The notes under the pieces were generated by a model. That model did not search any database, was not told the DNA's origin, and saw only the letters and a program-made list of their open reading frames with translations. DNA of 64,000 nt from Protoeuglena noctilucae (lineage: Eukaryota), in assembly GCA_958009085.1 (NCBI GenBank), contig OY253668.1:1364001-1428000 (forward strand), read 5' to 3'. The translations under genes were made by a program, and so were the position numbers. This document shows, one piece after another, positions 1 to 64,000 of this stretch; position 1 is the stretch's first letter; each line of letters opens with the position of its first letter.

Positions 1-86
1 AGCAGCGTCACGCAGGTTGTTGACCTCACACCCGCCATTCACAGGCCCGTTCCAGCAGGGGATACCTCGTCATCGATTCTCCGCAG

Positions 87-351
87 GCAGTTGACACCGA
101 AGCTTGGAAAGGGGGATGGCATCGATGAGGGCAAGCTGCGGGCGCAGTGCCAAGCGGTGGCTGTGTCGATGGGGCAGACAGGAGGCCCCGTTGCCAGCGT
201 GGCTTCGCCGGCACCCGCTGCGACTCTGCCAGCCGCGGGGACGGTCGTCCGAGACGGCAGATCCGGCGACGTGGAATATGGCCCAAAGCGTCATGGCGTG
301 ACGGATGGGGCGCGTGTGGCAGAGGTGCTGTGTGGCGGCCGCGTGACGTGA
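87..351 (+). CDS. Terminal exon of a gene entering from upstream of the window; product unknown
   Basis: Pyrimidine-rich acceptor (ttctccgcag, ending 86) followed by an open frame (KLGKGDGIDEGKLRAQCQ...) ending at TGA 351; convergent with SmD2. Confidence 0.4.
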
Positions 352-456
352 CGCGGATCAGTCGATAGCTATTGACGTGCTGAGCAGCCGCATGGGGGAT
401 AGACACTTTCAAAAAAGGAACCAGTGCGCGACCCATCTCACAGCCGTGCGTTCGCT

Positions 457-1078
457 CTATTTGGGGTTCCGCAGCACCAGGATGACCGAGTCGCCTCTCA
501 AGAACATCTTAGAGATGAAGCGGTCCCGGTTGACGGGCTGAGACCCCTTCTTGCCCTTGCCCGTCTTCGGAATCTGCGATGCAGGTGCCGAGGGACCCGT
601 CGTCACGCTCTGCCTCGTGAGCCCGCTCCCCCCGGAACCCCCCCGGGCGCGGCGCGCGTCGGCAGCAACGTACGGCGCGATTCTAACGCGCATTCACCTC
701 CGTCCACATCTCCTTGACGTTCTCGAGGATCATGTTGCAGTGCCGGTCGAATGCCTTGACCCTCCCAAGCAGCTTGTGGTTGTTCCGGCAGCTCACCAGC
801 ACCTGCGGATCAATCACATGCAAAGCGTTGCCAGGAGGGCTGGGAGGGACGCCCATCGTCCGCCGGCGTGGCGGATCGGCCCTAGCTGCCACCGCGCCCC
901 CTTTCTTGAGTCTCCGGGAGCGAGCCCCGCCACGAGCGGGCCTCCGCGCCCCACGACGGCTGCTGCTTGCCTGCGAGTTGGTCTTGACGCTCGTGGTGAG
1001 CACGGAGAGAGGCCCCTTCTGGAACGAATCGATCTCCTCCTTCTCCAGGTCGTCGACCGTCTTCTGGGCCGTCGCCAT
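457..1078 (-). CDS. SmD2: Small nuclear ribonucleoprotein Sm D2 (3 exons)
   Basis: [59 protein letters not shown]...[23 protein letters not shown] is the canonical SmD2 sequence; intron 1 (970-803) is GC-AG. Confidence 0.97.
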
Positions 1079-1745
1079 CCCGCCTCCCTTTGCGCGGGGC
1101 ACTGGGGTCGCCCGAACGTACTACCAGGTACCTAGGCGCGCCTCAAGCACGGCCAGCGGGGCAAGGAATACTTTGGCCAGGGATGCGTGTGGGATGGCAG
1201 GTGGGAGGGCAAGGAGGCGACCACGGATTGACGAGGATGACGGAATGGTGTCTCAGAGGAAGGGGGGGCAGCTGTTCCGGCGCCCGTCTGTCAGACGGAC
1301 TCGTTTTGCACCGACGAAAGCCGCCTGCGTGCTGCTTTGGCGCTTATATTGCATGTCACCTGCTCAAACAAATCGTGAGGATCCGTTGCGCTTTCCTGGC
1401 CGTCCTGGGCTTTCTTAGGACGCCTCCTGCGCACCCAGGAATCTCTAGCACAGCGCGCGCATCGTCGTTTGTTAGACGGTCTTCTAACGCACCTGCCAGT
1501 GCCAATTCCCCCGACATCCGGGCAGCCAGGGCCAAGCTTACCAAAATGGTGTGGCGCGCGCGGTGCCTCCGGCCACTGATCCACGAGCGCTCTGTCCCGC
1601 GTAGCGAACCGCACGCTGACTCTTTGTCATGCAAGGCACTGACAGGCTGAAGAAGTGATCGCCTGGATGCGGGGTTTGGGCGCGCGCTTCCCCAGATGCT
1701 GGGCCATGCTGAGCTGGGCCGCGGAACCCCTCCCCGCGCTCGCAG

Positions 1746-3014
1746 GAGCAGGAGACGGCGAAGTTCAAGTCGCATATGCACTCGCTAGCCTTCGGCGAGG
1801 CCATGCTTGCCGCAGCGCGCGACTACAAGACGGAAATGAAGGCCGCGGAGCATGCGCGGGCCGAGGCCGCCAAGGTCCGCACCCCGCGCACCAGGGCGGC
1901 CATTCGCGCCGTCAGGATGCCGAACCAGTACTTGACGTCAATACGCGCGTTCTCTTCGCAGGGCCACCGCGTGATGGACATGCAGGAGCTGGCCGACGAG
2001 CTCGCGGACGACCCGGACCTTGAGCGCATCTACGAACAGCGCATGGCGGCGATTCGGCAGGAGCAGGAGGAGAGGCAAAAGATGCAGGCCTCGGGACACG
2101 GGCAGGTCACAGAGGTGAATCACTCGCCACGCGCGAGTGCCATCCACCCACAGCGGCATGCGATGGGTGTCAGTGGTGCAAGCTCTCAGGGCGCCCAGCC
2201 CGACCGCAGCGCCGCCGCTTCCCCCGCAGGTCGAGGAGAAGGACTTTTTGGACGTAGTGACGAAGACCAGGCGCGTGGTGGTCCACTTCTTCCACCGGGA
2301 GTTCGAGCGTTGCAAGATCATGGACAAGCACCTCGTGACCGTCGCACGCAAGTACTTCAAAACCCGCTTCGTTAAGATCAGCGTGAGTGGCACTCGCGCC
2401 TGCGATCTTCCTCGCGCTACTGGCTCTGCCTCCCTGTCGGCCCCTCTGCCCGCCTCAAGTTCTGCACCGCCCCGCCACTGCCACGCCACCCACCATCCCA
2501 CCCCACTCCACGTCTCTCCACTCCCCGCAGGCCCCCGACTCGCCCTTCTTCGTCGAGAAACTCAAGGTCCGCATGCTCCCCTGCGTCGTCTTCTTCCTCG
2601 ACGGGGTGGCGGTCGACCGTGTCGTGGGGTTCGACGAGCTGGGGGCCAAAGACGACTTCAAGACGGAAGCACTCGAGGCCAAGCTCCTCGGGGCGGGCGT
2701 GGTGGAGTACGTGAAGGAAGAAGAGGTGGGTGCATGCCAGCGGAACGCTGCCACGTGGGCAGCCTGGCTGGGGTGCAAATGGCGTCGCGATGGATGGCTT
2801 GCACGCATCCGTGAGCACTCAAGCAGGGCCGTGTCATGACAGAGACCATTCGCTGCAGCCGATTGTTATTGTATCTGTCTTTGAGACCCCGCAGGACTCG
2901 GACGGGGAGGAGCGCGAGCAGAGGACGCGCATCCGCAAGGGCGGGGAGGTCGGGGGCGTGGCGGGGGTGGGCGCGGGGGCAGAGAGTGAAGACGAGTCGT
3001 CCGACTTCGATTGA
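1746..3014 (+). CDS. Phosducin-like / thioredoxin domain-containing protein 9 (PLP3-type); true start probably in a tiny upstream exon (possibly ATG at 1546)
   Basis: LAFGEAMLAAARDYK, ELADDPDLERIYEQRMAA, VVVHFFHREFERCKIMDKHL, APDSPFFVEKLKVRMLPCVVFFLDGVAVDRVVGFDELGAKDDF, acidic tail ESSDFD*. Confidence 0.9.
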
Positions 3015-3245
3015 AGGGTGCGAAGACTTCACAACACCGTGGAGACGGTGGGTCCTCTGCTATTTTGGACTGGCGGTGGCGCTGCGACCGCCCAGCAAGA
3101 GCCGGGGCTGCTACGTCGCTGCGCCCTGCTCACTCCCCGGCAACTAGCGCGCTGTTCCGTTTCGCCTCTGCACTTCGCTATCTGCCGCAACTGCATGGCG
3201 CATCTGCCCTACGCCCCGCTCGTTCGTTGCTGTGCGCCCGTGGCC

Positions 3246-6179
3246 TCACTCGGCGGGCGGCAGGTGGGCCTCGAGCTTGAAGGGCTCCCCTCGGTAGCCG
3301 TGGAAATGGTGCAGGGCATCCTGCGCCACCAGCAAGTGCCGCATCGCCACCTCGATGGCCGGCCCGTGCCGCGTGCGGTCCACGTCAGCTAAGGCCTGCA
3401 GGGAGCGAGAGAGCAGCAACAGAATACGTTCGCGTCGTTCCGTTACATCCAAATGCAAACAAAGCCATTGCCCGCAAGGCCTGCAGGACCTTCACGAAGC
3501 CCGCGCACGCTCCGCGCTCACCGAAACCCCGTCGCCTCCTTTCTCCACCCGCCGAAGGCCCCGGGAACCCGGGCAGCCGGCATCAAAAGCGCGAAGCATG
3601 GGCATGCGCGGCGGCGACGGCAGCGGCGAGTCGCTGTCCACATCCATGGCAACCACCCCCGGCCCACGCCGCGCGTCGGTCCGAGGCCGCGGCCGCGCCA
3701 GGCGCGCAGGCTGCTGCTCCCCGCTCTCCTCCTCTCTTCCATGGCCCTCTCCCCGCCTCCTCCGGCCCTCGGCGTTCCCCCCCGTGCGGCGCTTGCCGCC
3801 TGCCCTGGTGCGCGGGTGGGCCGACGCTGCAGCCCCGCTCGGCCCAGCCGGCCCGTCGGCGTCCCCTCCCCCCGACCGCCGGGCCTTTCCTTCGTACAAA
3901 TGCTGGAGCAGCAAGCGGTTCGTCAAGTCGGCCACCTGCGTGGACAGAGAGGTCCGCACTCGTTCGCACCCGACAGCCCCGCTGTGCCCACATGCCCCAT
4001 CACCCAGCAGAGAGTGCCTACGTTTTTGCGAAACTCACCCACTCGCGCTGCGCCGGCTCCAACAGGTGCTTCCCAGCGCAGTGCTCGAGGTCTTCGTATG
4101 CAAGTAGGTCCAGGCACCCGTCAAACAGCCTCCTCATGGGCGCCGCGCTCCAGCACTCCTGCGTCCCCACCAGGCCCGCCAGGTGCTCGCGAGCATGCAT
4201 GGCGGCTTCCATAAACGCGCCCCGCCTTGCGAGCTCGACGACATGCTGCGGCGAACGAGCGTGGCCAAGTGCTGGGAGTGCGCGGCACGAGGCAGTCCAA
4301 CCAAGCAAGCGCTCCCTCGCACCCAGCAGGCCAGCATGCGCCAACAGCCGCGCGTGCCCTCACCTGCGCGTGCAGGTACGTCCGCAGCGGCGCCGTCGTT
4401 GCGCCGTCCGTGGCTTCTGACGCAGACGGGCCCGGCACCGCGCCCCCCGCCGCCAGCCTCCCCGCAGCGCCGTCTCCACGTGGTCCGACCCCGTCGACCC
4501 ACCCGCTCAGCAGCGGCACGGACATCTTGCTCGAAGGGTCCGAGTGCATGGAGTGGAACTCTCCCGACGACGCCCCGGACCCCTCCGATCCCAACACATG
4601 GGCCATCGGCGTGGTGGGGACCTCCTCGGGCCAGGCGTGGACCGGCACCTCCGCCAGCAGACCCGGATATCGGGCGTCGAGGCTGCGGGGGGTCCGCAGC
4701 TTCTGCCGTGAGCCGACGGAATGATGCGAGACATTGCCAATCCATGCTGTGCTTCCAAGCATCGCAGACTTGCCTCTCCATGGCACCCATGACGTCCCCT
4801 GCGACGATCCTCTCCCGGATCTCCGCCCTCTCGTCCAGCGACTCGAGGACCAGCCTCCCCAGCACTCCCTCGGATGCCCGGGCAGGGGCAGCCCCGTCCG
4901 TGGACGCCCCCACCAGCGGCCCGTACCCCGCCGCGGAGGCGAAGGCGCGGAGTGTCTCCCGGAAGCCGTAGTGCGCGAGGTAGTCAAGGACGAGGGCGTG
5001 CACGACGCCCTGCGACAGAGGCAGGCCCTCCACGTCGCGCATGCGGCTGGCGTAGTCCTGGGCGCGGAAGGCCGCCAGGTCGAACTGCGGGAACACGGAG
5101 CCGAGACGGTCAGGTAGCGGGCGCACAGCAGGAGGACGGCGACGAGCGCGAGGAAACCACGTTGCAAAAGGGTTGCCACCGAGGCGGATGGCACCGCGTC
5201 AACAGAGCAGGCCTCCGGCGCCTGCGAAGCACAGTGCGAGGTACTTTGTCGTCACCTGAAACGGCTCCTCCCCGAAGTTGACGCGGACCTCCTCTCCCTC
5301 CGAATGCAGCCCCACCGTAGGGTACAGCTGCCCGTGCACCCCGCGGAAGGCCACGCCGAGATGCTCCCCGTTCTTGGTGAAGAAGATTTCTCCCTTGTTC
5401 TGCAATCACGCGGCCGCGGGGTCACCTCGCGCGCGTTCGGGGCGGTGCGGGGCCGCAACAAACGCGCTGGGCGTCTCCCAGGGTCGGGAGGGCCGAGGGC
5501 GCGTCGCCCTGCGCCATGGGCGGCTCGGCAGCGCGCCGTTGCTCCTGTTCTGCTCACCAGGTGCACGCCAGCCCCGACCACGTCGCCTTTGCGGAATGTC
5601 TGGCCGTACGAAGTGGCGTTCCCCGCCTCCTCGGTGCACACGGTGCCGTTCGCGAAGTAGCCGTACGAGTCCCGCTCCCAGCCGGGGGCTCGGCCGGGCT
5701 TGTGGTCCTCCGCAGCGAAGCCGATGGACATCTCGGCCCGCGAGCCGTGGTTCAGCACCCGCATCTCGAAGTAGTAGACCAGGATGTCCGTGGGGAAGGG
5801 GACGTCGGCGTGGATGACACCCACGTCGTGGTCGTGGGTCCCTTGCTCGGGGATAGCTTGGTACTGCGCTCGCAATCGACGGGCGCTCGGTCAGCGTCCC
5901 ACGGTGGCCACCGCGGCCAGCGCCCGCCGACGCTCGCCGATGCTAGCCCGCCGCGATAATCATCAGTGCAGATCCATACACCTGCCGGCTGTCGGGGCGG
6001 AAAGCGGGGTCGCACGCGCGCAGCGCCCTCGCCTTGCACTGGAGCTTGTCCTTCTTGACCTGCAGGCGGATCATGTGGCCCGACGTGTCCAGCTTCGAGG
6101 GCAGGCATATTGCCTCGCTCTGGAAAACATCGTGGAGGGACATCCCAGCCTCCCCCGTGTCGGCGGGGGCCGTGCCCAT
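3246..6179 (-). CDS. RanBP9/10 (RanBPM/GID1)-like SPRY-LisH-CTLH-CRA protein
   Basis: SPRY exons (VYYFEMRVLNHG, PGWERDSYGY, IFFTKNGEHLGVAF, LYPTVGLHSEGEEVRVNFGEEPF), LisH (VHALVLDYLAHYGFRETL), CTLH (RAEIRERIVAGDV), CRA (LLAYEDLE...LLEPAQRE). Confidence 0.9.
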
Positions 6180-6504
6180 CGTAACAGACTGGCGCGAGGG
6201 CGCCAAAAGACGGCAGCTCAGTGGACGGACAGACGGGTGAAAGGGGAACTGACGTGGTGCGCACTCTCTGCATAGACTCTGAGACTCTGAGCCAAGGGAA
6301 CGTGTTGCGCCCTACTGGCGCGTCGTGCAGCCCTCTTCGTTCGCTACCTGCGGTCCGCGGGCCGTCACCCCTTGATACCTGTTGTCGTGAACACTCGTCG
6401 GCCCGCCACGCTTGGCTGTGCAAGCTGCAATTCATCGCAGCTGAGGCCATAGGAGGCATAGCGTCCCTTTTTGGCAGACCAGGGCATGTGGGGAGGTGGT
6501 GGGA

Positions 6505-7991
6505 ATGGAGACCTTGGAAGCTAACGCGGAGGCGCGGACGGCGGGGGCCCCGGAGCCCTCGGGCATGCTCTCGCATGGCCTCTCGGGCGTGCCCCTTCCG
6601 CGCTACGCCTTGCCCAACACGAGCCATTCCTTGCCGCAATACCTGGGCTCTGAGGGGGAAGCTATTCAGCGGTGAGCCCGCTGCCCTGGATGGATGCGGC
6701 TTCGGAACGCGAGCCCCTCGCGAAGATGGCATGCCGTGGGGTCCTCCGCTCCCGGCTTTCATGCGACCCTCGCGTGTGCAAATGGTTCATTTGTTCGATG
6801 CTTCGCTCTTGAGACTGTCCGCTTCGACAGCAGGAGGCCTGAGACGGAGGAAACGCCGCACGTCTTTAGCACGCCTGCAGGGCCTTCCACACCGGCAACT
6901 ACGACATGATTCACGCCTTGCCGGACAAGCTGGAGCATCTGTCTGTGATACGGAAACGGCAGGAGCTGCAGAAGCAGGTCCGGGACATGATGGCGATGGT
7001 CGGGAAGGACGGCTTGCTCCCATCCCAGAAGGGAGCCACTGACGCGCGCGGCCTGTTTCATGGATTCGAGTACCAGCCGACCGACTACGTGAGACAGGAG
7101 GTGGAGCGGCGCGCGGAGGTGCGGCAGCTGGACAAGGGGAAGGTGGAGGAGATTGCAGGGGGCAAGGCCTTCATCCCGAACGGCATGGCGGGGAAGGGCA
7201 GCGGGCGGCGACTCAAGGTGTGACGCTGTCCCCGATATGGGAATTGTGCGGCGCTCACAGCGACTGCACTCACGCTGCATTAACGGGTCGTGCATGCTGA
7301 AGAGCTTGCCCGCGCTTTGACGCAGTTTGAGGACATGTTTGGGGAGGAGGACTTTCGGTATCCGTACCTGGGCGGAGAGCTGGACGAGAAGGACGACGAC
7401 TTGCTGAGCGAGTCGTGGATTCAGAGTTCGTACGACCTCGGGCCTCGCTTTGCGCCCAATGGGCCAGCCGGGCTGCACGCCCCGGCCGGGGCCGTCAACC
7501 CGCCCACCAAGCGCCTCCTCCCGGAGCTCTTGGCCGCCCTCAAAGGCATCCTCGCCGCCGACTGGGAGGGCTCCGCGTTCGACCTGCTGCTGGACAGCCG
7601 CGGCCGCGTGGTGGTGCAGTTCGATCTGACCACGGTTGACAGCAGGGACGGCCTCGCCGCCTACATGAACATGCTCGTCAAGTCCAACGCCCTCATCACC
7701 AAGTACCTCGTCTCGCGCGTGCCTGAGGCGAGTGCGCGATTTCCAGCCGCTACGCTGGGGCGTGTACGGGTCGCTGGTTGGGAAAGCCCCAAGGTGCCCT
7801 GCCTCTGAATGCAGTCGTGGAACAAGGAACGGACCCCGGGCCGCGTCGACTTCACGATGCGCCCGCCGTGGGTGCCGAATGCCGCCATCAACCAGACCTT
7901 CATGCGCCTGCACCCGGAGTACGAAGCAACAGGGATCGTCAGCACGGGCGACGCGGGGGCCTCGCAAGGGCTCCATCGGGACCTGAAGTGA
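6505..7991 (+). CDS. Hypothetical protein (about 4 exons)
   Basis: Phase-compatible exons METLEANA...GEAIQR|AFHTGNYDMIHALPDKL...; LAAYMNMLVKSN...VPE|SWNKERTPGRVDFTMRPPWV...RDLK*; no family recognised. Confidence 0.6.
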
Positions 7992-8111
7992 CTTCGCGTA
8001 AACTCTTCGTGGCTGTCCCTGCTTGTTTCAATGCCCTACACGGCACATGGGATGCCGATTGAACGCATCCCTTGGTCTGCTTTCCGTGCCCCGTGATGAA
8101 ACGTAACTGCC

Positions 8112-11100
8112 CTAAACCCCGATGGGCGCCTCGGCCACAAGCCGCTGTGCTTCGAGCACACTCTGCAGCCCCACCCGCGCGTCCCTGTTGCCCGGCTCCT
8201 GCTGCAGCACGTGCCGGTAGTCGCGCTCAGCCCCCTCCCAGTCCCGCATCCCCTCACGGGCCGCCCCGCGCCTGAAGAGCGCAGGGAGGACGACAGACGT
8301 TTCAGAGGTCACCCCACGACAGCCTCGCTTTGCCTCCTCACCCGGCTCACCGCTGTGCACCCCAGACTCGCTGCAACGACAGTCGACAGCCCCAGCACCG
8401 CACTGTGACCCACCTCAGCAGCGTCTTGACGTTGAAGTCCTTGCCCAACTCGAGCGCCCGGTCGCAGTCGGCCTTGGCCTCCGCAAACCGCATCAGCTTG
8501 AGCAGCGCAGCCGCTCGATTGCTGTAGAAGGTCGGCTCGGTCGGGAGCGCTTCGATCGCACGCGAGTAGCACCGCACTGCCTCGTCGTGGCGCCCCGATC
8601 GGAACGCCTGGTTGCCCCGCTCCTTGTGCCGGTTTGCAGTCTCCCGCTGCGCACCCTCCCTGCACCCCCGTCGCAACACAACCATTCGCACTCATCCCAA
8701 TACCAAGCAAGGCTGACAACTCCACTCTAGCTGAGCATCTTTCAACCCCTCTTCTCGCTCCCATGGGTCCACACCACTTGCCCACCTCCACTCACCTCGC
8801 CCTCGCCTCCTGTGCCTCCCTCGCACGCCGCGCTTCTTGCGCCTTCTCCTCACGCACCGTCGCCCGCAGCGCCCCCCACGTCTCCTGCAGGGCCCCGTGC
8901 AGCCGTGCCGCCACGTTCAGCAGCATGCGGTCAGACCCTGCCCGGCCCACCAGGCTAATTGATACGGGTAGACCCTCCATGTTGTCCCCGAGGGGCAGCA
9001 CGACCTGTGGCACATGGGCAGTGGTGGGACGCAGTGTGACTTTCCATGTTGCGCCGTCTCTCGCGCTAGGTCCGCATGGTGGTACTACCACCATGTCGCA
9101 GTCTGCAATGCTGGTGCACGCCGCACAAACGACTCACCTGTGGCAGACCCGCCAGCCCCGCCAGGCACGTGAGGGCAAAGACGCGGTCCCGGAAGCCTGC
9201 GACGGCCTCCGCGGACGGCGGCGCAGGGAGCGGCGGGCACGGGACGGGCGGCAGGACGAAGACGCCGTTGGGTGCGTCGAGCGTGGCCTTGTCCATGGCC
9301 TCACGGACCTCGTCACGCATCTGCAGAGGCCCGCAGACGCGTGGCAGGACATTGCCCCTACACAGGCGACAGGCGCACGCGCAAGGAAACGTGTCTTGCC
9401 AGGTATCGCGCCCGTCGGCACCTACCCCACCGCTTGCGCCCGCACCCCATCCCTGCCCTCGCCTTCACAGCCCTTTCGTATACCAATCGCGACACCTTCC
9501 CTGCTGCCGCGAGCCGCCTCCGCACCGCCGGCAGCAGCCGCGCCCCGCTGTCCTTGGCAAGCTGCCCATGCTGCAGCGCCACCTCATGCCCCTGCAAGTC
9601 CATGGCTGCCCTCGCCAGCGACCGCATCACCGCAGCCCCTGGCACCTGTCCCTGAAAAGCCCGTTCCAGGTAGTGCCCCAGGGTTGGGCAGGTGGTGCGA
9701 AGGTAGGCCGGGATGTCCACCAAGAGGATGGGCACGGTCAGACCGTCTGGACGCGGGCTGCTCTCCAGCACCGCTTTGAGCGTGCCCTGCGAGGCGAGCA
9801 CGGATCGTGGTCGCAGCGCTGGTGCAGAGGTTGAATGCGAGACAAGGCGTTGCCGGCATGACCATGTGACACGGCTGCCACGGCATCGCGCCATCCCTGT
9901 GGTCGCGCTCTGCTTACCATCGCCATGGCGCTCTCGTCTCCGCCGTCGTCGGTCAGCGTTTGGAAAAGTTCGAACGGGAAGTGGACGACGTCCGGCAGAG
10001 AAGGCGGCGGCTCCTGGGTCGCAGGGAGGAGAGTGCAGCCCACTGCGCGCAAGACCTCGACGTCGCGAGCGAACCAGCCCACTGCGGGAGCGGCCACGTC
10101 CGAGAGAGCGTCGCACACAAATATCCGGGAAGCAAATCCAAACTGAAGGGACCGGCACGTGTGGCCGATGAGCCCTGCCTTGTGATGCATAACCAACCCC
10201 ACAAAATATGCGAAGCCTGGACATGCGCCGCACCTGTGTCGAGAGACGGCGACAGAGGGACCACGCCCTCGACACTCACGGCGCCGTGGGTCGTGCGGAT
10301 CCCCGGTATCCCGCAGAAGGCTGCCGGCACTCGCACGCTGCCCGCTGTGTCGGTGCCCAGGGCGAAGTCCACCAGCCCTGCCGCCACCGCCGACGCAGAC
10401 CCCGAGCTGTGAAGAGGATTACACGAGGAGCAGTCTGACCGAGTCAGGCATGCAAGGCGCGGCCACGGCACGGAGCACAGACGCCCTCACACACCTCGAC
10501 CCCCCAGGGAGCATGCCAGGGTACCGCGCATTGACGGGGGTGGGGTGGTCCGTCTCGTTGCCCTGTAGCGAGTAGGCCAGCTGGTCCATGCAGGTGTGGC
10601 CCTCGAGGGTCGCGCCCGCTGCGAGGACCCTCTCGACGCATAGGGCAGTGGATGCTTCGCCAGACCCAGCGCCCCCGGGCCTACGCTCGGCCCAGGCGGC
10701 GCACCCGTTGCTCAGGGGCTGCCCCTGCACGGACATGTTGTCCTTGACCGCAAAGCGCATGCCCCGCAGCGGGAGGCCCTCCCCGTCGGCCCCCGGGACC
10801 ACAAAGCGGCGGACGAAGGCGTTCTCGCCCGCTTTCCGGCGGGAGGCGCCGTCCCTGCGGCGCGACCTGCGGATGCACAGGCTTTCAATCATCATCTCAA
10901 TTCAATGCGATGATGTCCACGGCCATTGGCGCCGTCGCGCGGCGACCAACCCTGCGGGGCAGCAGGCGGCTCTGGCCATCACCGCGGCTCACCGATAGAG
11001 CTTCCACAGGAACATCGCGGCCACGCCGGCTGTGGCTGCGATCGCGACGACTGCAAGAGTGCCCAACCATCCGCTCGACGAGCTCGATGACCGCTGCCGC

Positions 11101-11568
11101 GTGGAATCCCGGGGCACCGAGCGAGGCGCGTCTCTGTGGGCAGCGACGGCCGCTGGGAGCGGTTATACAGGACCCCACGATGAGGAGAGCAAACATGAAG
11201 CACATATAAAGGCACGGAGGGGCATGAAGCTCGAAGGATCCCCGCCGCTGATCGGGATGGCCCATCTGCTCGGGCTGATCTCACCGTGCCCCGCTCGGGA
11301 GCCTCGAGCGCGGCTGCGAGGGACCGGAGCTGCTCATCTCCGACGACGATGCTGTCTCGTCAAGCGAGGGCGGCCCCGGAACCTGTGTCTCTTCGCTGAG
11401 CTGGGGCGTTGCAGCAGTCGCTGCATCGCCGTCCTCGTCCGGGATGCTCTGCAGCTCTTCGACAGCCCTAGAGACGTCCGTCGCAATGCTGGTTTCATCG
11501 ACTTCCTCCTCCTCCGAAGAGGAGGACCACGATTCGTGTACGTCCTCTGTGCCCGCTTCCGTCGCCAT
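8112..11568 (-). CDS. Toc64/OM64-like protein: acidic N-terminal extension, transmembrane anchor, amidase-signature domain and C-terminal TPR
   Basis: [29 protein letters not shown] (about 11065-10994); [66 protein letters not shown]...[11 protein letters not shown]...DCDRAL. Confidence 0.88.
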
Positions 11569-11787
11569 CGGCCTGGGTCGTGGCCAAGCCAACACGGAGG
11601 CGTCACTGGCGATACCCGGAGAGCGATCGCTCGACGCAGTGACCGGGCTGGGGCGCATTCACCGGCTTCGTGCTTCCGCCACAGCACAGTACTGGCAGTA
11701 CGGCATCTCTGACATCAGCTGCAGCCCGTGGGTCTCGAACCTAGGTCTCCCTTTGATGATGTCAGACGACCTGTCGCGGCAGACCAG

Positions 11788-13110
11788 TCACATTGAAGCG
11801 GTGCCGGTGATGAAAGGTACGAGGAACATGTTAGAGTACGACGGCAGCAAGTTGTCGCAGCCCCTTGCGCTGAGAGGCGCGCGGAACGGGCACAGCAGCA
11901 AGCCTGCGTCCGAACACACGGAGGCCGTCGCCTGCAGTAAAGAGCGCGCCACCGAGCCCTCCAGCGTTGCAGGACGCGCACCACAGCGCAGTGCAGCAAC
12001 CAGAGCACACCACGCGGCCTCGGCACAAAAGTCGGTGGCGACGCACAGAACACGGCGAGGCTGGGCATGGAGCCACCTGCGGGGAGCAGACAGTGCAGCA
12101 CCATCCCATGTGCTCGGACTTGGCGCAAACATCGTGCTCGGCACGTCGCACGCGGCCCTCACTCCAGGGTGGGGTGCCAGGTTGAGCCCACAGCCAGGCC
12201 CGCGTTGGGCAGGAACACCAGGTCGGGAGATGGCAGGCGCGGCGCCACCTCGTGGTACAGCGACGCGTGCGACCGAGTTTGCACGATCCTCCTGCCTCCG
12301 CTACTGCCGAGCGACTCCCATTCCGCGCTCGCCTCAGCCGCCTGTGGGTCCACGAAATGGACCTCCAGCGCGGCCACGGGCCACGGCAGGAGAGCAGCGC
12401 ACAGCTGCGCGAGCCACGCGGTGCGCGCCTCCCTTGCCCCGCCGGGGACGTGCACCACGAGCGTCGGGGCATCGCCCACGGGCCCCAGCCAGCCGCTGTC
12501 TGACGCCAGGACGATGGCCAACGCCAGCGTGGCTGCCCAGTCCGCAAAGACGGCAGCTGGCGAGTCGCTTGGCAGGCCCAGCTGCGCGTACAGCCACGGC
12601 CAGGCTCGGCCAGGGTTCCTGAGGGGAGCACAGCGCAGGTCGGGCAGGTCCTGGTCTGCGGTGGCCAGGGCGCCTGCCAGCCAAGGAGGTGGAGGTGACT
12701 CGGCGGACGCTGCTTGATTCCGCCAACACGCGAGACAGGCCCCCGGGAGGTCGTGACACCCCAAGGCTTCCAAAGCAGTGCAGACGGTTTGCTTGCCGCA
12801 GTCGATGGCCCGCGTGGTGAGGTCTCGCCAGGGGGGCCCGCAGTCGCGCAGCGCTTCCGTGTGCGCGAGATCCTCGCGCATACGGCGACAAGCTTCCGAG
12901 CCCTCGTGACCAGACCGGACGAGGTGCTGATGGTCACAGAAGAGCATGCACCTGCGTGGCAACCAGGATCGATGTTATTGAGCCAGAAGCAAGGTGCCGC
13001 AAGGCAGCAGAGTGCGCAACGCACCTGCACGACGGGCAGAACACGGGGACGGCGATGCCACAGCTACATACGCTGCATTCGAAACGGAGCTGCTGCTGCT
13101 TGCTGTCCAT
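11788..13110 (-). CDS. MYND-type zinc finger / MSS51-like protein
   Basis: N-terminal CSVCSC...CPSCR|CMLFC...H...C; C-terminal SLYHE, PDLVFLPNAGL, W.PTL, ATDF, CPFRAP...SYSNMF motifs resemble the MSS51 C-terminal domain. Confidence 0.7.
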
Positions 13111-13403
13111 GGTGGCTCGGATGCGTCAGCCAGTACCAACATGCTGCCTAGGATATCGTGTGCGGCATCACTTCTGCTGTGCGTGCAGCGGGACGCCGGG
13201 ACTGAACGCGCGGACTTGCAAGGGGTGTCGGCGCCAGACGTATCATGCACAATACACGCCGAGGAGCGAAATTGGCTTGACAGCTTTTAAACGTCCACCA
13301 GCTGCCCGTGTAGCAGGCCTGTGAGATTCCATCGCGATTCCTCGCGGGAGCGCAGCCCGCGGCCACCAACGCTCGATCGAGGTGCTTTGCGCGGGTCAGC
13401 CAC

Positions 13404-14572
13404 GATGCCGGTCATCATGGCGGCGCGGCCGATGCTTTCGGCGGAGATGATTGTATCGCGCCCCGCGTCGGGGCGGGCGCCTCTCCGGGCGCGCGCCACG
13501 GGCGACGGTCAGGGGCTCGGGGAGGAAGTGCTGGAGCGCCTGCGGCGTGCGGAGGAGGAGGCAGCGACCTTGCGGAAGGAGCTGGCGGCGTTGGAACAGG
13601 AAAAGACCGACCGCCTGGCAGCGCAGGAGCCGGAGCGGCCGGCGCGGCGCATCGACTCCGGGGACCTTAAGCGTGAGACGCTCTTCTCAGGAGACGCGGG
13701 CGACTCCAGCAATTGGCTCACGGAAAGGGTCATCGGCACAGGCCCGGCGGAGACTGGCGCCGAGCTGACGGAGGAGGAGCGGGCCACCGTGGGCCGGCGG
13801 TTGGCGGTGGGCGTCGTCTTGGGCGCAGCAGCCCTGGCGTTCGGCCTCACTCCCACGGAGGAGCTCAACCTCTCCCGGCCGCAAAAGCCGCTTTTCTTCT
13901 ACCTCGTGCCTCTGGTCCGCGTCCGCGACCTTCTGACGGAGCTGGAAGAGCCCGTGCAAGAGGCCCGGTTTGACGAAGTGCGTGCGGGGCTCTCCAGCAT
14001 CCTCGGCGCCCCGAACAACGCCCGGGAGAACATGGTCAACGCCAAGCTCCTGCTCCCCGACCGAGCCAAGAGGGACCGGGTGAGATGCCGCCTCTGTGCT
14101 GCCACACTGTGCGCAGCAATTGCTAATGGTCACCGGTGTCACTCAGGCTCAGTAACCACCGGTTGCCTCGCCTCGCTCTCCGCAGTGCGACGAAATCATC
14201 GCCAACTTCACCGAGTACGTCAAGTCGGTCGACGCGAACCAGTACTTTGATTCCGTCAAGCGGGGCACGCCCGGCAAGCAGTGGGTGGACTTCTCTTCCC
14301 AGGCACTGAAGGCGGCGCAGGTGCGTCACGGGACTGGGGAGCAACGTCTGGACCGTGGGGGCGTGACAATGAGCGTCGTGCACAGCGCACAGGCACAGAG
14401 GGCACACTCCGTGGATGCCGCAAGCTGGGCCGCAAGCAGGGAGCAGTCCTGCGGTCTTTGATACAACCCGACCCATCTCCTCCCCGCAGAGGGAGCTGGA
14501 CCAGTTTTTGCGGCTGATGCCGTCGGATGACCTGCAGGCGGCACGCAGCCAGCTCACCGCATTCGCCGTTTA
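13404..14572 (+). CDS. Probable chloroplast (thylakoid) protein: transit peptide, coiled coil, single TM, helical C-terminal domain
   Basis: Ala/Arg/Ser-rich N-terminus ending LRARA; EVLERLRRAEEEAATLRKELA; TM RRLAVGVVLGAAALAFGL; KPLFFYLVPLVRV; 3 GT-AG introns, stop TAA near 14572. Confidence 0.65.
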
Positions 14573-14939
14573 AGTGGATTTGAGGCACTCAAGTCACGGC
14601 TTGCCCGCCGGGCCAGGGCTGCGGTGCTGGGATGGATGGGTGCCAGGGCGCGCACGATGCCCGTGTCCCGCGTTTGTGACTCCTTGCAATGCCGCATTTC
14701 ACCACTTGAAGTGCCGTTACCGCGCCTCACACAGATCACATGCCAGATCTCGCACAGCGCTACCGCAAATCGTCGGCGCTGTCCTCGCCGCCTTCGTGCC
14801 AACCTCGGCCGGCGGGGCGTGGACCTCCGGGAACGCGCTGTGGGCGATATCGGCCAGAAGTGCATCGACAGTGCTTGCCAAAGGACACGACCATGCCCCA
14901 CATCTGATGCCCCCTCCTTTGCGCACCCTCGTCCTCATC

Positions 14940-17900
14940 TCACCTCATCATCTCGCTCAGCCCCTCCATCACTTCGTCCAACTCCGGACCCTCCACCACC
15001 CCGCGACCCTTCCCAGCTCCACGCTGCCCGTTGTCCCACCCCCGCTCCGCCCTCACAGCATCCACGGTGGCCTCGTGGATCGGCATCGACTCCACCGTGA
15101 ACAGCACGCTCTTCCTAGCAATCCCAATCACCATGCCGCAGTCGGGCACAGGGCACGTCCCGGACCCGTTACCCTCCCGACCCTTCAGTGCCCTCTCCAC
15201 GCACCACTCGCACGCCACGTGCCCGCACGGCAGCACCCGGGGCAGGCACCCGGGAGAGTAGCCCGCGTCGCAGAGACCACACCGCGTCGACACTCCACGG
15301 CCACGCGACCTCCTCCCCGCCCCCAGACCCGTCGCAACGCCGGACTCTGGCGCCAGGTCCACTGACGTTTCGCCGTAGTCGGCGTCGGCCCGGTCGTCTC
15401 CCTCGGCTTCTTCGACGCTCCCGGTGCTCGGGAGCAGCCCCTCGAGTCCCTGTGACGCTGTGCGCTTCATCGGCACCGAGGGCGGCTCGCTCGCCTGTCG
15501 CCTCAACCGTGAAGGCGCCGAGCGGTTCGCGCCACTCGACCCATCGCCGTCCTCCAGGGGCTGCGATCCCGCGCGCGCCACGCCGCCCACGCCACCCCCG
15601 CGCGACGCTTCGCTTCCCGCCCCACTGCCCTTGCCGGCCCCTGCCGCCCCCGGCCCCTCTGCTGCATGGAACGCCCCCGACCCCTGGGACGCAGTCCGCT
15701 GTGCCGCGCTTCGAATGTCCTCCTCCGCCCACACCGCCAGCGAGTCCGCACGCGCGGCTGTCATCTCGTGCCCCGTGCCACCCTCCCTGCCTCCTTCGCC
15801 CCCGCCCATGCGCCCCTCGTCTGCAACCTCCTCCTCCCCGCGCCCCACGTCCCCTCCAATCCACACCTCCTCCCCATCCTCCATCACCAGCTCCACGTCA
15901 AACTCCCCCGACCCCACCCCATCGCCCCCGCCCCCGTCCTCCCCACCGTACTCCCCGTCAAAGGGCCCCGTCGCCACCTCCGTCAGACGGTAGATGGGCT
16001 CCCGCGCCGCACTACGCGCGCCGTCGCCACCCCCGACGGGAGCCCCAGCGAACAGCTCGGATGCCGGCGCAGGGTCGTGCGTGGCGGCATGGGTCCCGCC
16101 AAGCCCAGCCCCGGCCCACGACGACGGTGCGGGGGCGCCCGCGGCGCTCTCCGGGCGCATGCGCACTGCCGCGGGCGCTTCGTCATCGGAGAGACCCATC
16201 CCCAGCCCCAGCTTGGTCCGCAGGGTGTGGTCGTCGACATCGGCATGGATGATGACCGACCCCGTTGTTGAATGCTCCCCCGCAGACGTCGCGCGGCCGT
16301 GCTGGCCCCGCCGGGGCCATCCCCGCGGAGACGGCCGCGGCGACAGGGACGCCCCGCTGCGGCCGTGGGACTCGGTGCCGTCACCGTCCGCGCCCCCGGG
16401 CAGCCGGTCCGATCTGTCACTCACCGACTGCCCCAGCACGCGACGCCCAGCGTCAGCCTCGGATGCCTGCGTCTGACTCGAGCCCTGCCGGGAGTAGGCC
16501 GCGGCACCCGCCCTCTGCTCCGCCGTCGCTGCTGCCGGCACCTTCAGCGAGGGCACCAGCTGGGCCCCCTGCCCTGCCCCGCCAGGCACCGCCCCCGGCT
16601 CCCCGACCTCCGCCCCGGCCTCGCTCGCGCTTCCGAGCCACCCGCTGCCCCGGAAGGTGGCCATCATGACCCCGTCCTCGGACCCCCGGGTGTCTGACAC
16701 TGACACCGCCTCCCCGCCACTCCGGCGCCCAGACCCGCCCACCTCGCCGCCCCAGCCCCCTAACCCCACGCTCGCGTCGCTGAGGGCGCCCTCGCCGCCA
16801 CCCCCGGCGCCCTCCACCGGGACGTTGAACGTGTACGACTCGCTCGCTTGCTCGCCACCCGTGCCGCCCTCGACACGGGCCCCGCTCGTGGTGCCCGCTG
16901 ATACGGAGGCCAGCGGCACGGCTGCGAGGCTGGGCGGAGTCCCGGTGCGGGCCGCCGGGGATGTGGCAGGGGAATGGCCGTGGGTGCTTGGGTCTGTGTT
17001 GTAGAGGTCGGGAAGGTCGTCCTGCGGGAGAAGCAGTGGGTGGGTTAGATGTTGGTGAATAAGAGGGGGTCAGGTCACATGGGGAGAGTGGAGAGCGCAG
17101 GGATGAGTGAGAGAGGCTGGGGTTGGAGAGGGCGGGGACGGGTGCAAGCTCAAGCATCATCCACATCAACTCAGGGCCACGCACATCAAGAGATCCATCC
17201 CTCCCTTCCCCGCCCAGTCTCACCACCGCGACTTCGAACGTGCCGCCCCCCGCCTCGTCCCCCGACTCTGCGAATGGGTCGTCCACCTCCCCATCGCCGC
17301 CGCCCACCCCGGACACATCCCAGGCCTCGCTGGCGTTGGCGTCACCGCCGTACGGGGCGTCACCCGGGGACCGGGACACGTCCATGGGAGCGGCAGCCGA
17401 ACCCGACAGGTCCCCCGTGTCCCCTGCGCTCGTGCCCACATAGCGCGTGCTGCCAGGCGTCCCTGGCCCCGCCCCTGCAACCCTCGCCTCTACCGGAGTC
17501 CCTGGCCCCCCCCGACCCACCCCCGCCGCGCCCCGCAGGCCGGCCCCGGCCGCAGCCTCGCCCGCTGCCACTCTCGCGCCCGACGCGCCCCGCTCTCCTT
17601 CCCAACGCCCCGCTGCCCAGGCCTTCGGTCCCCGCTCGTCATCGATGCTCCCTCGGCCAACCACCATGCCCAGGCCGCTCTCATCGCTCTCCCTCGCACC
17701 CCAAAGCACGTCCTGCAAGGCACTCGTGCGATTGCTTTACGACGAATCATGATTGCCGAGTCGAACATGCAAGTGCTTCCATCCACACACGCGCACACGG
17801 GTGCCATCCCGCCACTCCCTCCCCCGTCCACTCGCCTCGTTGTCCGCTCCATCGTTAACGCCCAGTGCGACCTCGGAGGATCGAAGTCGGTCTTTGGCAT

Positions 17901-20900
17901 AGCGCTGCAGCTGGGCACCGGGGCTGCTGGGGTCACGCTCCACGCTCCCTTCGGAATTCTGCAAGAGGGGCAGGGGAGGGGCTGATTAAAGACCTGAAGG
18001 GCTGCCAGTCAGCTAGCTTTAAAGTAATCAGCGTGCCTGCTGTTAAGAAGTGTGGCACGACAATGCGCTCATCGTTGCGCTTGTGCGCTGTGCACGCACA
18101 AGCGCTCTCCTGTTCCCTATCACCCGTCCCTCCGCAGCGTCTCCTCTCATCGCCCGGCCCCTCACCAGTGCATGCCCCGCGCCACCCGCCCCCGCCAAGT
18201 CGGCCCCCTTGGACCCAATGCTCTGACTCGACTGGTCCAGGTACGAATCTGCGTCCGCCTCCAATGCCTCCAATTCCTGCGCAGCAATGCTCGAGTCCCC
18301 ATTCTGTACACTCCGTGACAATCAACATCAACCAATCTCTGACTACGTCTATGACTCTTACTGCACTGCGTTCGCGACACAGCCACGCGCCCTACAAGAA
18401 GCATCACCGACCTGCCACAGGTCCCTGGGCCCCGTCCCGGAGCTCTTCCCGGACCTCCCCGTGCCCCCCGCGCCCTTGGCGTCTCCGATCGACGATGCCC
18501 CGGACCCCGCCCCGCCCCGCGCCACTCGCCAGGCGTCCAGCAGGGGCCGCGACTGGGGACCCAAGGGGAAGAAGCCGCCCTGCCCCGCGGCACTGGACGG
18601 GTGCGCGACGGACGACGGCTGCCGCAGGTGGGTCGTCACTTGGGCCTTGAGCTGGGCGGAGCGGTCGAAGAGACTCCCCAGCCCCGCCTCCGTCCACATC
18701 CCCACCGACCGTCCCCGCGCGGCCAGGGCGGACGCGAAGGCGCGGCGGGCCTCGACCACGGCGGCGAGGGTGTGGGCCGCGGGGGCCAGGGCTGGGGCCA
18801 GGCAGCCCTGGTGGCCCGGGTGCAGCGGCGGGAAGGGCTGGGTGGTGCGGCGCAGAGGCCTGCCCAGGCTGGCAGAGAGAGACTCGAAGCACAGCACCTG
18901 GGAGAGCGGGGAGAAGTATGGAAATGTCAAGGACAGATGAGCATGCGATGGTGGGATAACAGACAGGGTGCAGACACGGCTCATGAAGTGTCGGCGGGGC
19001 CAACCAGCGCACGCCCTGCCAGCGTGCGTGTGAGTAAGCCACAGCTCACCTGCGTCTGCTCGTCCGCATAGGTCCCTGCCGCCGCCAGGCCGCCCCCGCA
19101 CGCCACCCGCACGCGCTCGGGCCCCGCCCACGCCAGGTGCGCCAGTCGGTCCGCACAGTGCCTCAGGACGGCCGTGCCCTGGAGTCGCAGGTCGGCCGCC
19201 GCTGCGGCGTCGCGGTGGGAGCGGCGGTGCGCGAAGACTGCCTCGAGTCCCTGGGATGCCTCCGCGCCATCGCCCTGGGCGGCGCGGGACCCAGACTCGT
19301 CCTCCTCTGCTTGGGACTCCTGCGACATTGGTGGGAACAGCAGTGCGATTAGCGATTGGGAGTGACGCGTTCATGACCAACCATGCGCTTGGTCTCCTAA
19401 CCCGCTCCCCGAGACCGCCATTTGTGCGACATGGCAGGGGCTAGGAACTGCCAATTGTTGACGCCCTCCGCTCGCCTGCAGGACCATCCAGGCCAACTCC
19501 GGGAGGCGCCCGGCCGCCCACTCGGCTCCCGCCATCATCAGCGACTCGACGCCCCACCCCGCCACCTCCCGCCACGCCTGCTCGGCAGTCCCGCTCCCGG
19601 CCCGCGCCGCCGTCATCGCCAGGCTCAGCCGGGACCCATCCACTGACTGACCCAGCAGACCCCCGCCAGCCCCCGCCCCGCCAGCTGCCGCCGCCGCTGC
19701 CGCTCCGCCCATGACGTTCGCGGGGTTCAGACCCCCCGCGCTCCCGGTTCGGTCCAGCCCGGACCCCACCCCGCCCGCGCCCTGCAACGCCAGCTGGGCC
19801 AGCGCGGCCCCCGGGGGAGCAGGGGGGTCCGTCAAGCTCAGAGGACGCAGCCACGTCAGACCCGCCGCCTCCTGCGCCGCGGCCGACAGGGACGACGCCG
19901 GCATCTCAAACGTGCTGCGGGCGATGGTAGGGGACGCAGGTCAGGCGTGGCGGCGCGTTCGCACCGTCAGCAGCCGCTGTAACGGGCCTCACCAGGGATG
20001 CACGGCCATGGGGCTCTCCGCGACCCGCAATGCGGCGAGCAGCGCCCACACGCGCCCCGCCAGTCGCCCCCTCCCACCCCACACCGCCGTCCACACCGCG
20101 CCCACCACCTGCGCCGCCCCCGCCGGGCACCCCCGTGCGAGGACCAGCGCCAGGTCGACCGCCACCGCCGCGAATTCCGGATCGATCCCCGCGCGTGACG
20201 CCAAGGCCTCCCCCACGCCCCGGCAGAGCATCAGGAGGGGCAGGGGCGCGTCTCCCGGCACATGTGCCGCCCCGCTGCCCGCCGCCAGAGCACGAGTGAC
20301 GTGCTCCAGGGCGTCCGCCAGCGCCTGAGCGACCTGGGAAGGACGCACGAGCGCCGCCGACGCCGGCCCCGCCGCGCCAGGCCGAGCGCCGCCTTCCCAG
20401 GGGTCGGGGAGGGCGCGGTGCTCACGGTCAACCCCGCCCTCCCCGCCCAGGTGCGCGAGACCCGGCAAGTGCTCAAGTGAGAGGTCGGCGGGGTCCGTGC
20501 CGCATGCCCACACGAGACTTTGGGCGGTCAGGCTGAGGGTGGATGCGGAGGAGGGCGCCGACAGGTGCGACATGCGCGTGGGGTGCGCGGCCTGGGCGGC
20601 GGACCGAAGGAGAGCTGCCAGGAAGGGATCGGCGGTGCGGCTTGCGTCGGCGGACAGAGGGGTGACGGGCGCTGCGGGGCAGGGAGCCAGGCCAGGTGAT
20701 GACGGACCCATCGTTGTGGCAGGAGGCGGGGTTGTACAAAGCGATATCAAGCGGCGCAGATAGGTCGAATCGATAGCAACAACAAGCAACACTCACCCTC
20801 GGCGTCCTGGGAGGACGCCGACAGCGCGGCGTGGAGAGTGCGTGCGCGGCACATGGCGCGGACGACGCACAACCCGGAGAGGACGAGCGCGGGGTTCTGC

Positions 20901-23622
20901 GGGTTCAGAGACGAATGCGAGGTCATTCATCGCCTGTGCGGTTGCCTTCGGGACGCATTGTTCACGCGTATGAAGCACCCGAGGGCTCGCCAGCGGACAA
21001 GCATCTGCAGAGCCCACCACTAGGCGAGGCTCACCGTGGAGGTCAGCCAGAGCTGCACGTGGGCGGAGAGCACTCCCGTGAAGTCCACCGCGGTTGTCTC
21101 GGGCGGGCGGCCGTACCCGCGAGGCAGGGGCTGGTTGGCCGCGCGTACCAGGTCAGGCACAAGCACGGTGCCTAGCCGCGACTGGATGAGAATGTGGACT
21201 GGAGTCTCGCCACTGAGAGCGAAATGGGGCGCAAGATATTGCTTACGATGGTTGCAAGGCTGGCACGGTGCACTGCACTGCGAATGCCAAGGGTGGGGAC
21301 CCATCCCAGCGTTTGCACAACAGTCGCGGTGGTTGACTGCACATGCACAGCCTCACCGCAGCGCCTCGGTGAGGGCCGCCCACGCCTCCGCCTGCATCCG
21401 CGCCACCTTCCCGTCCATGCCAGGCTGGCCCGCGAGCGTGGGGCTGGACTGCGCGACGGGGAACTCGCCGCACAGCGCCAGGGCCGCATGCACGGCCACC
21501 TCCATCCGCGGATCCGCAGCCAGCAACAACAGCATGCGACGGAACGCAGCCTTGGCGTGACGGTCCACCTCCCGGCTCGTCAGCATGGCACCGCACATCG
21601 CCGCCGCGTAGCATCGGGCATCGGAGCCGGCTGCCAGGTGAATCACCGAGACGTCCGTCGGCTTCGGGTAGCCCTCCCGGCGGGTGACTTTGCCCCCGGG
21701 AGACTCAGCCAGGCGCCCCGACAGCTCGACGCCCTCCAGGGTGTCGACCACCAGCTGCGATGAGACGAAAGCCGGCGAGTTAGGACGGGCGTTCGGCAAA
21801 TCAGTCATGCGGTGGTCGAGGTCGCACGCACGAACGCATGCTGATCGCGCGCTCTGCCACTCCGACCAGGGTGGGCCAGCCCGGCACCCCAGCTCGCCTT
21901 GTGCAGTGCGGCCGAGACCTTTTGCCGCGGGCCCAGGCGCAACGGCGCCGCCTCCGCAACCGCCATCAGCGCCGCCAGGGCCAGCCCCTCCGTAGCACAA
22001 GCGGGGTGCAGGGACCACACGGCGGCGAGGGCAGACTCCCGCACGTGGAAGGCCATGGCCAGGTTGTCGGCCACCCGGATCGACCGCAGCGTCGCTGCCA
22101 TCAGCGGGCCCGCAGCCTCCGGGGTCACCGCCCCCGGCTGGTTGGCCTTCACGAAGTGCGCGCGGGTGAGGATCTTGCCACGCGGCTTGCGGCCCTCCGC
22201 AGCATCTGCCGCCTTGATGATGGCCTCCGCCACCGCCTGGTGCTCGCGCTTGGCGGAGTCGGCCCAGTCCACGCGGGGGCTGCCGTGCTCCAGGGACCGC
22301 ACGGCCCAGCCCGCCACGCGCAGCGCGTGCGCTACGAAGGCCACGGGCTTGGAGGTGTTGCCAGCCTCACGCACCAACTTGTCGAGCAGGGCCCGCGTCA
22401 GAGGGAAGGGGCTGGGCCGGCCGCCCGGGGCACGGGGCGGGAGCACGCCTGCGTTCGTCGATCCCTTGGAGTGGGTGGAGGCGTTGGACAGGCGGCGGAG
22501 GTGCAGCGTGCGAGGGTGGGCCGGCACTGCGAGGAGGAACGGCAGGTGGTGGTGGACGGGGAGCAGCGGCAAGGGGAGTTTGGGGCGGGCCGTGCGCAGA
22601 GGTTTGCCTCACCCGCTGGCGGGGCCGGAGTCCCTGCACGCTGCCCTGCTGCCCACAGAAGGACCCAAAGGAAGGCGTGGCGGACCACCTGCCCGTCCGT
22701 CGCGGCCACCGGCACGTCATCGCCGCCGCGTGCGAACTTCCAGTCGGAAGCCGGGACCGACCTGCGCGGAGAGGACGCAAGGGATCGACGGGGCGGGGCT
22801 TCAGTGTGGCTCTCCAGGAGCTGCTTTTCATGTGCACTGAAACTGCGCTCCCAGCGCAGCGGACACGCCGAGCGAGGGCTCCCCGCCTCACATAATGATA
22901 TCGAAAGCCGTTTCGTACACCTCCCGAGGCAGCGCTTCGTACAGACAGAGGTCGGACAGGGCAGCTTTCAGGTCTCGCCGCGCGGCCTTCGCGTTGCTCG
23001 AGTGCCTGCGCGCGCGCGCCGGGATCGTGATGCAGGTGTGGGCGACGGTGCAGGGGAAAGGATCGGGCGCTGCATCCGCGCATCGCATGCCGCATATCTG
23101 CCATCGCGCTCTGTCGAATCAGCGACCCTCCAAGGCGCACCTCTTGGTGTTTTTAGCAGCACTGAAAGTGCGCGCATACTCCTCTGGTGCCAAGAGAGGC
23201 TGCTTCACCGACCTGCGGGTCCCAAACGCACGTAGCGGTCTGCTCTGGCCACCAGAGCAACGCACCCGGCCAAGGGCTCGCGTGGACCGCGCAGACGCGT
23301 CTTTCAGGTCTGAAATGGAACCGCCCTCACCGTGTGGACTTGATATAGCTGCCGACGGGGCATTCCGCGTCTCCCCGGCCGCTGCCTCCGGCGGGGGCGT
23401 CGCCCTGGATGATGCTTTGGTGAAACATGCTCAGTGACCAGACCTACAACTCCCTGACGACGGAAACATCACGGCGATCACGAGACACGCCGCAGGAGAG
23501 GGCTGGAGGCCCAGGAATGCGTGGTCACGGCCAGGGCGACGTTCTCCAAGTCGTGCTCTGACCGTCTGTGCCGATCCCGTCGCAATTCCCGCACAGATCC
23601 GCGACAGGTCATCAACATCCAT
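14940..23622 (-). CDS. Very large multi-exon orphan protein: helical (HEAT/ARM-like) N-terminal half, Gly/Ala/Ser/acidic low-complexity C-terminal half, C-terminal RING finger
   Basis: Most junctions checked are phase-compatible from MDVDDLSRIC (23622) through LSDLCLYEALPREVYETAFDIIM and WMVLQ|ESQAEEDE to the 14940-16919 ORF; RING CGLCDAGYSPGCLPRVLPCGHVACEWCV...CPVPDC. Single-gene status is inferred. Confidence 0.55.
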
Positions 23623-23786
23623 GCACTCGAACTGCCACTGCAGCAACTGCTGGCAGCTTCTTCTTCTCCGTGAGTCAAGTTCAACGCGACGGCCGTCAGT
23701 TTTGACAGCTGCGGCACGGTCACCAAAGTGGTTTGCTATCCTAGGGAAACAAGCAATGGATTCTTCGCACTAATAATGTCACGTTG

Positions 23787-25036
23787 TCAGCCCACGCCTG
23801 TCATGGAGGACGCCAATGCAGCAACCTCCTGGCACACCCGCGCCACCTGCGGGCAGACGGCTCCAAGACATGGTTGGCATCTGTTCCAGGGAAATTCAGC
23901 ACAGCTGCCGTGTGGTCAGACCAGGAAACGACGCACTCACCTCTGCCAGGTCCGCCCCTGTGCGCTCGGCCAGTCGCACGCACGGCACTCCCAGGATCTC
24001 TGTGGCCGCGACGACAGCCCCGATCCCCAGGCTCTCCGGCTTGACGCGCGGCGAGATGTCCGACATGGTCATGAGGTCCGTGGCCAGCGCGCAAGCGAGT
24101 TGCGCGCACGCTGGACTGCACGAGAGGCGAAGGTCCCGGGCGAGGCGTGAGCGCTCGCTTCAGAGCTACAGCCACGCCGAACCTTCCAAGCCCGATTGCT
24201 CGCCTGAGATCGGCGTGCATGCACAGGTTGAGCGCGTACTTATGTGGCTGCTCGCTCTCCAGGTCAAAGCCCAGCACTTGGAGCACGCGCTGCTCGTTCT
24301 TCAGCAGCACGTCCTTCGCCAGGTAGTAGTCCTCGGCCACCAAGAAGCCTCCGCGGGCTTCCGGAGCCTCCGACGAAGGCGCACCGGGGGCCGACGCAGC
24401 CCTTTCCGTGCGCTCCGCTTGCGTGGCATGCCCATCGTCCTGCACCTACCCAAGGGCCCCCGAGCGAGCGAGCTTGAGGACTCATCGTACGCATGCAGAA
24501 CATAAGAACACAAGACGTAGCCCAGAGCGGCACGCGAGCTCACCTGCTTTCCCGCAAACAGGTCGGGAAAGAGCTGGACGGCGAGGGGGACTGCCTCCAA
24601 AGGGCTTCCGTCCAAATGATGGACTGTGTTCAACAGGTCGTTGGTCTGCGAGGATAAGCGCGTGTTGAGAAGGCTGGAAATGCCAATGATGCGATGTCGC
24701 AGCCTGGGAGCGGCCAGGGAAGCGACGGCACGCACCTTAAGCGTGTGCTCGTCGGCCTTGGAGGCCAGGAACAGACACGCAGCCGCCAGGTCCCGCTGGA
24801 AAATGCGATCCTCGGCGACGGCCGGAACCCTGCTCGCGAAACGCTGAAGCATCTCCAGCGCCATCACGATCGTGGTCGTAGGGCACCTGTGCGGGTGGCG
24901 AGGGAGTACTCTGCGCGGGTCCTGGGGCTGCGAACATCTTCTACATGAGCTATATGGCCGGCGGCTAGCCTCACCCGAGCGTCTCGCCGGCGGATCGCAC
25001 CAAGAGGCAACCGTGCACATAACCAGCCCTGCCCAT
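23787..25036 (-). CDS. Transcriptional cyclin family protein (cyclin Q/FAM58 or L/T-like)
   Basis: LVRSAGETLG|CPTTTIVMALEMLQRF, LAAACLFLASKADE, YYLAKDVLLKNEQRVLQVLGFDLESEQPHKY (cyclin N and C boxes). Confidence 0.85.
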
Positions 25037-25334
25037 ACCGCCCCCGCCCGGGCACGGACAATTTCTAGGCCGATGCAGCCGAAGTCATAGGCTATATGCG
25101 GGTCGGAATGTCCATGGCGAGGCACGACAGCGCTGGAGCTCGGAATTGTCGGGGCGGGTATACCGCCTTGCTCGTGTCGTCAGAGTGCGCGTGGAGAAGG
25201 ACCGAGAGGCTGACCGGATGCAGGCAGATGTGCGACTAAAGGACGAGCACTGCCGCAGCCCTTCTATCTTGGAACATCGTCCAGCGCCTGGTCCGAGGAG
25301 GGGCGGCTGGTGTGCGGTGACATATTCCGCACCC

Positions 25335-25862
25335 ATGAGTGCGGAGCGGGCGCTCGGGGAGCCGTCGGCGTCGGCAGCGACGGAGGCAGTCGCATCGCAG
25401 CCCGTGCGGTGGCCCAGGCGAGCGTCGGGAGCGTGGGGGGAGTGGACGCGTCCCATCGTGGGCGAGTCGGTGCTAGGACGGCGGCTATAGGCTGCTGTTG
25501 CACAACTGACTGTCTTCCCTGCATTCAGGAAGAAGGTGGACGCGTCGCTGTCGCAAAGGGCGGAGGAGGACAAGCAGCGGAGCGAGCTGCGAGCGGTGAG
25601 CTAACTTCCCGCGCCACCCTGGCCGCTCTGCCGCTGCTTGGATGCAGCTTGTGCTCCATGTGCACGACTTGCGACGGGAGGAGTTGAGGCAGATAGGCAT
25701 GGCATTGGCCATGGCTCTCCGCAGAGCCAACGTGTGTTCAACTACGTGATGATTGGCCTGGTGAGCGCCAGGCTGCTGTCGGAGGGTGCCAAGTGGGTAT
25801 GGCGGCGGTGGAGGGGCGGAAAGGAGGATCCAAGCCGGGACGACGAATGCGACGGCGACTGA
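25335..25862 (+). CDS. Small hypothetical protein with C-terminal membrane anchor (3 exons)
   Basis: MSAERALG...VRWPR|KKVDASLSQRAEEDKQRSELRA|SQRVFNYVMIGLVSARLLSEGAKWVWRRWR...; phase-compatible junctions, first donor is GC. Confidence 0.5.
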
Positions 25863-25936
25863 GCGCCCCCGGGGGCAGGGGTCCACTGAGGACGGCGCCG
25901 TGACGTTTGGCATTCAGACCAGCGCTTTGAACGATC

Positions 25937-27836
25937 TCACACGCTTTCCAAGAACTTGTCGCGATACTCGGTCCCCCGAGCCAGCACGAAGAACACGGGG
26001 ATGCCTGGGATGACGTGGCCCTCCTCCCGCAGCACGTCGCCGAGGGGCTTGCGGGGATCCACGAGCACCGGCCGCACCGCCTGGGGTCCGTACCGCCGCA
26101 CGGGGTCCCACTCGCGCCCCCCAGGCCACGACCCCTGCAGTGCAGTGGCCAGCTGCTCCTCCCCGAGAGGCTGCGCCGCGTTGGCCATGTAGTAGGCCTC
26201 CACCTTGTCCAGGGTATACCGCCCCGCGGAGTCCCACGCGGGAGGGGGCACGCCAGGGCCGAACATGACCTGGGGCCGAGCACACGCAATGCGATGAGCG
26301 ACGACTGCACGGCCGGCAGTCACCCTTGCAGCCATGCAGCCGCGCTCGTGCCAGATGCGCGGCGAGCGGACATCGAGGCGCAGATAACGCCTTTTACCAG
26401 GACCTGGCAGCTGACTGGGGCAAGGCACCCCAGCAACCACCACTGATGTCAGCACCCAACCCCGGCAGCTCGCACCTCCAGGTGAGCCGAGAAAGGGTCG
26501 CTTTCACGCGCAGCTTCGATGGCCTCCTGCGCGCCCACTTCCGGATACAGCAGGAGCACGGGCCACGCCAGGGTACCATCCTCCAGCCGCTGCGGTTGGC
26601 GGTCGCCGATCGCAAACTGCGGAGGCCCGACCCGGAAGCCCCGCGACACGACCGCGCGAGCCAGCTCCCTGCAGGAAGCATCGTGACAGCGCTGTTTGAG
26701 CTCATCCTCAATGTCCCAGGTTCGGTACCGGCACTGCCATGGACGGCCCCCCGGGCCTACCCCGCTTCCTCTTCCCAAGCTCCCTACCTCGCAGGTGCCC
26801 TGGCCTCCTCCCTCTCCCTCTCCGCGCGGCGCCGAGCCTCCTCCGTCTTGCGTGCCTGCGCCGCAGCCTGCTCTCGAATCCGACGGAACTCCGCCGCATT
26901 CTCGACCCTCGCCCCGCGGTCGCATATCGACTGGCACTCCTCGAACTCCCGCAGCTCCAGCGCCGCCCGCGCGCCCCGCACGTACGCTTTGACGTGCGAG
27001 GGGTCCAGCGCCATCGCTCGCTTGGCATCGTTCAGGGCGCTCCGCCAGTTGTTCAGGTAGACGTGCGCCTGCGGCAGTGGGTCAGTACGGGCAGCTGTGA
27101 GCATCGCCATGGCTCGATCGCAGAGTGGCACAGCGGAGAAGAGGCTGGAGCGTCAACCCCGGCACCTGTGCGCGGTTCGAGTGAAGCACAGCTCGCAGCT
27201 TGTCGTCCTCCCAGCCTGGCTCCGCAATCGCCTTGCTATACAGGTCTGCGAGTATCGAACGCGGTGCCGTTCGATGCCCGCAAGGGTCGCCGCGCGGCGC
27301 TCGGAGGCGCAGCTGCACCCCCCTCACCGACCGCTTCCCGCACATAAAAGAGGTTTTTCCCCTTCTCCAGGTAAACTTTGAGCTTCCCGTTCCCCTGAGT
27401 CTTCCAATTCTCGGCACGCTCGGAAGGCGTCGTCTCCCCGTAGACCATCTCCTGCGCGCAGCCCGCCCCGCGTCGTCGTGGGCCAGCGCGGCACGAACGT
27501 GGGCGCGAAGGGAAACTGAGACCCGTTACACTCGCCTGAATGGCCCGGAACTCTGGGTTATCGTCTGCGTTCTCCGGTATCATCTCCCAAAAGAGAGGGT
27601 CTGCGGGGGAGCGCGTGAGGCATCAGGTCTACAGGCCTGGGACCAATCGACACAATGAGATGTCGAGTACGTGCGAGGGCGCCGGTCGGGACTGTCTGCC
27701 GCGGCATATACGCGGAGGGCTCTGCACATTGCGGCCGCCGCTCACGCGTGCTGATGTCCTCCATCTCAGGCGGCAGGGGCCGGCGCACGACCGTCCGCCC
27801 GCTTTCTTCCACCCCTTCATCATCGGATGACGACAT
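25937..27836 (-). CDS. TTC4: TTC4/Cns1 Hsp70/Hsp90 TPR co-chaperone
   Basis: ERAENWKTQGN, LHSNRAQAHVYLNNWRSALNDA, HVKAYVRGARA, LAWPVLLLYPE, MFGPGVPPPAWD, HVIPGIPVFFVL (wheel domain). Confidence 0.9.
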
Positions 27837-28115
27837 GGCGCCCCGCTTTGTCTGGTCGTGCGCTCAGCAGCGCCGCGACGGTGCTTGCAGCGAGCCTTGC
27901 GACGGCCAGGCGTCCGATGCTTCCGACAGCAGCTCAGACAGGTTGTTCAGAGCACTGCCACTTTGCCGGTAAGGTGCGGGGACTTGATGAACATGCTCCT
28001 GACACACATTCGTGCTGCACAGCGACGAGGACGGAACGTGCAGTGGCAGAAATCACATCATCCCAGCAGCTCGGGTCCGGATCTTCAAGCGTAAAGGACG
28101 CCGCGCTCTACCTCA

Positions 28116-30638
28116 TTATGGGTTCGACTTCTTGTCTTCCCACCGCTGCTCGCCCATCAGGTACAGCTGCTCGGAGTGGGTGTCAGCCGTGCCCGCCAAG
28201 TCGTTTTCGAACTCCTCCTCGATCGAGTCCCGCGGACTGACGCGGGCGATGTCGGACGGCTGCATATCGGGGCGGAAGACAGCTCGTGGGTCCCGCAGCT
28301 GGCGAACACGAGCGTGCGCTCACTCCGGCACACGCCACACCATGCCATCGGCGCATCCCTCGCAGTGCATCGCTTGTCAGCAACCGCGGCACCTCACCTT
28401 GGCCCCTTCGTCCTTCAGCAGAGCCTTCCAGGTGGCTGCCGTGCACACGCCCGACTCGGGCAGGTCATTGCAGGCCTGGAACACGCGGAGTGCCTCCGCC
28501 GTGGATTCCCCAAAGTTCCACCACGCCGTGTCGTCGTCCTCAGGGTAAAAGCCCGCGTGCCTGCGGGGCAGCTGCTCCTTGTGGTGTCGATATGAACCAA
28601 CACCGACGGCACGCACGTGCTGTGCTGGCCAACCGGCTCCTACGTGCGGCAGGAGAGGCACCCGCCCACGCACCGCAGAGCCAGCTGCATTTTGTGGACC
28701 AGCGGGCCCCCGTCACCCTCCCTCAGCACCGGCCACTCATTCAGGTCGCCCAGGGAAGCGCGGCCTGACACAAAGCTCCTCCCCGATTTGGACTTCCCTC
28801 CCTCAGCGACCTTGCCCGGTACTCCGTCGCCCTCGGCACCCGACGGCCGAGGCTCCGGCCCTCCCACCCCGCTCTGCCCTTCCTTGGCGCAGCTCACGCC
28901 GCCAAACCTGGCGAAGAAATCGGCAACAGGGTCGCCTTCCTTGGCCTGCCCCGCACCCGCGGCCCCGTCCGCACCCCCGCCCTGTCCCTGCTGCCCCGCC
29001 CCGCCCTCGAGTGGCCCGATGAGTTTCCCGTTCTCGCCCCACCGCATCGGTCGAGCGTCGGTGCCCAGAAGGATTGCCCATTCCTCAGGCCCCACGATCC
29101 CCGACTCCTCCAGGTCGTTGCAGGCCTGGAATGTCAGCACGGCTGACTGGGTCGAGTCGCCAAAGAACTGCAGGGGTAGGCCACGGCATTGCAGGTAATG
29201 AGTTGTATGGGGGGCAGAGGACAACCGTTCAACTTCCGGCAAGCACCCCATGTGTCGTGCACACGTCGCAGTTCACTTACCCACATCTCGACGTCGTCCT
29301 CTCCCGAGTAGACGCCCTTGTGCATCAGGCTCTGGTGCAGCTGGTGCATCCAGAAGATGTCGTCAGATCCCCGGGACAGCACGGGGGGCGGGCCAGCGGG
29401 TATCTCCACGTCCGGTGGCAGCGCACCCGCCCCCGGCTCGTCACTGTCAGAACCGGCTGCTTCGTAAGACACCAAGGCGCCGCCGGCGGACGCCGCAGCT
29501 GGCGGCACGGGGGGCCGGAGGGGGCTGCAAGCACGAGGGTGATGACTGTGACAGCAGAGTCGGGCACGATGGCAACCCATAATCAGAACGCCATAGTATT
29601 GGTTACTGCAACCGGAAAAGGCTCTCTTGCAAATTCACCTTGCAGGACGTGGGGTCAATGGGGCAGGGGCGCTGGGTCGGCTGGCAATGGCTTCGTCAAA
29701 TTGGGTCGACAGGACATCGACGCCGCTCTGGACGGCCTGCAGTGCCCGCGCGATATCGGCAGCAACACCGGACGGGGGCGACGCGGGCTGAGCTGAGCGC
29801 GTCGGGGGCGGTGAAGGCAGTGAAGGCGATGAGGGCGCTGGAGGTGCAGCCGTGTCTCGGGCCGCGAGTTGCTTGGCGAGCTGCACGATCGTGTCTGTCA
29901 GGCGGTCAACTTGAGCTTGCAGCTCCCGCTCCCGCGCCTGCAAGCGAGGGAGAGTGTGCCGATGGGTTGCGGGAACACGGATGCGACCTGGCGCTGTCTT
30001 GCTGTCTGCAGCATTGCTCTCCCCGGCAGCGCGACGTCGCAACGCAACCATCGCTCACCCGCCAGTCGTCCCTGTCCTGCGCGAACCTCCGAACCTCGGC
30101 CTCCAGCAACTGCCGCTGGAGATGCACCACCTCGCGCATCGCGGCTTCCGCAGATGAACCCCTGCGGCACTCCGTGAAGCGGACACATGGTCGCTTAAAC
30201 CTAGACAAACTCTCAAGCCTGCAAGAGCGGCAACGCAATCACCTTGGCGACTCGTGCTCGTCGTCCGATTCGTCCCTCTCCTTCTTGCCCCGTCCGCGGT
30301 CCTCAGCCGGCCCGCCCCTACTAGCGGATGCGTCAGCGTCTTTCTTCCCCCAAACGCGTACTGATCGCGGAGCTTTATTGGGGATCGCGAGGCACAGCCT
30401 GCGGACAAGATGGGCTGCCCCGCGTTCCCGCGAATCGGTCAGCGCCCGCGCGCCATGGCCATCTCGAGGGTCAGAGCAAAAGCGGTAACTTGAGCAGATG
30501 CAGGACCCGCACAGCGCGGCGCGCGCGCCCACACGCTGGCCTGCATGCGTCACCTCGCTGCGCAGGGCCCAGGGCGGGGCACCGGGGCCCCGATGCGCCC
30601 ACCCCACAAATTCATTGACACCCTAGGAACTAGCGCCA
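28116..30638 (-). CDS. pTAC5-like plastid protein with coiled coil and two PG_binding_1-type domains (5' end uncertain)
   Basis: LLEAEVRRFAQDRDDWR|ARERELQ; repeat 1 LSRGSDDIFWMHQLHQSL...FFGDSTQSAVLTFQACNDLEESGIVG; repeat 2 LREGDGGPLVHKMQLAL...FGESTAEALRVFQACNDLPESGVC; ends LMGEQRWEDKKSNP*. Confidence 0.78.
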
Positions 30639-31239
30639 TGGAGCTGGCTCCCGCTCAGCTTTCCGGGCGCACAGCCAGCAGCGACGGGCGGGGCCCAAGT
30701 GTGCTGGAAGCGTTTCGCAAGACAGTTAAATTACAAGTTGGTCCGGTGCTCGATAACGAGGTTGATATGCGCCCGTGCGTACATGCTCGTGCCCGGAAGA
30801 GATGCCAATTGCGTGTCAGTCGGGGTGCACCATGCTCTGACACCCCCGGCCTCAGCTCAAGGCGAGCAGCCAGGGCTAAGGGAAGCATACACGAACCGCA
30901 TGCGTAGCGAGCGCGCCTGGCCCATCCTGAGGAAAATCCGCGAGTGCCAGCACCGCCACCCCACGCACTGTCCCTGGCCGAACCAGCGAACCCTAGTCTC
31001 GTCTTGGGCTTCACTTCGTTTTCAAGCTGCATACAGATGTGCGGCGGGACATGAGGGCGTGCAATGGCGCTCCGGAGCAGGCATGCGGGCGGCGTGCCAA
31101 CAACGAGGTGGGACCTGCATGGCGCTGCCGCCACCGCACGTGCAGCCACTCGCCCACGCAGCAAATAGCTGTAATTATGCGCGATCGATGCTGCCGCGCC
31201 CCTTTCATTGACCGGGCATCGTTCCCTTGCTCGCGCTGC

Positions 31240-34200
31240 ATGCGCAGGGCTAATGCAGACGGCCGCACTGGGGCCGCCCGGGGACTCAAGGACAAGCGCA
31301 CCCCCTCCCGCGCTAGCTTTATATTTGCACAATCGCTTCTTCACACCCGCATCTCACGGGCATGGCTCCTGGCAATCGGCGCCTTGGCGCTGCTTGTGCT
31401 CGCGGCCCTTCGACCTCGTCGGACGCCCTGGCACATCACGGAGGATGCGACCGGCTTGCGGTTCCACAATGGATTCGTCAACGTGGGCAAGGAACCCCCG
31501 GCCTTCATGCCCGGCACGCCCCCCAAGCATCCATCCGAGTGGGTCGGGCCGCAGCACGGGCTCGTCCTGCAGCGCGGGGACGGGTGGGGCGAGCAGATTG
31601 CGGACGCTGCCGTGTCCGACGCTGAGGACGTCCCCGCGGCGTGGGCGGGGTTCGCCGGGCGCCGTATCCCCCGGCTCATCTTCACGACCGAGCGCGACTA
31701 CACCTTTCTGTCCAAGCCGGACCGCGCGCGGTGGATCCAGTCGTGCGCCGATCGCAACCCTGGCTGGCAGGTGCACGCCGAACGGTCTCTGCTTCCAAAG
31801 CCACCCTGCTCCCAAAGCAGCCAAGACGTGCTGTGCCTCGCGTCTGCCGCGATCTCTCCTGCGCCTGCCCCGGCTGCAGGTGCGGGTGTACTCGGACGAC
31901 GACGCCATGGCCTTCGTGGCATCGGAGTTCCCGGAGTTCCTCGACGCGTACCGCGCACTCCCCGCCAGCGTGCAGCGTGCCGACTTCTTCCGATATCTTA
32001 TCCTCCTTCGCTACGGCGGGGCGTACGTCGACTCGGACGTCGCGTGCAAGCAGCCGTTCGACGCCGTGGTGCAGGGCGCCGACACGCTCATCGTGGGGTG
32101 GGAGAACGTCTTCCCCACCGTGGAGATCGCCACACAGCGCACCTACGCCCGGCAGAAGCAGATACTCCAGGCGAGTCGAGCGTCATCTGAAATTCCAAAG
32201 ATGGGACCCCGTATTTGGTGGACCCCATCCTTGGGGTGTCTGGTGTTGGAACGTGCCCGGGGGTTGCTGGGTGCGGCAGGTGCGACTGCAACAGCGCACG
32301 CACATTGCGTCGCCCAAATTGCCAGCGCAGCACACCGCCTTGCTCCGCAGTGGACGTTGATTGCAGCTCCCGGCCACCCGGCCCTGGCTTCCATCTCAGA
32401 ACACGTTGCCCGCTTCGCCCGCCACATCTTCACCCCGAACAGAGACAGGAACGTACTGGAGGTCAGCGGACCCGGAGCCTGGACGGACGCCGTGATGCGC
32501 CGTCTGCCGCCCGCGGTGTCGCCGGAGGACTTTGCTCGCTGGCGCGTCAAGGTCCTCGCCCGCGTGGCGTGGGCCAACTTTCCCGCAGGGCTCGACGGCT
32601 TGCCGCCACAGGCACCCGGAGAATGGGTGGTGCACCAGTTTTCTGGAAGCTGGAAGAGCCGCAGGGAGAGGTGAGAGGGGTAAAGATAGAGCAACTTTGC
32701 ACTAGCTCGCACTCGTGGGGTGCCACGTGGGCTGCCGCCACTCGGTAAAGCTAGAGAGCTTCTGCGCTAGCTGTCTGCTCGCACCGTGGGCTGTTGTCGC
32801 GCTGGTAGGTCTCGGGCGCGCAGCCACCGCCACCCAGCCACCGCACCCGCCTTACCCTTACTCTTGCCCTCACCCGCCCCTCCCCGCCACCCCGACGCAG
32901 GCACCTGGTGCCTCGCTGGGGCCCCCGCAACCCGGGCCCCTTCCTCCTCCGCCCCCTCGTCTCCCTCGTCATGGCGCGGTTCAAATCTTGGAAGGACATC
33001 CCGCAGTCGCCGCCCATCTGGCGCGCCTTCGTCCGCCGTCACTTCTTTCGCCTCAGCCCCTACGTCAAGGGCAATCACCTCCGCCCGCCCGCGGTGTCGC
33101 CGCTCGAGAGGCCGGCCCACACGCGCCCGCTGGACGACTCCCTGTTCCTGTCCATCCGAGATGCATGGACGGGGGCCTTCACCGACATCCGCGTGCACCT
33201 CGTCGGCGTCGACGCATTCGTCCGCGGCGACGGAGCCGACCCATCCGCGGACCTTTTGCGCTGGGGAGCGGCCTTCCCGCCCGTCGCGCCCGTGCGTGGC
33301 CCGCTACCCCATGACGCTTTGCAGGGACTGCTGATCGAGTCCCCTGTGGCCAAGGCCTGCGCTGGCCGCAGCGGCCGGGACGCGTCGGCGCAGTGGTGCT
33401 GGCCGGTGCGCGAGGGGGAGCGGTGGGGGCGGATGCACCCCGGAGGGAGGGGCGCAGGCATGGGCGGGGGCGCGGGTGGGTGGGGTCACGCGTCTGGGGT
33501 TGGATGGGACCCACGGAGTAGGCGGCAGGGATCCAGCGGTGGGAGGGGACACGAGAGCCACGATGCCGGGAGGGCGAGGTGGAGCGCTTGCGGCTCGCAG
33601 GCAGCCTGGGGCCGCTCGCATGGCAAGGAGGGTAGCGGGGCAGGCAGCGGGGTGGCGGTCGCTGCGGGCGCCAGCTGCAGCAGAAGTGGGGAGAGAGGGC
33701 CGGGCAGCGACAGCGGCCATGGGGTGGACGGAGTCTCAGCGTGCACGCCAGCCAGGGCCGGGGCGGGTGCGGTCGCGATCCCCGCCAGAGCGACGCGCGT
33801 CGACTGCCAGAAACGGACGGTCAGCGGGCGGCCACGGGTGGTGCTGGTGGACGACGCTCACGCAGAAGTGGGGGTCGGGGCAATCCTGGGGGCCCGAAGA
33901 GGCCTGTCAGTCGTGGCTTATCGAGGAGATAGTTCGTATGCCAAGCTGCTGGCCGAGTCTGCGCAGGGCAGCCGTGAGGCCATGGAGAGCGCCGGGGGTT
34001 CGGTGGACCTGGTGGAGGCGCAGCTGGGCGCGTCCGAGGGCGTGGCATGCGCGGTGCGTGGGGACGAGTGGGCAGCCACGGCGGCGGAGGCGTTCCGGGG
34101 CGGCGTGCGCCGGCTGAGCGTGGCGGAGACGCAGGGGCGCCCCTTGACGCCGGAGGAGGGCCTGGAGTTTCGATACCCGGGTCAGCGGTACCTGCCGCCC

Positions 34201-35179
34201 GCTCCGCCGGGTCTGTGGGACATGGGCCCTTCGGGAGAGTGCGAGGCGTTTGTGGGGGACCGGGTGCGGTTGACATCGCTGGATCAAGAGTGGCGGGACG
34301 GGCGGCTGGGGCTGGAGGACGCGGAGGGGTGGGGGCTGAGCGTGGCGGGAGGTGGCTGGGAGGGGTGGGCGCTGTGGGGTGCGCGAGGCGTGATGGCGAG
34401 CCGGGCACCCCGGGGGGTCCTCTTGGAGTGGGCGCCATGGGAGATGGTGGCGAGAGGGTGGGGCGGAGACGTGCAGGTGAGGATGCGGCGTGTTGCTTAT
34501 ACCGATAGCAATGTGCACAGCGTGCTGTTCATAGTAATAGCAACGAGCCCAGGGCACCTTGCGGCATGTCACAAGTGATGGCTGAGTTGACTGCATACAA
34601 CGCTTGGTGGGACCAACATTGGCTTCTCTTTCGGCACCCTCCCAGGAGTTCCTGCCTTCGATCATCGCCAGGCACCGTCTCGGCGGGCGTGTGTACGTGG
34701 CTGGGTCCTGGTGCGATCACCATTTGGTGGACGCGGGCAAGTACGACAGGCGGCGGCCGCTCGACACCAGCGCACTCATCTGGTGCCGGGTGGCGACAGA
34801 GGCGGCGCTCAGGGACCTGGCGAAGGCGTCTGCATTGCGGTGAGGCTGGCGCAAGGGATAACGAGGTGGGGTGAGAGGGGTGGCAGGGTCTGGGTGGGGG
34901 CTGTGAAGGAAGCAACCAGATGCAGCTGTCTAGTGGCGCAAGTTCGGGTGGCAGACCTTTGCCATTTCTTTGCGCCGCAGGCACACGCGCGTGCATGTGT
35001 TGATGGTCCACGAGGACACGCTGACGGTCAGCCCGGCCTATGCGCGCACGTGGGTGACCTACATGGACGCGCACGCGCTGCTCGTGCCCAGCCGGGACTG
35101 GTGGTCGCGGTGGGTGGGGCCCGACCCTGGCCCATGGGACCGGGTGCTGCTGCCCGACATCGTCCTGCCCGAGCGGTGA
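31240..35179 (+). CDS. Type II membrane glycosyltransferase family 32 (OCH1-like, DXD) fused to a long C-terminal region with degenerate FkbM-type methyltransferase features
   Basis: TM WLLAIGALALLVLAAL; IPRLIF, NPGW, RADFFRYLILLRYGGAYVDSDV, ILQ|WT, GPGAWTDAV, HQFSGSWK; GT donor at 32671 joins in frame to the 32908-34578 ORF, then two more exons to TGA 35179. Confidence 0.8.
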
Positions 35180-35692
35180 CATCGGCGGCGCTCTGGCACC
35201 CAGACGATAGACTCGTCGCCATTAGCGCACTTGCCATCAGCGCACTGGCGCGGACTCCACGCAGCCATGCAGGAGGGCCCGCTGCCACTGCGCCCTGTGT
35301 TTGAGCCTCTACGCCCTTTTTTGAGGAGTCCAATCCTCGATTTTGGCCAGGTTTTCCCCGTTTGCTCGCATTTTGTCCTCTCCTCCCCGACGTCACGTTC
35401 GGTCAGCCGGCGAGAGCGCCGTGCGGCGGTAGCCAACCTTGCGCAAGAGCGGGCATTTGGAGTGCCATAGCAACTTTCGCTCCCCTTGACAGCTGAGGGC
35501 TTGAAGCGCGTAGCGAGCAACCGCAAGGCCCGCCACGGCCTGCCAACGCCGCATGCCAATCACATGCCCAGCAAAGCCTCGATAACCGCCAGCCCTCGAG
35601 CAATCATCCAAGCCGGCGCGCCCAGCAATAGGAAAACTCCACACAGCCCCGTACATGAACGCTGATGACGATGCACTAAGCCCAACTCCACT

Positions 35693-37070
35693 TCACCGGT
35701 CCATCCGGGGTCGCTTGGGCGCCGGGCGCTGCTCCATCCCGTCTCCGTCGCCGCCCCCACCCGCCGGCCAGGCGGACACCCCTGCCCCGCCCTCGTCCCC
35801 AGCACCCGCCTCCCCACCCCCCGGCGTCCAGGGAGGTATGTCCGATCCGCCCCCGCGCGCGCCAGCCCCCGCCTCCCCGTGTGGCCCCTCGCCCTCCTCC
35901 TTCGCCCCCGCGCCGCCCTGCCCGTCGTCGTCCCCCGCCCGCGGCCTCTGCGCCCCCGTGAGCCCCATCTTCTGTATCAAGTCCTTGTCGTACACCATCT
36001 GGAACGCCCGGCCCTTGAAGTCGAATAGGACTTCGGATCCGTCGTCGGACATCTCGATGACGGGGACCTCCGCGCTGTCGCGGCCCTGCGGCATCGTGTA
36101 CAGCAGCACGAAGGGCGTGTGCAGGCGGCTCTCCGGGGGCACCGCGGGCTGGGAGGCGTTGCGGCGGACGAGCGCGCGGAGGCAGTGGTAGTCGGAGAGA
36201 AGAGTGGACAGGTGCGCGCGCTTCTGCGGGCAAGGGGTCGCGGACATGGTTACCGCAAAGCACCGCCGCGACGAGCATCGTGACCCGGAGAAAAGTGGCA
36301 CGGCCACCATGCTGTTCATCCACCCTCGCTGCCCTCTCGCCTTGTCCAGCTGCGCTGCCTTGACCCGGCAATCGTCGCGCATCCTCTCCAGGTCTTCCTC
36401 CGTCGACGCTGGTAGCCCCCGCCAGTAAATCTCCTTGCGCTCTTTGGCGATGATCTGCGCGGCAAGCGTGCCAGGCACGTCGGTCCCCACGGCCCTCGCC
36501 CTCATCATGCCCGGCGCCATGCTGGAGATGCCGCGCCCCTCACCTCCATGGCCATCAGGACATTGAGGGCGTCGTACACCCGGCGACGGATATTCTTCTC
36601 GTCCATCATCAGCGGCTCGTTCCCCGCCTCAGACCGCAGCTCCGTCACCAGGTCATCCGCCACCTCGTTGTACGTGGTCCGGCCCCTCTCCTCGACCTTG
36701 GCGCACACGCGGCTGCTGAAGTGACTGCGGGCGGGGCGAAACGAAGCGACGTTGCCCGGCCGCAGTCCGGGGCTGCCAGAAAGGCGCCCAAGCAAGGCAC
36801 GTACCGAAGGCCTTTGCCGCGGTCAGCCGCGACGCGGGGAGCACCGCCGACACCGCCGCCATTGCCGCCGCCACGCCGACCAAGGTGCGCTTCGCCCTGG
36901 CCCGTGGTGTCGGCGTGCATATGCGCCAGGGCTTGCGCGATGGATTCGGTCGCGCCGTCCGTGGCCCGCCCGACCTGCGCGTCTACGTCGGACACGATGC
37001 GTGACAGGCGATGCATGACCTCCTCCGCGTTCCGAATTGCGCCCTCGTTCGTCTCCAGAAGCCTGCAGCC
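35693..37070 (-). CDS. DP: DP transcription factor (E2F dimerization partner); 5' exons extend further upstream, start not resolved
   Basis: [75 protein letters not shown]. Confidence 0.93.
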
Positions 37071-38251
37071 AGGCGGACGATCCCGTGCATGTCGCGGCGG
37101 ACACACACATGGCCTCTACTCCCGCCTCAGGTGCCCAACAGTCCACGACGTGAGCATTGTAACTAGCTCGAAGTGACCAGAGTCGGTGGCCAAGGTTAGG
37201 AAGCGCGACGCACCGCGCCCGCTGCGGGGGACGTGAGGAGATGAGCGGCTCCTGAGGCAGCCGCACTGTGGAAGCCGCCTGGACGCCCGGGTCCACGGAC
37301 GGGCCGCGAACAAGATGCTCTCCGATAATGAGCTGCATATCCGAGGCCGCATTGTACAAGCCCTGCGGGTCGAGGGAGGGAGGGTCCCTGTCTGCACCCA
37401 ACAGACAAGGTGGCCCGTCTTCGCAGGTCCGACGGCCGCGCGCGGCTCGGGTTCGCGAGGACAGACGATACAACAACAAGATGTCAACAGAGGCCTCGTC
37501 GTGCCGCTCCGGGGGTCGCCACCGCGCGAACGGGCCTCGAAAGGGGCACCGCCTAATTGGCAGGGCGCAAGCGGCAAGCCACCCTCCAAACGGGAACCCC
37601 TTCGCCAGTCGCAACTCTCAGATGGTCCAAGCACCCTGGGAGCTGCCGCGCTCGCGGGCTCACCGCCTCCTCGAAGCTCCTCACGAGGTCGTCGTGCCAC
37701 GACCCGTTGGGCACGGGACCTCCCTCCATCCCGCCTCCCCTCGCGGGGCTCAGACTGCAGTGACGCTTCTACTGTCTCCGCCGCACTATAATGGGCAATG
37801 GCACGCGCGCGGCTGCCTGCACAGGCGAGCCATGTGGAAGGGGAGCAATTGCCTTCGACGAGTTCGCGGGAGAGCCGGGTTCAAGAATTAATGCAGCTTA
37901 CGCTCCAGCTTCGCGCGGACCTAAGCCTCCCGTCGCTGTCAGAGCGAGGGGAAGTCCCCGCCCGAGCTGGAGCGAGCCACCATCCAGCTTTCCAGCAATT
38001 TCGAGGTCGTAGTCCCTTAAATCGAATGCGGGCAAGGCGCCCGCCGAAGTTGGCTGTGCCGGCAAACCAGCCTCGCGTCCTCTGGACCTCCCAGTCCATG
38101 TGTCGCGAAGACACCTAGAATTTTCGACACCAAGAAGCTGTAGCCGTCTTCTCCTGGCCTGGTTCGGGCCCGACCGGTCTTCCCGCCGCGCGTTGTCAGC
38201 GCGGGCGCGGTTCGCATCTCGGCAGGGCGGGCTCGCCCGCACGGGGTCACG

Positions 38252-39140
38252 ATGGCGTCCCGCGTCGCGCACGATGCGGAGAACGTGGGTGCAGGTGCGT
38301 CGCTGCGCTGCGAGAATCTGCGGGCGGCTGCCGGGAGTCTGGGCGGGAGCGGGAGCGCTTTGCCCGTGGTCTCGAGCCCCTCCGCGCTCACGTCCGCAGG
38401 GTTGGGGCCCATGGCGGCAAAGGCTCGAGGTCTGGCCCCGCAGGCGCCGGGGTCCGTCAGAAAGGTGAACGGGACTGCGCAGGAGAGGCTTTGGAAACGG
38501 ACCCCTGCGCTCTCGTGCGCGACGCGTTGACCTGTGTCCGACTCGCAGGCTCTCGGCAACATCACTAACCGCGGCCAGCCTGGCGACGCGGCCACGCCCG
38601 GGCCCTTGAAGGCTCGCCTCGGGGTGCCATCGACCCCGGGTGCTGCTCGGGATGCCGACACTGCCCAGCCGGGCCCCACGGCGGCAAAGCAGGAAGCGCA
38701 GGGGAGAATCGAGGAATGGGCCCGGGAAGGCGTGGAGGCGACAGCAGGGATGACAGCGGAGGAGGCGTGGGCCAGGGAGGACCGCGCTTTGCGGGAGGTG
38801 GGTCACGTCCATCCCAGCCCTTACAGCAGCCCGTCAAAGGATAGTGGGTTCACCACAACCGCCAGCTCTTGTCCCTCTCAACCAGCCCTGCCTTGCTGTC
38901 CCACAGGAGACGTCTGCCCGCACGGCTGCTGCTGTCGCGTGGCTGTCCCGCGCACCCCCGGCCCTCTGGGCGTCTCCTAGAAAACCTGGGCTGCTCTCCG
39001 TGCGCATGGACGCCCCACAAGCGGACGAGGAGGAGGACTACCGAAGGAGGAAGCGACCGGGGCAGGCAAACGTCGATGACCTGCTCGTCGATGTCGATGT
39101 ACTCTTGCAAGGGGGCAGCTTCGGGCCGCACATCACCTAG
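38252..39140 (+). CDS. Securin/PATRONUS-like small protein with destruction box
   Basis: Spliced N-terminus MASRVAHDAENVGAG|LGPMAAKARG...SVRK|ALGNITN gives an RxxLxxxxN D-box after a DxEN (KEN/DEN-like) motif; then IEEWAREGVE. Confidence 0.55.
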
Positions 39141-39356
39141 GGTGATCAGGCTTGCCAGTCTCCCGACCGACGCGGGAGACGAACGTGTTTACTGTTTTTT
39201 GGTCCCATCGCTCGCCTCTGAGCACGCACAGTTGCGTCATGGCCCTTGCCCCTTGCCCAGTCCATGACTGTTCAGTCACCTCGCCAATGAATAAATAAAC
39301 AGCCGGAAATCGTTGAAGTAAACAAAGCGGACGCGGTTGTCCCTTCCTAGCCTAGC

Positions 39357-40506
39357 CTAGCCCTGTTGTGCGTCGCCCTTGTCCCCTCCCTTGCGTTTCC
39401 GCCTCCGCTTGGCTGCCCCTTCAGCATTTGCCTCGCGCCTCTGCTGCTGCTTCGGAGACTTCTTCTTGCAAGCAAGCGGGTTGGGCCCCTTGGCCTTCTT
39501 CCGGACCTTGCCTGCCCCCTGCATGACACACGACAGAAGGGACATGAGCAAGGCATGTGTTTCGTGGCGCCAAGCCAGCCATCAGCGCACGCCACACGAG
39601 AAGGGACGGAGGACGGAGGTGCTGCCGGGGTGCGTCGAGCCAGGGCCCACCTTGTGTTGCCTCACGCCCAGCGCCTCCCGCACCAGCTCGTTGCCCCGCT
39701 CGTGCTCCGCCACATGCCGCGAAGCGTGCTGCACCTGCTCCACCGACTTCTGCGGGCCAGGCCCCACACGCAGCTCACAAGCCCCGGCATGCGCCACCTA
39801 CGGCCCGGTAGGTCTCCGCCACCGCCTGCGAATCGCTCGCCTTGTCCACCTCAGACGGCGCCTCGATCGTGAGGCCGTGCGCTGTCAGGAAAAGCGACGG
39901 CGTCCCCGGAATCTCAGACAGCGCACGCCTCAGGTCCCTGTCCTGGGTAGCAATCCAGTAGTGCTCCCGGTTGTCGCTCCCAACGAGGCTCCGGAGGCAG
40001 CCGCTCGCCGGCTGCGGGGCGTCCTCGTGTCCACACTTGGCGAGAGCCAGCGCCCGTGCGGCCGCGAGGCTCCCGGACACTTCCGGGCCCATGGTCGCCA
40101 TCTCGGCCTGCACGAGCGGCGGCACGTCACGCTTCGCCGTGATTTCAGCTGGGGCGGCGAGGGCGGCGAGGGCAGCGAGGGCAGAGGGCATCGCACGCGA
40201 TGTTTCTACGCACCATCACGCAGCGCGTGGTGAAGAGGCGCGCGCGGGCGCCCAGGACGCGCTCGACCTGCTCCTGCAGCGTGCCTTGGCCAACCTGGAC
40301 CACATTGTGGATGAAGTTGCCGTCCAGGAAGACTTTATAGGGTTCACGGAAACCGTAGTTTACCTGCGCGACAACAGAGCGCCACGTCTCGCGCGCTTGG
40401 CGGTGACGACGGGGTGCCGCCCTCGCCCCCTCGCGGCCCCGCTGTACAAAGTCACCTTATAGAACCGCACGATACGGCTGAGACTTTTGTGCTTCCGACG
40501 TCGCAT
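39357..40506 (-). CDS. UTP23: rRNA-processing protein UTP23 (PIN domain)
   Basis: MRRRKHK...RFYK|VNYGFREPYKVFLDGNF, KCGHE, CLRSLVGSDNREHYWIATQDRDLRRALSEIPGTP, KKAKGPNPLACKKK. Confidence 0.93.
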
Positions 40507-40848
40507 TCGGGCCTACCAGGGGTTCCGCTTGCGGCCAAGAGAGTGACAGGTGGCTGGCGGAACGACGTGTGCAGCTGGGGGCGGTCCGGCGGCGAAGGAA
40601 AGGGGCGAGCGCGGTGCAGCGGGACTTGTAGATGTTGTGCACGGTGCGGGCCGCACATCTAGCGGAAGTATGACGGCTGCCGACGCGGCGTTTCTGGCAT
40701 GCTCCAAGAAAGGGCACACTTGATCCGCTCGCTCGCGTCATTGCAGTGACATAACAATCGCATGTCGATGGCGATCGCGTTCCGCTGCTCATTCTGTGGC
40801 AGGTTCGAAGTCGACTCAACAACGACCCCCACGCGGACTTGCGCGTGA

Positions 40849-42595
40849 ATGGTGCACGCGCAGGGGGACCGGGGTGCCCAGGACGTGACGGCAGTTCCTC
40901 TGGCCACCCTCGTCTTCGGCCCCGTGCTCTCGCTGATCCGCAGAAGGTGCGCTTCTCCGCCGTCCTGCACCCAGCTTTTCTGCGCTTCGCCCGCGTTTTC
41001 GTGGACCGCTTTCATTCTGCTCGCCTGCGTTTTCCGATCGCCAGGCGGATGCGACGGTGCTGGCACCCTCCTGCGTGCGCACGGCGCTCCGCGGAGTGCC
41101 CCGCCTTGCAAAATCAACCGTGCGCCACCCCACGCGTCCCGCCGCGCTCCGCGCCTCAATCCCCAGCGCGTCCCCTCCTTCCTTGTCTGCAGGGACACCC
41201 CACAACGGAAAGACGAAAGAGCAGACGCGCTGGCCTGCCAGGACCCGACGGACGACTCCGAGGAGTCGGATTCTTTCGATCCTTATTACTTCATCAAGAC
41301 CCTTCCGTCCGTCGACAGGTGTGCACTTGCACTTTCCACCGCGCTGCGTGCCGGCCGACGCGGCGCTCCGACGTCCCTCTCGCCCCCCGCCGCAGCTGCG
41401 TCCCCGCGCACCGGAGCAGGAGCACGGTCCTCCCCCGGCGGACGCGCCAGAGCAAGACGCACACGCTCGTCCTCGACCTCGACGAGACGCTCGTCCACGC
41501 GCAGCTGAGCGAGTGGATTGACATCCCGCACCCGCCGAGCTTCAGCGTCAAAGTGGACACGGGTGGGGTGACTCAGGAGTTCGCCATCTGGGAGCGCCCG
41601 GGCCTCCGCGAGTTCGTCGAGCGCGTGGCTGAGCTCTTCGAGGTCGTAGTCTTCACCGCGTCGCAGGCGAGGCCTTGTGCTTTTGGGTGGAACCTGCGTT
41701 GCACTCCAACCCCGACCATCCACGCCGCACTGCGCCGCCGCCTGTGCGACCAAGCCCTTGCCGCGTGCTCCTCGCGGTGACCGCTGCCGCCTCGCCATCG
41801 CATCGCGTCACTCTCCCTCGGCCACGCGCAGAAGTCGTACGCGGACCGCGTGCTGAATGCCCTCGACCCAAACCGGCGCCTTTTCCGCTTCCGCCTCTTC
41901 CGCGACCACTGCGTCTTCTACGACGGCGCCTTCCTCAAGGACCTGTCTGTGCTGGGCAGGGACCTGTCTAAGGTGGGCAACATCAGATTTATGTGACGCA
42001 AGACACCAGGCCGTCCATTCCTGCAGAGCCCAGCAGTGTCACGGAGCGTGCCATTCAGAGGACCTGGCCAATAGCAACCTGTACCTGTTTTCAGAGACCT
42101 GACTCTGCCCTTCACGCCCCCGCAGGTGGTGATCGTGGACAACTCGCCCCACGCCTTTGGTTTCCAGTTGGACAATGGCGTGCCCATCGAGTCATGGATG
42201 GGCGACCAGAGCGACGAGGAGCTGAAGCGCCTGCTGCCCTTCTTGGTCAAGGTGGGTGGCGGCCAGGGAGCGAGGGAGACGGCACCGTCCACCGACAGCA
42301 CGGGGCATTCTGGCCTGTAACACGATGCGCTCTTGCCTGCGATACTGCCAGTGGCATGGGGCAGGCCAGAGATCGGGGTCGCCTCTGAGTCCGATGACGA
42401 GCTCGCCCCCGCTTCTCGCAGCTGAGCCAGGCCCAGGACGTCCGCCCGCTTGTGCGAGAGTCCTTCCGCCTCCACGAGCGCGTCGCGGCGGCACGGGACC
42501 CTGCGTCGCTGAGGAGGGGCGGGAGCCGGCAGGTGAGACTGAATCCCATGCACGCGGTGTCACTGTCTGCTGCACGTCGCTCCTCGCCGGGTTGA
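40849..42595 (+). CDS. CTD small phosphatase-like protein (SCP/CTDSPL2, HAD family); ends uncertain
   Basis: [84 protein letters not shown]. Confidence 0.92.
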
Positions 42596-42788
42596 CATGT
42601 CCTAATCGATGCCACTGTCTTATCGACGTTGCCCTCTCGTGGTCCTGCAGGGCGTGGCGAGAATCTCCTCCTCCTGGCTGCCCTGGGCCAAGCCGGCCGC
42701 CGCACCGCCCGCCGTCGCGGCGCAAGCGGGTGGCGCTGCGTGAACGGGCGCGGCCTCGTGCCCCGCCCAGTAATTGGGGTCGAGACGC

Positions 42789-44298
42789 ATGGCGGGGGCC
42801 GGCGCTGGCACCCCTCCCCGGCGCTGGTCCGCAAGGCGTCTCGCAGCCGCCCTCGCTTCGGGCGGCTTGCCGGAGGTTGCCGAATGCGGCGGAGAGGCCC
42901 GCCACCCCGACCAGGCGGGCGGCGGAGAGGCGGGCGGGGAGGGGCGCAAGCGCCGGCGGGGCTTGGGGTCCCCAGGCATTGGAGAGACCCGGGCGGATGT
43001 GACGACGTCCCTCGCTCGCCGACTGCTGCCGTACGCCTTCGACGGGGAGCCGGTGTCATCTGTGCTGCAGCGGTTTGCGGCTTTGGAGGACGTGTTGGGT
43101 GCGGGTGCAGGCGCCACGGGGGAGCTGAGCGACGCGCAGGTCGATGAGGTGTTCCGGAGGACCGCGCCTCTCTTGGCGGCGGGTCTGGGCAGGGACGGGC
43201 ACGGGCGGGGCGGAGAGGAGGGAGGCGGGGGCGACGGCTATGAGGATGGCCACGAGGGATGTTCCAAGAATGCGGAGGGCGTGAGCAAGGAGGGCACGAC
43301 GGACAGAGCGCAGGCGGGAATTAAGCCCGATACGCTTCGGGAGGTGGCGGTGCGGAGGAGCGGCCGGGAGGGCGACGACGAGGTCGCCGTGACGGTGGCG
43401 GTGTCAGTGGGGGTGGCGCCAAGCGAGGGGTCCGCTCCGACGTCAACGTCCTTTCCACACGCGACGGCGCTCGCGGACCTGGCCCGGACCTTCGGTGCCT
43501 CTCGGCCCCCTTTCTTCGCGGTCCTGCTCAGCCCGGCATGGCTGGCGTCCGCACCCGGGATGTGCCCATCCCCATCGTGCCTCGCGGTGCTTGACAGGGT
43601 CCCTCTCGAGGCGATATGCGCTTCCGGGGCTTACCTCTACGCATGGAGCGTGCCGCACCTGTCGCCGCTCATCGCCTCGCGCCTCGAGGCACGGGGCTTT
43701 GCATACGCCGACACCCTCACCTGGGTGCCGCTGGGGGAGGGCGGCCGGGTGAGGGCCGTCTGCCCCGACAGCGTGGCACCGCCGGTCCCGGGGCGGGGCG
43801 CCGTGCTGCGCCGGTCGCATCTTTCCCTCCTGGTCTTCCGTCGTGTCATAGCGGAGACGGCCGCGGAGCGCACGGGCGGCCATGCGGGGCCGGCCGCCTG
43901 CCCGCTCCACTCGTCTGGGGTCGAGGAGGTGCGCGGGAGTGGCGAGGTATCGGGGAGCACTCGCGATGCTTCAGGCGGAGAGAGCCCCGAGGCGTGCCGG
44001 TGCTCGCGGCCCGTCCTGCGCCACCAGCGGAGTGCGGACGTGGTGTTCGAGTGGCCGGTGGCAGACGGTGAGGCAGGCGTGCGCTGTTGACGGCAGGGCC
44101 CACTGGCGATGCTGCGACGCGACCGTGCTCTCTCTCGCGTGACGCGCAGCGCGGGGGCTGTGGCGGACTTCGGAGGGTGCGTTTCGCACCATCGAGGCGA
44201 TGCTGTGGAACTGGAAGGGCCGCGCTCTGGAGCTCTGGGCGCCGCCTGGGCCGACGCGGGCAGGGTGGGTGGGCGTCGAGGACGTCGCGCACTCTTGA
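42789..44298 (+). CDS. MT-A70 family protein lacking DPPW (AMT6/AMT7/MTA9-like); start uncertain
   Basis: FFAVLLSPAW, GAYLYAW, GFAYADTLTWV, LRRSHLSLLVFRR, LRHQRSADVV; intron 44068-44149 adds AFRTIEAML...ALELWA...RAGW, the MT-A70 C-terminal motif. Confidence 0.75.
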
Positions 44299-44311
44299 AG
44301 TGGCCGAGTTC

Positions 44312-44336
44312 TATCTCTCTCTCTCTCTCACTCTCG
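44312..44336. repeat. (CT)n microsatellite in the 3' region of the MT-A70 gene
   Basis: ctatctctctctctctctcactctc. Confidence 0.6.
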
Positions 44337-44850
44337 ATAGGATTGCGTCACACTAGGCGGCCTCGACCCGCAGCCATAGGGCTGTGACGCGCTACCCTCT
44401 GCGGCGATGCGATGCCTTGCAGGCGCCGTACACTTGCTGTGACTTCAGCCGCGAGCACGCCTGTGGCATAGCCGCTGCTCGCGCAGGGGCCCTCTCCTGC
44501 TCACTCAGACAGCCTGGCGTTGGGGTCGGCATGAGTTGGGTCGCTGCAGACTGGGGTTGCACGGACCCTGCTTTCGGTCATGAGGATTTCAAATGCCGCA
44601 CATGAGGAGGACTCGACGTGTTAGGATAGAATCAGGCAGGCAAGGAGCGGTCGTGGGAAAATCCTTCCCGAGGCACCTAACGGAAAAAGAAGTCCGGAGT
44701 CGTGGACGACTGCAATGCTGGAGGACCGCCATGCAAAGAGTACGGAGCGTGGATGCAAGTGCTGGGTGCGGCCTGTGCCGCTGGCCAGAGGTGCGGCGTG
44801 CGCGGAGCCCCAGGTGGCGTGTGGGGCCGTCCCGTCGCGCCAGGGCCGCG

Positions 44851-45701
44851 TCAGTCAGGCTCAGTGAGTCGCCGGGAAGCCGCACGTCCCGCCGCGCGCC
44901 CTCTCATGCACTTTTCGAGGTGGGTGGAAAAGCGGCCCGCGGCAACGCGACGGGAGCAGACGGGGCAGGTGACCTGGTCGTGCGGCACAGTCGGGACGAT
45001 CTGCCCGTAAATGTCCACGCGCTGGCCCTTGAACCAGCCGCCTGCGGGAGTGGGCGAGGTAGGGTGCTCGCTTGCACCTCGTCCACGCCTGGGCGGGCCC
45101 TGCAGCTGCAGGCAAGGAGGCTGCCGAAGTGAAACATGTCCTGGTGGCGTGCACGCGCAGTTGCCTGGAAACGGGCGCATCGAGGGAGGCGCAGGGACGG
45201 CGGCGGAGGGCCCGGGGTCGGGCCCAGTGTTCACCAAGGGTGCCCCCGCAGTGCTGGCCGGGCGCTGCGCCGTCACAGAGCGATCGAAAGCCGCCTGCGA
45301 TGAATCAAATGCGAGAGTATCAGCGTCTTGGGAGGCGCCGAGCTGAACATGCCTCCGCGGCTCGCCGAGACAGCCCCCCCTCATGCACTTCCCCGCACCT
45401 CCTCCTCCGCGCGCCTTTTCCCCCCTGTACGCGCCTCTCGACCCAGCATCGCGTCACGATGCACCTCCATCACCGCTTCGAAGATGCAGCCAGCCAGGAG
45501 GTCATCGAAGAGCGCGCGGGCGGCCTGCTCGGAAGTCTGCGTGTTGACGGGGGTCCAGAGGCACTCGGATGTCCCCTGTCATCGTCAGGCCACTCTGCTA
45601 ACGCAGAGAGGACGCCAACGGGACGCCCGCACACGTGCCTGCGAGTCATTTTCCTCCCGCTTTGCCTGGGCCTCCTCCGCCGTGTTCCGCTCCCGCTCCA
45701 T
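44851..45701 (-). CDS. SGF11: SAGA-associated factor 11 (DUB module zinc finger)
   Basis: ALFDDLLAGCIFEAVMEVHR; DIYGQ...VTCPVCSRRVAAGRFSTHLEKCM. Confidence 0.9.
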
Positions 45702-46194
45702 CTCCTCACAGCTGCGTGCTCATCGCCGCCCTGCTAGCCCCACTGCCATGATGGCCTTGTGCAACGAGAAATGGTTGCAGGGGACTCAGGCAGGTCTTTA
45801 GAAGTGCCTCAACCGTGCCCAGGACGCAAAGTTGGGGCCCTCCTACTGCAGCCGACGTCTTCAGGATGCGCCTTCTGTTCATCCCGGCGGTAACGGAGAG
45901 CCTTGTCAAGCCAATTAAGATACCACTGGCAGCGGCGTGCAAGTGGGCTTGGTCTCTCCTGGACAAGCGAAGCGCGCCGGCCATCTCGTGATTAAACTCG
46001 TGAGCACATGCGCTGAATCAGCGTCGCTGCTTCCGACCGACGCCCTCAACTTCGTTGCTGGGAATAAGAGTCTCCACCGTGCTGCTGCGTCTGGACGTCC
46101 GCATCATAGACCAGAGCAGCCCGCCCGCCCGCCACCTCGTCGAGGCTCTCAGTGGTTGGGCACTCCCCGCGGCATCGGGAGACGCCGCTGGGTG

Positions 46195-47271
46195 ATGTCG
46201 GTGAGTGCCAACTTCGTTGCCTTTCCTTGCACGCCTCGGTCGACAGCTGGGGCAGTCGTTGCGACCTGGCCGTTGCTGGCATCGCAATCGTACCGCTGGT
46301 CACCGCGGCGGGCAGCCTCTGCATCCGAAACGCCCCAGATCTGGTCCAGTCCCCCAGTCACGGTTTCCACGGGGCCGTGCCGCCCGCGGTGGCTGCGGGC
46401 CCGAACCGGCCACGTGTCAAGTTCACTCCTGTCATGTGCGCAGATCCACACCTACAATGGGGCGGCGGTTGTCGCCATGACGGGGAAGGAGTGCGTCGCC
46501 ATTGGGTCCGACTTGCGCCTCGGCGTGCAGTTCCAGACGCTGGCGACGGATTTCCAGAAGATTTACAAGATCCACGACAAGCTCTTCCTGGGCCTTGCGG
46601 GGCTCGGGACGGACGCGCTGACGCTGGCGAACCTCTTCAAGTTCCGGTGCGGGGTCGCGAGCGCCACCGCCCCCGGTCACGCCGGGGGCCGCCCCCGGCG
46701 CGGCCTTTGCCCATGCGTCCCGCAATTCTGCGACGCCTCTTACGCTCCTCGCGCTTTCAGGCACAACCTGTACAAGCTGCGCGAGGAGCGCAACATGAGC
46801 CCCCAGGCCTTTGCGTCCATGGTCTCCAACGCCCTCTACCAGAAGCGCTTCGGGCCCTACTTCTGTGAGCCAGGTGACGTGGCCGCTTAAAGCGCCTCAT
46901 ATGGTCCTCCAGACAGCAGCGCACCCGCACTTACCCGCTATGTTTGTGCCGGATCGCCCCCTCGCCTCCCGCGCGCAGTGATCGCGGGTTTGGATGCGGA
47001 GAACAAGCCGTTTTTGACGGGCATGGACTCCTTGGGGGCCATGGAGACCTCGCCGGACTTCATGTGCGCGGGGACGGCCCCCGACTCCCTCTGGGGCATG
47101 TGTGAGTCCATGTACAAGCCAGACATGGGCCCGGAGGAGCTGTTCGAGACCATCTCGCAGTGCCTGCTCAGCGGCGTCGACCGGGACGCCATCTCGGGCT
47201 GGGGAGCCGTGGTTTACGTCGTGACCAAGGACCGGGTCATCGCACGCACCCTCCGCGGGCGCATGGACTGA
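46195..47271 (+). CDS. PBC1: 20S proteasome subunit beta type-3
   Basis: MS|IHTYNGAAVVAMTGKECVAIGSDLRLGVQ, LYQKRFGPYFCEP, PEELFETISQCLLSGVDRDAISGWG, RTLRGRMD*. Confidence 0.97.
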
Positions 47272-47387
47272 GGCCGCGGCGTTTCAGTGGCCGAGCCTGG
47301 TTGAACTCCCTCCTCTCGTCGCCCTCCTTCAACTCGCCAGCTGGACGGGCTGGCATGGCCCATACAGCGTGGCTCACAGAGTGCGGC

Positions 47388-48327
47388 TCATGGGGCACCC
47401 TTGGAGAGCACCGCCCCCTGCAGCTGCTGTATCTGCTCGGCGTGCAGCATAATCATGTTGAAGACGTTGAGCATGTCGTTGTCCTGTGCCTTGAGGTGGT
47501 CCTGCAGGCCCGCAGACGGAAGCGGTAGCCAGTCAAGCACGTGCCGCAACTCCCAGTCACCTCGCAGCAACGGTGGTGCCACCACCCACGAACACCTAGT
47601 AGTCGGAGTCGCTGCTTCTCGGCGCCGCTCACCTGTAGTGCACGCCACTTGTCTGCGTCTGACATGTCTGGGCTCGCCATCCACGCAAGACTGTCTGGCT
47701 CTGAGCCTTGGCCATCAGCTGCGGCGTCCCTCGACGAACCGGGCGGGTCCCCGGAACCAACCACGTAAGTGTCCACGGCGCTCAAGTCGAATCGATAAAC
47801 ACCTGGCCCCTGCCCTCCCACCGAGTCGATACTCGCGTGACCAAGCAGCGCACCACAAGCGCCCGACGCTGGCCGGCCCGAGCAAATCACTGCGGACGGC
47901 GAAGGCGCATCGTCGCGTTTCCGCGTTCGGGCGATCACGGCGTTCCCACTCGTTACACGCGCCGTAGAACGAAGCTGACGTGGGCACGCGCTCACCTGGC
48001 CGGACGAGGCGGCCCGAAGGCCCGGCGGGATCGGCGCGCGACTCCTCGCCACACTTGACGTTGCGGGCGAGCCTGGTGCCGACGAAACCCGGGGGCGTCG
48101 CCTCCACCTGAGCACGGGGTACACCGGCTGTCCCCACGCAGTCAAAATCGCGGGAACCAGGGCACTTACCGACCCCCGCGACACAACACAGACCTGCAAC
48201 CGACCATGCTCACCGACGAGGTGCTCGTGTCGGCCACGACAGCGCCGCACACCGCGCAAGAGAGCACAGCGACAGGCGCAGCCGTCCCCTCCCCGTCCTC
48301 TGAAAGCATCTGCGCTTCTGCAAGCAT
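47388..48327 (-). CDS. Yippee/Mis18-like zinc-binding protein with C-terminal coiled coil
   Basis: VLSCAVCGAVVADT; ICSG...ACGALLG; VYRFDLSAVDTYVVGS; C-terminal helix MLNVFNMIMLHAEQIQQLQ. Confidence 0.6.
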
Positions 48328-48975
48328 CGTCCAGGCTTCATCCCCCCGTTCAGATGGGTGCACATGAGATTGGCATCTAATCTAGCGAACAACCAGTGGC
48401 TCCTGGTCGCTTTTCCTCCGTTGCGCCTGCAAGTGCCCCTCACCACCCTTGCGTTTCATCCCCGACAGCTGACGAGGGCGACCAGAGTCAGGACCCTGCC
48501 CTCCATCGTGCTCATCGTCTTGTTGCTGCGTGCCACGCACTCTGCGCTTGCCGGTCGCCATAATAACTGTGCCTCACTGCCGCCATCAATCTCCCCCGGC
48601 CCTCTACGCAAACTCAACGCCGTCAGCTTTGTGGGTAGCGGTCATCGATCTTGATCCCACGAGCATTCGCCAGTCACCTTTTACCCTGACCAGAAACAAG
48701 CACGAATGCGGACCAATTGGCAGGCATCCCGCGCGGGTCATCGCCACGCGTCGTCCTCTCAAGCCGCAGGGGTAGCAGAGACGGCAGAGGTGGCGGACTC
48801 GCGTCCATCGATCCGGACGCGTGACGCTCGGAATCGCCGCTCGATGGGCCCATCATAGCGAGGCGGAAGCTCGATGAGTGCGGCGAAGGATGCACGGGGC
48901 GACGCGCCTAGCCACCACGGCCCCCATGACGCGGGTTTCTCCGGGCGGCTTGCGGTCGGCGTCGGCGGGAGCAGG

Positions 48976-50627
48976 ATGGAGCAGATCGTGGCTGACCCCG
49001 ACCACCGTCAGCGACAGGTGCGCTTGTATCTGCTTCTTTGCTCGATGCCATCGGTCGACCCTCGCCCCGCGAGCAGGTTGCGCGGGGGCCTGGAGAACCT
49101 GCTTGCACCCGTGCGCCCCGCAGATGCTGCGGCTGCACAAGAAAGGCGCGCTGGTGCGTTCTCTGGAGTCTCTGAAGTTCTTCGCGCTGCACATGGCCGT
49201 CACAGCGGGATCCGCGGGCCTGGCGAAGACGGCCACCGCGCCCTTGCTCCGGGCTCAGGTCGTGCTGCAGGTCCAAGCCGCCTCCGTGCAGGGCAGCCCG
49301 TACCGAGGTGCCGTGGACTACCTCCTACGCGCGAGTGGCAGGGAGGGCCTCTGGTCGCACTGGCGAGTCGGGGGCTGCTGGGGAGATGCATGCCATCGCT
49401 CCTCTCCCCGGGGCAGATGACAACTCCCATCGTTTATGCTATTTGTGGCCTCTGACGGCAGTCCCGCTCTTCACCCCACACTGCCACTCCACTCCTGCCA
49501 TGAACACGTTCTGCTTCATCAAATCAACGGATGTCGCCCACGCCCCCGCAGGCGCGGCAACGGGGCTGCGGTGCTCCGCCTGTTCCCCGAGGCAGCCATC
49601 CGTTTCTACGTGAATGACCAGTACCAGGTCCTCTTCTCCCCGAGAGACAAGGACAAGACGGAGGTGGAGACGACGGTGTTGCGCGTGGCGCTGGGGGCGT
49701 TCACGGCGCTGGTGACCACCACCCTGGTGAGGGCTGCAGCCGCGGAGCTGCGCAAGCAGACGCTCGACACGGAAGGGACAGGGCGTCATTGGCCCACTGT
49801 CATGCTGGCGGGGAGCGACTGAGCAATGCGGGCGCTGCTGCCCCTGCAGACGTACCCGCTGGACCTTGCTGCGGCGCGCCTGGCTGCGGACCAGAGCGCG
49901 AAGGGGGCAGCGCGGCTGTACCGCGGGATCACGGATTGCCTGCACATCACGTACCGGAGGGAGGGCATCCTGGGCCCCTGGAGAGGCCTGCTGCCCTCTC
50001 TCCTGGTCGTCGCCCCGTTCTACGGTACTCAGATCGGCACGTACTACACGCTGAGGTGTGAGAGAGTTGTCGCGGACCGATGCCTGCTTCCCAGGCTGGC
50101 CTGGTTTAGTCACGTGGCCGCGAGACGGCAGCGCACTGGATGGGTGACCGGTTGGCCGTGAGACCCCACCTGTTTGTTGCCGCAGCCTGGCCGTGCCGAG
50201 CGCCAATGAGGACAAGCACAAGTGGTGGTATCCTTGGGCCAAGATGGGTGCGGGGTTGGCGGCCGGGATGGCGGCTGCGGGGGTGAGCTACCCGCTTGAC
50301 ACTTTGCGGAGGCGGATGCAAGTTCAGGGGGCTCTAGGCTACTTACAGCCCGCGCGGCGGCAGGGCATGATGGCCACTCTGCGCGAGATCCTGGCCAACG
50401 AGGGGCTCCGGGGGTGAGGGGCCGCGCGATCTGCCAGAGCCGCGCAGAGCGGGTGGACTGCTTGCGGCAAGCGACGCGGCCGCCCGAGTGCTGCCTGCAG
50501 GCTCTACCGCGGCTGGACCGTGGGTGTCTGGCGAATGGCCCCGGCCGGCATGGTGCACTTCTTTGCCTACGACCTCATTCGATCCGGGGCCATCATGGTC
50601 GCGCCCAGCACCGCGCCCGCGATCTAG
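48976..50627 (+). CDS. Mitochondrial carrier family (SLC25) protein
   Basis: Three carrier repeats: TAPLLRAQ...EGLWSHW|RGN, YPLDLAAARL...YRGITDCL...EG, YPLDTLRRRMQ...EGLRGLYRG. Confidence 0.92.
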
Positions 50628-50711
50628 CTGGCGGCTGGCTCTGTCGTTGTGCCTGGTCAGTGCGTCTGCGCGTCTGTGGGGACCGTTCATGCTGTACGCG
50701 GGCTCAGACCC

Positions 50712-51287
50712 TTAGCCCTCCCCGCGCGCCTGCTCCCTCCTTTCCCGAATGCCCTTGAAGATGTCCCCGGCGTGAAGCCTCGAATCCCTCGACATGTCCT
50801 TGGCCATTTTCCTGCAGCAAGACGGAAGGCGGGGGCGGCCAGTGGCAAAAGCGCATCCCCCCTCCTCATTCCGACCCTAACAGCCTGGCTGGAGACTCAC
50901 CGCTTCTCCTCTGCGTCGATATTAAGCTCCCGCAGCTCGTGCACGCGCGACTCAGCCTCCCTGCGCGCATGCGGGGCATTGCGTGGGCACGGACTGAAGG
51001 GGAGGGCTTGCTGTGGGCCAGTCACGCCGTGCTCGCCTGACTGAGCGGAAAAAGAATGGCATGGCCGAAATCCCGAGGCCTGCCATGACGATGAGGAAGA
51101 CTTTCCATTGGTTTGGCTGCAGGGACGACGGGCGGGGTGGCGTCGCGGTGCCCGTGCCGCTCCCACCGCGCGGAGGCGCGATGCTCACCTTGGGCGGCAC
51201 CACCGTTCCCCCAACTCTCATATACCCCCCCGTGTCATGGCCGCGGAACACTGGAGGCGGCTCCCGCGGCAAGTTTTTCCCCACCAT
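50712..51287 (-). CDS. Small single-pass membrane hypothetical protein (4 exons)
   Basis: MVGKNLPREPPPVFRG...VPPK|PNQWKVFLIVMAGLGISAMPFFFRSV|REAESRVHELRELNIDAEEKR|KMAKDM...GEG*; junctions in phase. Confidence 0.6.
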
Positions 51288-51549
51288 GCGCCCCGCGGAT
51301 CCAAGCAACCAATCAGCCGTCTCACAGTTCAGTTACTGGGGCTCAACTTGCCACCTAGGTTCCGACGCAGTGCGAAAATCTCGGTCTGGTCGCGTCACCC
51401 CGCGATGTTTTGACGCAGACGTCCTGACACGGTGATTTTTGCCCGGATGCGCGAGCTTATTGGACTAATACTTGGCGCGAATGCACGCATGATATTGGTT
51501 GCAGAAGTGAGTACGCTGTCCTGTTGATTTACCAATCCCTGGGTGCAGG

Positions 51550-53074
51550 ATGGACGTCGCGAGCATCTGGGGGGGCTGGACGACGCGTCTGCTCCAAATG
51601 TGAGGCCTGCGCCACCTCAGACGAGGATCGCGGCATGGCACTTGCCGAGGAGGACTGGCACGGCCCGCCCGCTCCAGCCTTGCAGGGCTGCCACTCCACC
51701 CAAGGCTTTCCGCCTTGCGTGACCCGTATCGTGCGCTTTGCACCCGCAGCAACAACATCAGCGACGTCTGGCGCCTCTGTCTGATCGCGGCCGGTGCCTA
51801 CGGCGTCGTGCAGATCGTGCGGTCCTTGGTCGCCGACTGCGACCCGGTGCTGTGGGGCCGCACTGCAGTCCCCAAGGTATGAACTCCAAAAGGCGAGCAC
51901 AGCGATCCTGTGACGGCAGCACTGTATCCCCGCCACGTCGTATCTCTTTCTCCTAACCCAACCGTCGCAGGGGGCGTTCGCTGGCAAGGTCGTGTGGGTG
52001 ACCGGAGCGTCGCAGGGCCTGGGGAAGGTGCTGGCCGTCGAACTGGCGCGCCTGGGGGCGCGAGTGATTCTGTCCAGCCGTGGGCGCGATGCCCTGGAGC
52101 AGGTCAAAGCCGAATGCGTGTCGGCGCGGGCTGCGTCCGGGCTCGGTCCCACCGGGGGTGACGCACACGTCAGGGTACTGCCCCTCGACTTGACGAGCCC
52201 TGCGCAGGAGATCGCCAAGAAGGCCGAGGAGGCGGACGGGTTCTTCGGGCGCGTGGACGTGCTCATCCACAACGCGGGCGCATCCCAGAACGGGGCGTCT
52301 TGGGAGACCCAACCGGATGTCGACGAACAGATGATGCGCCTCAACGTCCTCGGGCCCATGGCTCTGACCAAGGCGAGTCGGCGCTTGGAGTGACGTCAGC
52401 TTGACCGCCGCATCAGCGCCACGCTCCCAGCGAGCTGCCCACATGCCTGATGCCCACCCTGCCTCAGGCCGTCGCCCGTCGCATGCGGGACGGTTGCCGT
52501 GCGGGGCAGTTCGTCGTGGTCGGGTCCGTCGCAGCCATCGTGCCTTCTCCGGGCCAGTCTACGTACTCGGCGACCAAGGCAGCGCTGCAGATGTTCCACG
52601 GGACGCTTCGTGCCGAAATGGCGGACCAGCGCATATCAGGCGAGTGGCGAAGGGTCACAGGGTGCTTCCAAAGCCGCTGCCGTGAGTGGGAAGAGGAGGG
52701 GCATGTGATGCGAACCCGGCGGCCGCTCTCTCTTCGCAGTGACGGTGGTCATGCCTGGCCCGGTCGGCACGGGACAGGGCGGCGAGGTCCGGAGCGTCTT
52801 TGGGCCGACCGGCCTGGTCAAGCAGCCCGCCGCCAAGAGATCCTCTCGGCTCGACCCGCGTCGCTGCGCCCAGCTCATGCTCGCGGCAGCGGCGCACCAC
52901 ATCCCAGAAGTCGTCATCTGCAAACACCCCGTCCTGCTGGTGTCGTGGATCACGCGATTCGTGCCTTCCCTCAAGTGGCCCCTGCTCGACTTCATCGGGC
53001 CGCGGCGGGTGAGGGCCATGAAAAAAGGCAAGGGCGGCTACAGCGTGACGGCCATGCTCAAGTCCCAGAGCTAG
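51550..53074 (+). CDS. Short-chain dehydrogenase/reductase, DHRS7-like
   Basis: GKVVWVTGASQGLG, DVLIHNAG, LNVLGP, GSVAA, YSATK catalytic motif, VMPGPV; two GC-AG introns. Confidence 0.92.
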
Positions 53075-53083
53075 AAAGCCCCG

Positions 53084-54427
53084 TCAGTTCCCCAGCCCAG
53101 TCCCCACCACGGCGTCCCTGTTGCTCAGCCGCGCAATCTCCTTGATGCTCTTGCCCCGGAACGGCGCCGGCGTGCCGTTCTCCGGGAACTTGTCGCTGCG
53201 GACCATCGCGTCCACGATGCCGAAGTCGATGGCCTCCTGCGGGCCCATGTAGTAGTCCCGGTCGGTGGCCTCCTCGATCTCCTCGACCGCCCGCCCCGTG
53301 AACTCCGCGTAAAGCTTGTGGATGACCTGCGGCCGCAGCAGGGGCAGGCGCTGCTCGCGCACTGCGCAGGGGGACTGCGCCCATCGTCAGTGCCAGGAGC
53401 TCCGAGCTGCTCGCCCGCATGGTCCTGGAGAGCTCGGTGGCCGTGATCTTGACCTCCTCCGAGGACCCCGCCACGTAGCCAAAGGGCTGGTGAATCATCA
53501 CACGCGCGTTGGGCATGACCATGCGCCGGCCCTTGGTGCCTGCAGCGAGGACCAGCGCCGCTGCGGGGGAGGGGCGAACGCGCGTGACGTGAGCTCCTGC
53601 CTCGGCAATGCATGGGATGTGGGGCGGCCTGGCGCCCCAAGCCAAGGCCGTTGGGCAGGCACCCACGCACCGGTCGAGTTGACCTGGCCGAATGCGACGG
53701 TGGAGATGGGGCACGTCATCTGCCGCATCACGTCCACGATGGCGAGCGCCGAGTAGGCCGAGGCCCCGCTGCTGTTGATGTACAGCTTGATCTCCTTCTT
53801 GGGGTCCATGCCCTCCAAGGCCAGCAGCGAAGCAACGAGGCGCGTCACCGTATCGTCGCCGATGCGCTCGCCGACGAACACGATCCGATTTCTGCGGGGG
53901 GCCAGGCGTCGTTCGCGTCGCAGGCTGCCTGCCGCGGCGCCGTGCGAGGCCGGTGGTTCCCGGGCACAGGAACACGCCCAAACACGTCCATGGCGCATGC
54001 ACCTGAACATGACGTCCTTGAAAGACGCCATCTCGCCGTCTGGGAGCCGGATGGCAGGGGCGATGATGGGCGAGTCCGCGCGGCGGTCCCGGCACAGGAC
54101 GGCGCACCTGAGGGGCGCGAGAGAGAATGTCCAGGCGTCGTACGCGCAGGAATCGAAGAAAGCGGCGCTGTGGTCGCCGTGGCGCTCCCCATCACACCCC
54201 CCTGGGGGAAACTCTGCCCCGATCCGCGCCTGTAAGACGCCGAGAGCACTGCACGGGGCCGCGAGCACCTCCCTTCAACACATCTGTCACCTTGCATGCG
54301 GCGGCGACGGGCAGGCGCCCACGCGTGTGGCGCTCCACACCCCCCCGGTCCTTGCTAGCGGGGCAGACGTCGACGACTCCCCCCTCGCCGTGCACCGCGG
54401 AGCACACGAGCTAGAGGCCATGCTCAT
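53084..54427 (-). CDS. clpP: Plastid Clp protease proteolytic subunit, ClpP6-type
   Basis: VMFR|NRIVFVGE, IKLYINSSG, AYSALAIVD, TVAFGQVNSTAAL, PNARVMIHQP, TDRDYYMGPQEAIDFGIVD; transit-peptide-like N-terminus. Confidence 0.9.
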
Positions 54428-54749
54428 GGTGGGGCTGGCGGAGGCGATGACGCGCAGAGCGCGCTGGAGGGGCGGTGGCAGCCGGTGCAGTGCTCTGCAG
54501 CCGTCTCCGTGTCCGCACGCGCGGCCAACGAGTCCTCAGAGATCAGGCGACAGGCAGGTCCGTCGGCCCCGGTAGAGGCAGGCCCGTTTGCTTCGTGACA
54601 GCGCCCGGATGACAGGGGTTTCTGGCTCGTAGGAAAGAGCTCGATTGCGCTCCCGCGTCCGCGGCACCGCGCTCAGTCGGCTCGCGGTTATCCCAAAGAG
54701 CGTGCCAGCGGCTGAGGGGAGAGTTTGCTGGGGAGAGGGGAGCGAGGCG

Positions 54750-55846
54750 ATGGCGTGCGTCGCGGCGCGGGCGCCCGCGGGCAGGGTGTCGGCGGTGGGG
54801 GCGCGGCCGGTGAGAGAGCCGCACGGCGACCCGGGCTCGCGCGGGCGGGCCTCCGCCGGGGTCCGTCGAGCAGCCGGGCGGCTTACTCGTTTTTCTTGGC
54901 GCCCGGGGCCCGCCTCGCGCCCCCTCGCTGGCCCGACGCGTTTCGTTTATCTCCCGAGAATGCGCTGCGCCGGGAGGGGAACGCCACCGGCGTCGGATGG
55001 AAGGGCACGGCCCCCGACACTCGCCGAGCAGCACAGCGACGGCCTCGCCCCGCGCCTCCTCGATGCGACAGGATGCCCGGCTTTGCTTTCGATTGGTTGC
55101 GGAACCGCGCACTTCGTCTCCGGCCCGCGCAGGTGGGGAGGCCGTTTGTGAGTCAATCGTCCTGTGTCCCGTGCGCGCGGGCTGTGGTTGCGGCGGCCGC
55201 GTCCGTGGAGGCTGAGGTCGTCGAGGCGAAGGGTCAGGAGGTGCAGGCCGTCCTGCGGTATGCCAAGGTGGGGCGGCGCGAGCGCGGGAACAATGGGTGT
55301 GGAGGGCGGCCGCAGCCTGGCCGCCCCGGGCGCCAGCCCCGCCCGCACGGCGCCCTTGCTGCGCACCGACGGCTGCGAGCGTGACTCTGCGCTACAGGGG
55401 GCTCCGAACAAGGTCCGCCGTGTCCTGGACACGATCCGGGGGCGTCCCTACGAGGAGGCCCTCATGATCCTCGAGTACATGCCGTACCGCGCGTGCGAGC
55501 CCATCCTCAAGGTGCGAGCCCCGACAGCGTGACCCCGTCAACCGCCCGAATCCCACGGGCCCGTGAATAGGCGCTCGTGGCGAGGCGGCTGCGCGGTGGG
55601 GACGTGCGGCGTGCGACCCCGAGCCATTCGCGTCGCCCGCAGTGCCTGGTGTCCGCGGCGGCGAACGCGAAGAACAACTACGACATGAAGAAGTCCAACC
55701 TGGTCATTTCCACGGCTTACGCGGACATGGGGCCCAAGATGAAGCGCTTCCGGTGCGGCGACCGCGGCAAGCCCCGGCCCTACAGCAAGCTCACGTCCCA
55801 CATTACCATCAAGGTCTCGGAGCGCCCCGCCGAGGCGCTCAACTGA
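54750..55846 (+). CDS. rpl22: Nucleus-encoded plastid 50S ribosomal protein L22
   Basis: Transit peptide [63 protein letters not shown]...GPKMKRFR...SHITIKV. Confidence 0.95.
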
Positions 55847-56125
55847 GCGCCGCGTGGGGACATGGGGCCATGTGCTAACATCCGCGAACCTCTCAATAAT
55901 GCTTTGAAACGTTTAGCCACCACCCCATCATGGCATCCATGGGGGCCGCCGCGAAACCTCACGGACACAGGAGAGGACAGCGAGCTACCCAGATGGCCTG
56001 CCGCCTGTAAAACCGAGTGGGCGCGTCCCGCAGGCTCGCCCGCAGACGTGCGGGCCTGCGCACGACAATGATGCCGGCGGGCCGGCTGCTAGAGGAAAGA
56101 CGGCTGCGCGTGAACGGAGCGTGGT

Positions 56126-57511
56126 CTAGCGCACGGGGGGAGCCTGGTTCCACTCCGCGGGGGGCTCCCACTGCAGGGGAAGAGACGGGCAGTGGTTCGC
56201 ATCGCGGTGCGCGCTGGAAGGCACAGGGCGAGGTCCACGGGCCAGCGGCGGCGAGAGATTCCCACCTGCGTCACGTTGGTCTCCGGGTGGTGGTAGTACG
56301 GGTCGCCCGACTCCTGGTCAATGTACATGAGCCACCCCTGCGGCCCCTGGGTGGGTCCCGTGTTGACCGGGCCGCCCTGCTGCGCCCCCATGCCAGCGCC
56401 TTGCGGGCCGTTGTACCCGCCCATCCCCCGACCGCCGCCGTAGCCGGCCCCTATGAAGCCCTGGGGTCCGCCGTACCCGTACCCCCCCGTCTGGGGCCCG
56501 CCGTAGCCTCCAGCGTAGCCCCCCGGGGGCATGCCGTACCCGCCGTACCCGCCGTCGAACTGCACGCAGCGGCCGGAGCCAGGATTCGCGGGATCGGCGT
56601 CCCAGGCCCGCGCAACGCCCCAAATGCGGGGAAGCCCCCCCATGCAGCGCCAGCACGCGGCCCTCACCCGGCCGCGACCCCCGCCGTAGCCCCGGCCACC
56701 GCCGTAGCCCCGGCCGCCGCCATTAAAGCCCGGGCCCCCGTAGCCCCCGCGGACGGGGGCGCCCGGCGTCCTCAGCTCATGGTCGCCGTGCGCAAAGTTG
56801 CAGCGCTCAGCGAAGCGACAATCGCCCGCAAGCCACCTGCGCGACGCGGGGCGGGGGCGTGGGGGATCCGGCCCGAGAGACCTGTCGAACCCGGTGTCGC
56901 GCTCCGAGCGGGCGATGGCGCCCGAGATAGCCTCCGAGCCTGTCGAACAACATAAATAGACCGCTGGAGGCGTGCCGAACGCGTTTGGGCCTCGGGACGC
57001 GCCACACCGGTCTTCGGGGCCCGCGGGCAGCAAGGCCCCGCGTCGCCGGGGCGCGGAGCAGGTGGACACGATCGCCGTAGATCGACAGAGACGTCGGCGG
57101 GGCCCACGCGTGGACTCGCCTGCGGCAAATCTTAGTCTTGGCGTTCTCCGCCGTTCCACGAAATCCCCTGCGCTGGAAGGACTGATCTTCCCCACCGCCG
57201 CGGCCAGCACCTGCGGGCGGGCGCCGCGGAGGGGTGATGGGCCTGCCGCGCGAGCCGTTACATCCGCACGCGGGGAGGTCGCCCGGGTCAGCGAAATCCG
57301 CCGTCGCCGCCGGGGATCCTCTGTCGATGCGCAATTGGATCCCCTGCGCCCCCGGGACGCGCCCCTTGCGCCGGCCTTTTCCCTCCCCAGACCCGAGGGG
57401 TCTCCCGGCGCGCGGGTGCGCCCACTCGGGGCCGGTGCGCAGGCCGGGGCGCGCGTAATCCCGCTAAAGCGAAGGGGACTCACCGTAATCCCCGAAACCC
57501 CCAGGATCCAT
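56126..57511 (-). CDS. CCCH zinc finger, RGG/YGG-rich, WW domain protein
   Basis: KTKICRR|WLAGDCRFAERCNFAHGDHELR; GGRGYGG repeats; GWLMYIDQESGDPYYHHPETNVTQ|WEPP. Confidence 0.85.
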
Positions 57512-57774
57512 AGTGCTAGGCGTGAGCGAGGTCTAGGGAGCTCTTCCTACTGCCCCTAAGAGACATGGGCAGACCTAAGGTCGCTTTCCTAAGCGAGCGC
57601 GTCAATCACAGGCGCAGGGCGTGCGCGGCCCTTGAGGATCTTGGGGGTCTGACCGTCAGACCGCGTGTCGCGTGCGTTGGGAGAAAACCTGCGGGGCCTA
57701 TCATCGAGGGTGGTCAAGCACACGGGGCTACCACCGGGGCGCGAGGAGGGATCGGAGTTGGGGCCCACGCCAGC

Positions 57775-58605
57775 ATGGGCAGCGGCGGGGGCACGGGCGT
57801 GGCGGACGCGGAGGGCGAACTGCTCGACATGGTGGACGAGGAGAACCGCGTCGTAGGGCAAGAGCTCAGGGGCAAGGTACCGGCGCGGCCGCTGCCCTGA
57901 CGCTGCGGCACGTGCTGGGCGGGAGATGGTCGATGCGACTGTGCCCCGCCATGCACGCAGTGCCATCGCGAAGGCATACGTCATCGAGCCGTGTACTGCC
58001 TGCTGCTTGACGCGGACGGTCGCCTCCTGCTCCAGAGGAGATCGCCGGCGAAGAAAATCGCCCCCAGCAAGTGGGACTTGAGCGTCGCGGAGCACCTCGG
58101 GGTGGGAGAGGAGTACAGGGCGGCCGCAGCCCGGGGCCTCTGGTGAGTCCCAGCGTCGTGCGTCCTGGGTGGCGGTGTTGGCGATCTCGGCCCGAGTCGA
58201 CTCCTCGCATCTTTGGGTGCGCAGGGAGGAGCTCGGCGTGACCTGCCAGGACCCTGAGGCCCTGGTGCCCCTCACCGAGCCGCACAAGCACGAGGTGGTA
58301 GAGCCAAGCATCGGGGTGTGCGACAGGGAATTCGTGCAGACGTTCGCGATGCGCGGATATGCGGGGCCGGTGACGATGGATCCGGCAGAGGTGAGGCGAA
58401 ACCATGGCTGGCGAACGCGGGGTGGCAACGGACACGCCAAGCGCACCTCGCCCGACACTTGCAGGTGGCGGAGGTGCGTTGGGTCGGGGTCCACGAGCTG
58501 AGAGCGGAGATGGCGTCCAGCCCGGACAGTTTCACCCCCTGGTTTGTCCGAGAGTTTTCGCGGGAAGACATCTCCACGGCGTTGGCAGAAGCGCCCCGTG
58601 CGTGA
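57775..58605 (+). CDS. Nudix hydrolase (IDI/YfcD-like)
   Basis: LLDMVDEENRVVG, HRAVYCLL, LLLQRRS.AK, WDLSVAEH, GEEYRAAAARGLW|EELGV, FTPWF. Confidence 0.88.
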
Positions 58606-58791
58606 CCTGACTTAGGTTCCCAAGAAACATAAGAGAGAAAATGAGACAGCGACCATGTACAGGGTGCGCCTGGGTCTGCTCTCGCTGTGGCACTTCAAGC
58701 ATGGCCTTGCTCACGCACAGCGGGTGCTGTGGAGCTGGCATGGGCTCATGCTATGAGCCAGCCTGACTCAGGTCTGGACAAACGCCTTGCG

Positions 58792-59304
58792 TCAAGAGAG
58801 GATGATCTGCAAGCGGAGAGAGCACAGGAAGACGTCATGTGCCTGAGCGGTGCGGCCCTGCGGTGCAGCTCAGCGAACGACAGCCCGTGGAGCGGCACCT
58901 GGTTGACAGGGATAAACACAAGCTTGACAACGAAGCCAATGAACCCCATCATGGCGAAGCCGATCGCCGTCTTGGACGCGATCTTGTTGTACTCGCGCCT
59001 GCAGGGGCAGGGCTCGCTTGCTGGCGCTGAGCCGACGCGCGGCACCCCTCAAAGCGCTACCCATCCCACGCACAAAAGGTCTCAAATGACGCTCCGGCGG
59101 ACACAACGGGCATCGGGTCCCCCACCGGCTCCCGCAGGGCGGTGGCAGCAGCGGAGCATGTGCGCTGGGCTTGGCGGGCCAGGGGATGCACAGCGCTCGG
59201 GCCCACGGGGCTCCTGGCAATCACCTGTCGGGCTTGACGCACTTGCGAAGGAACATCGTGCAGTTCTTCACGAACTCCTTGGAGGGCTCAACAACGACGT
59301 CCAT
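58792..59304 (-). CDS. SEC61G: Protein transport protein Sec61 gamma subunit
   Basis: [55 protein letters not shown]. Confidence 0.96.
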
Positions 59305-59731
59305 CTTCCCCGATCAGGCCCCACCCGACTCTTCGCCGGTGATAAGAGCCCGCACCCGCCCTGGACGCAGTGCCGCAGCGCCGCGCTCTCCGCTCCCTGA
59401 GCTGAACTTCGCTCTCCGAGATCCCCTCTTTCCCTGCACTGTCGGAAGCCTGCACGACCCGGCGAGCGCAAAGTAAGCAGCGCCCGCCACCGAACGGCCT
59501 TTTCAACCGCCCGCAGGGGGTCTAAACGCCAGAATCTGGCATGGAAAGTAGCCGCGGCTTGGTCAATCTAGGACGATTCCACGGCCCAGTGCGCGGGGTT
59601 CGCTTACCGTGGCTCATCGATCAATAGTTGGACGCATCCCACGGCTCTAAGCTCGCCGGCGCCCGGCTCATCGTAGCTCGCGGAGGACGATGCGCCCAGG
59701 GGAGGGCGTGGCCCAGGACAGCCTGCAGGAG

Positions 59732-60213
59732 ATGATGGCGTCGGAGGACAACATCGCAGAGAGCTGGGCACTGGACCCGCCCGCTGACAGGGTCGCGGTG
59801 ATTGGCTTGCGCGCGTGCACCACGGCGAGGCAATGCTCGGCCGTCGTCCTGCCACACCAGCCTCGCCCTCTCGACCTTTGCAGGACCGCAAGGTTGTGCA
59901 GGTCATGCAATCTCAGTTGCCTGACGACGTGGACGAGGCGGACATGCGCTCGAAGCCACAGCAGGACGCCATCGACCTGTTGCGCGCAGGTGGGATCCCT
60001 GGGGGCCTCGGCAAGGTCACTCCGAGTGACCTTTGCCATGGCTCATGGCCTGCAGTTGTCGCCTGCCCTGCCTATCCCACAAAGCCCCCCGCCTTCGTGC
60101 AGCCGCGAGGCAAGACGCGTCACGACGACACTAGGGCGGCACATCCCGCGGCCTTCGTTCGTATTCACATTCCGCCTCTATATCCATTCCTAGCGAGCAT
60201 CCACGAGAATTGA
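59732..60213 (+). CDS. Small hypothetical protein
   Basis: Coding-like exons MMASEDNIAESWALD and DRKVVQVMQSQLPDDVDEADMRSKPQQDAIDLLRAGGIPGGLGK flanked by splice-like sites; boundaries uncertain. Confidence 0.4.
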
Positions 60214-60655
60214 GGAAAGCGAGAAAAGTGCGCAACGAACAGGTAGATCCCAACGTCCACAACGCAGCCACTTGCTGGGCGACGCAACAATGTTGTAGGC
60301 GCGGCAAATGAAGTCACTGGTCACGGGACAGTCCCACTAAGCTAATCATCTAGGCCATATAGACACAGCGCGCACAGGCGAGCGCTACGCGGTGCAAGGG
60401 CTCCAGGGCGCAGCGCTCGCAGCAACGTTGGGACCCCTCGGGCGAGTATGCGGCAGGGTTCGCGAGAGCTGTGCGTGCGGGTGCCCACGGTGTGCGGGGG
60501 GTCGTACTCCTAGAGGCCGCACTGGTGCTACTCCCTAGGAGATGCAAGGAACGCTGCCGGGAGCTTCCGGCGCAGCTACGAACACAACACAGGAACAAAA
60601 CAACCCACACCCTCCTCGCGTCACACCCAACCATGATTGCTTGGCCGAACCCACC

Positions 60656-63600
60656 CTAGCACGCAGGCGTCTGCTCGTCACGAGGTATCGTGTCCACGCC
60701 CTCTAGCATACGCCCGGGCTGCGAGACCTTCGCCAGCCGAGCCGCCACCTCCCCCTGCACCCTCGGCGACCTGCAGTCGGCCCCCTCCCTCTCCCCCTCC
60801 ACCCCCGCCTGCTCCTCCGTCTGCTGGCTGGAACTGTCAGACACCCGGGGCGCAGAGCCCGGCCCGGCCTCGCCCGCGTCGACCTCGGCAGCCGGGCTCG
60901 GGCGCACCGAGGGGGTGGGCCGCAGCGCGATGGAGCTGACGCCGCGGAGGACGCCGCCGGGCCGCGGGTCCGACTGGGAGAAGAGGGAACGCGAGGTGGG
61001 GGCCACCGGCACTTCGCTGCCGGATGGACAGTCCGCCACGGGCGCGGCGAGGGACTTGGAAGCTATGGGGTCGAGGCGCCGCCCGTGCGGGAGCGGGGCC
61101 GGGGGGACTGGGACGGCCGCGGTGAGCGAGAGGGACGAGGGCGCGGCCCGTGGGGCGCGAGGCCCCGCGACCAGCGAGGTCGCGTGGGTCGCGTCGGGCC
61201 CAGCGACGCGCGACCCCGAGCGCGGGGGCATCGCGCCGAGTGGGGCCTGGGCGCCGCGGGCCGCGTCCGGCAGGTCTGCGGCGTCGGAGGCGACGCGGTG
61301 GCTCACGGCGCGGCGGAAGGCGGCAGCGGCGGAGACGCCCTGGACGTCGCGGGGCACGACGAGGGAGCCCGCGCTGGGGGGCTTGCTCCGCATGCCCTCG
61401 CGGGCCGCACGCCGCACGGCGTCCATGGGCCCTGATGCCTGGGGCATGTTGCGAGGTGGGGACGCAGTGGGACGCTCCCCGCTGAAAGAGGCCGGGGCGT
61501 CCTGGCGGCCGCTGGACGGGCCCCGGGAGGAGCGCCGCGCCAAGAAGGACTGCGGGCAGAGCGGGGCGCCGCGTGGCTACAGGTCAGCCGCAGTGCACAA
61601 GCGAGGCATCGCATGTTGCGCGATGGGCGCAGGAGGAAAGCGCGTTCCTCACCGCAGCTCCGGCGCGAATGCGCGACATGGTGCTCGTACGGGAGGGCGG
61701 GTCCCGCTCGATGTTGATCTCCTTGACGGCGACTGCGGGAGGGCAAGCACGGGCAGCAAGCCTCGGCACGCCGCGAGAGGTGCTCCGCCGAGCGGCGAGC
61801 TGCGATATGACGCGGAGTCGAACCAAAGCTCCGCACGGCACGCGGGCGCCGCAGTGCCCGTCCGCATCTCGCCTGTGTCCAGGAACTGCGCAGCGATGCG
61901 GAATTGCGCCTCCGAGGGCCCCTGGAGCCGGCTGCGAGAGGAGGCCCGGATGGACAGCAGCGACTTGAGCTTCCGGAAGCTGCCCTGCCCCGCGTCCGCC
62001 TTCCGCCCCATGCTGGCCTTGCGCATGGCGCTTGCGATGGACTGCTGTCGCTTCCACGCGTTGGCCACCTCCTTCGCCCGCAAATGCCGCTCCCTCTCCA
62101 GACGCAGCATCAACAGCGCTGCGAACTGCGCACAGAAGGCCAAGGGAACCCCCGGTTCCATTCACGCTGCATCCCCCAGCTGCCGTGCGTGGGAGTATCT
62201 CGCATGGCGGCATCCCAGCGCTCTTGCTGCTCCCCGTTGGGTCTGCTGGACCGAATTCTCACCTCCTCCACCTCCTCCGGCGTCTGCCCGAGCTCCATGC
62301 CCTCCCCCTCCGCCTGCCGCCGCACGCCCCCGACCGCGGCGCGCCCGTCGTCCCCGCCCTCGTGCATCAACGCGGCCTCCGCGTCCACGGCCGCCGCAGC
62401 CGCAGTCGTGGGTGACACCAGAGCCTGAGGGCAGCTCAGGACACACGCGATGCGGACCGACGCCCATGGGTGCCGCAGCCTGGCACGTCATCTGCTGCAG
62501 AAAACGCATAACTCTGGCACGACATGACTCACTTGCAGCCACGACGGCCCCTTCTGCAGCATTATACTCAGCCGGCTCCCCACACGCCCCATCTCCCCAT
62601 CCCTCCGGCTCCCCGACTTGCGGACTGATGGCCTCTGCCCTGCTCCCCTGTTATCTGCGAAACGGGCAAGATACAGGCTACATTTGCATTCCCCAGCCAC
62701 ACAGGTGAAATCATTCGCACTGCTACTGCTCCCCGCCGCACCGCCTGCGGCCCCGTCGCCGTGCTCGCCACCGCCGTCACCATCAGGCACTGGGATACCA
62801 CGCACCTGCCTCGGACGTACTGGTACCCGCGGCAGGCGCGGGGCTGTCCGCCTCTGCCGCCTCCCCCCTGCCCCCGCGCGTGCTGCCACCGGCCAAGTCC
62901 GCCGCGGACCCGTGGGCCGCGAGGTCCCCCTTCCTGGAAGAACGGCGCTTGCCGGCCCCCAGCTCCGCGCTGATGAACGAGGACCCGGCAGCGGGGAGAC
63001 CGCCCCCCAGCCGGGACGCCGCCCGGCCGCGCGTGCCCCCCTCGCCCACGCTCTCGCGACCCTGGCTCGCCCTCTGCTGGCTCGCGCCCGTGCTCTCCTC
63101 CCCCTCCCCCTCTGGGATGTGGTCCAGCGCCCCCCGCTCGTCCTCCGCGGCCCCCGCCATGCTCCCCTGTCCCAGGTCGCTGGCCCTGCCTCCCAGGCTG
63201 CTCGCCCAGCCACCCAAGTCGCTGCTCCGCCCTCCCAGTTCGCTCCTCCGTGCCCCCAGGTCGCCGTCCCCCGGCATGGACGACGTGGGGCCGTACCCGC
63301 CCTTGCCGATGCCCAGGTCCAGCAGACTCCGAGAAGACCGACGCATGAAGTCCTGAGACGCCCCTGCACAGGAGTCGGTTGCGTGGGGGTGGAGCGGGGG
63401 GTGGAGCGGGGCGCAAGGGCTGCTCGTCTCAAATGGTCGGAGGCACGCGTGGCGGTCGGCTGCGGGAGCGCAGAGGTGTCGAGCACGCCTCACCTGACCG
63501 CTTGGCCTTGAGCCACTTGCTCTTGCCCCTCACAGGTGGCGGGGGCGCCGAGCTGAGTTGCGGGGTGGGGCAGGGGACCACGAGCATGTCGAGCACGGAT

Positions 63601-64000
63601 GAGCTCGACGCAGAGCGTTCCACGTCCACCGCATCAGGCGCGCCCGCCGACGCCTCGCGGGGTGCCGACCGGCGCGCGGGCATGATCTCCGTCAGGGCCG
63701 GCGGGGCGGCACGCGTGGACCCCGCAGCCGACGGCGGCGCGTTCGAGGGCCGGCGAGATGGGTGGGACACGCTCGCCTGCGCCGCGTGGCGGGCGGTGGG
63801 CGGGGCCCGGGACGACATCGGCGTCGGCGCGTCGTCCCTGCGCGAGTCGCCGCGGGCGGAGGCGCGGCCCTGGGAAGACGACGCGACGGAGTCGGCGCGC
63901 ATTCGGCTGCTGAGCTTGCGGAAGATCTTCCCGATGGTCCTGCGGAGAGAGTGGCACATACGGGCTACATGTAGATATGCAAGTGGGCCAAGCCACCCGA
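60656..64000 (-). CDS. 3' part of a large low-complexity (Ser/Arg/Ala/Pro-rich) hypothetical protein extending beyond the window
   Basis: Successive minus-strand ORFs (63429-63959, 62783-63493, 62110-62418, 61649-62161, 60656-61543) with splice-like borders and helical segments (RTIGKIFRKLSS, AALLMLRLERERHLR); no domain recognised. Confidence 0.5.

Follow-up and report, generated by a model that had tools for sequence, protein, structure and literature searches.

GC-AG introns in plants and GC-rich algae

Introns that start with GC and end with AG account for about 1.2% of plant introns in the figures given by Pucker & Brockington (2018, PMC6310983). A high share has already been described in other GC-rich algae. 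In the haptophyte Emiliania huxleyi (65% G+C), 56% of 241 curated junctions were reported to be GC-AG, which the authors blamed on genome G+C (Feldmesser et al. 2014, PMC4028052). Predicted shares of 14-17% in Aureococcus anophagefferens and of about 14% in Pelagomonas calceolata were also ascribed to high G+C (bioRxiv 10.1101/2024.10.30.620910). Among chlorophytes, supplementary file 8 of PMC6310983 gives counts of major non-canonical introns of 173/2044 in Ostreococcus tauri, 496/8831 in Micromonas pusilla, 8057/114347 in Micractinium conductrix, and 7090/124435 in Chlorella sorokiniana. These counts are undiscussed in the main text of that paper ('sorokiniana' has 0 occurrences). Other chlorophyte annotations are below 2%, perhaps because their pipelines accepted GT alone.

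Here we analyzed a stretch of 64 kb from one contig (the window), to which the shares given below refer, and which adds another case. Its G+C is 65-71% throughout, and it probably comes from the nuclear, gene-dense, and intron-rich genome of a green alga with 67% G+C. GC-AG introns exist in the window, are removed from RNA, and make up a high share of its introns. As described for U2-type GC-AG introns in plants and animals, they have GC..AG termini, are removed from mRNA, and have other donor positions closer to the consensus than those of GT donors. Unlike in those descriptions, about one intron in seven starts with GC, around ten times the usual rate, an excess that we consider real, and donors with the full consensus context have GC and GT equally often. 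The window shares with the published account of E. huxleyi a very GC-rich genome and a canonical acceptor, but it keeps a GT majority where GC is the majority donor of that haptophyte, and its host looks like a chlorophyte. In size, the share matches that reported for the two pelagophytes, which are stramenopiles with 0.19-0.92 introns per gene (10.1101/2024.10.30.620910), whereas the window has about 5. The GC-rich chlorophytes of PMC6310983, which are probably of the same phylum as the host, have a raised share (5.6-8.5%) and a similar G+C (64-66% in the species that file 7 lists), although the window share is about twice as high as these tallies, which are raw annotation counts. The chlorophyte affiliation of the host is weakly suggested by sequence; the Atlas cluster nearest to its SGF11 protein is commonest in Chlorophyta.

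Size of the GC-AG share

Genes were predicted with a two-strand Viterbi gene finder, self-trained on the window alone, whose first splice-site matrices were seeded with 17 RNA-confirmed introns. It recovered 16 of these on the first pass and all 17 later, which is no independent test because the same introns seeded the matrices. When the GC prior was set to 0.01, the first pass gave 133 introns, 21 of them with a GC donor, and starting priors of 0.01, 0.1, and 0.3 converged on 141-143 introns with 27-29 GC donors. The full model comprises 141 introns in 28 gene models, so that the original prediction of a bit over 100 introns was too low. A GC donor was assigned to 28 of them (20%). Between positions 38000 and 57999, there are 49 predicted introns for 46 joints in RNA contigs.

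The original prediction listed 18 GC donors, and all of them have G-C at the expected position and an AG acceptor in phase. The gene finder placed GC donors exactly at 17 of the 18, even from the 1% prior, and the one it missed, at 6032, where it chose GT, is backed by homology. Evidence from outside the gene finder, i.e., spliced RNA contigs, an RNA-derived protein, and unbroken Pfam, PDB, or homolog alignments across junctions, supports 11 GC-AG introns, including nine of the listed ones, and refuted none. This sets a floor of 11/141 (8%). The other nine listed sites and most of the additional GC calls are predictions of the model. We estimate that 18-23 of about 141 introns are GC-AG, i.e., 13-16%, in line with the original suggestion that GC donors may exceed 10%.

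The share could be overstated by model-based calling, with a true value near the 5-8% of other GC-rich chlorophyte annotations, and we regard this as unlikely. It would fit with the outside support, which covers only 11 GC introns out of the 28 in the model, with the presence of a single GC-AG intron among the best-supported 15 of 46 RNA joints (7%), and with the doubtful status of five of the 28 GC calls (9462, 12828, 28153, 29872, and 59825). Decoys are also plentiful, since the window contains 15898 GC dinucleotides and 6503 GT dinucleotides, a 2.4-fold difference. However, the 11 GC sites that could be tested all held, and the supported GC introns between 38000 and 57999 amount to 8 per 46 RNA joints (17%). 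Decoy donors and strand asymmetry further argue against chance. When decoy dinucleotides were given to the same procedure, GG resulted in 2-3 calls and GA in 4-6, against 21-27 for GC. Within gene spans, the word AGGCGAG was counted 24 times on the sense strand and 6 times on the antisense strand (p=0.0014), an excess that agrees with the 17 predicted donors carrying it, whereas control words are symmetric by strand (AGGGGAG 5/5, AGGAGAG 8/8).

Evidence at individual junctions

The GC-AG introns with support from outside the gene model are the following (OP, in the original prediction):

803..970, minus strand, SmD2, donor CAG|GCAAGC, OP
4683..4773, minus strand, RanBPM-like, donor GAG|GCAAGT, a gene-finder prediction absent from OP
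5864..6032, minus strand, RanBPM-like, donor AAG|GCGAGG, OP
41667..41831, plus strand, NIF/CTD-phosphatase-like, donor CAG|GCGAGG, OP
45042..45164, minus strand, SGF11, donor CAG|GCAACT, absent from OP
45537..45638, minus strand, SGF11, donor CAG|GCACGT, OP
49363..49551, plus strand, mitochondrial carrier, donor CTG|GCGAGT, OP
52373..52467, plus strand, short-chain dehydrogenase, donor AAG|GCGAGT, OP
52640..52739, plus strand, short-chain dehydrogenase, donor CAG|GCGAGT, OP
53327..53414, minus strand, ClpP, donor CGG|GCGAGC, OP
56837..57119, minus strand, CCCH zinc finger, donor CAG|GCGAGT, OP

Spliced RNA contigs confirmed three of the claimed junctions (52373, 52640, and 57119). The joint 56835>57119, found in contigs X1, X3, and X4, skips 283 nt and reads GC..AG when shifted by one place. 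The two introns of the short-chain dehydrogenase are covered by X3 and X4, whose pieces 51969-52370 and 52737-53325 have exactly 171 nt between them; this length excludes the use of an in-phase GTGAGT 42 nt downstream of 52640. The adh_short profile runs across the first of these introns from position 117 to 119. The RNA pieces of X1, X3, and X4 end at 53325, beside the ClpP intron, where the CLP_protease profile is unbroken at 137|138. Both SGF11 introns are supported by the identity, over all 173 aa, of the spliced model with P0001, an RNA-derived protein found only on contigs of at most 958 nt; RNA contig pieces stop at 45039, near the first of the two.

Protein alignments cover the other junctions. 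The SmD2 exons align to residues 6-37 and 39-72 of PDB 8xi2_d, which places the junction at residues 37|38, and the downstream exon matches the LSM profile over 11-44. In the NIF/CTD-phosphatase-like gene, the NIF match stops at profile position 63, on the residue that closes the upstream exon, and restarts at 64, on the residue that opens the downstream exon. The numbering of PDB ADP/ATP carrier chains is unbroken over the carrier junction in 4/4 cases; the sole in-phase GT alternative, at -9 nt, would delete three residues and scores -5.4. Of 17 full-length RanBPM-like homologs, 15 align without a gap in the block across the 4683..4773 junction, and this intron has no in-phase GT alternative. 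For the other RanBPM-like intron, the gene finder chose an in-frame GT donor at 5981, 51 nt downstream of 6032. The 17 residues that this choice adds are missing from all 18 RanBPM-like homologs, making the GC donor the better reading. Alternative cut positions giving the same spliced product were checked for eight supported GC introns, and none reads GT..AG; this includes the SmD2 intron and the SGF11 intron 45537..45638.

The predicted introns below have support from the gene model. They comprise the nine remaining sites of the original prediction and three extra calls that we consider plausible (loss, nats lost when the site is forbidden; GT, score of the best GT alternative, marked as in phase where this applies):

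7728..7814, plus strand, gene of no known family, GAG|GCGAGT, OP; loss 8.0, in-phase GT -3.3
17713..17835, minus strand, large low-complexity protein, GAG|GCGAGT, OP
19320..19475, minus strand, CAG|GCGAGC, OP; loss 9.6, in-phase GT -5.7
21755..21897, minus strand, AAG|GCGAGC, extra; loss 8.0, GT -2.8
24116..24203, minus strand, cyclin-L-like, CAG|GCGAGC, OP
25418..25528, plus strand, small gene, CAG|GCGAGC, OP; loss 4.2, GT -1.6
27452..27535, minus strand, TTC4-like, CAG|GCGAGT, OP
32171..32350, plus strand, GT32-type glycosyltransferase, CAG|GCGAGT, OP; GT -1.9
36224..36340, minus strand, DP transcription factor, AAG|GCGAGA, extra; GT -1.0
39750..39840, minus strand, UTP23/Fcf1-type, AAG|GCGAGC, OP
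50961..51036, minus strand, small membrane protein gene, CAG|GCGAGC, OP; loss 5.9, no in-phase GT before the first stop
61733..61872, minus strand, CAG|GCGAGA, extra; loss 4.6, GT -3.2

At the nine claimed sites (7728, 17835, 19475, 24203, 25418, 27535, 32171, 39840, and 51036), scores range from 5.6 to 6.7 nats for the GC donors and from -5.7 to +0.3 nats for the best in-phase GT alternatives, where one exists; for comparison, 13 of 14 RNA-confirmed GT donors score at least 1.7. Protein matches flank some of these introns. The exon upstream of the cyclin-L-like intron matches residues 167-203 of PDB cyclin-L2, and its downstream exon has no PDB match. The Gly_transf_sug profile matches over 33-87 in the exon upstream of the glycosyltransferase intron, and the exon downstream of the DP intron begins at position 20 of the DP profile. 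Protein searches gave no match for the exon upstream of 17713..17835 or for the one downstream of the TTC4-like intron. The least secure of the nine is 39840: the Fcf1 profile, matched over 17-98, stops seven residues short of the junction, and the score is +0.3 for a GT donor that lies in phase 9 nt upstream.

Donor context and probable cause

GC donors have a stronger flanking context than GT donors. The full AG|GYGAG context was found in 18 GC and 18 GT donors, against 10 GC and 95 GT donors elsewhere (p=1e-6). Matches to the context at 7 positions were 5.56 for GC and 4.61 for GT donors (p=4e-6) in the predicted set, where the contrast is inflated because the gene finder carries a penalty on GC donors and picks only those with a strong context. 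When only sites with outside support were considered (8 GC, 14 GT), the values were 5.75 and 4.57 (p=0.008). An A at +4 is present in 26 of 27 GC donors and in 69 of 114 GT donors (p=0.0002). U12-type (minor) introns also have non-GT or unusual termini, and their donor box is (A/G)TATCC. Unlike them, the window has this box in 0 of 28 GC donors, which all read GC[G/A][A/C][G/A/C].

These observations fit ordinary U2-type splicing with a GC-biased change at +2 and compensation elsewhere in the donor, a reading favored by the fact that GC equals GT only in the AG|GCGAG-type context. Hence, we think it probable that the window holds ordinary U2-type GC-AG introns at a high share, most likely caused by a bias toward G and C with a normal U1. 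A mutational or conversion bias of this kind would repeatedly change T to C at donor +2. The C would be tolerated, as a near-neutral change, only where the other donor positions pair well with the normal U1 5' end (AG|GCGAG), while donors with degenerate flanks would have to retain GT. We infer the direction of change from T to C, composition bias as its cause, and an unaltered spliceosome. The original prediction had proposed either GC-biased drift at +2 or relaxed or altered recognition by U1/U6; the former fits the G+C, the donor context, and the published algae, and the latter found no support.

The share would be due to the machinery itself if a change in the recognition of the 5' splice site (U1 5' end, U6 ACAGA box, U1C, or Luc7) made it read C at +2 about as well as T. 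The equal numbers of GC and GT donors in the full context, where C at +2 looks nearly neutral, are compatible with this, as is the frequent degeneracy of GT donors at +4 to +6 (+4A is missing in 5 of 14 RNA-confirmed ones). We nevertheless find such a change improbable: the donor pattern shows no sign of it, since GC donors require a stronger context, the classical mark of a normal U1 mispaired at +2, and equal or higher GC-AG shares are reported in unrelated GC-rich algae, which points to composition. No snRNA genes were found in the 64-kb window.

It seems more improbable still that GC donors are retained as weak sites for alternative splicing or intron retention, their abundance being functional and not due to drift. 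The tandem in-frame donors of the RanBPM-like gene (GC at 6032, GT at 5981), the lower usage of GC-AG than GT-AG sites reported for plants (PMC6310983), and the rarity of GC introns among the best-supported 15 of 46 RNA joints could be read in this way. However, the RNA contigs, which drop minor forms, have no alternative isoform at GC sites, the near-perfect flanks of GC donors suggest efficient sites, and the unspliced X2 contigs cover GT and GC introns alike.

Lastly, a single mobile 'introner' family with a GC donor might account for donors as uniform as these (AG|GCGAG in 18 of 28), but this origin can practically be dismissed for the window: when its 141 predicted introns were compared all against all with blastn, no two of them matched at E<=0.001, and GC and GT introns are equal in median length (123 v 122 nt).

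Introns supported by RNA and proteins

The original prediction placed 18 GC donors in the window, and this claim stood up well. Our gene finder called a GC donor at exactly 17 of these coordinates, homologs back the other one (6032), and nine of the 18 have support from outside the gene finder, i.e., from RNA contigs, an RNA-derived protein, Pfam, the PDB, or homologs. The coordinates are remarkably accurate. In total, 11 GC-AG introns have outside support, with no failure among the testable ones. Absence from mature RNA was shown for five of them, three by contigs (52373-52467, 52640-52739, and 56837-57119) and two by an RNA-derived protein (45042-45164 and 45537-45638); for the six others the support consists of protein continuity. 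When we considered the cut positions yielding the same spliced product in eight of the outside-supported introns, none was GT..AG and GC..AG was the sole standard reading.

The RNA evidence comes from contigs of four marine metatranscriptome runs (X1-X4) placed on positions 38000-57999, a region of 20 kb with nine of the claimed sites. Each run has 19-31 near-identical contigs at 99% or more, vs 2-6 at 95-99%. We found 46 joints, of which we read the best-supported 15. Among these 15, 14 show GT..AG on either strand, and joint 56835>57119, whose stated ambiguity allows a shift by one place, then reads GC..AG on the minus strand, which is the claimed site 57119 (CCCH gene, donor CAG|GCGAGT). 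In contigs of X3 and X4, the pieces 51969-52370 and 52737-53325 are separated by exactly 171 nt, a spacing that fits only the removal of introns 52373-52467 and 52640-52739. Both introns open with GCGAGT and correspond to the two claimed sites in the short-chain dehydrogenase gene; an in-phase GTGAGT lying 42 nt inside intron 52640-52739 is unused in these RNA contigs.

Three other observations concern this region. Several introns removed in X1, X3, and X4 are retained in contigs of X2 (46976-47629, 52997-53464, 54550-55401, and 55641-56338), so this run holds DNA or pre-mRNA and is uninformative on splicing. On opposite strands, the dehydrogenase gene (plus) and the ClpP gene (minus) run toward each other, their stop codons (at 53074 and 53084, respectively) lying about 10 nt apart, and since single RNA contigs span both genes, their 3' ends must overlap. 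Finally, in contigs of X1 and X2, position 40430 is linked to position 56667, a distance of 16 kb, through an identical insert of 11 additional letters. GC-rich low-complexity sequence may have produced a chimera during assembly here.

A protein search with the last exon of the SGF11 gene returned one match, a protein of 173 aa (P0001; sources jgi and Logan) with 100% identity, which occurs only on five contigs of at most 958 nt each. Over its full length it equals the spliced model, from which one GT-AG and two GC-AG introns (45537-45638 and 45042-45164) are removed. Since the genomic ORF is interrupted, we infer that this protein, encoded on sub-kilobase contigs, must derive from spliced RNA. 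The protein-atlas cluster nearest to it is commonest in Chlorophyta, which weakly favors the assumption of the original prediction that the source is a green alga.

We ran Pfam on 51 exons flanking junctions, most of which are too short or too diverged, and only four junctions are closely fixed. Pfam coordinates are unbroken across sites 41667 (NIF, 63|64), 53414 (CLP_protease, 137|138), and 52373 (adh_short, 117|119). At site 970, the alignments of the two SmD2 exons to PDB chain 8xi2_d meet at residues 37|38. At site 49363, in the mitochondrial carrier gene, the join by the GC donor keeps the chain numbering continuous in four out of four ADP/ATP carriers of the PDB, whereas the sole in-phase GT donor would remove three residues.

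For intron 5864-6032 (minus strand), the RanBPM-like gene offers a pair of in-frame donors separated by 51 nt, a GC at 6032 (AAG|GCGAGG) and a GT at 5981 (CAG|GTGTAT). The 17 residues added by the GT donor are missing from all 18 RanBPM-like proteins taken from a representative library; the GC donor is thus better than the modelled GT donor, and the finder under-called GC. By composition, the 17 additional codons resemble coding sequence, so the two 5' splice sites may be used alternatively. The PDB search with exon 0 of this gene gave no relevant match. Junction 4773, an additional GC call in this gene, is ungapped in 15 of 17 homologs.

Gene model and controls against chance

Both strands of the window are densely packed with genes of short exons and short introns. 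We modelled them with a two-strand Viterbi gene finder that scores codons by log-odds and splice sites by donor and acceptor matrices, keeps track of intron phase, and assigns a prior q to C at position +2 of the donor. It was trained on the window alone, with first matrices from 17 RNA-confirmed introns, so the recovery of these introns (16 in the first pass, all 17 later) is no independent test. Even at q=0.01, which penalizes GC by about 5 nats, the first pass gave 133 introns, 21 of them with GC donors. After re-estimation from starting values of q=0.01, 0.1, and 0.3, the 28 gene models contained 141-143 introns, of which 27-29 had GC donors. Within 38000-57999, there are 49 modelled introns (10 of them GC) vs 46 RNA joints. 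The model has faults: one exon of zero length and some merged neighboring genes, which are the following:

8112-13110, minus strand, an MSS51/MYND-like gene merged with an amidase-plus-TPR gene
14594-25036, minus strand, a cyclin-L-like gene merged with a very long low-complexity protein
25937-30615, minus strand, a repeat protein merged with a TTC4-like gene

The predicted GC "intron" of 553 nt at 27601-28153 is probably a false bridge between two genes.

GC dinucleotides are 2.4 times as frequent as GT in the window, which makes decoy donors a real concern. When the finder was self-trained with a decoy as the alternative donor, it called 2-3 GG or 4-6 GA sites, vs 21-27 for GC, and the total score of the decoy runs was about 100 nats below that of the GC run. 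A second control relies on gene orientation alone. Inside gene spans, the word AGGCGAG is found 24 times on the sense strand and 6 times on the antisense strand (p=0.0014), similar to AGGTGAG (18 vs 2), while the control words AGGGGAG (5 vs 5) and AGGAGAG (8 vs 8) are symmetric. The sense excess of 18 AGGCGAG agrees with the 17 predicted donors bearing this word.

The other nine claimed sites are GC donors predicted by the gene model:

7728
17835
19475
24203, cyclin-L-like gene
25418
27535, TTC4-like gene
32171, GT32 gene
39840, UTP23 gene
51036

Their flanks score 5.6-6.7 nats. We sought in-phase GT alternatives from 45 nt upstream to the first in-frame stop; some sites have none, and the best ones elsewhere score between -5.7 and +0.3, the most plausible being that of site 39840. 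For comparison, RNA-confirmed GT donors score -0.1 to 5.6, with 13 of 14 at 1.7 or more. A protein search for longer proteins containing exons 17836-17958 and 27329-27451, next to sites 17835 and 27535, found nothing. Searching the PDB at site 24203 matched the upstream exon to cyclin-L2 and gave no match for the downstream exon. The 134-aa exon beside 7728 resembles two loci on metagenome contigs (50% identity over 34 residues, 56% G+C), which we rejected as unrelated after tblastn with the 28 predicted proteins gave no match to them.

The finder made 10 additional GC calls. Two are supported (4773 and 45164), three are plausible (21897, 36340, and 61872), and five are doubtful: 28153, 29872, which has a good GT alternative scoring 4.6, and 12828, 9462, and 59825, where forbidding the GC donor costs at most 2.4 nats each.

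Share of GC-AG introns in the window and in other algae

We estimate that 18-23 of about 141 introns (13-16%) are GC-AG, i.e., the 18 claimed ones and zero to five of the additional calls. The full gene model gives 28 of 141 (20%) and the outside evidence sets a floor of 11 of 141 (8%). The 20 kb covered by the RNA contigs hold eight supported GC introns for 46 joints (17%). Hence, the suggestion that GC donors exceed 10% of the introns holds for this window. Just one of the best-supported 15 of the 46 RNA joints is GC-AG, vs the eight supported GC introns in the same 20 kb. These 15 joints come from the most deeply covered genes, a possible hint, from numbers too small for a conclusion, that GC donors are rarer where expression is high.

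Such a high share is a known kind of phenomenon in GC-rich algae and opens no new question. In Emiliania huxleyi, GC-AG introns are reported for 56% of 241 curated junctions, for which the authors blame the 65% G+C of the genome (PMC4028052). A preprint gives about 14-17% for Aureococcus and about 14% for Pelagomonas, vs 0.32% in a low-GC relative, and ascribes the difference to G+C (10.1101/2024.10.30.620910). For comparison with this E. huxleyi and pelagophyte type of enrichment, we took as its marks a genome G+C of at least about 63% and a genome-wide GC-AG share of at least 10%. All 4-kb bins of the window have 65-71% G+C, and the estimated share of 13-16% applies to these 64 kb.

The average in plants is given as 1.2% (PMC6310983). 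Supplementary file 8 of the same study lists major non-canonical introns at 5.6-8.5% in Ostreococcus tauri (173/2044), Micractinium conductrix (8057/114347), Chlorella sorokiniana (7090/124435), and Micromonas pusilla (496/8831), and its supplementary tallies put other chlorophyte annotations below 2%. The main text does not discuss these chlorophytes, and our literature search on the chlorophyte GC-AG share found no paper discussing it. A share of about 15%, which rests on 64 kb, would be around twice the chlorophyte figures that we found. This is likely a green-algal case to be added to the drift of very GC-rich algal genomes toward GC donors. Its scientific interest is modest, and its practical use is to caution annotators. 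A gene finder restricted to GT donors, or one giving GC a 1% chance, would join roughly one in seven introns of the window wrongly; the miscall of RanBPM junction 6032 by our own finder results from handling GC as rare. Older chlorophyte annotations nearly devoid of GC-AG introns may share the same error.

Donor context and probable origin of the GC donors

GC donors have a stronger context than GT donors, nearer to the consensus complementary to U1. They carry A at +4 in 26 of 27 cases (69 of 114 for GT) and A at -2 in 22 of 27 (66 of 114). Over seven flank positions, the predicted GC donors average 5.56 matches vs 4.61 for GT (p=4e-6), a set biased to strong GC sites by the GC penalty of the model, and the outside-supported sites (8 GC, 14 GT) trend alike (5.75 vs 4.57, p=0.008). 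The degeneracy attributed to GT donors in the original prediction was indeed seen, at +4 to +6. Of the GT donors predicted in the whole window, 94% have G at +3 (GTG...) and few have A. The donor box of U12-type introns is (A/G)TATCC, and none of the 28 GC donors has it. Together, the GC..AG termini, the removal from RNA, the stronger donor context, and the lack of a U12 box indicate that these introns are U2-type, putatively removed by the major spliceosome.

Two causes had been proposed, GC-biased drift and altered splice-site recognition. The stronger context favors the former combined with compensation, as it looks like the classical pattern of compensation for the mispairing of a normal U1 at +2. 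With good pairing at the remaining donor positions, C at +2 would be nearly neutral and could be fixed by mutation or conversion biased toward GC, whereas donors pairing poorly elsewhere would require T. The alternative is that a variant of the U1 5' end or of U1C/Luc7 accepts C at +2, giving the highest known GC-AG share of the green lineage. It would make C truly neutral in the consensus context, where GC and GT are indeed equally frequent (18 vs 18), and would provide a natural experiment on the reading of +2. Nothing in the window seems to call for an altered spliceosome, and we regard this alternative as very improbable. The Rfam search of the window returned no families, and there is no snRNA gene within these 64 kb. 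An origin from introners, which are transposon-derived, can be dismissed, since the absence of intron-intron matches among 141 introns (E<=0.001) and the equal median lengths of GC and GT introns (123 vs 122 nt) show that the introns are no copies of a mobile element.

The counts by context provide a simple number for modelling selection at +2. GC equals GT in the full AG|GYGAG context and GT is almost mandatory outside of it, since all other contexts have 10 GC vs 95 GT donors (p=1e-6).
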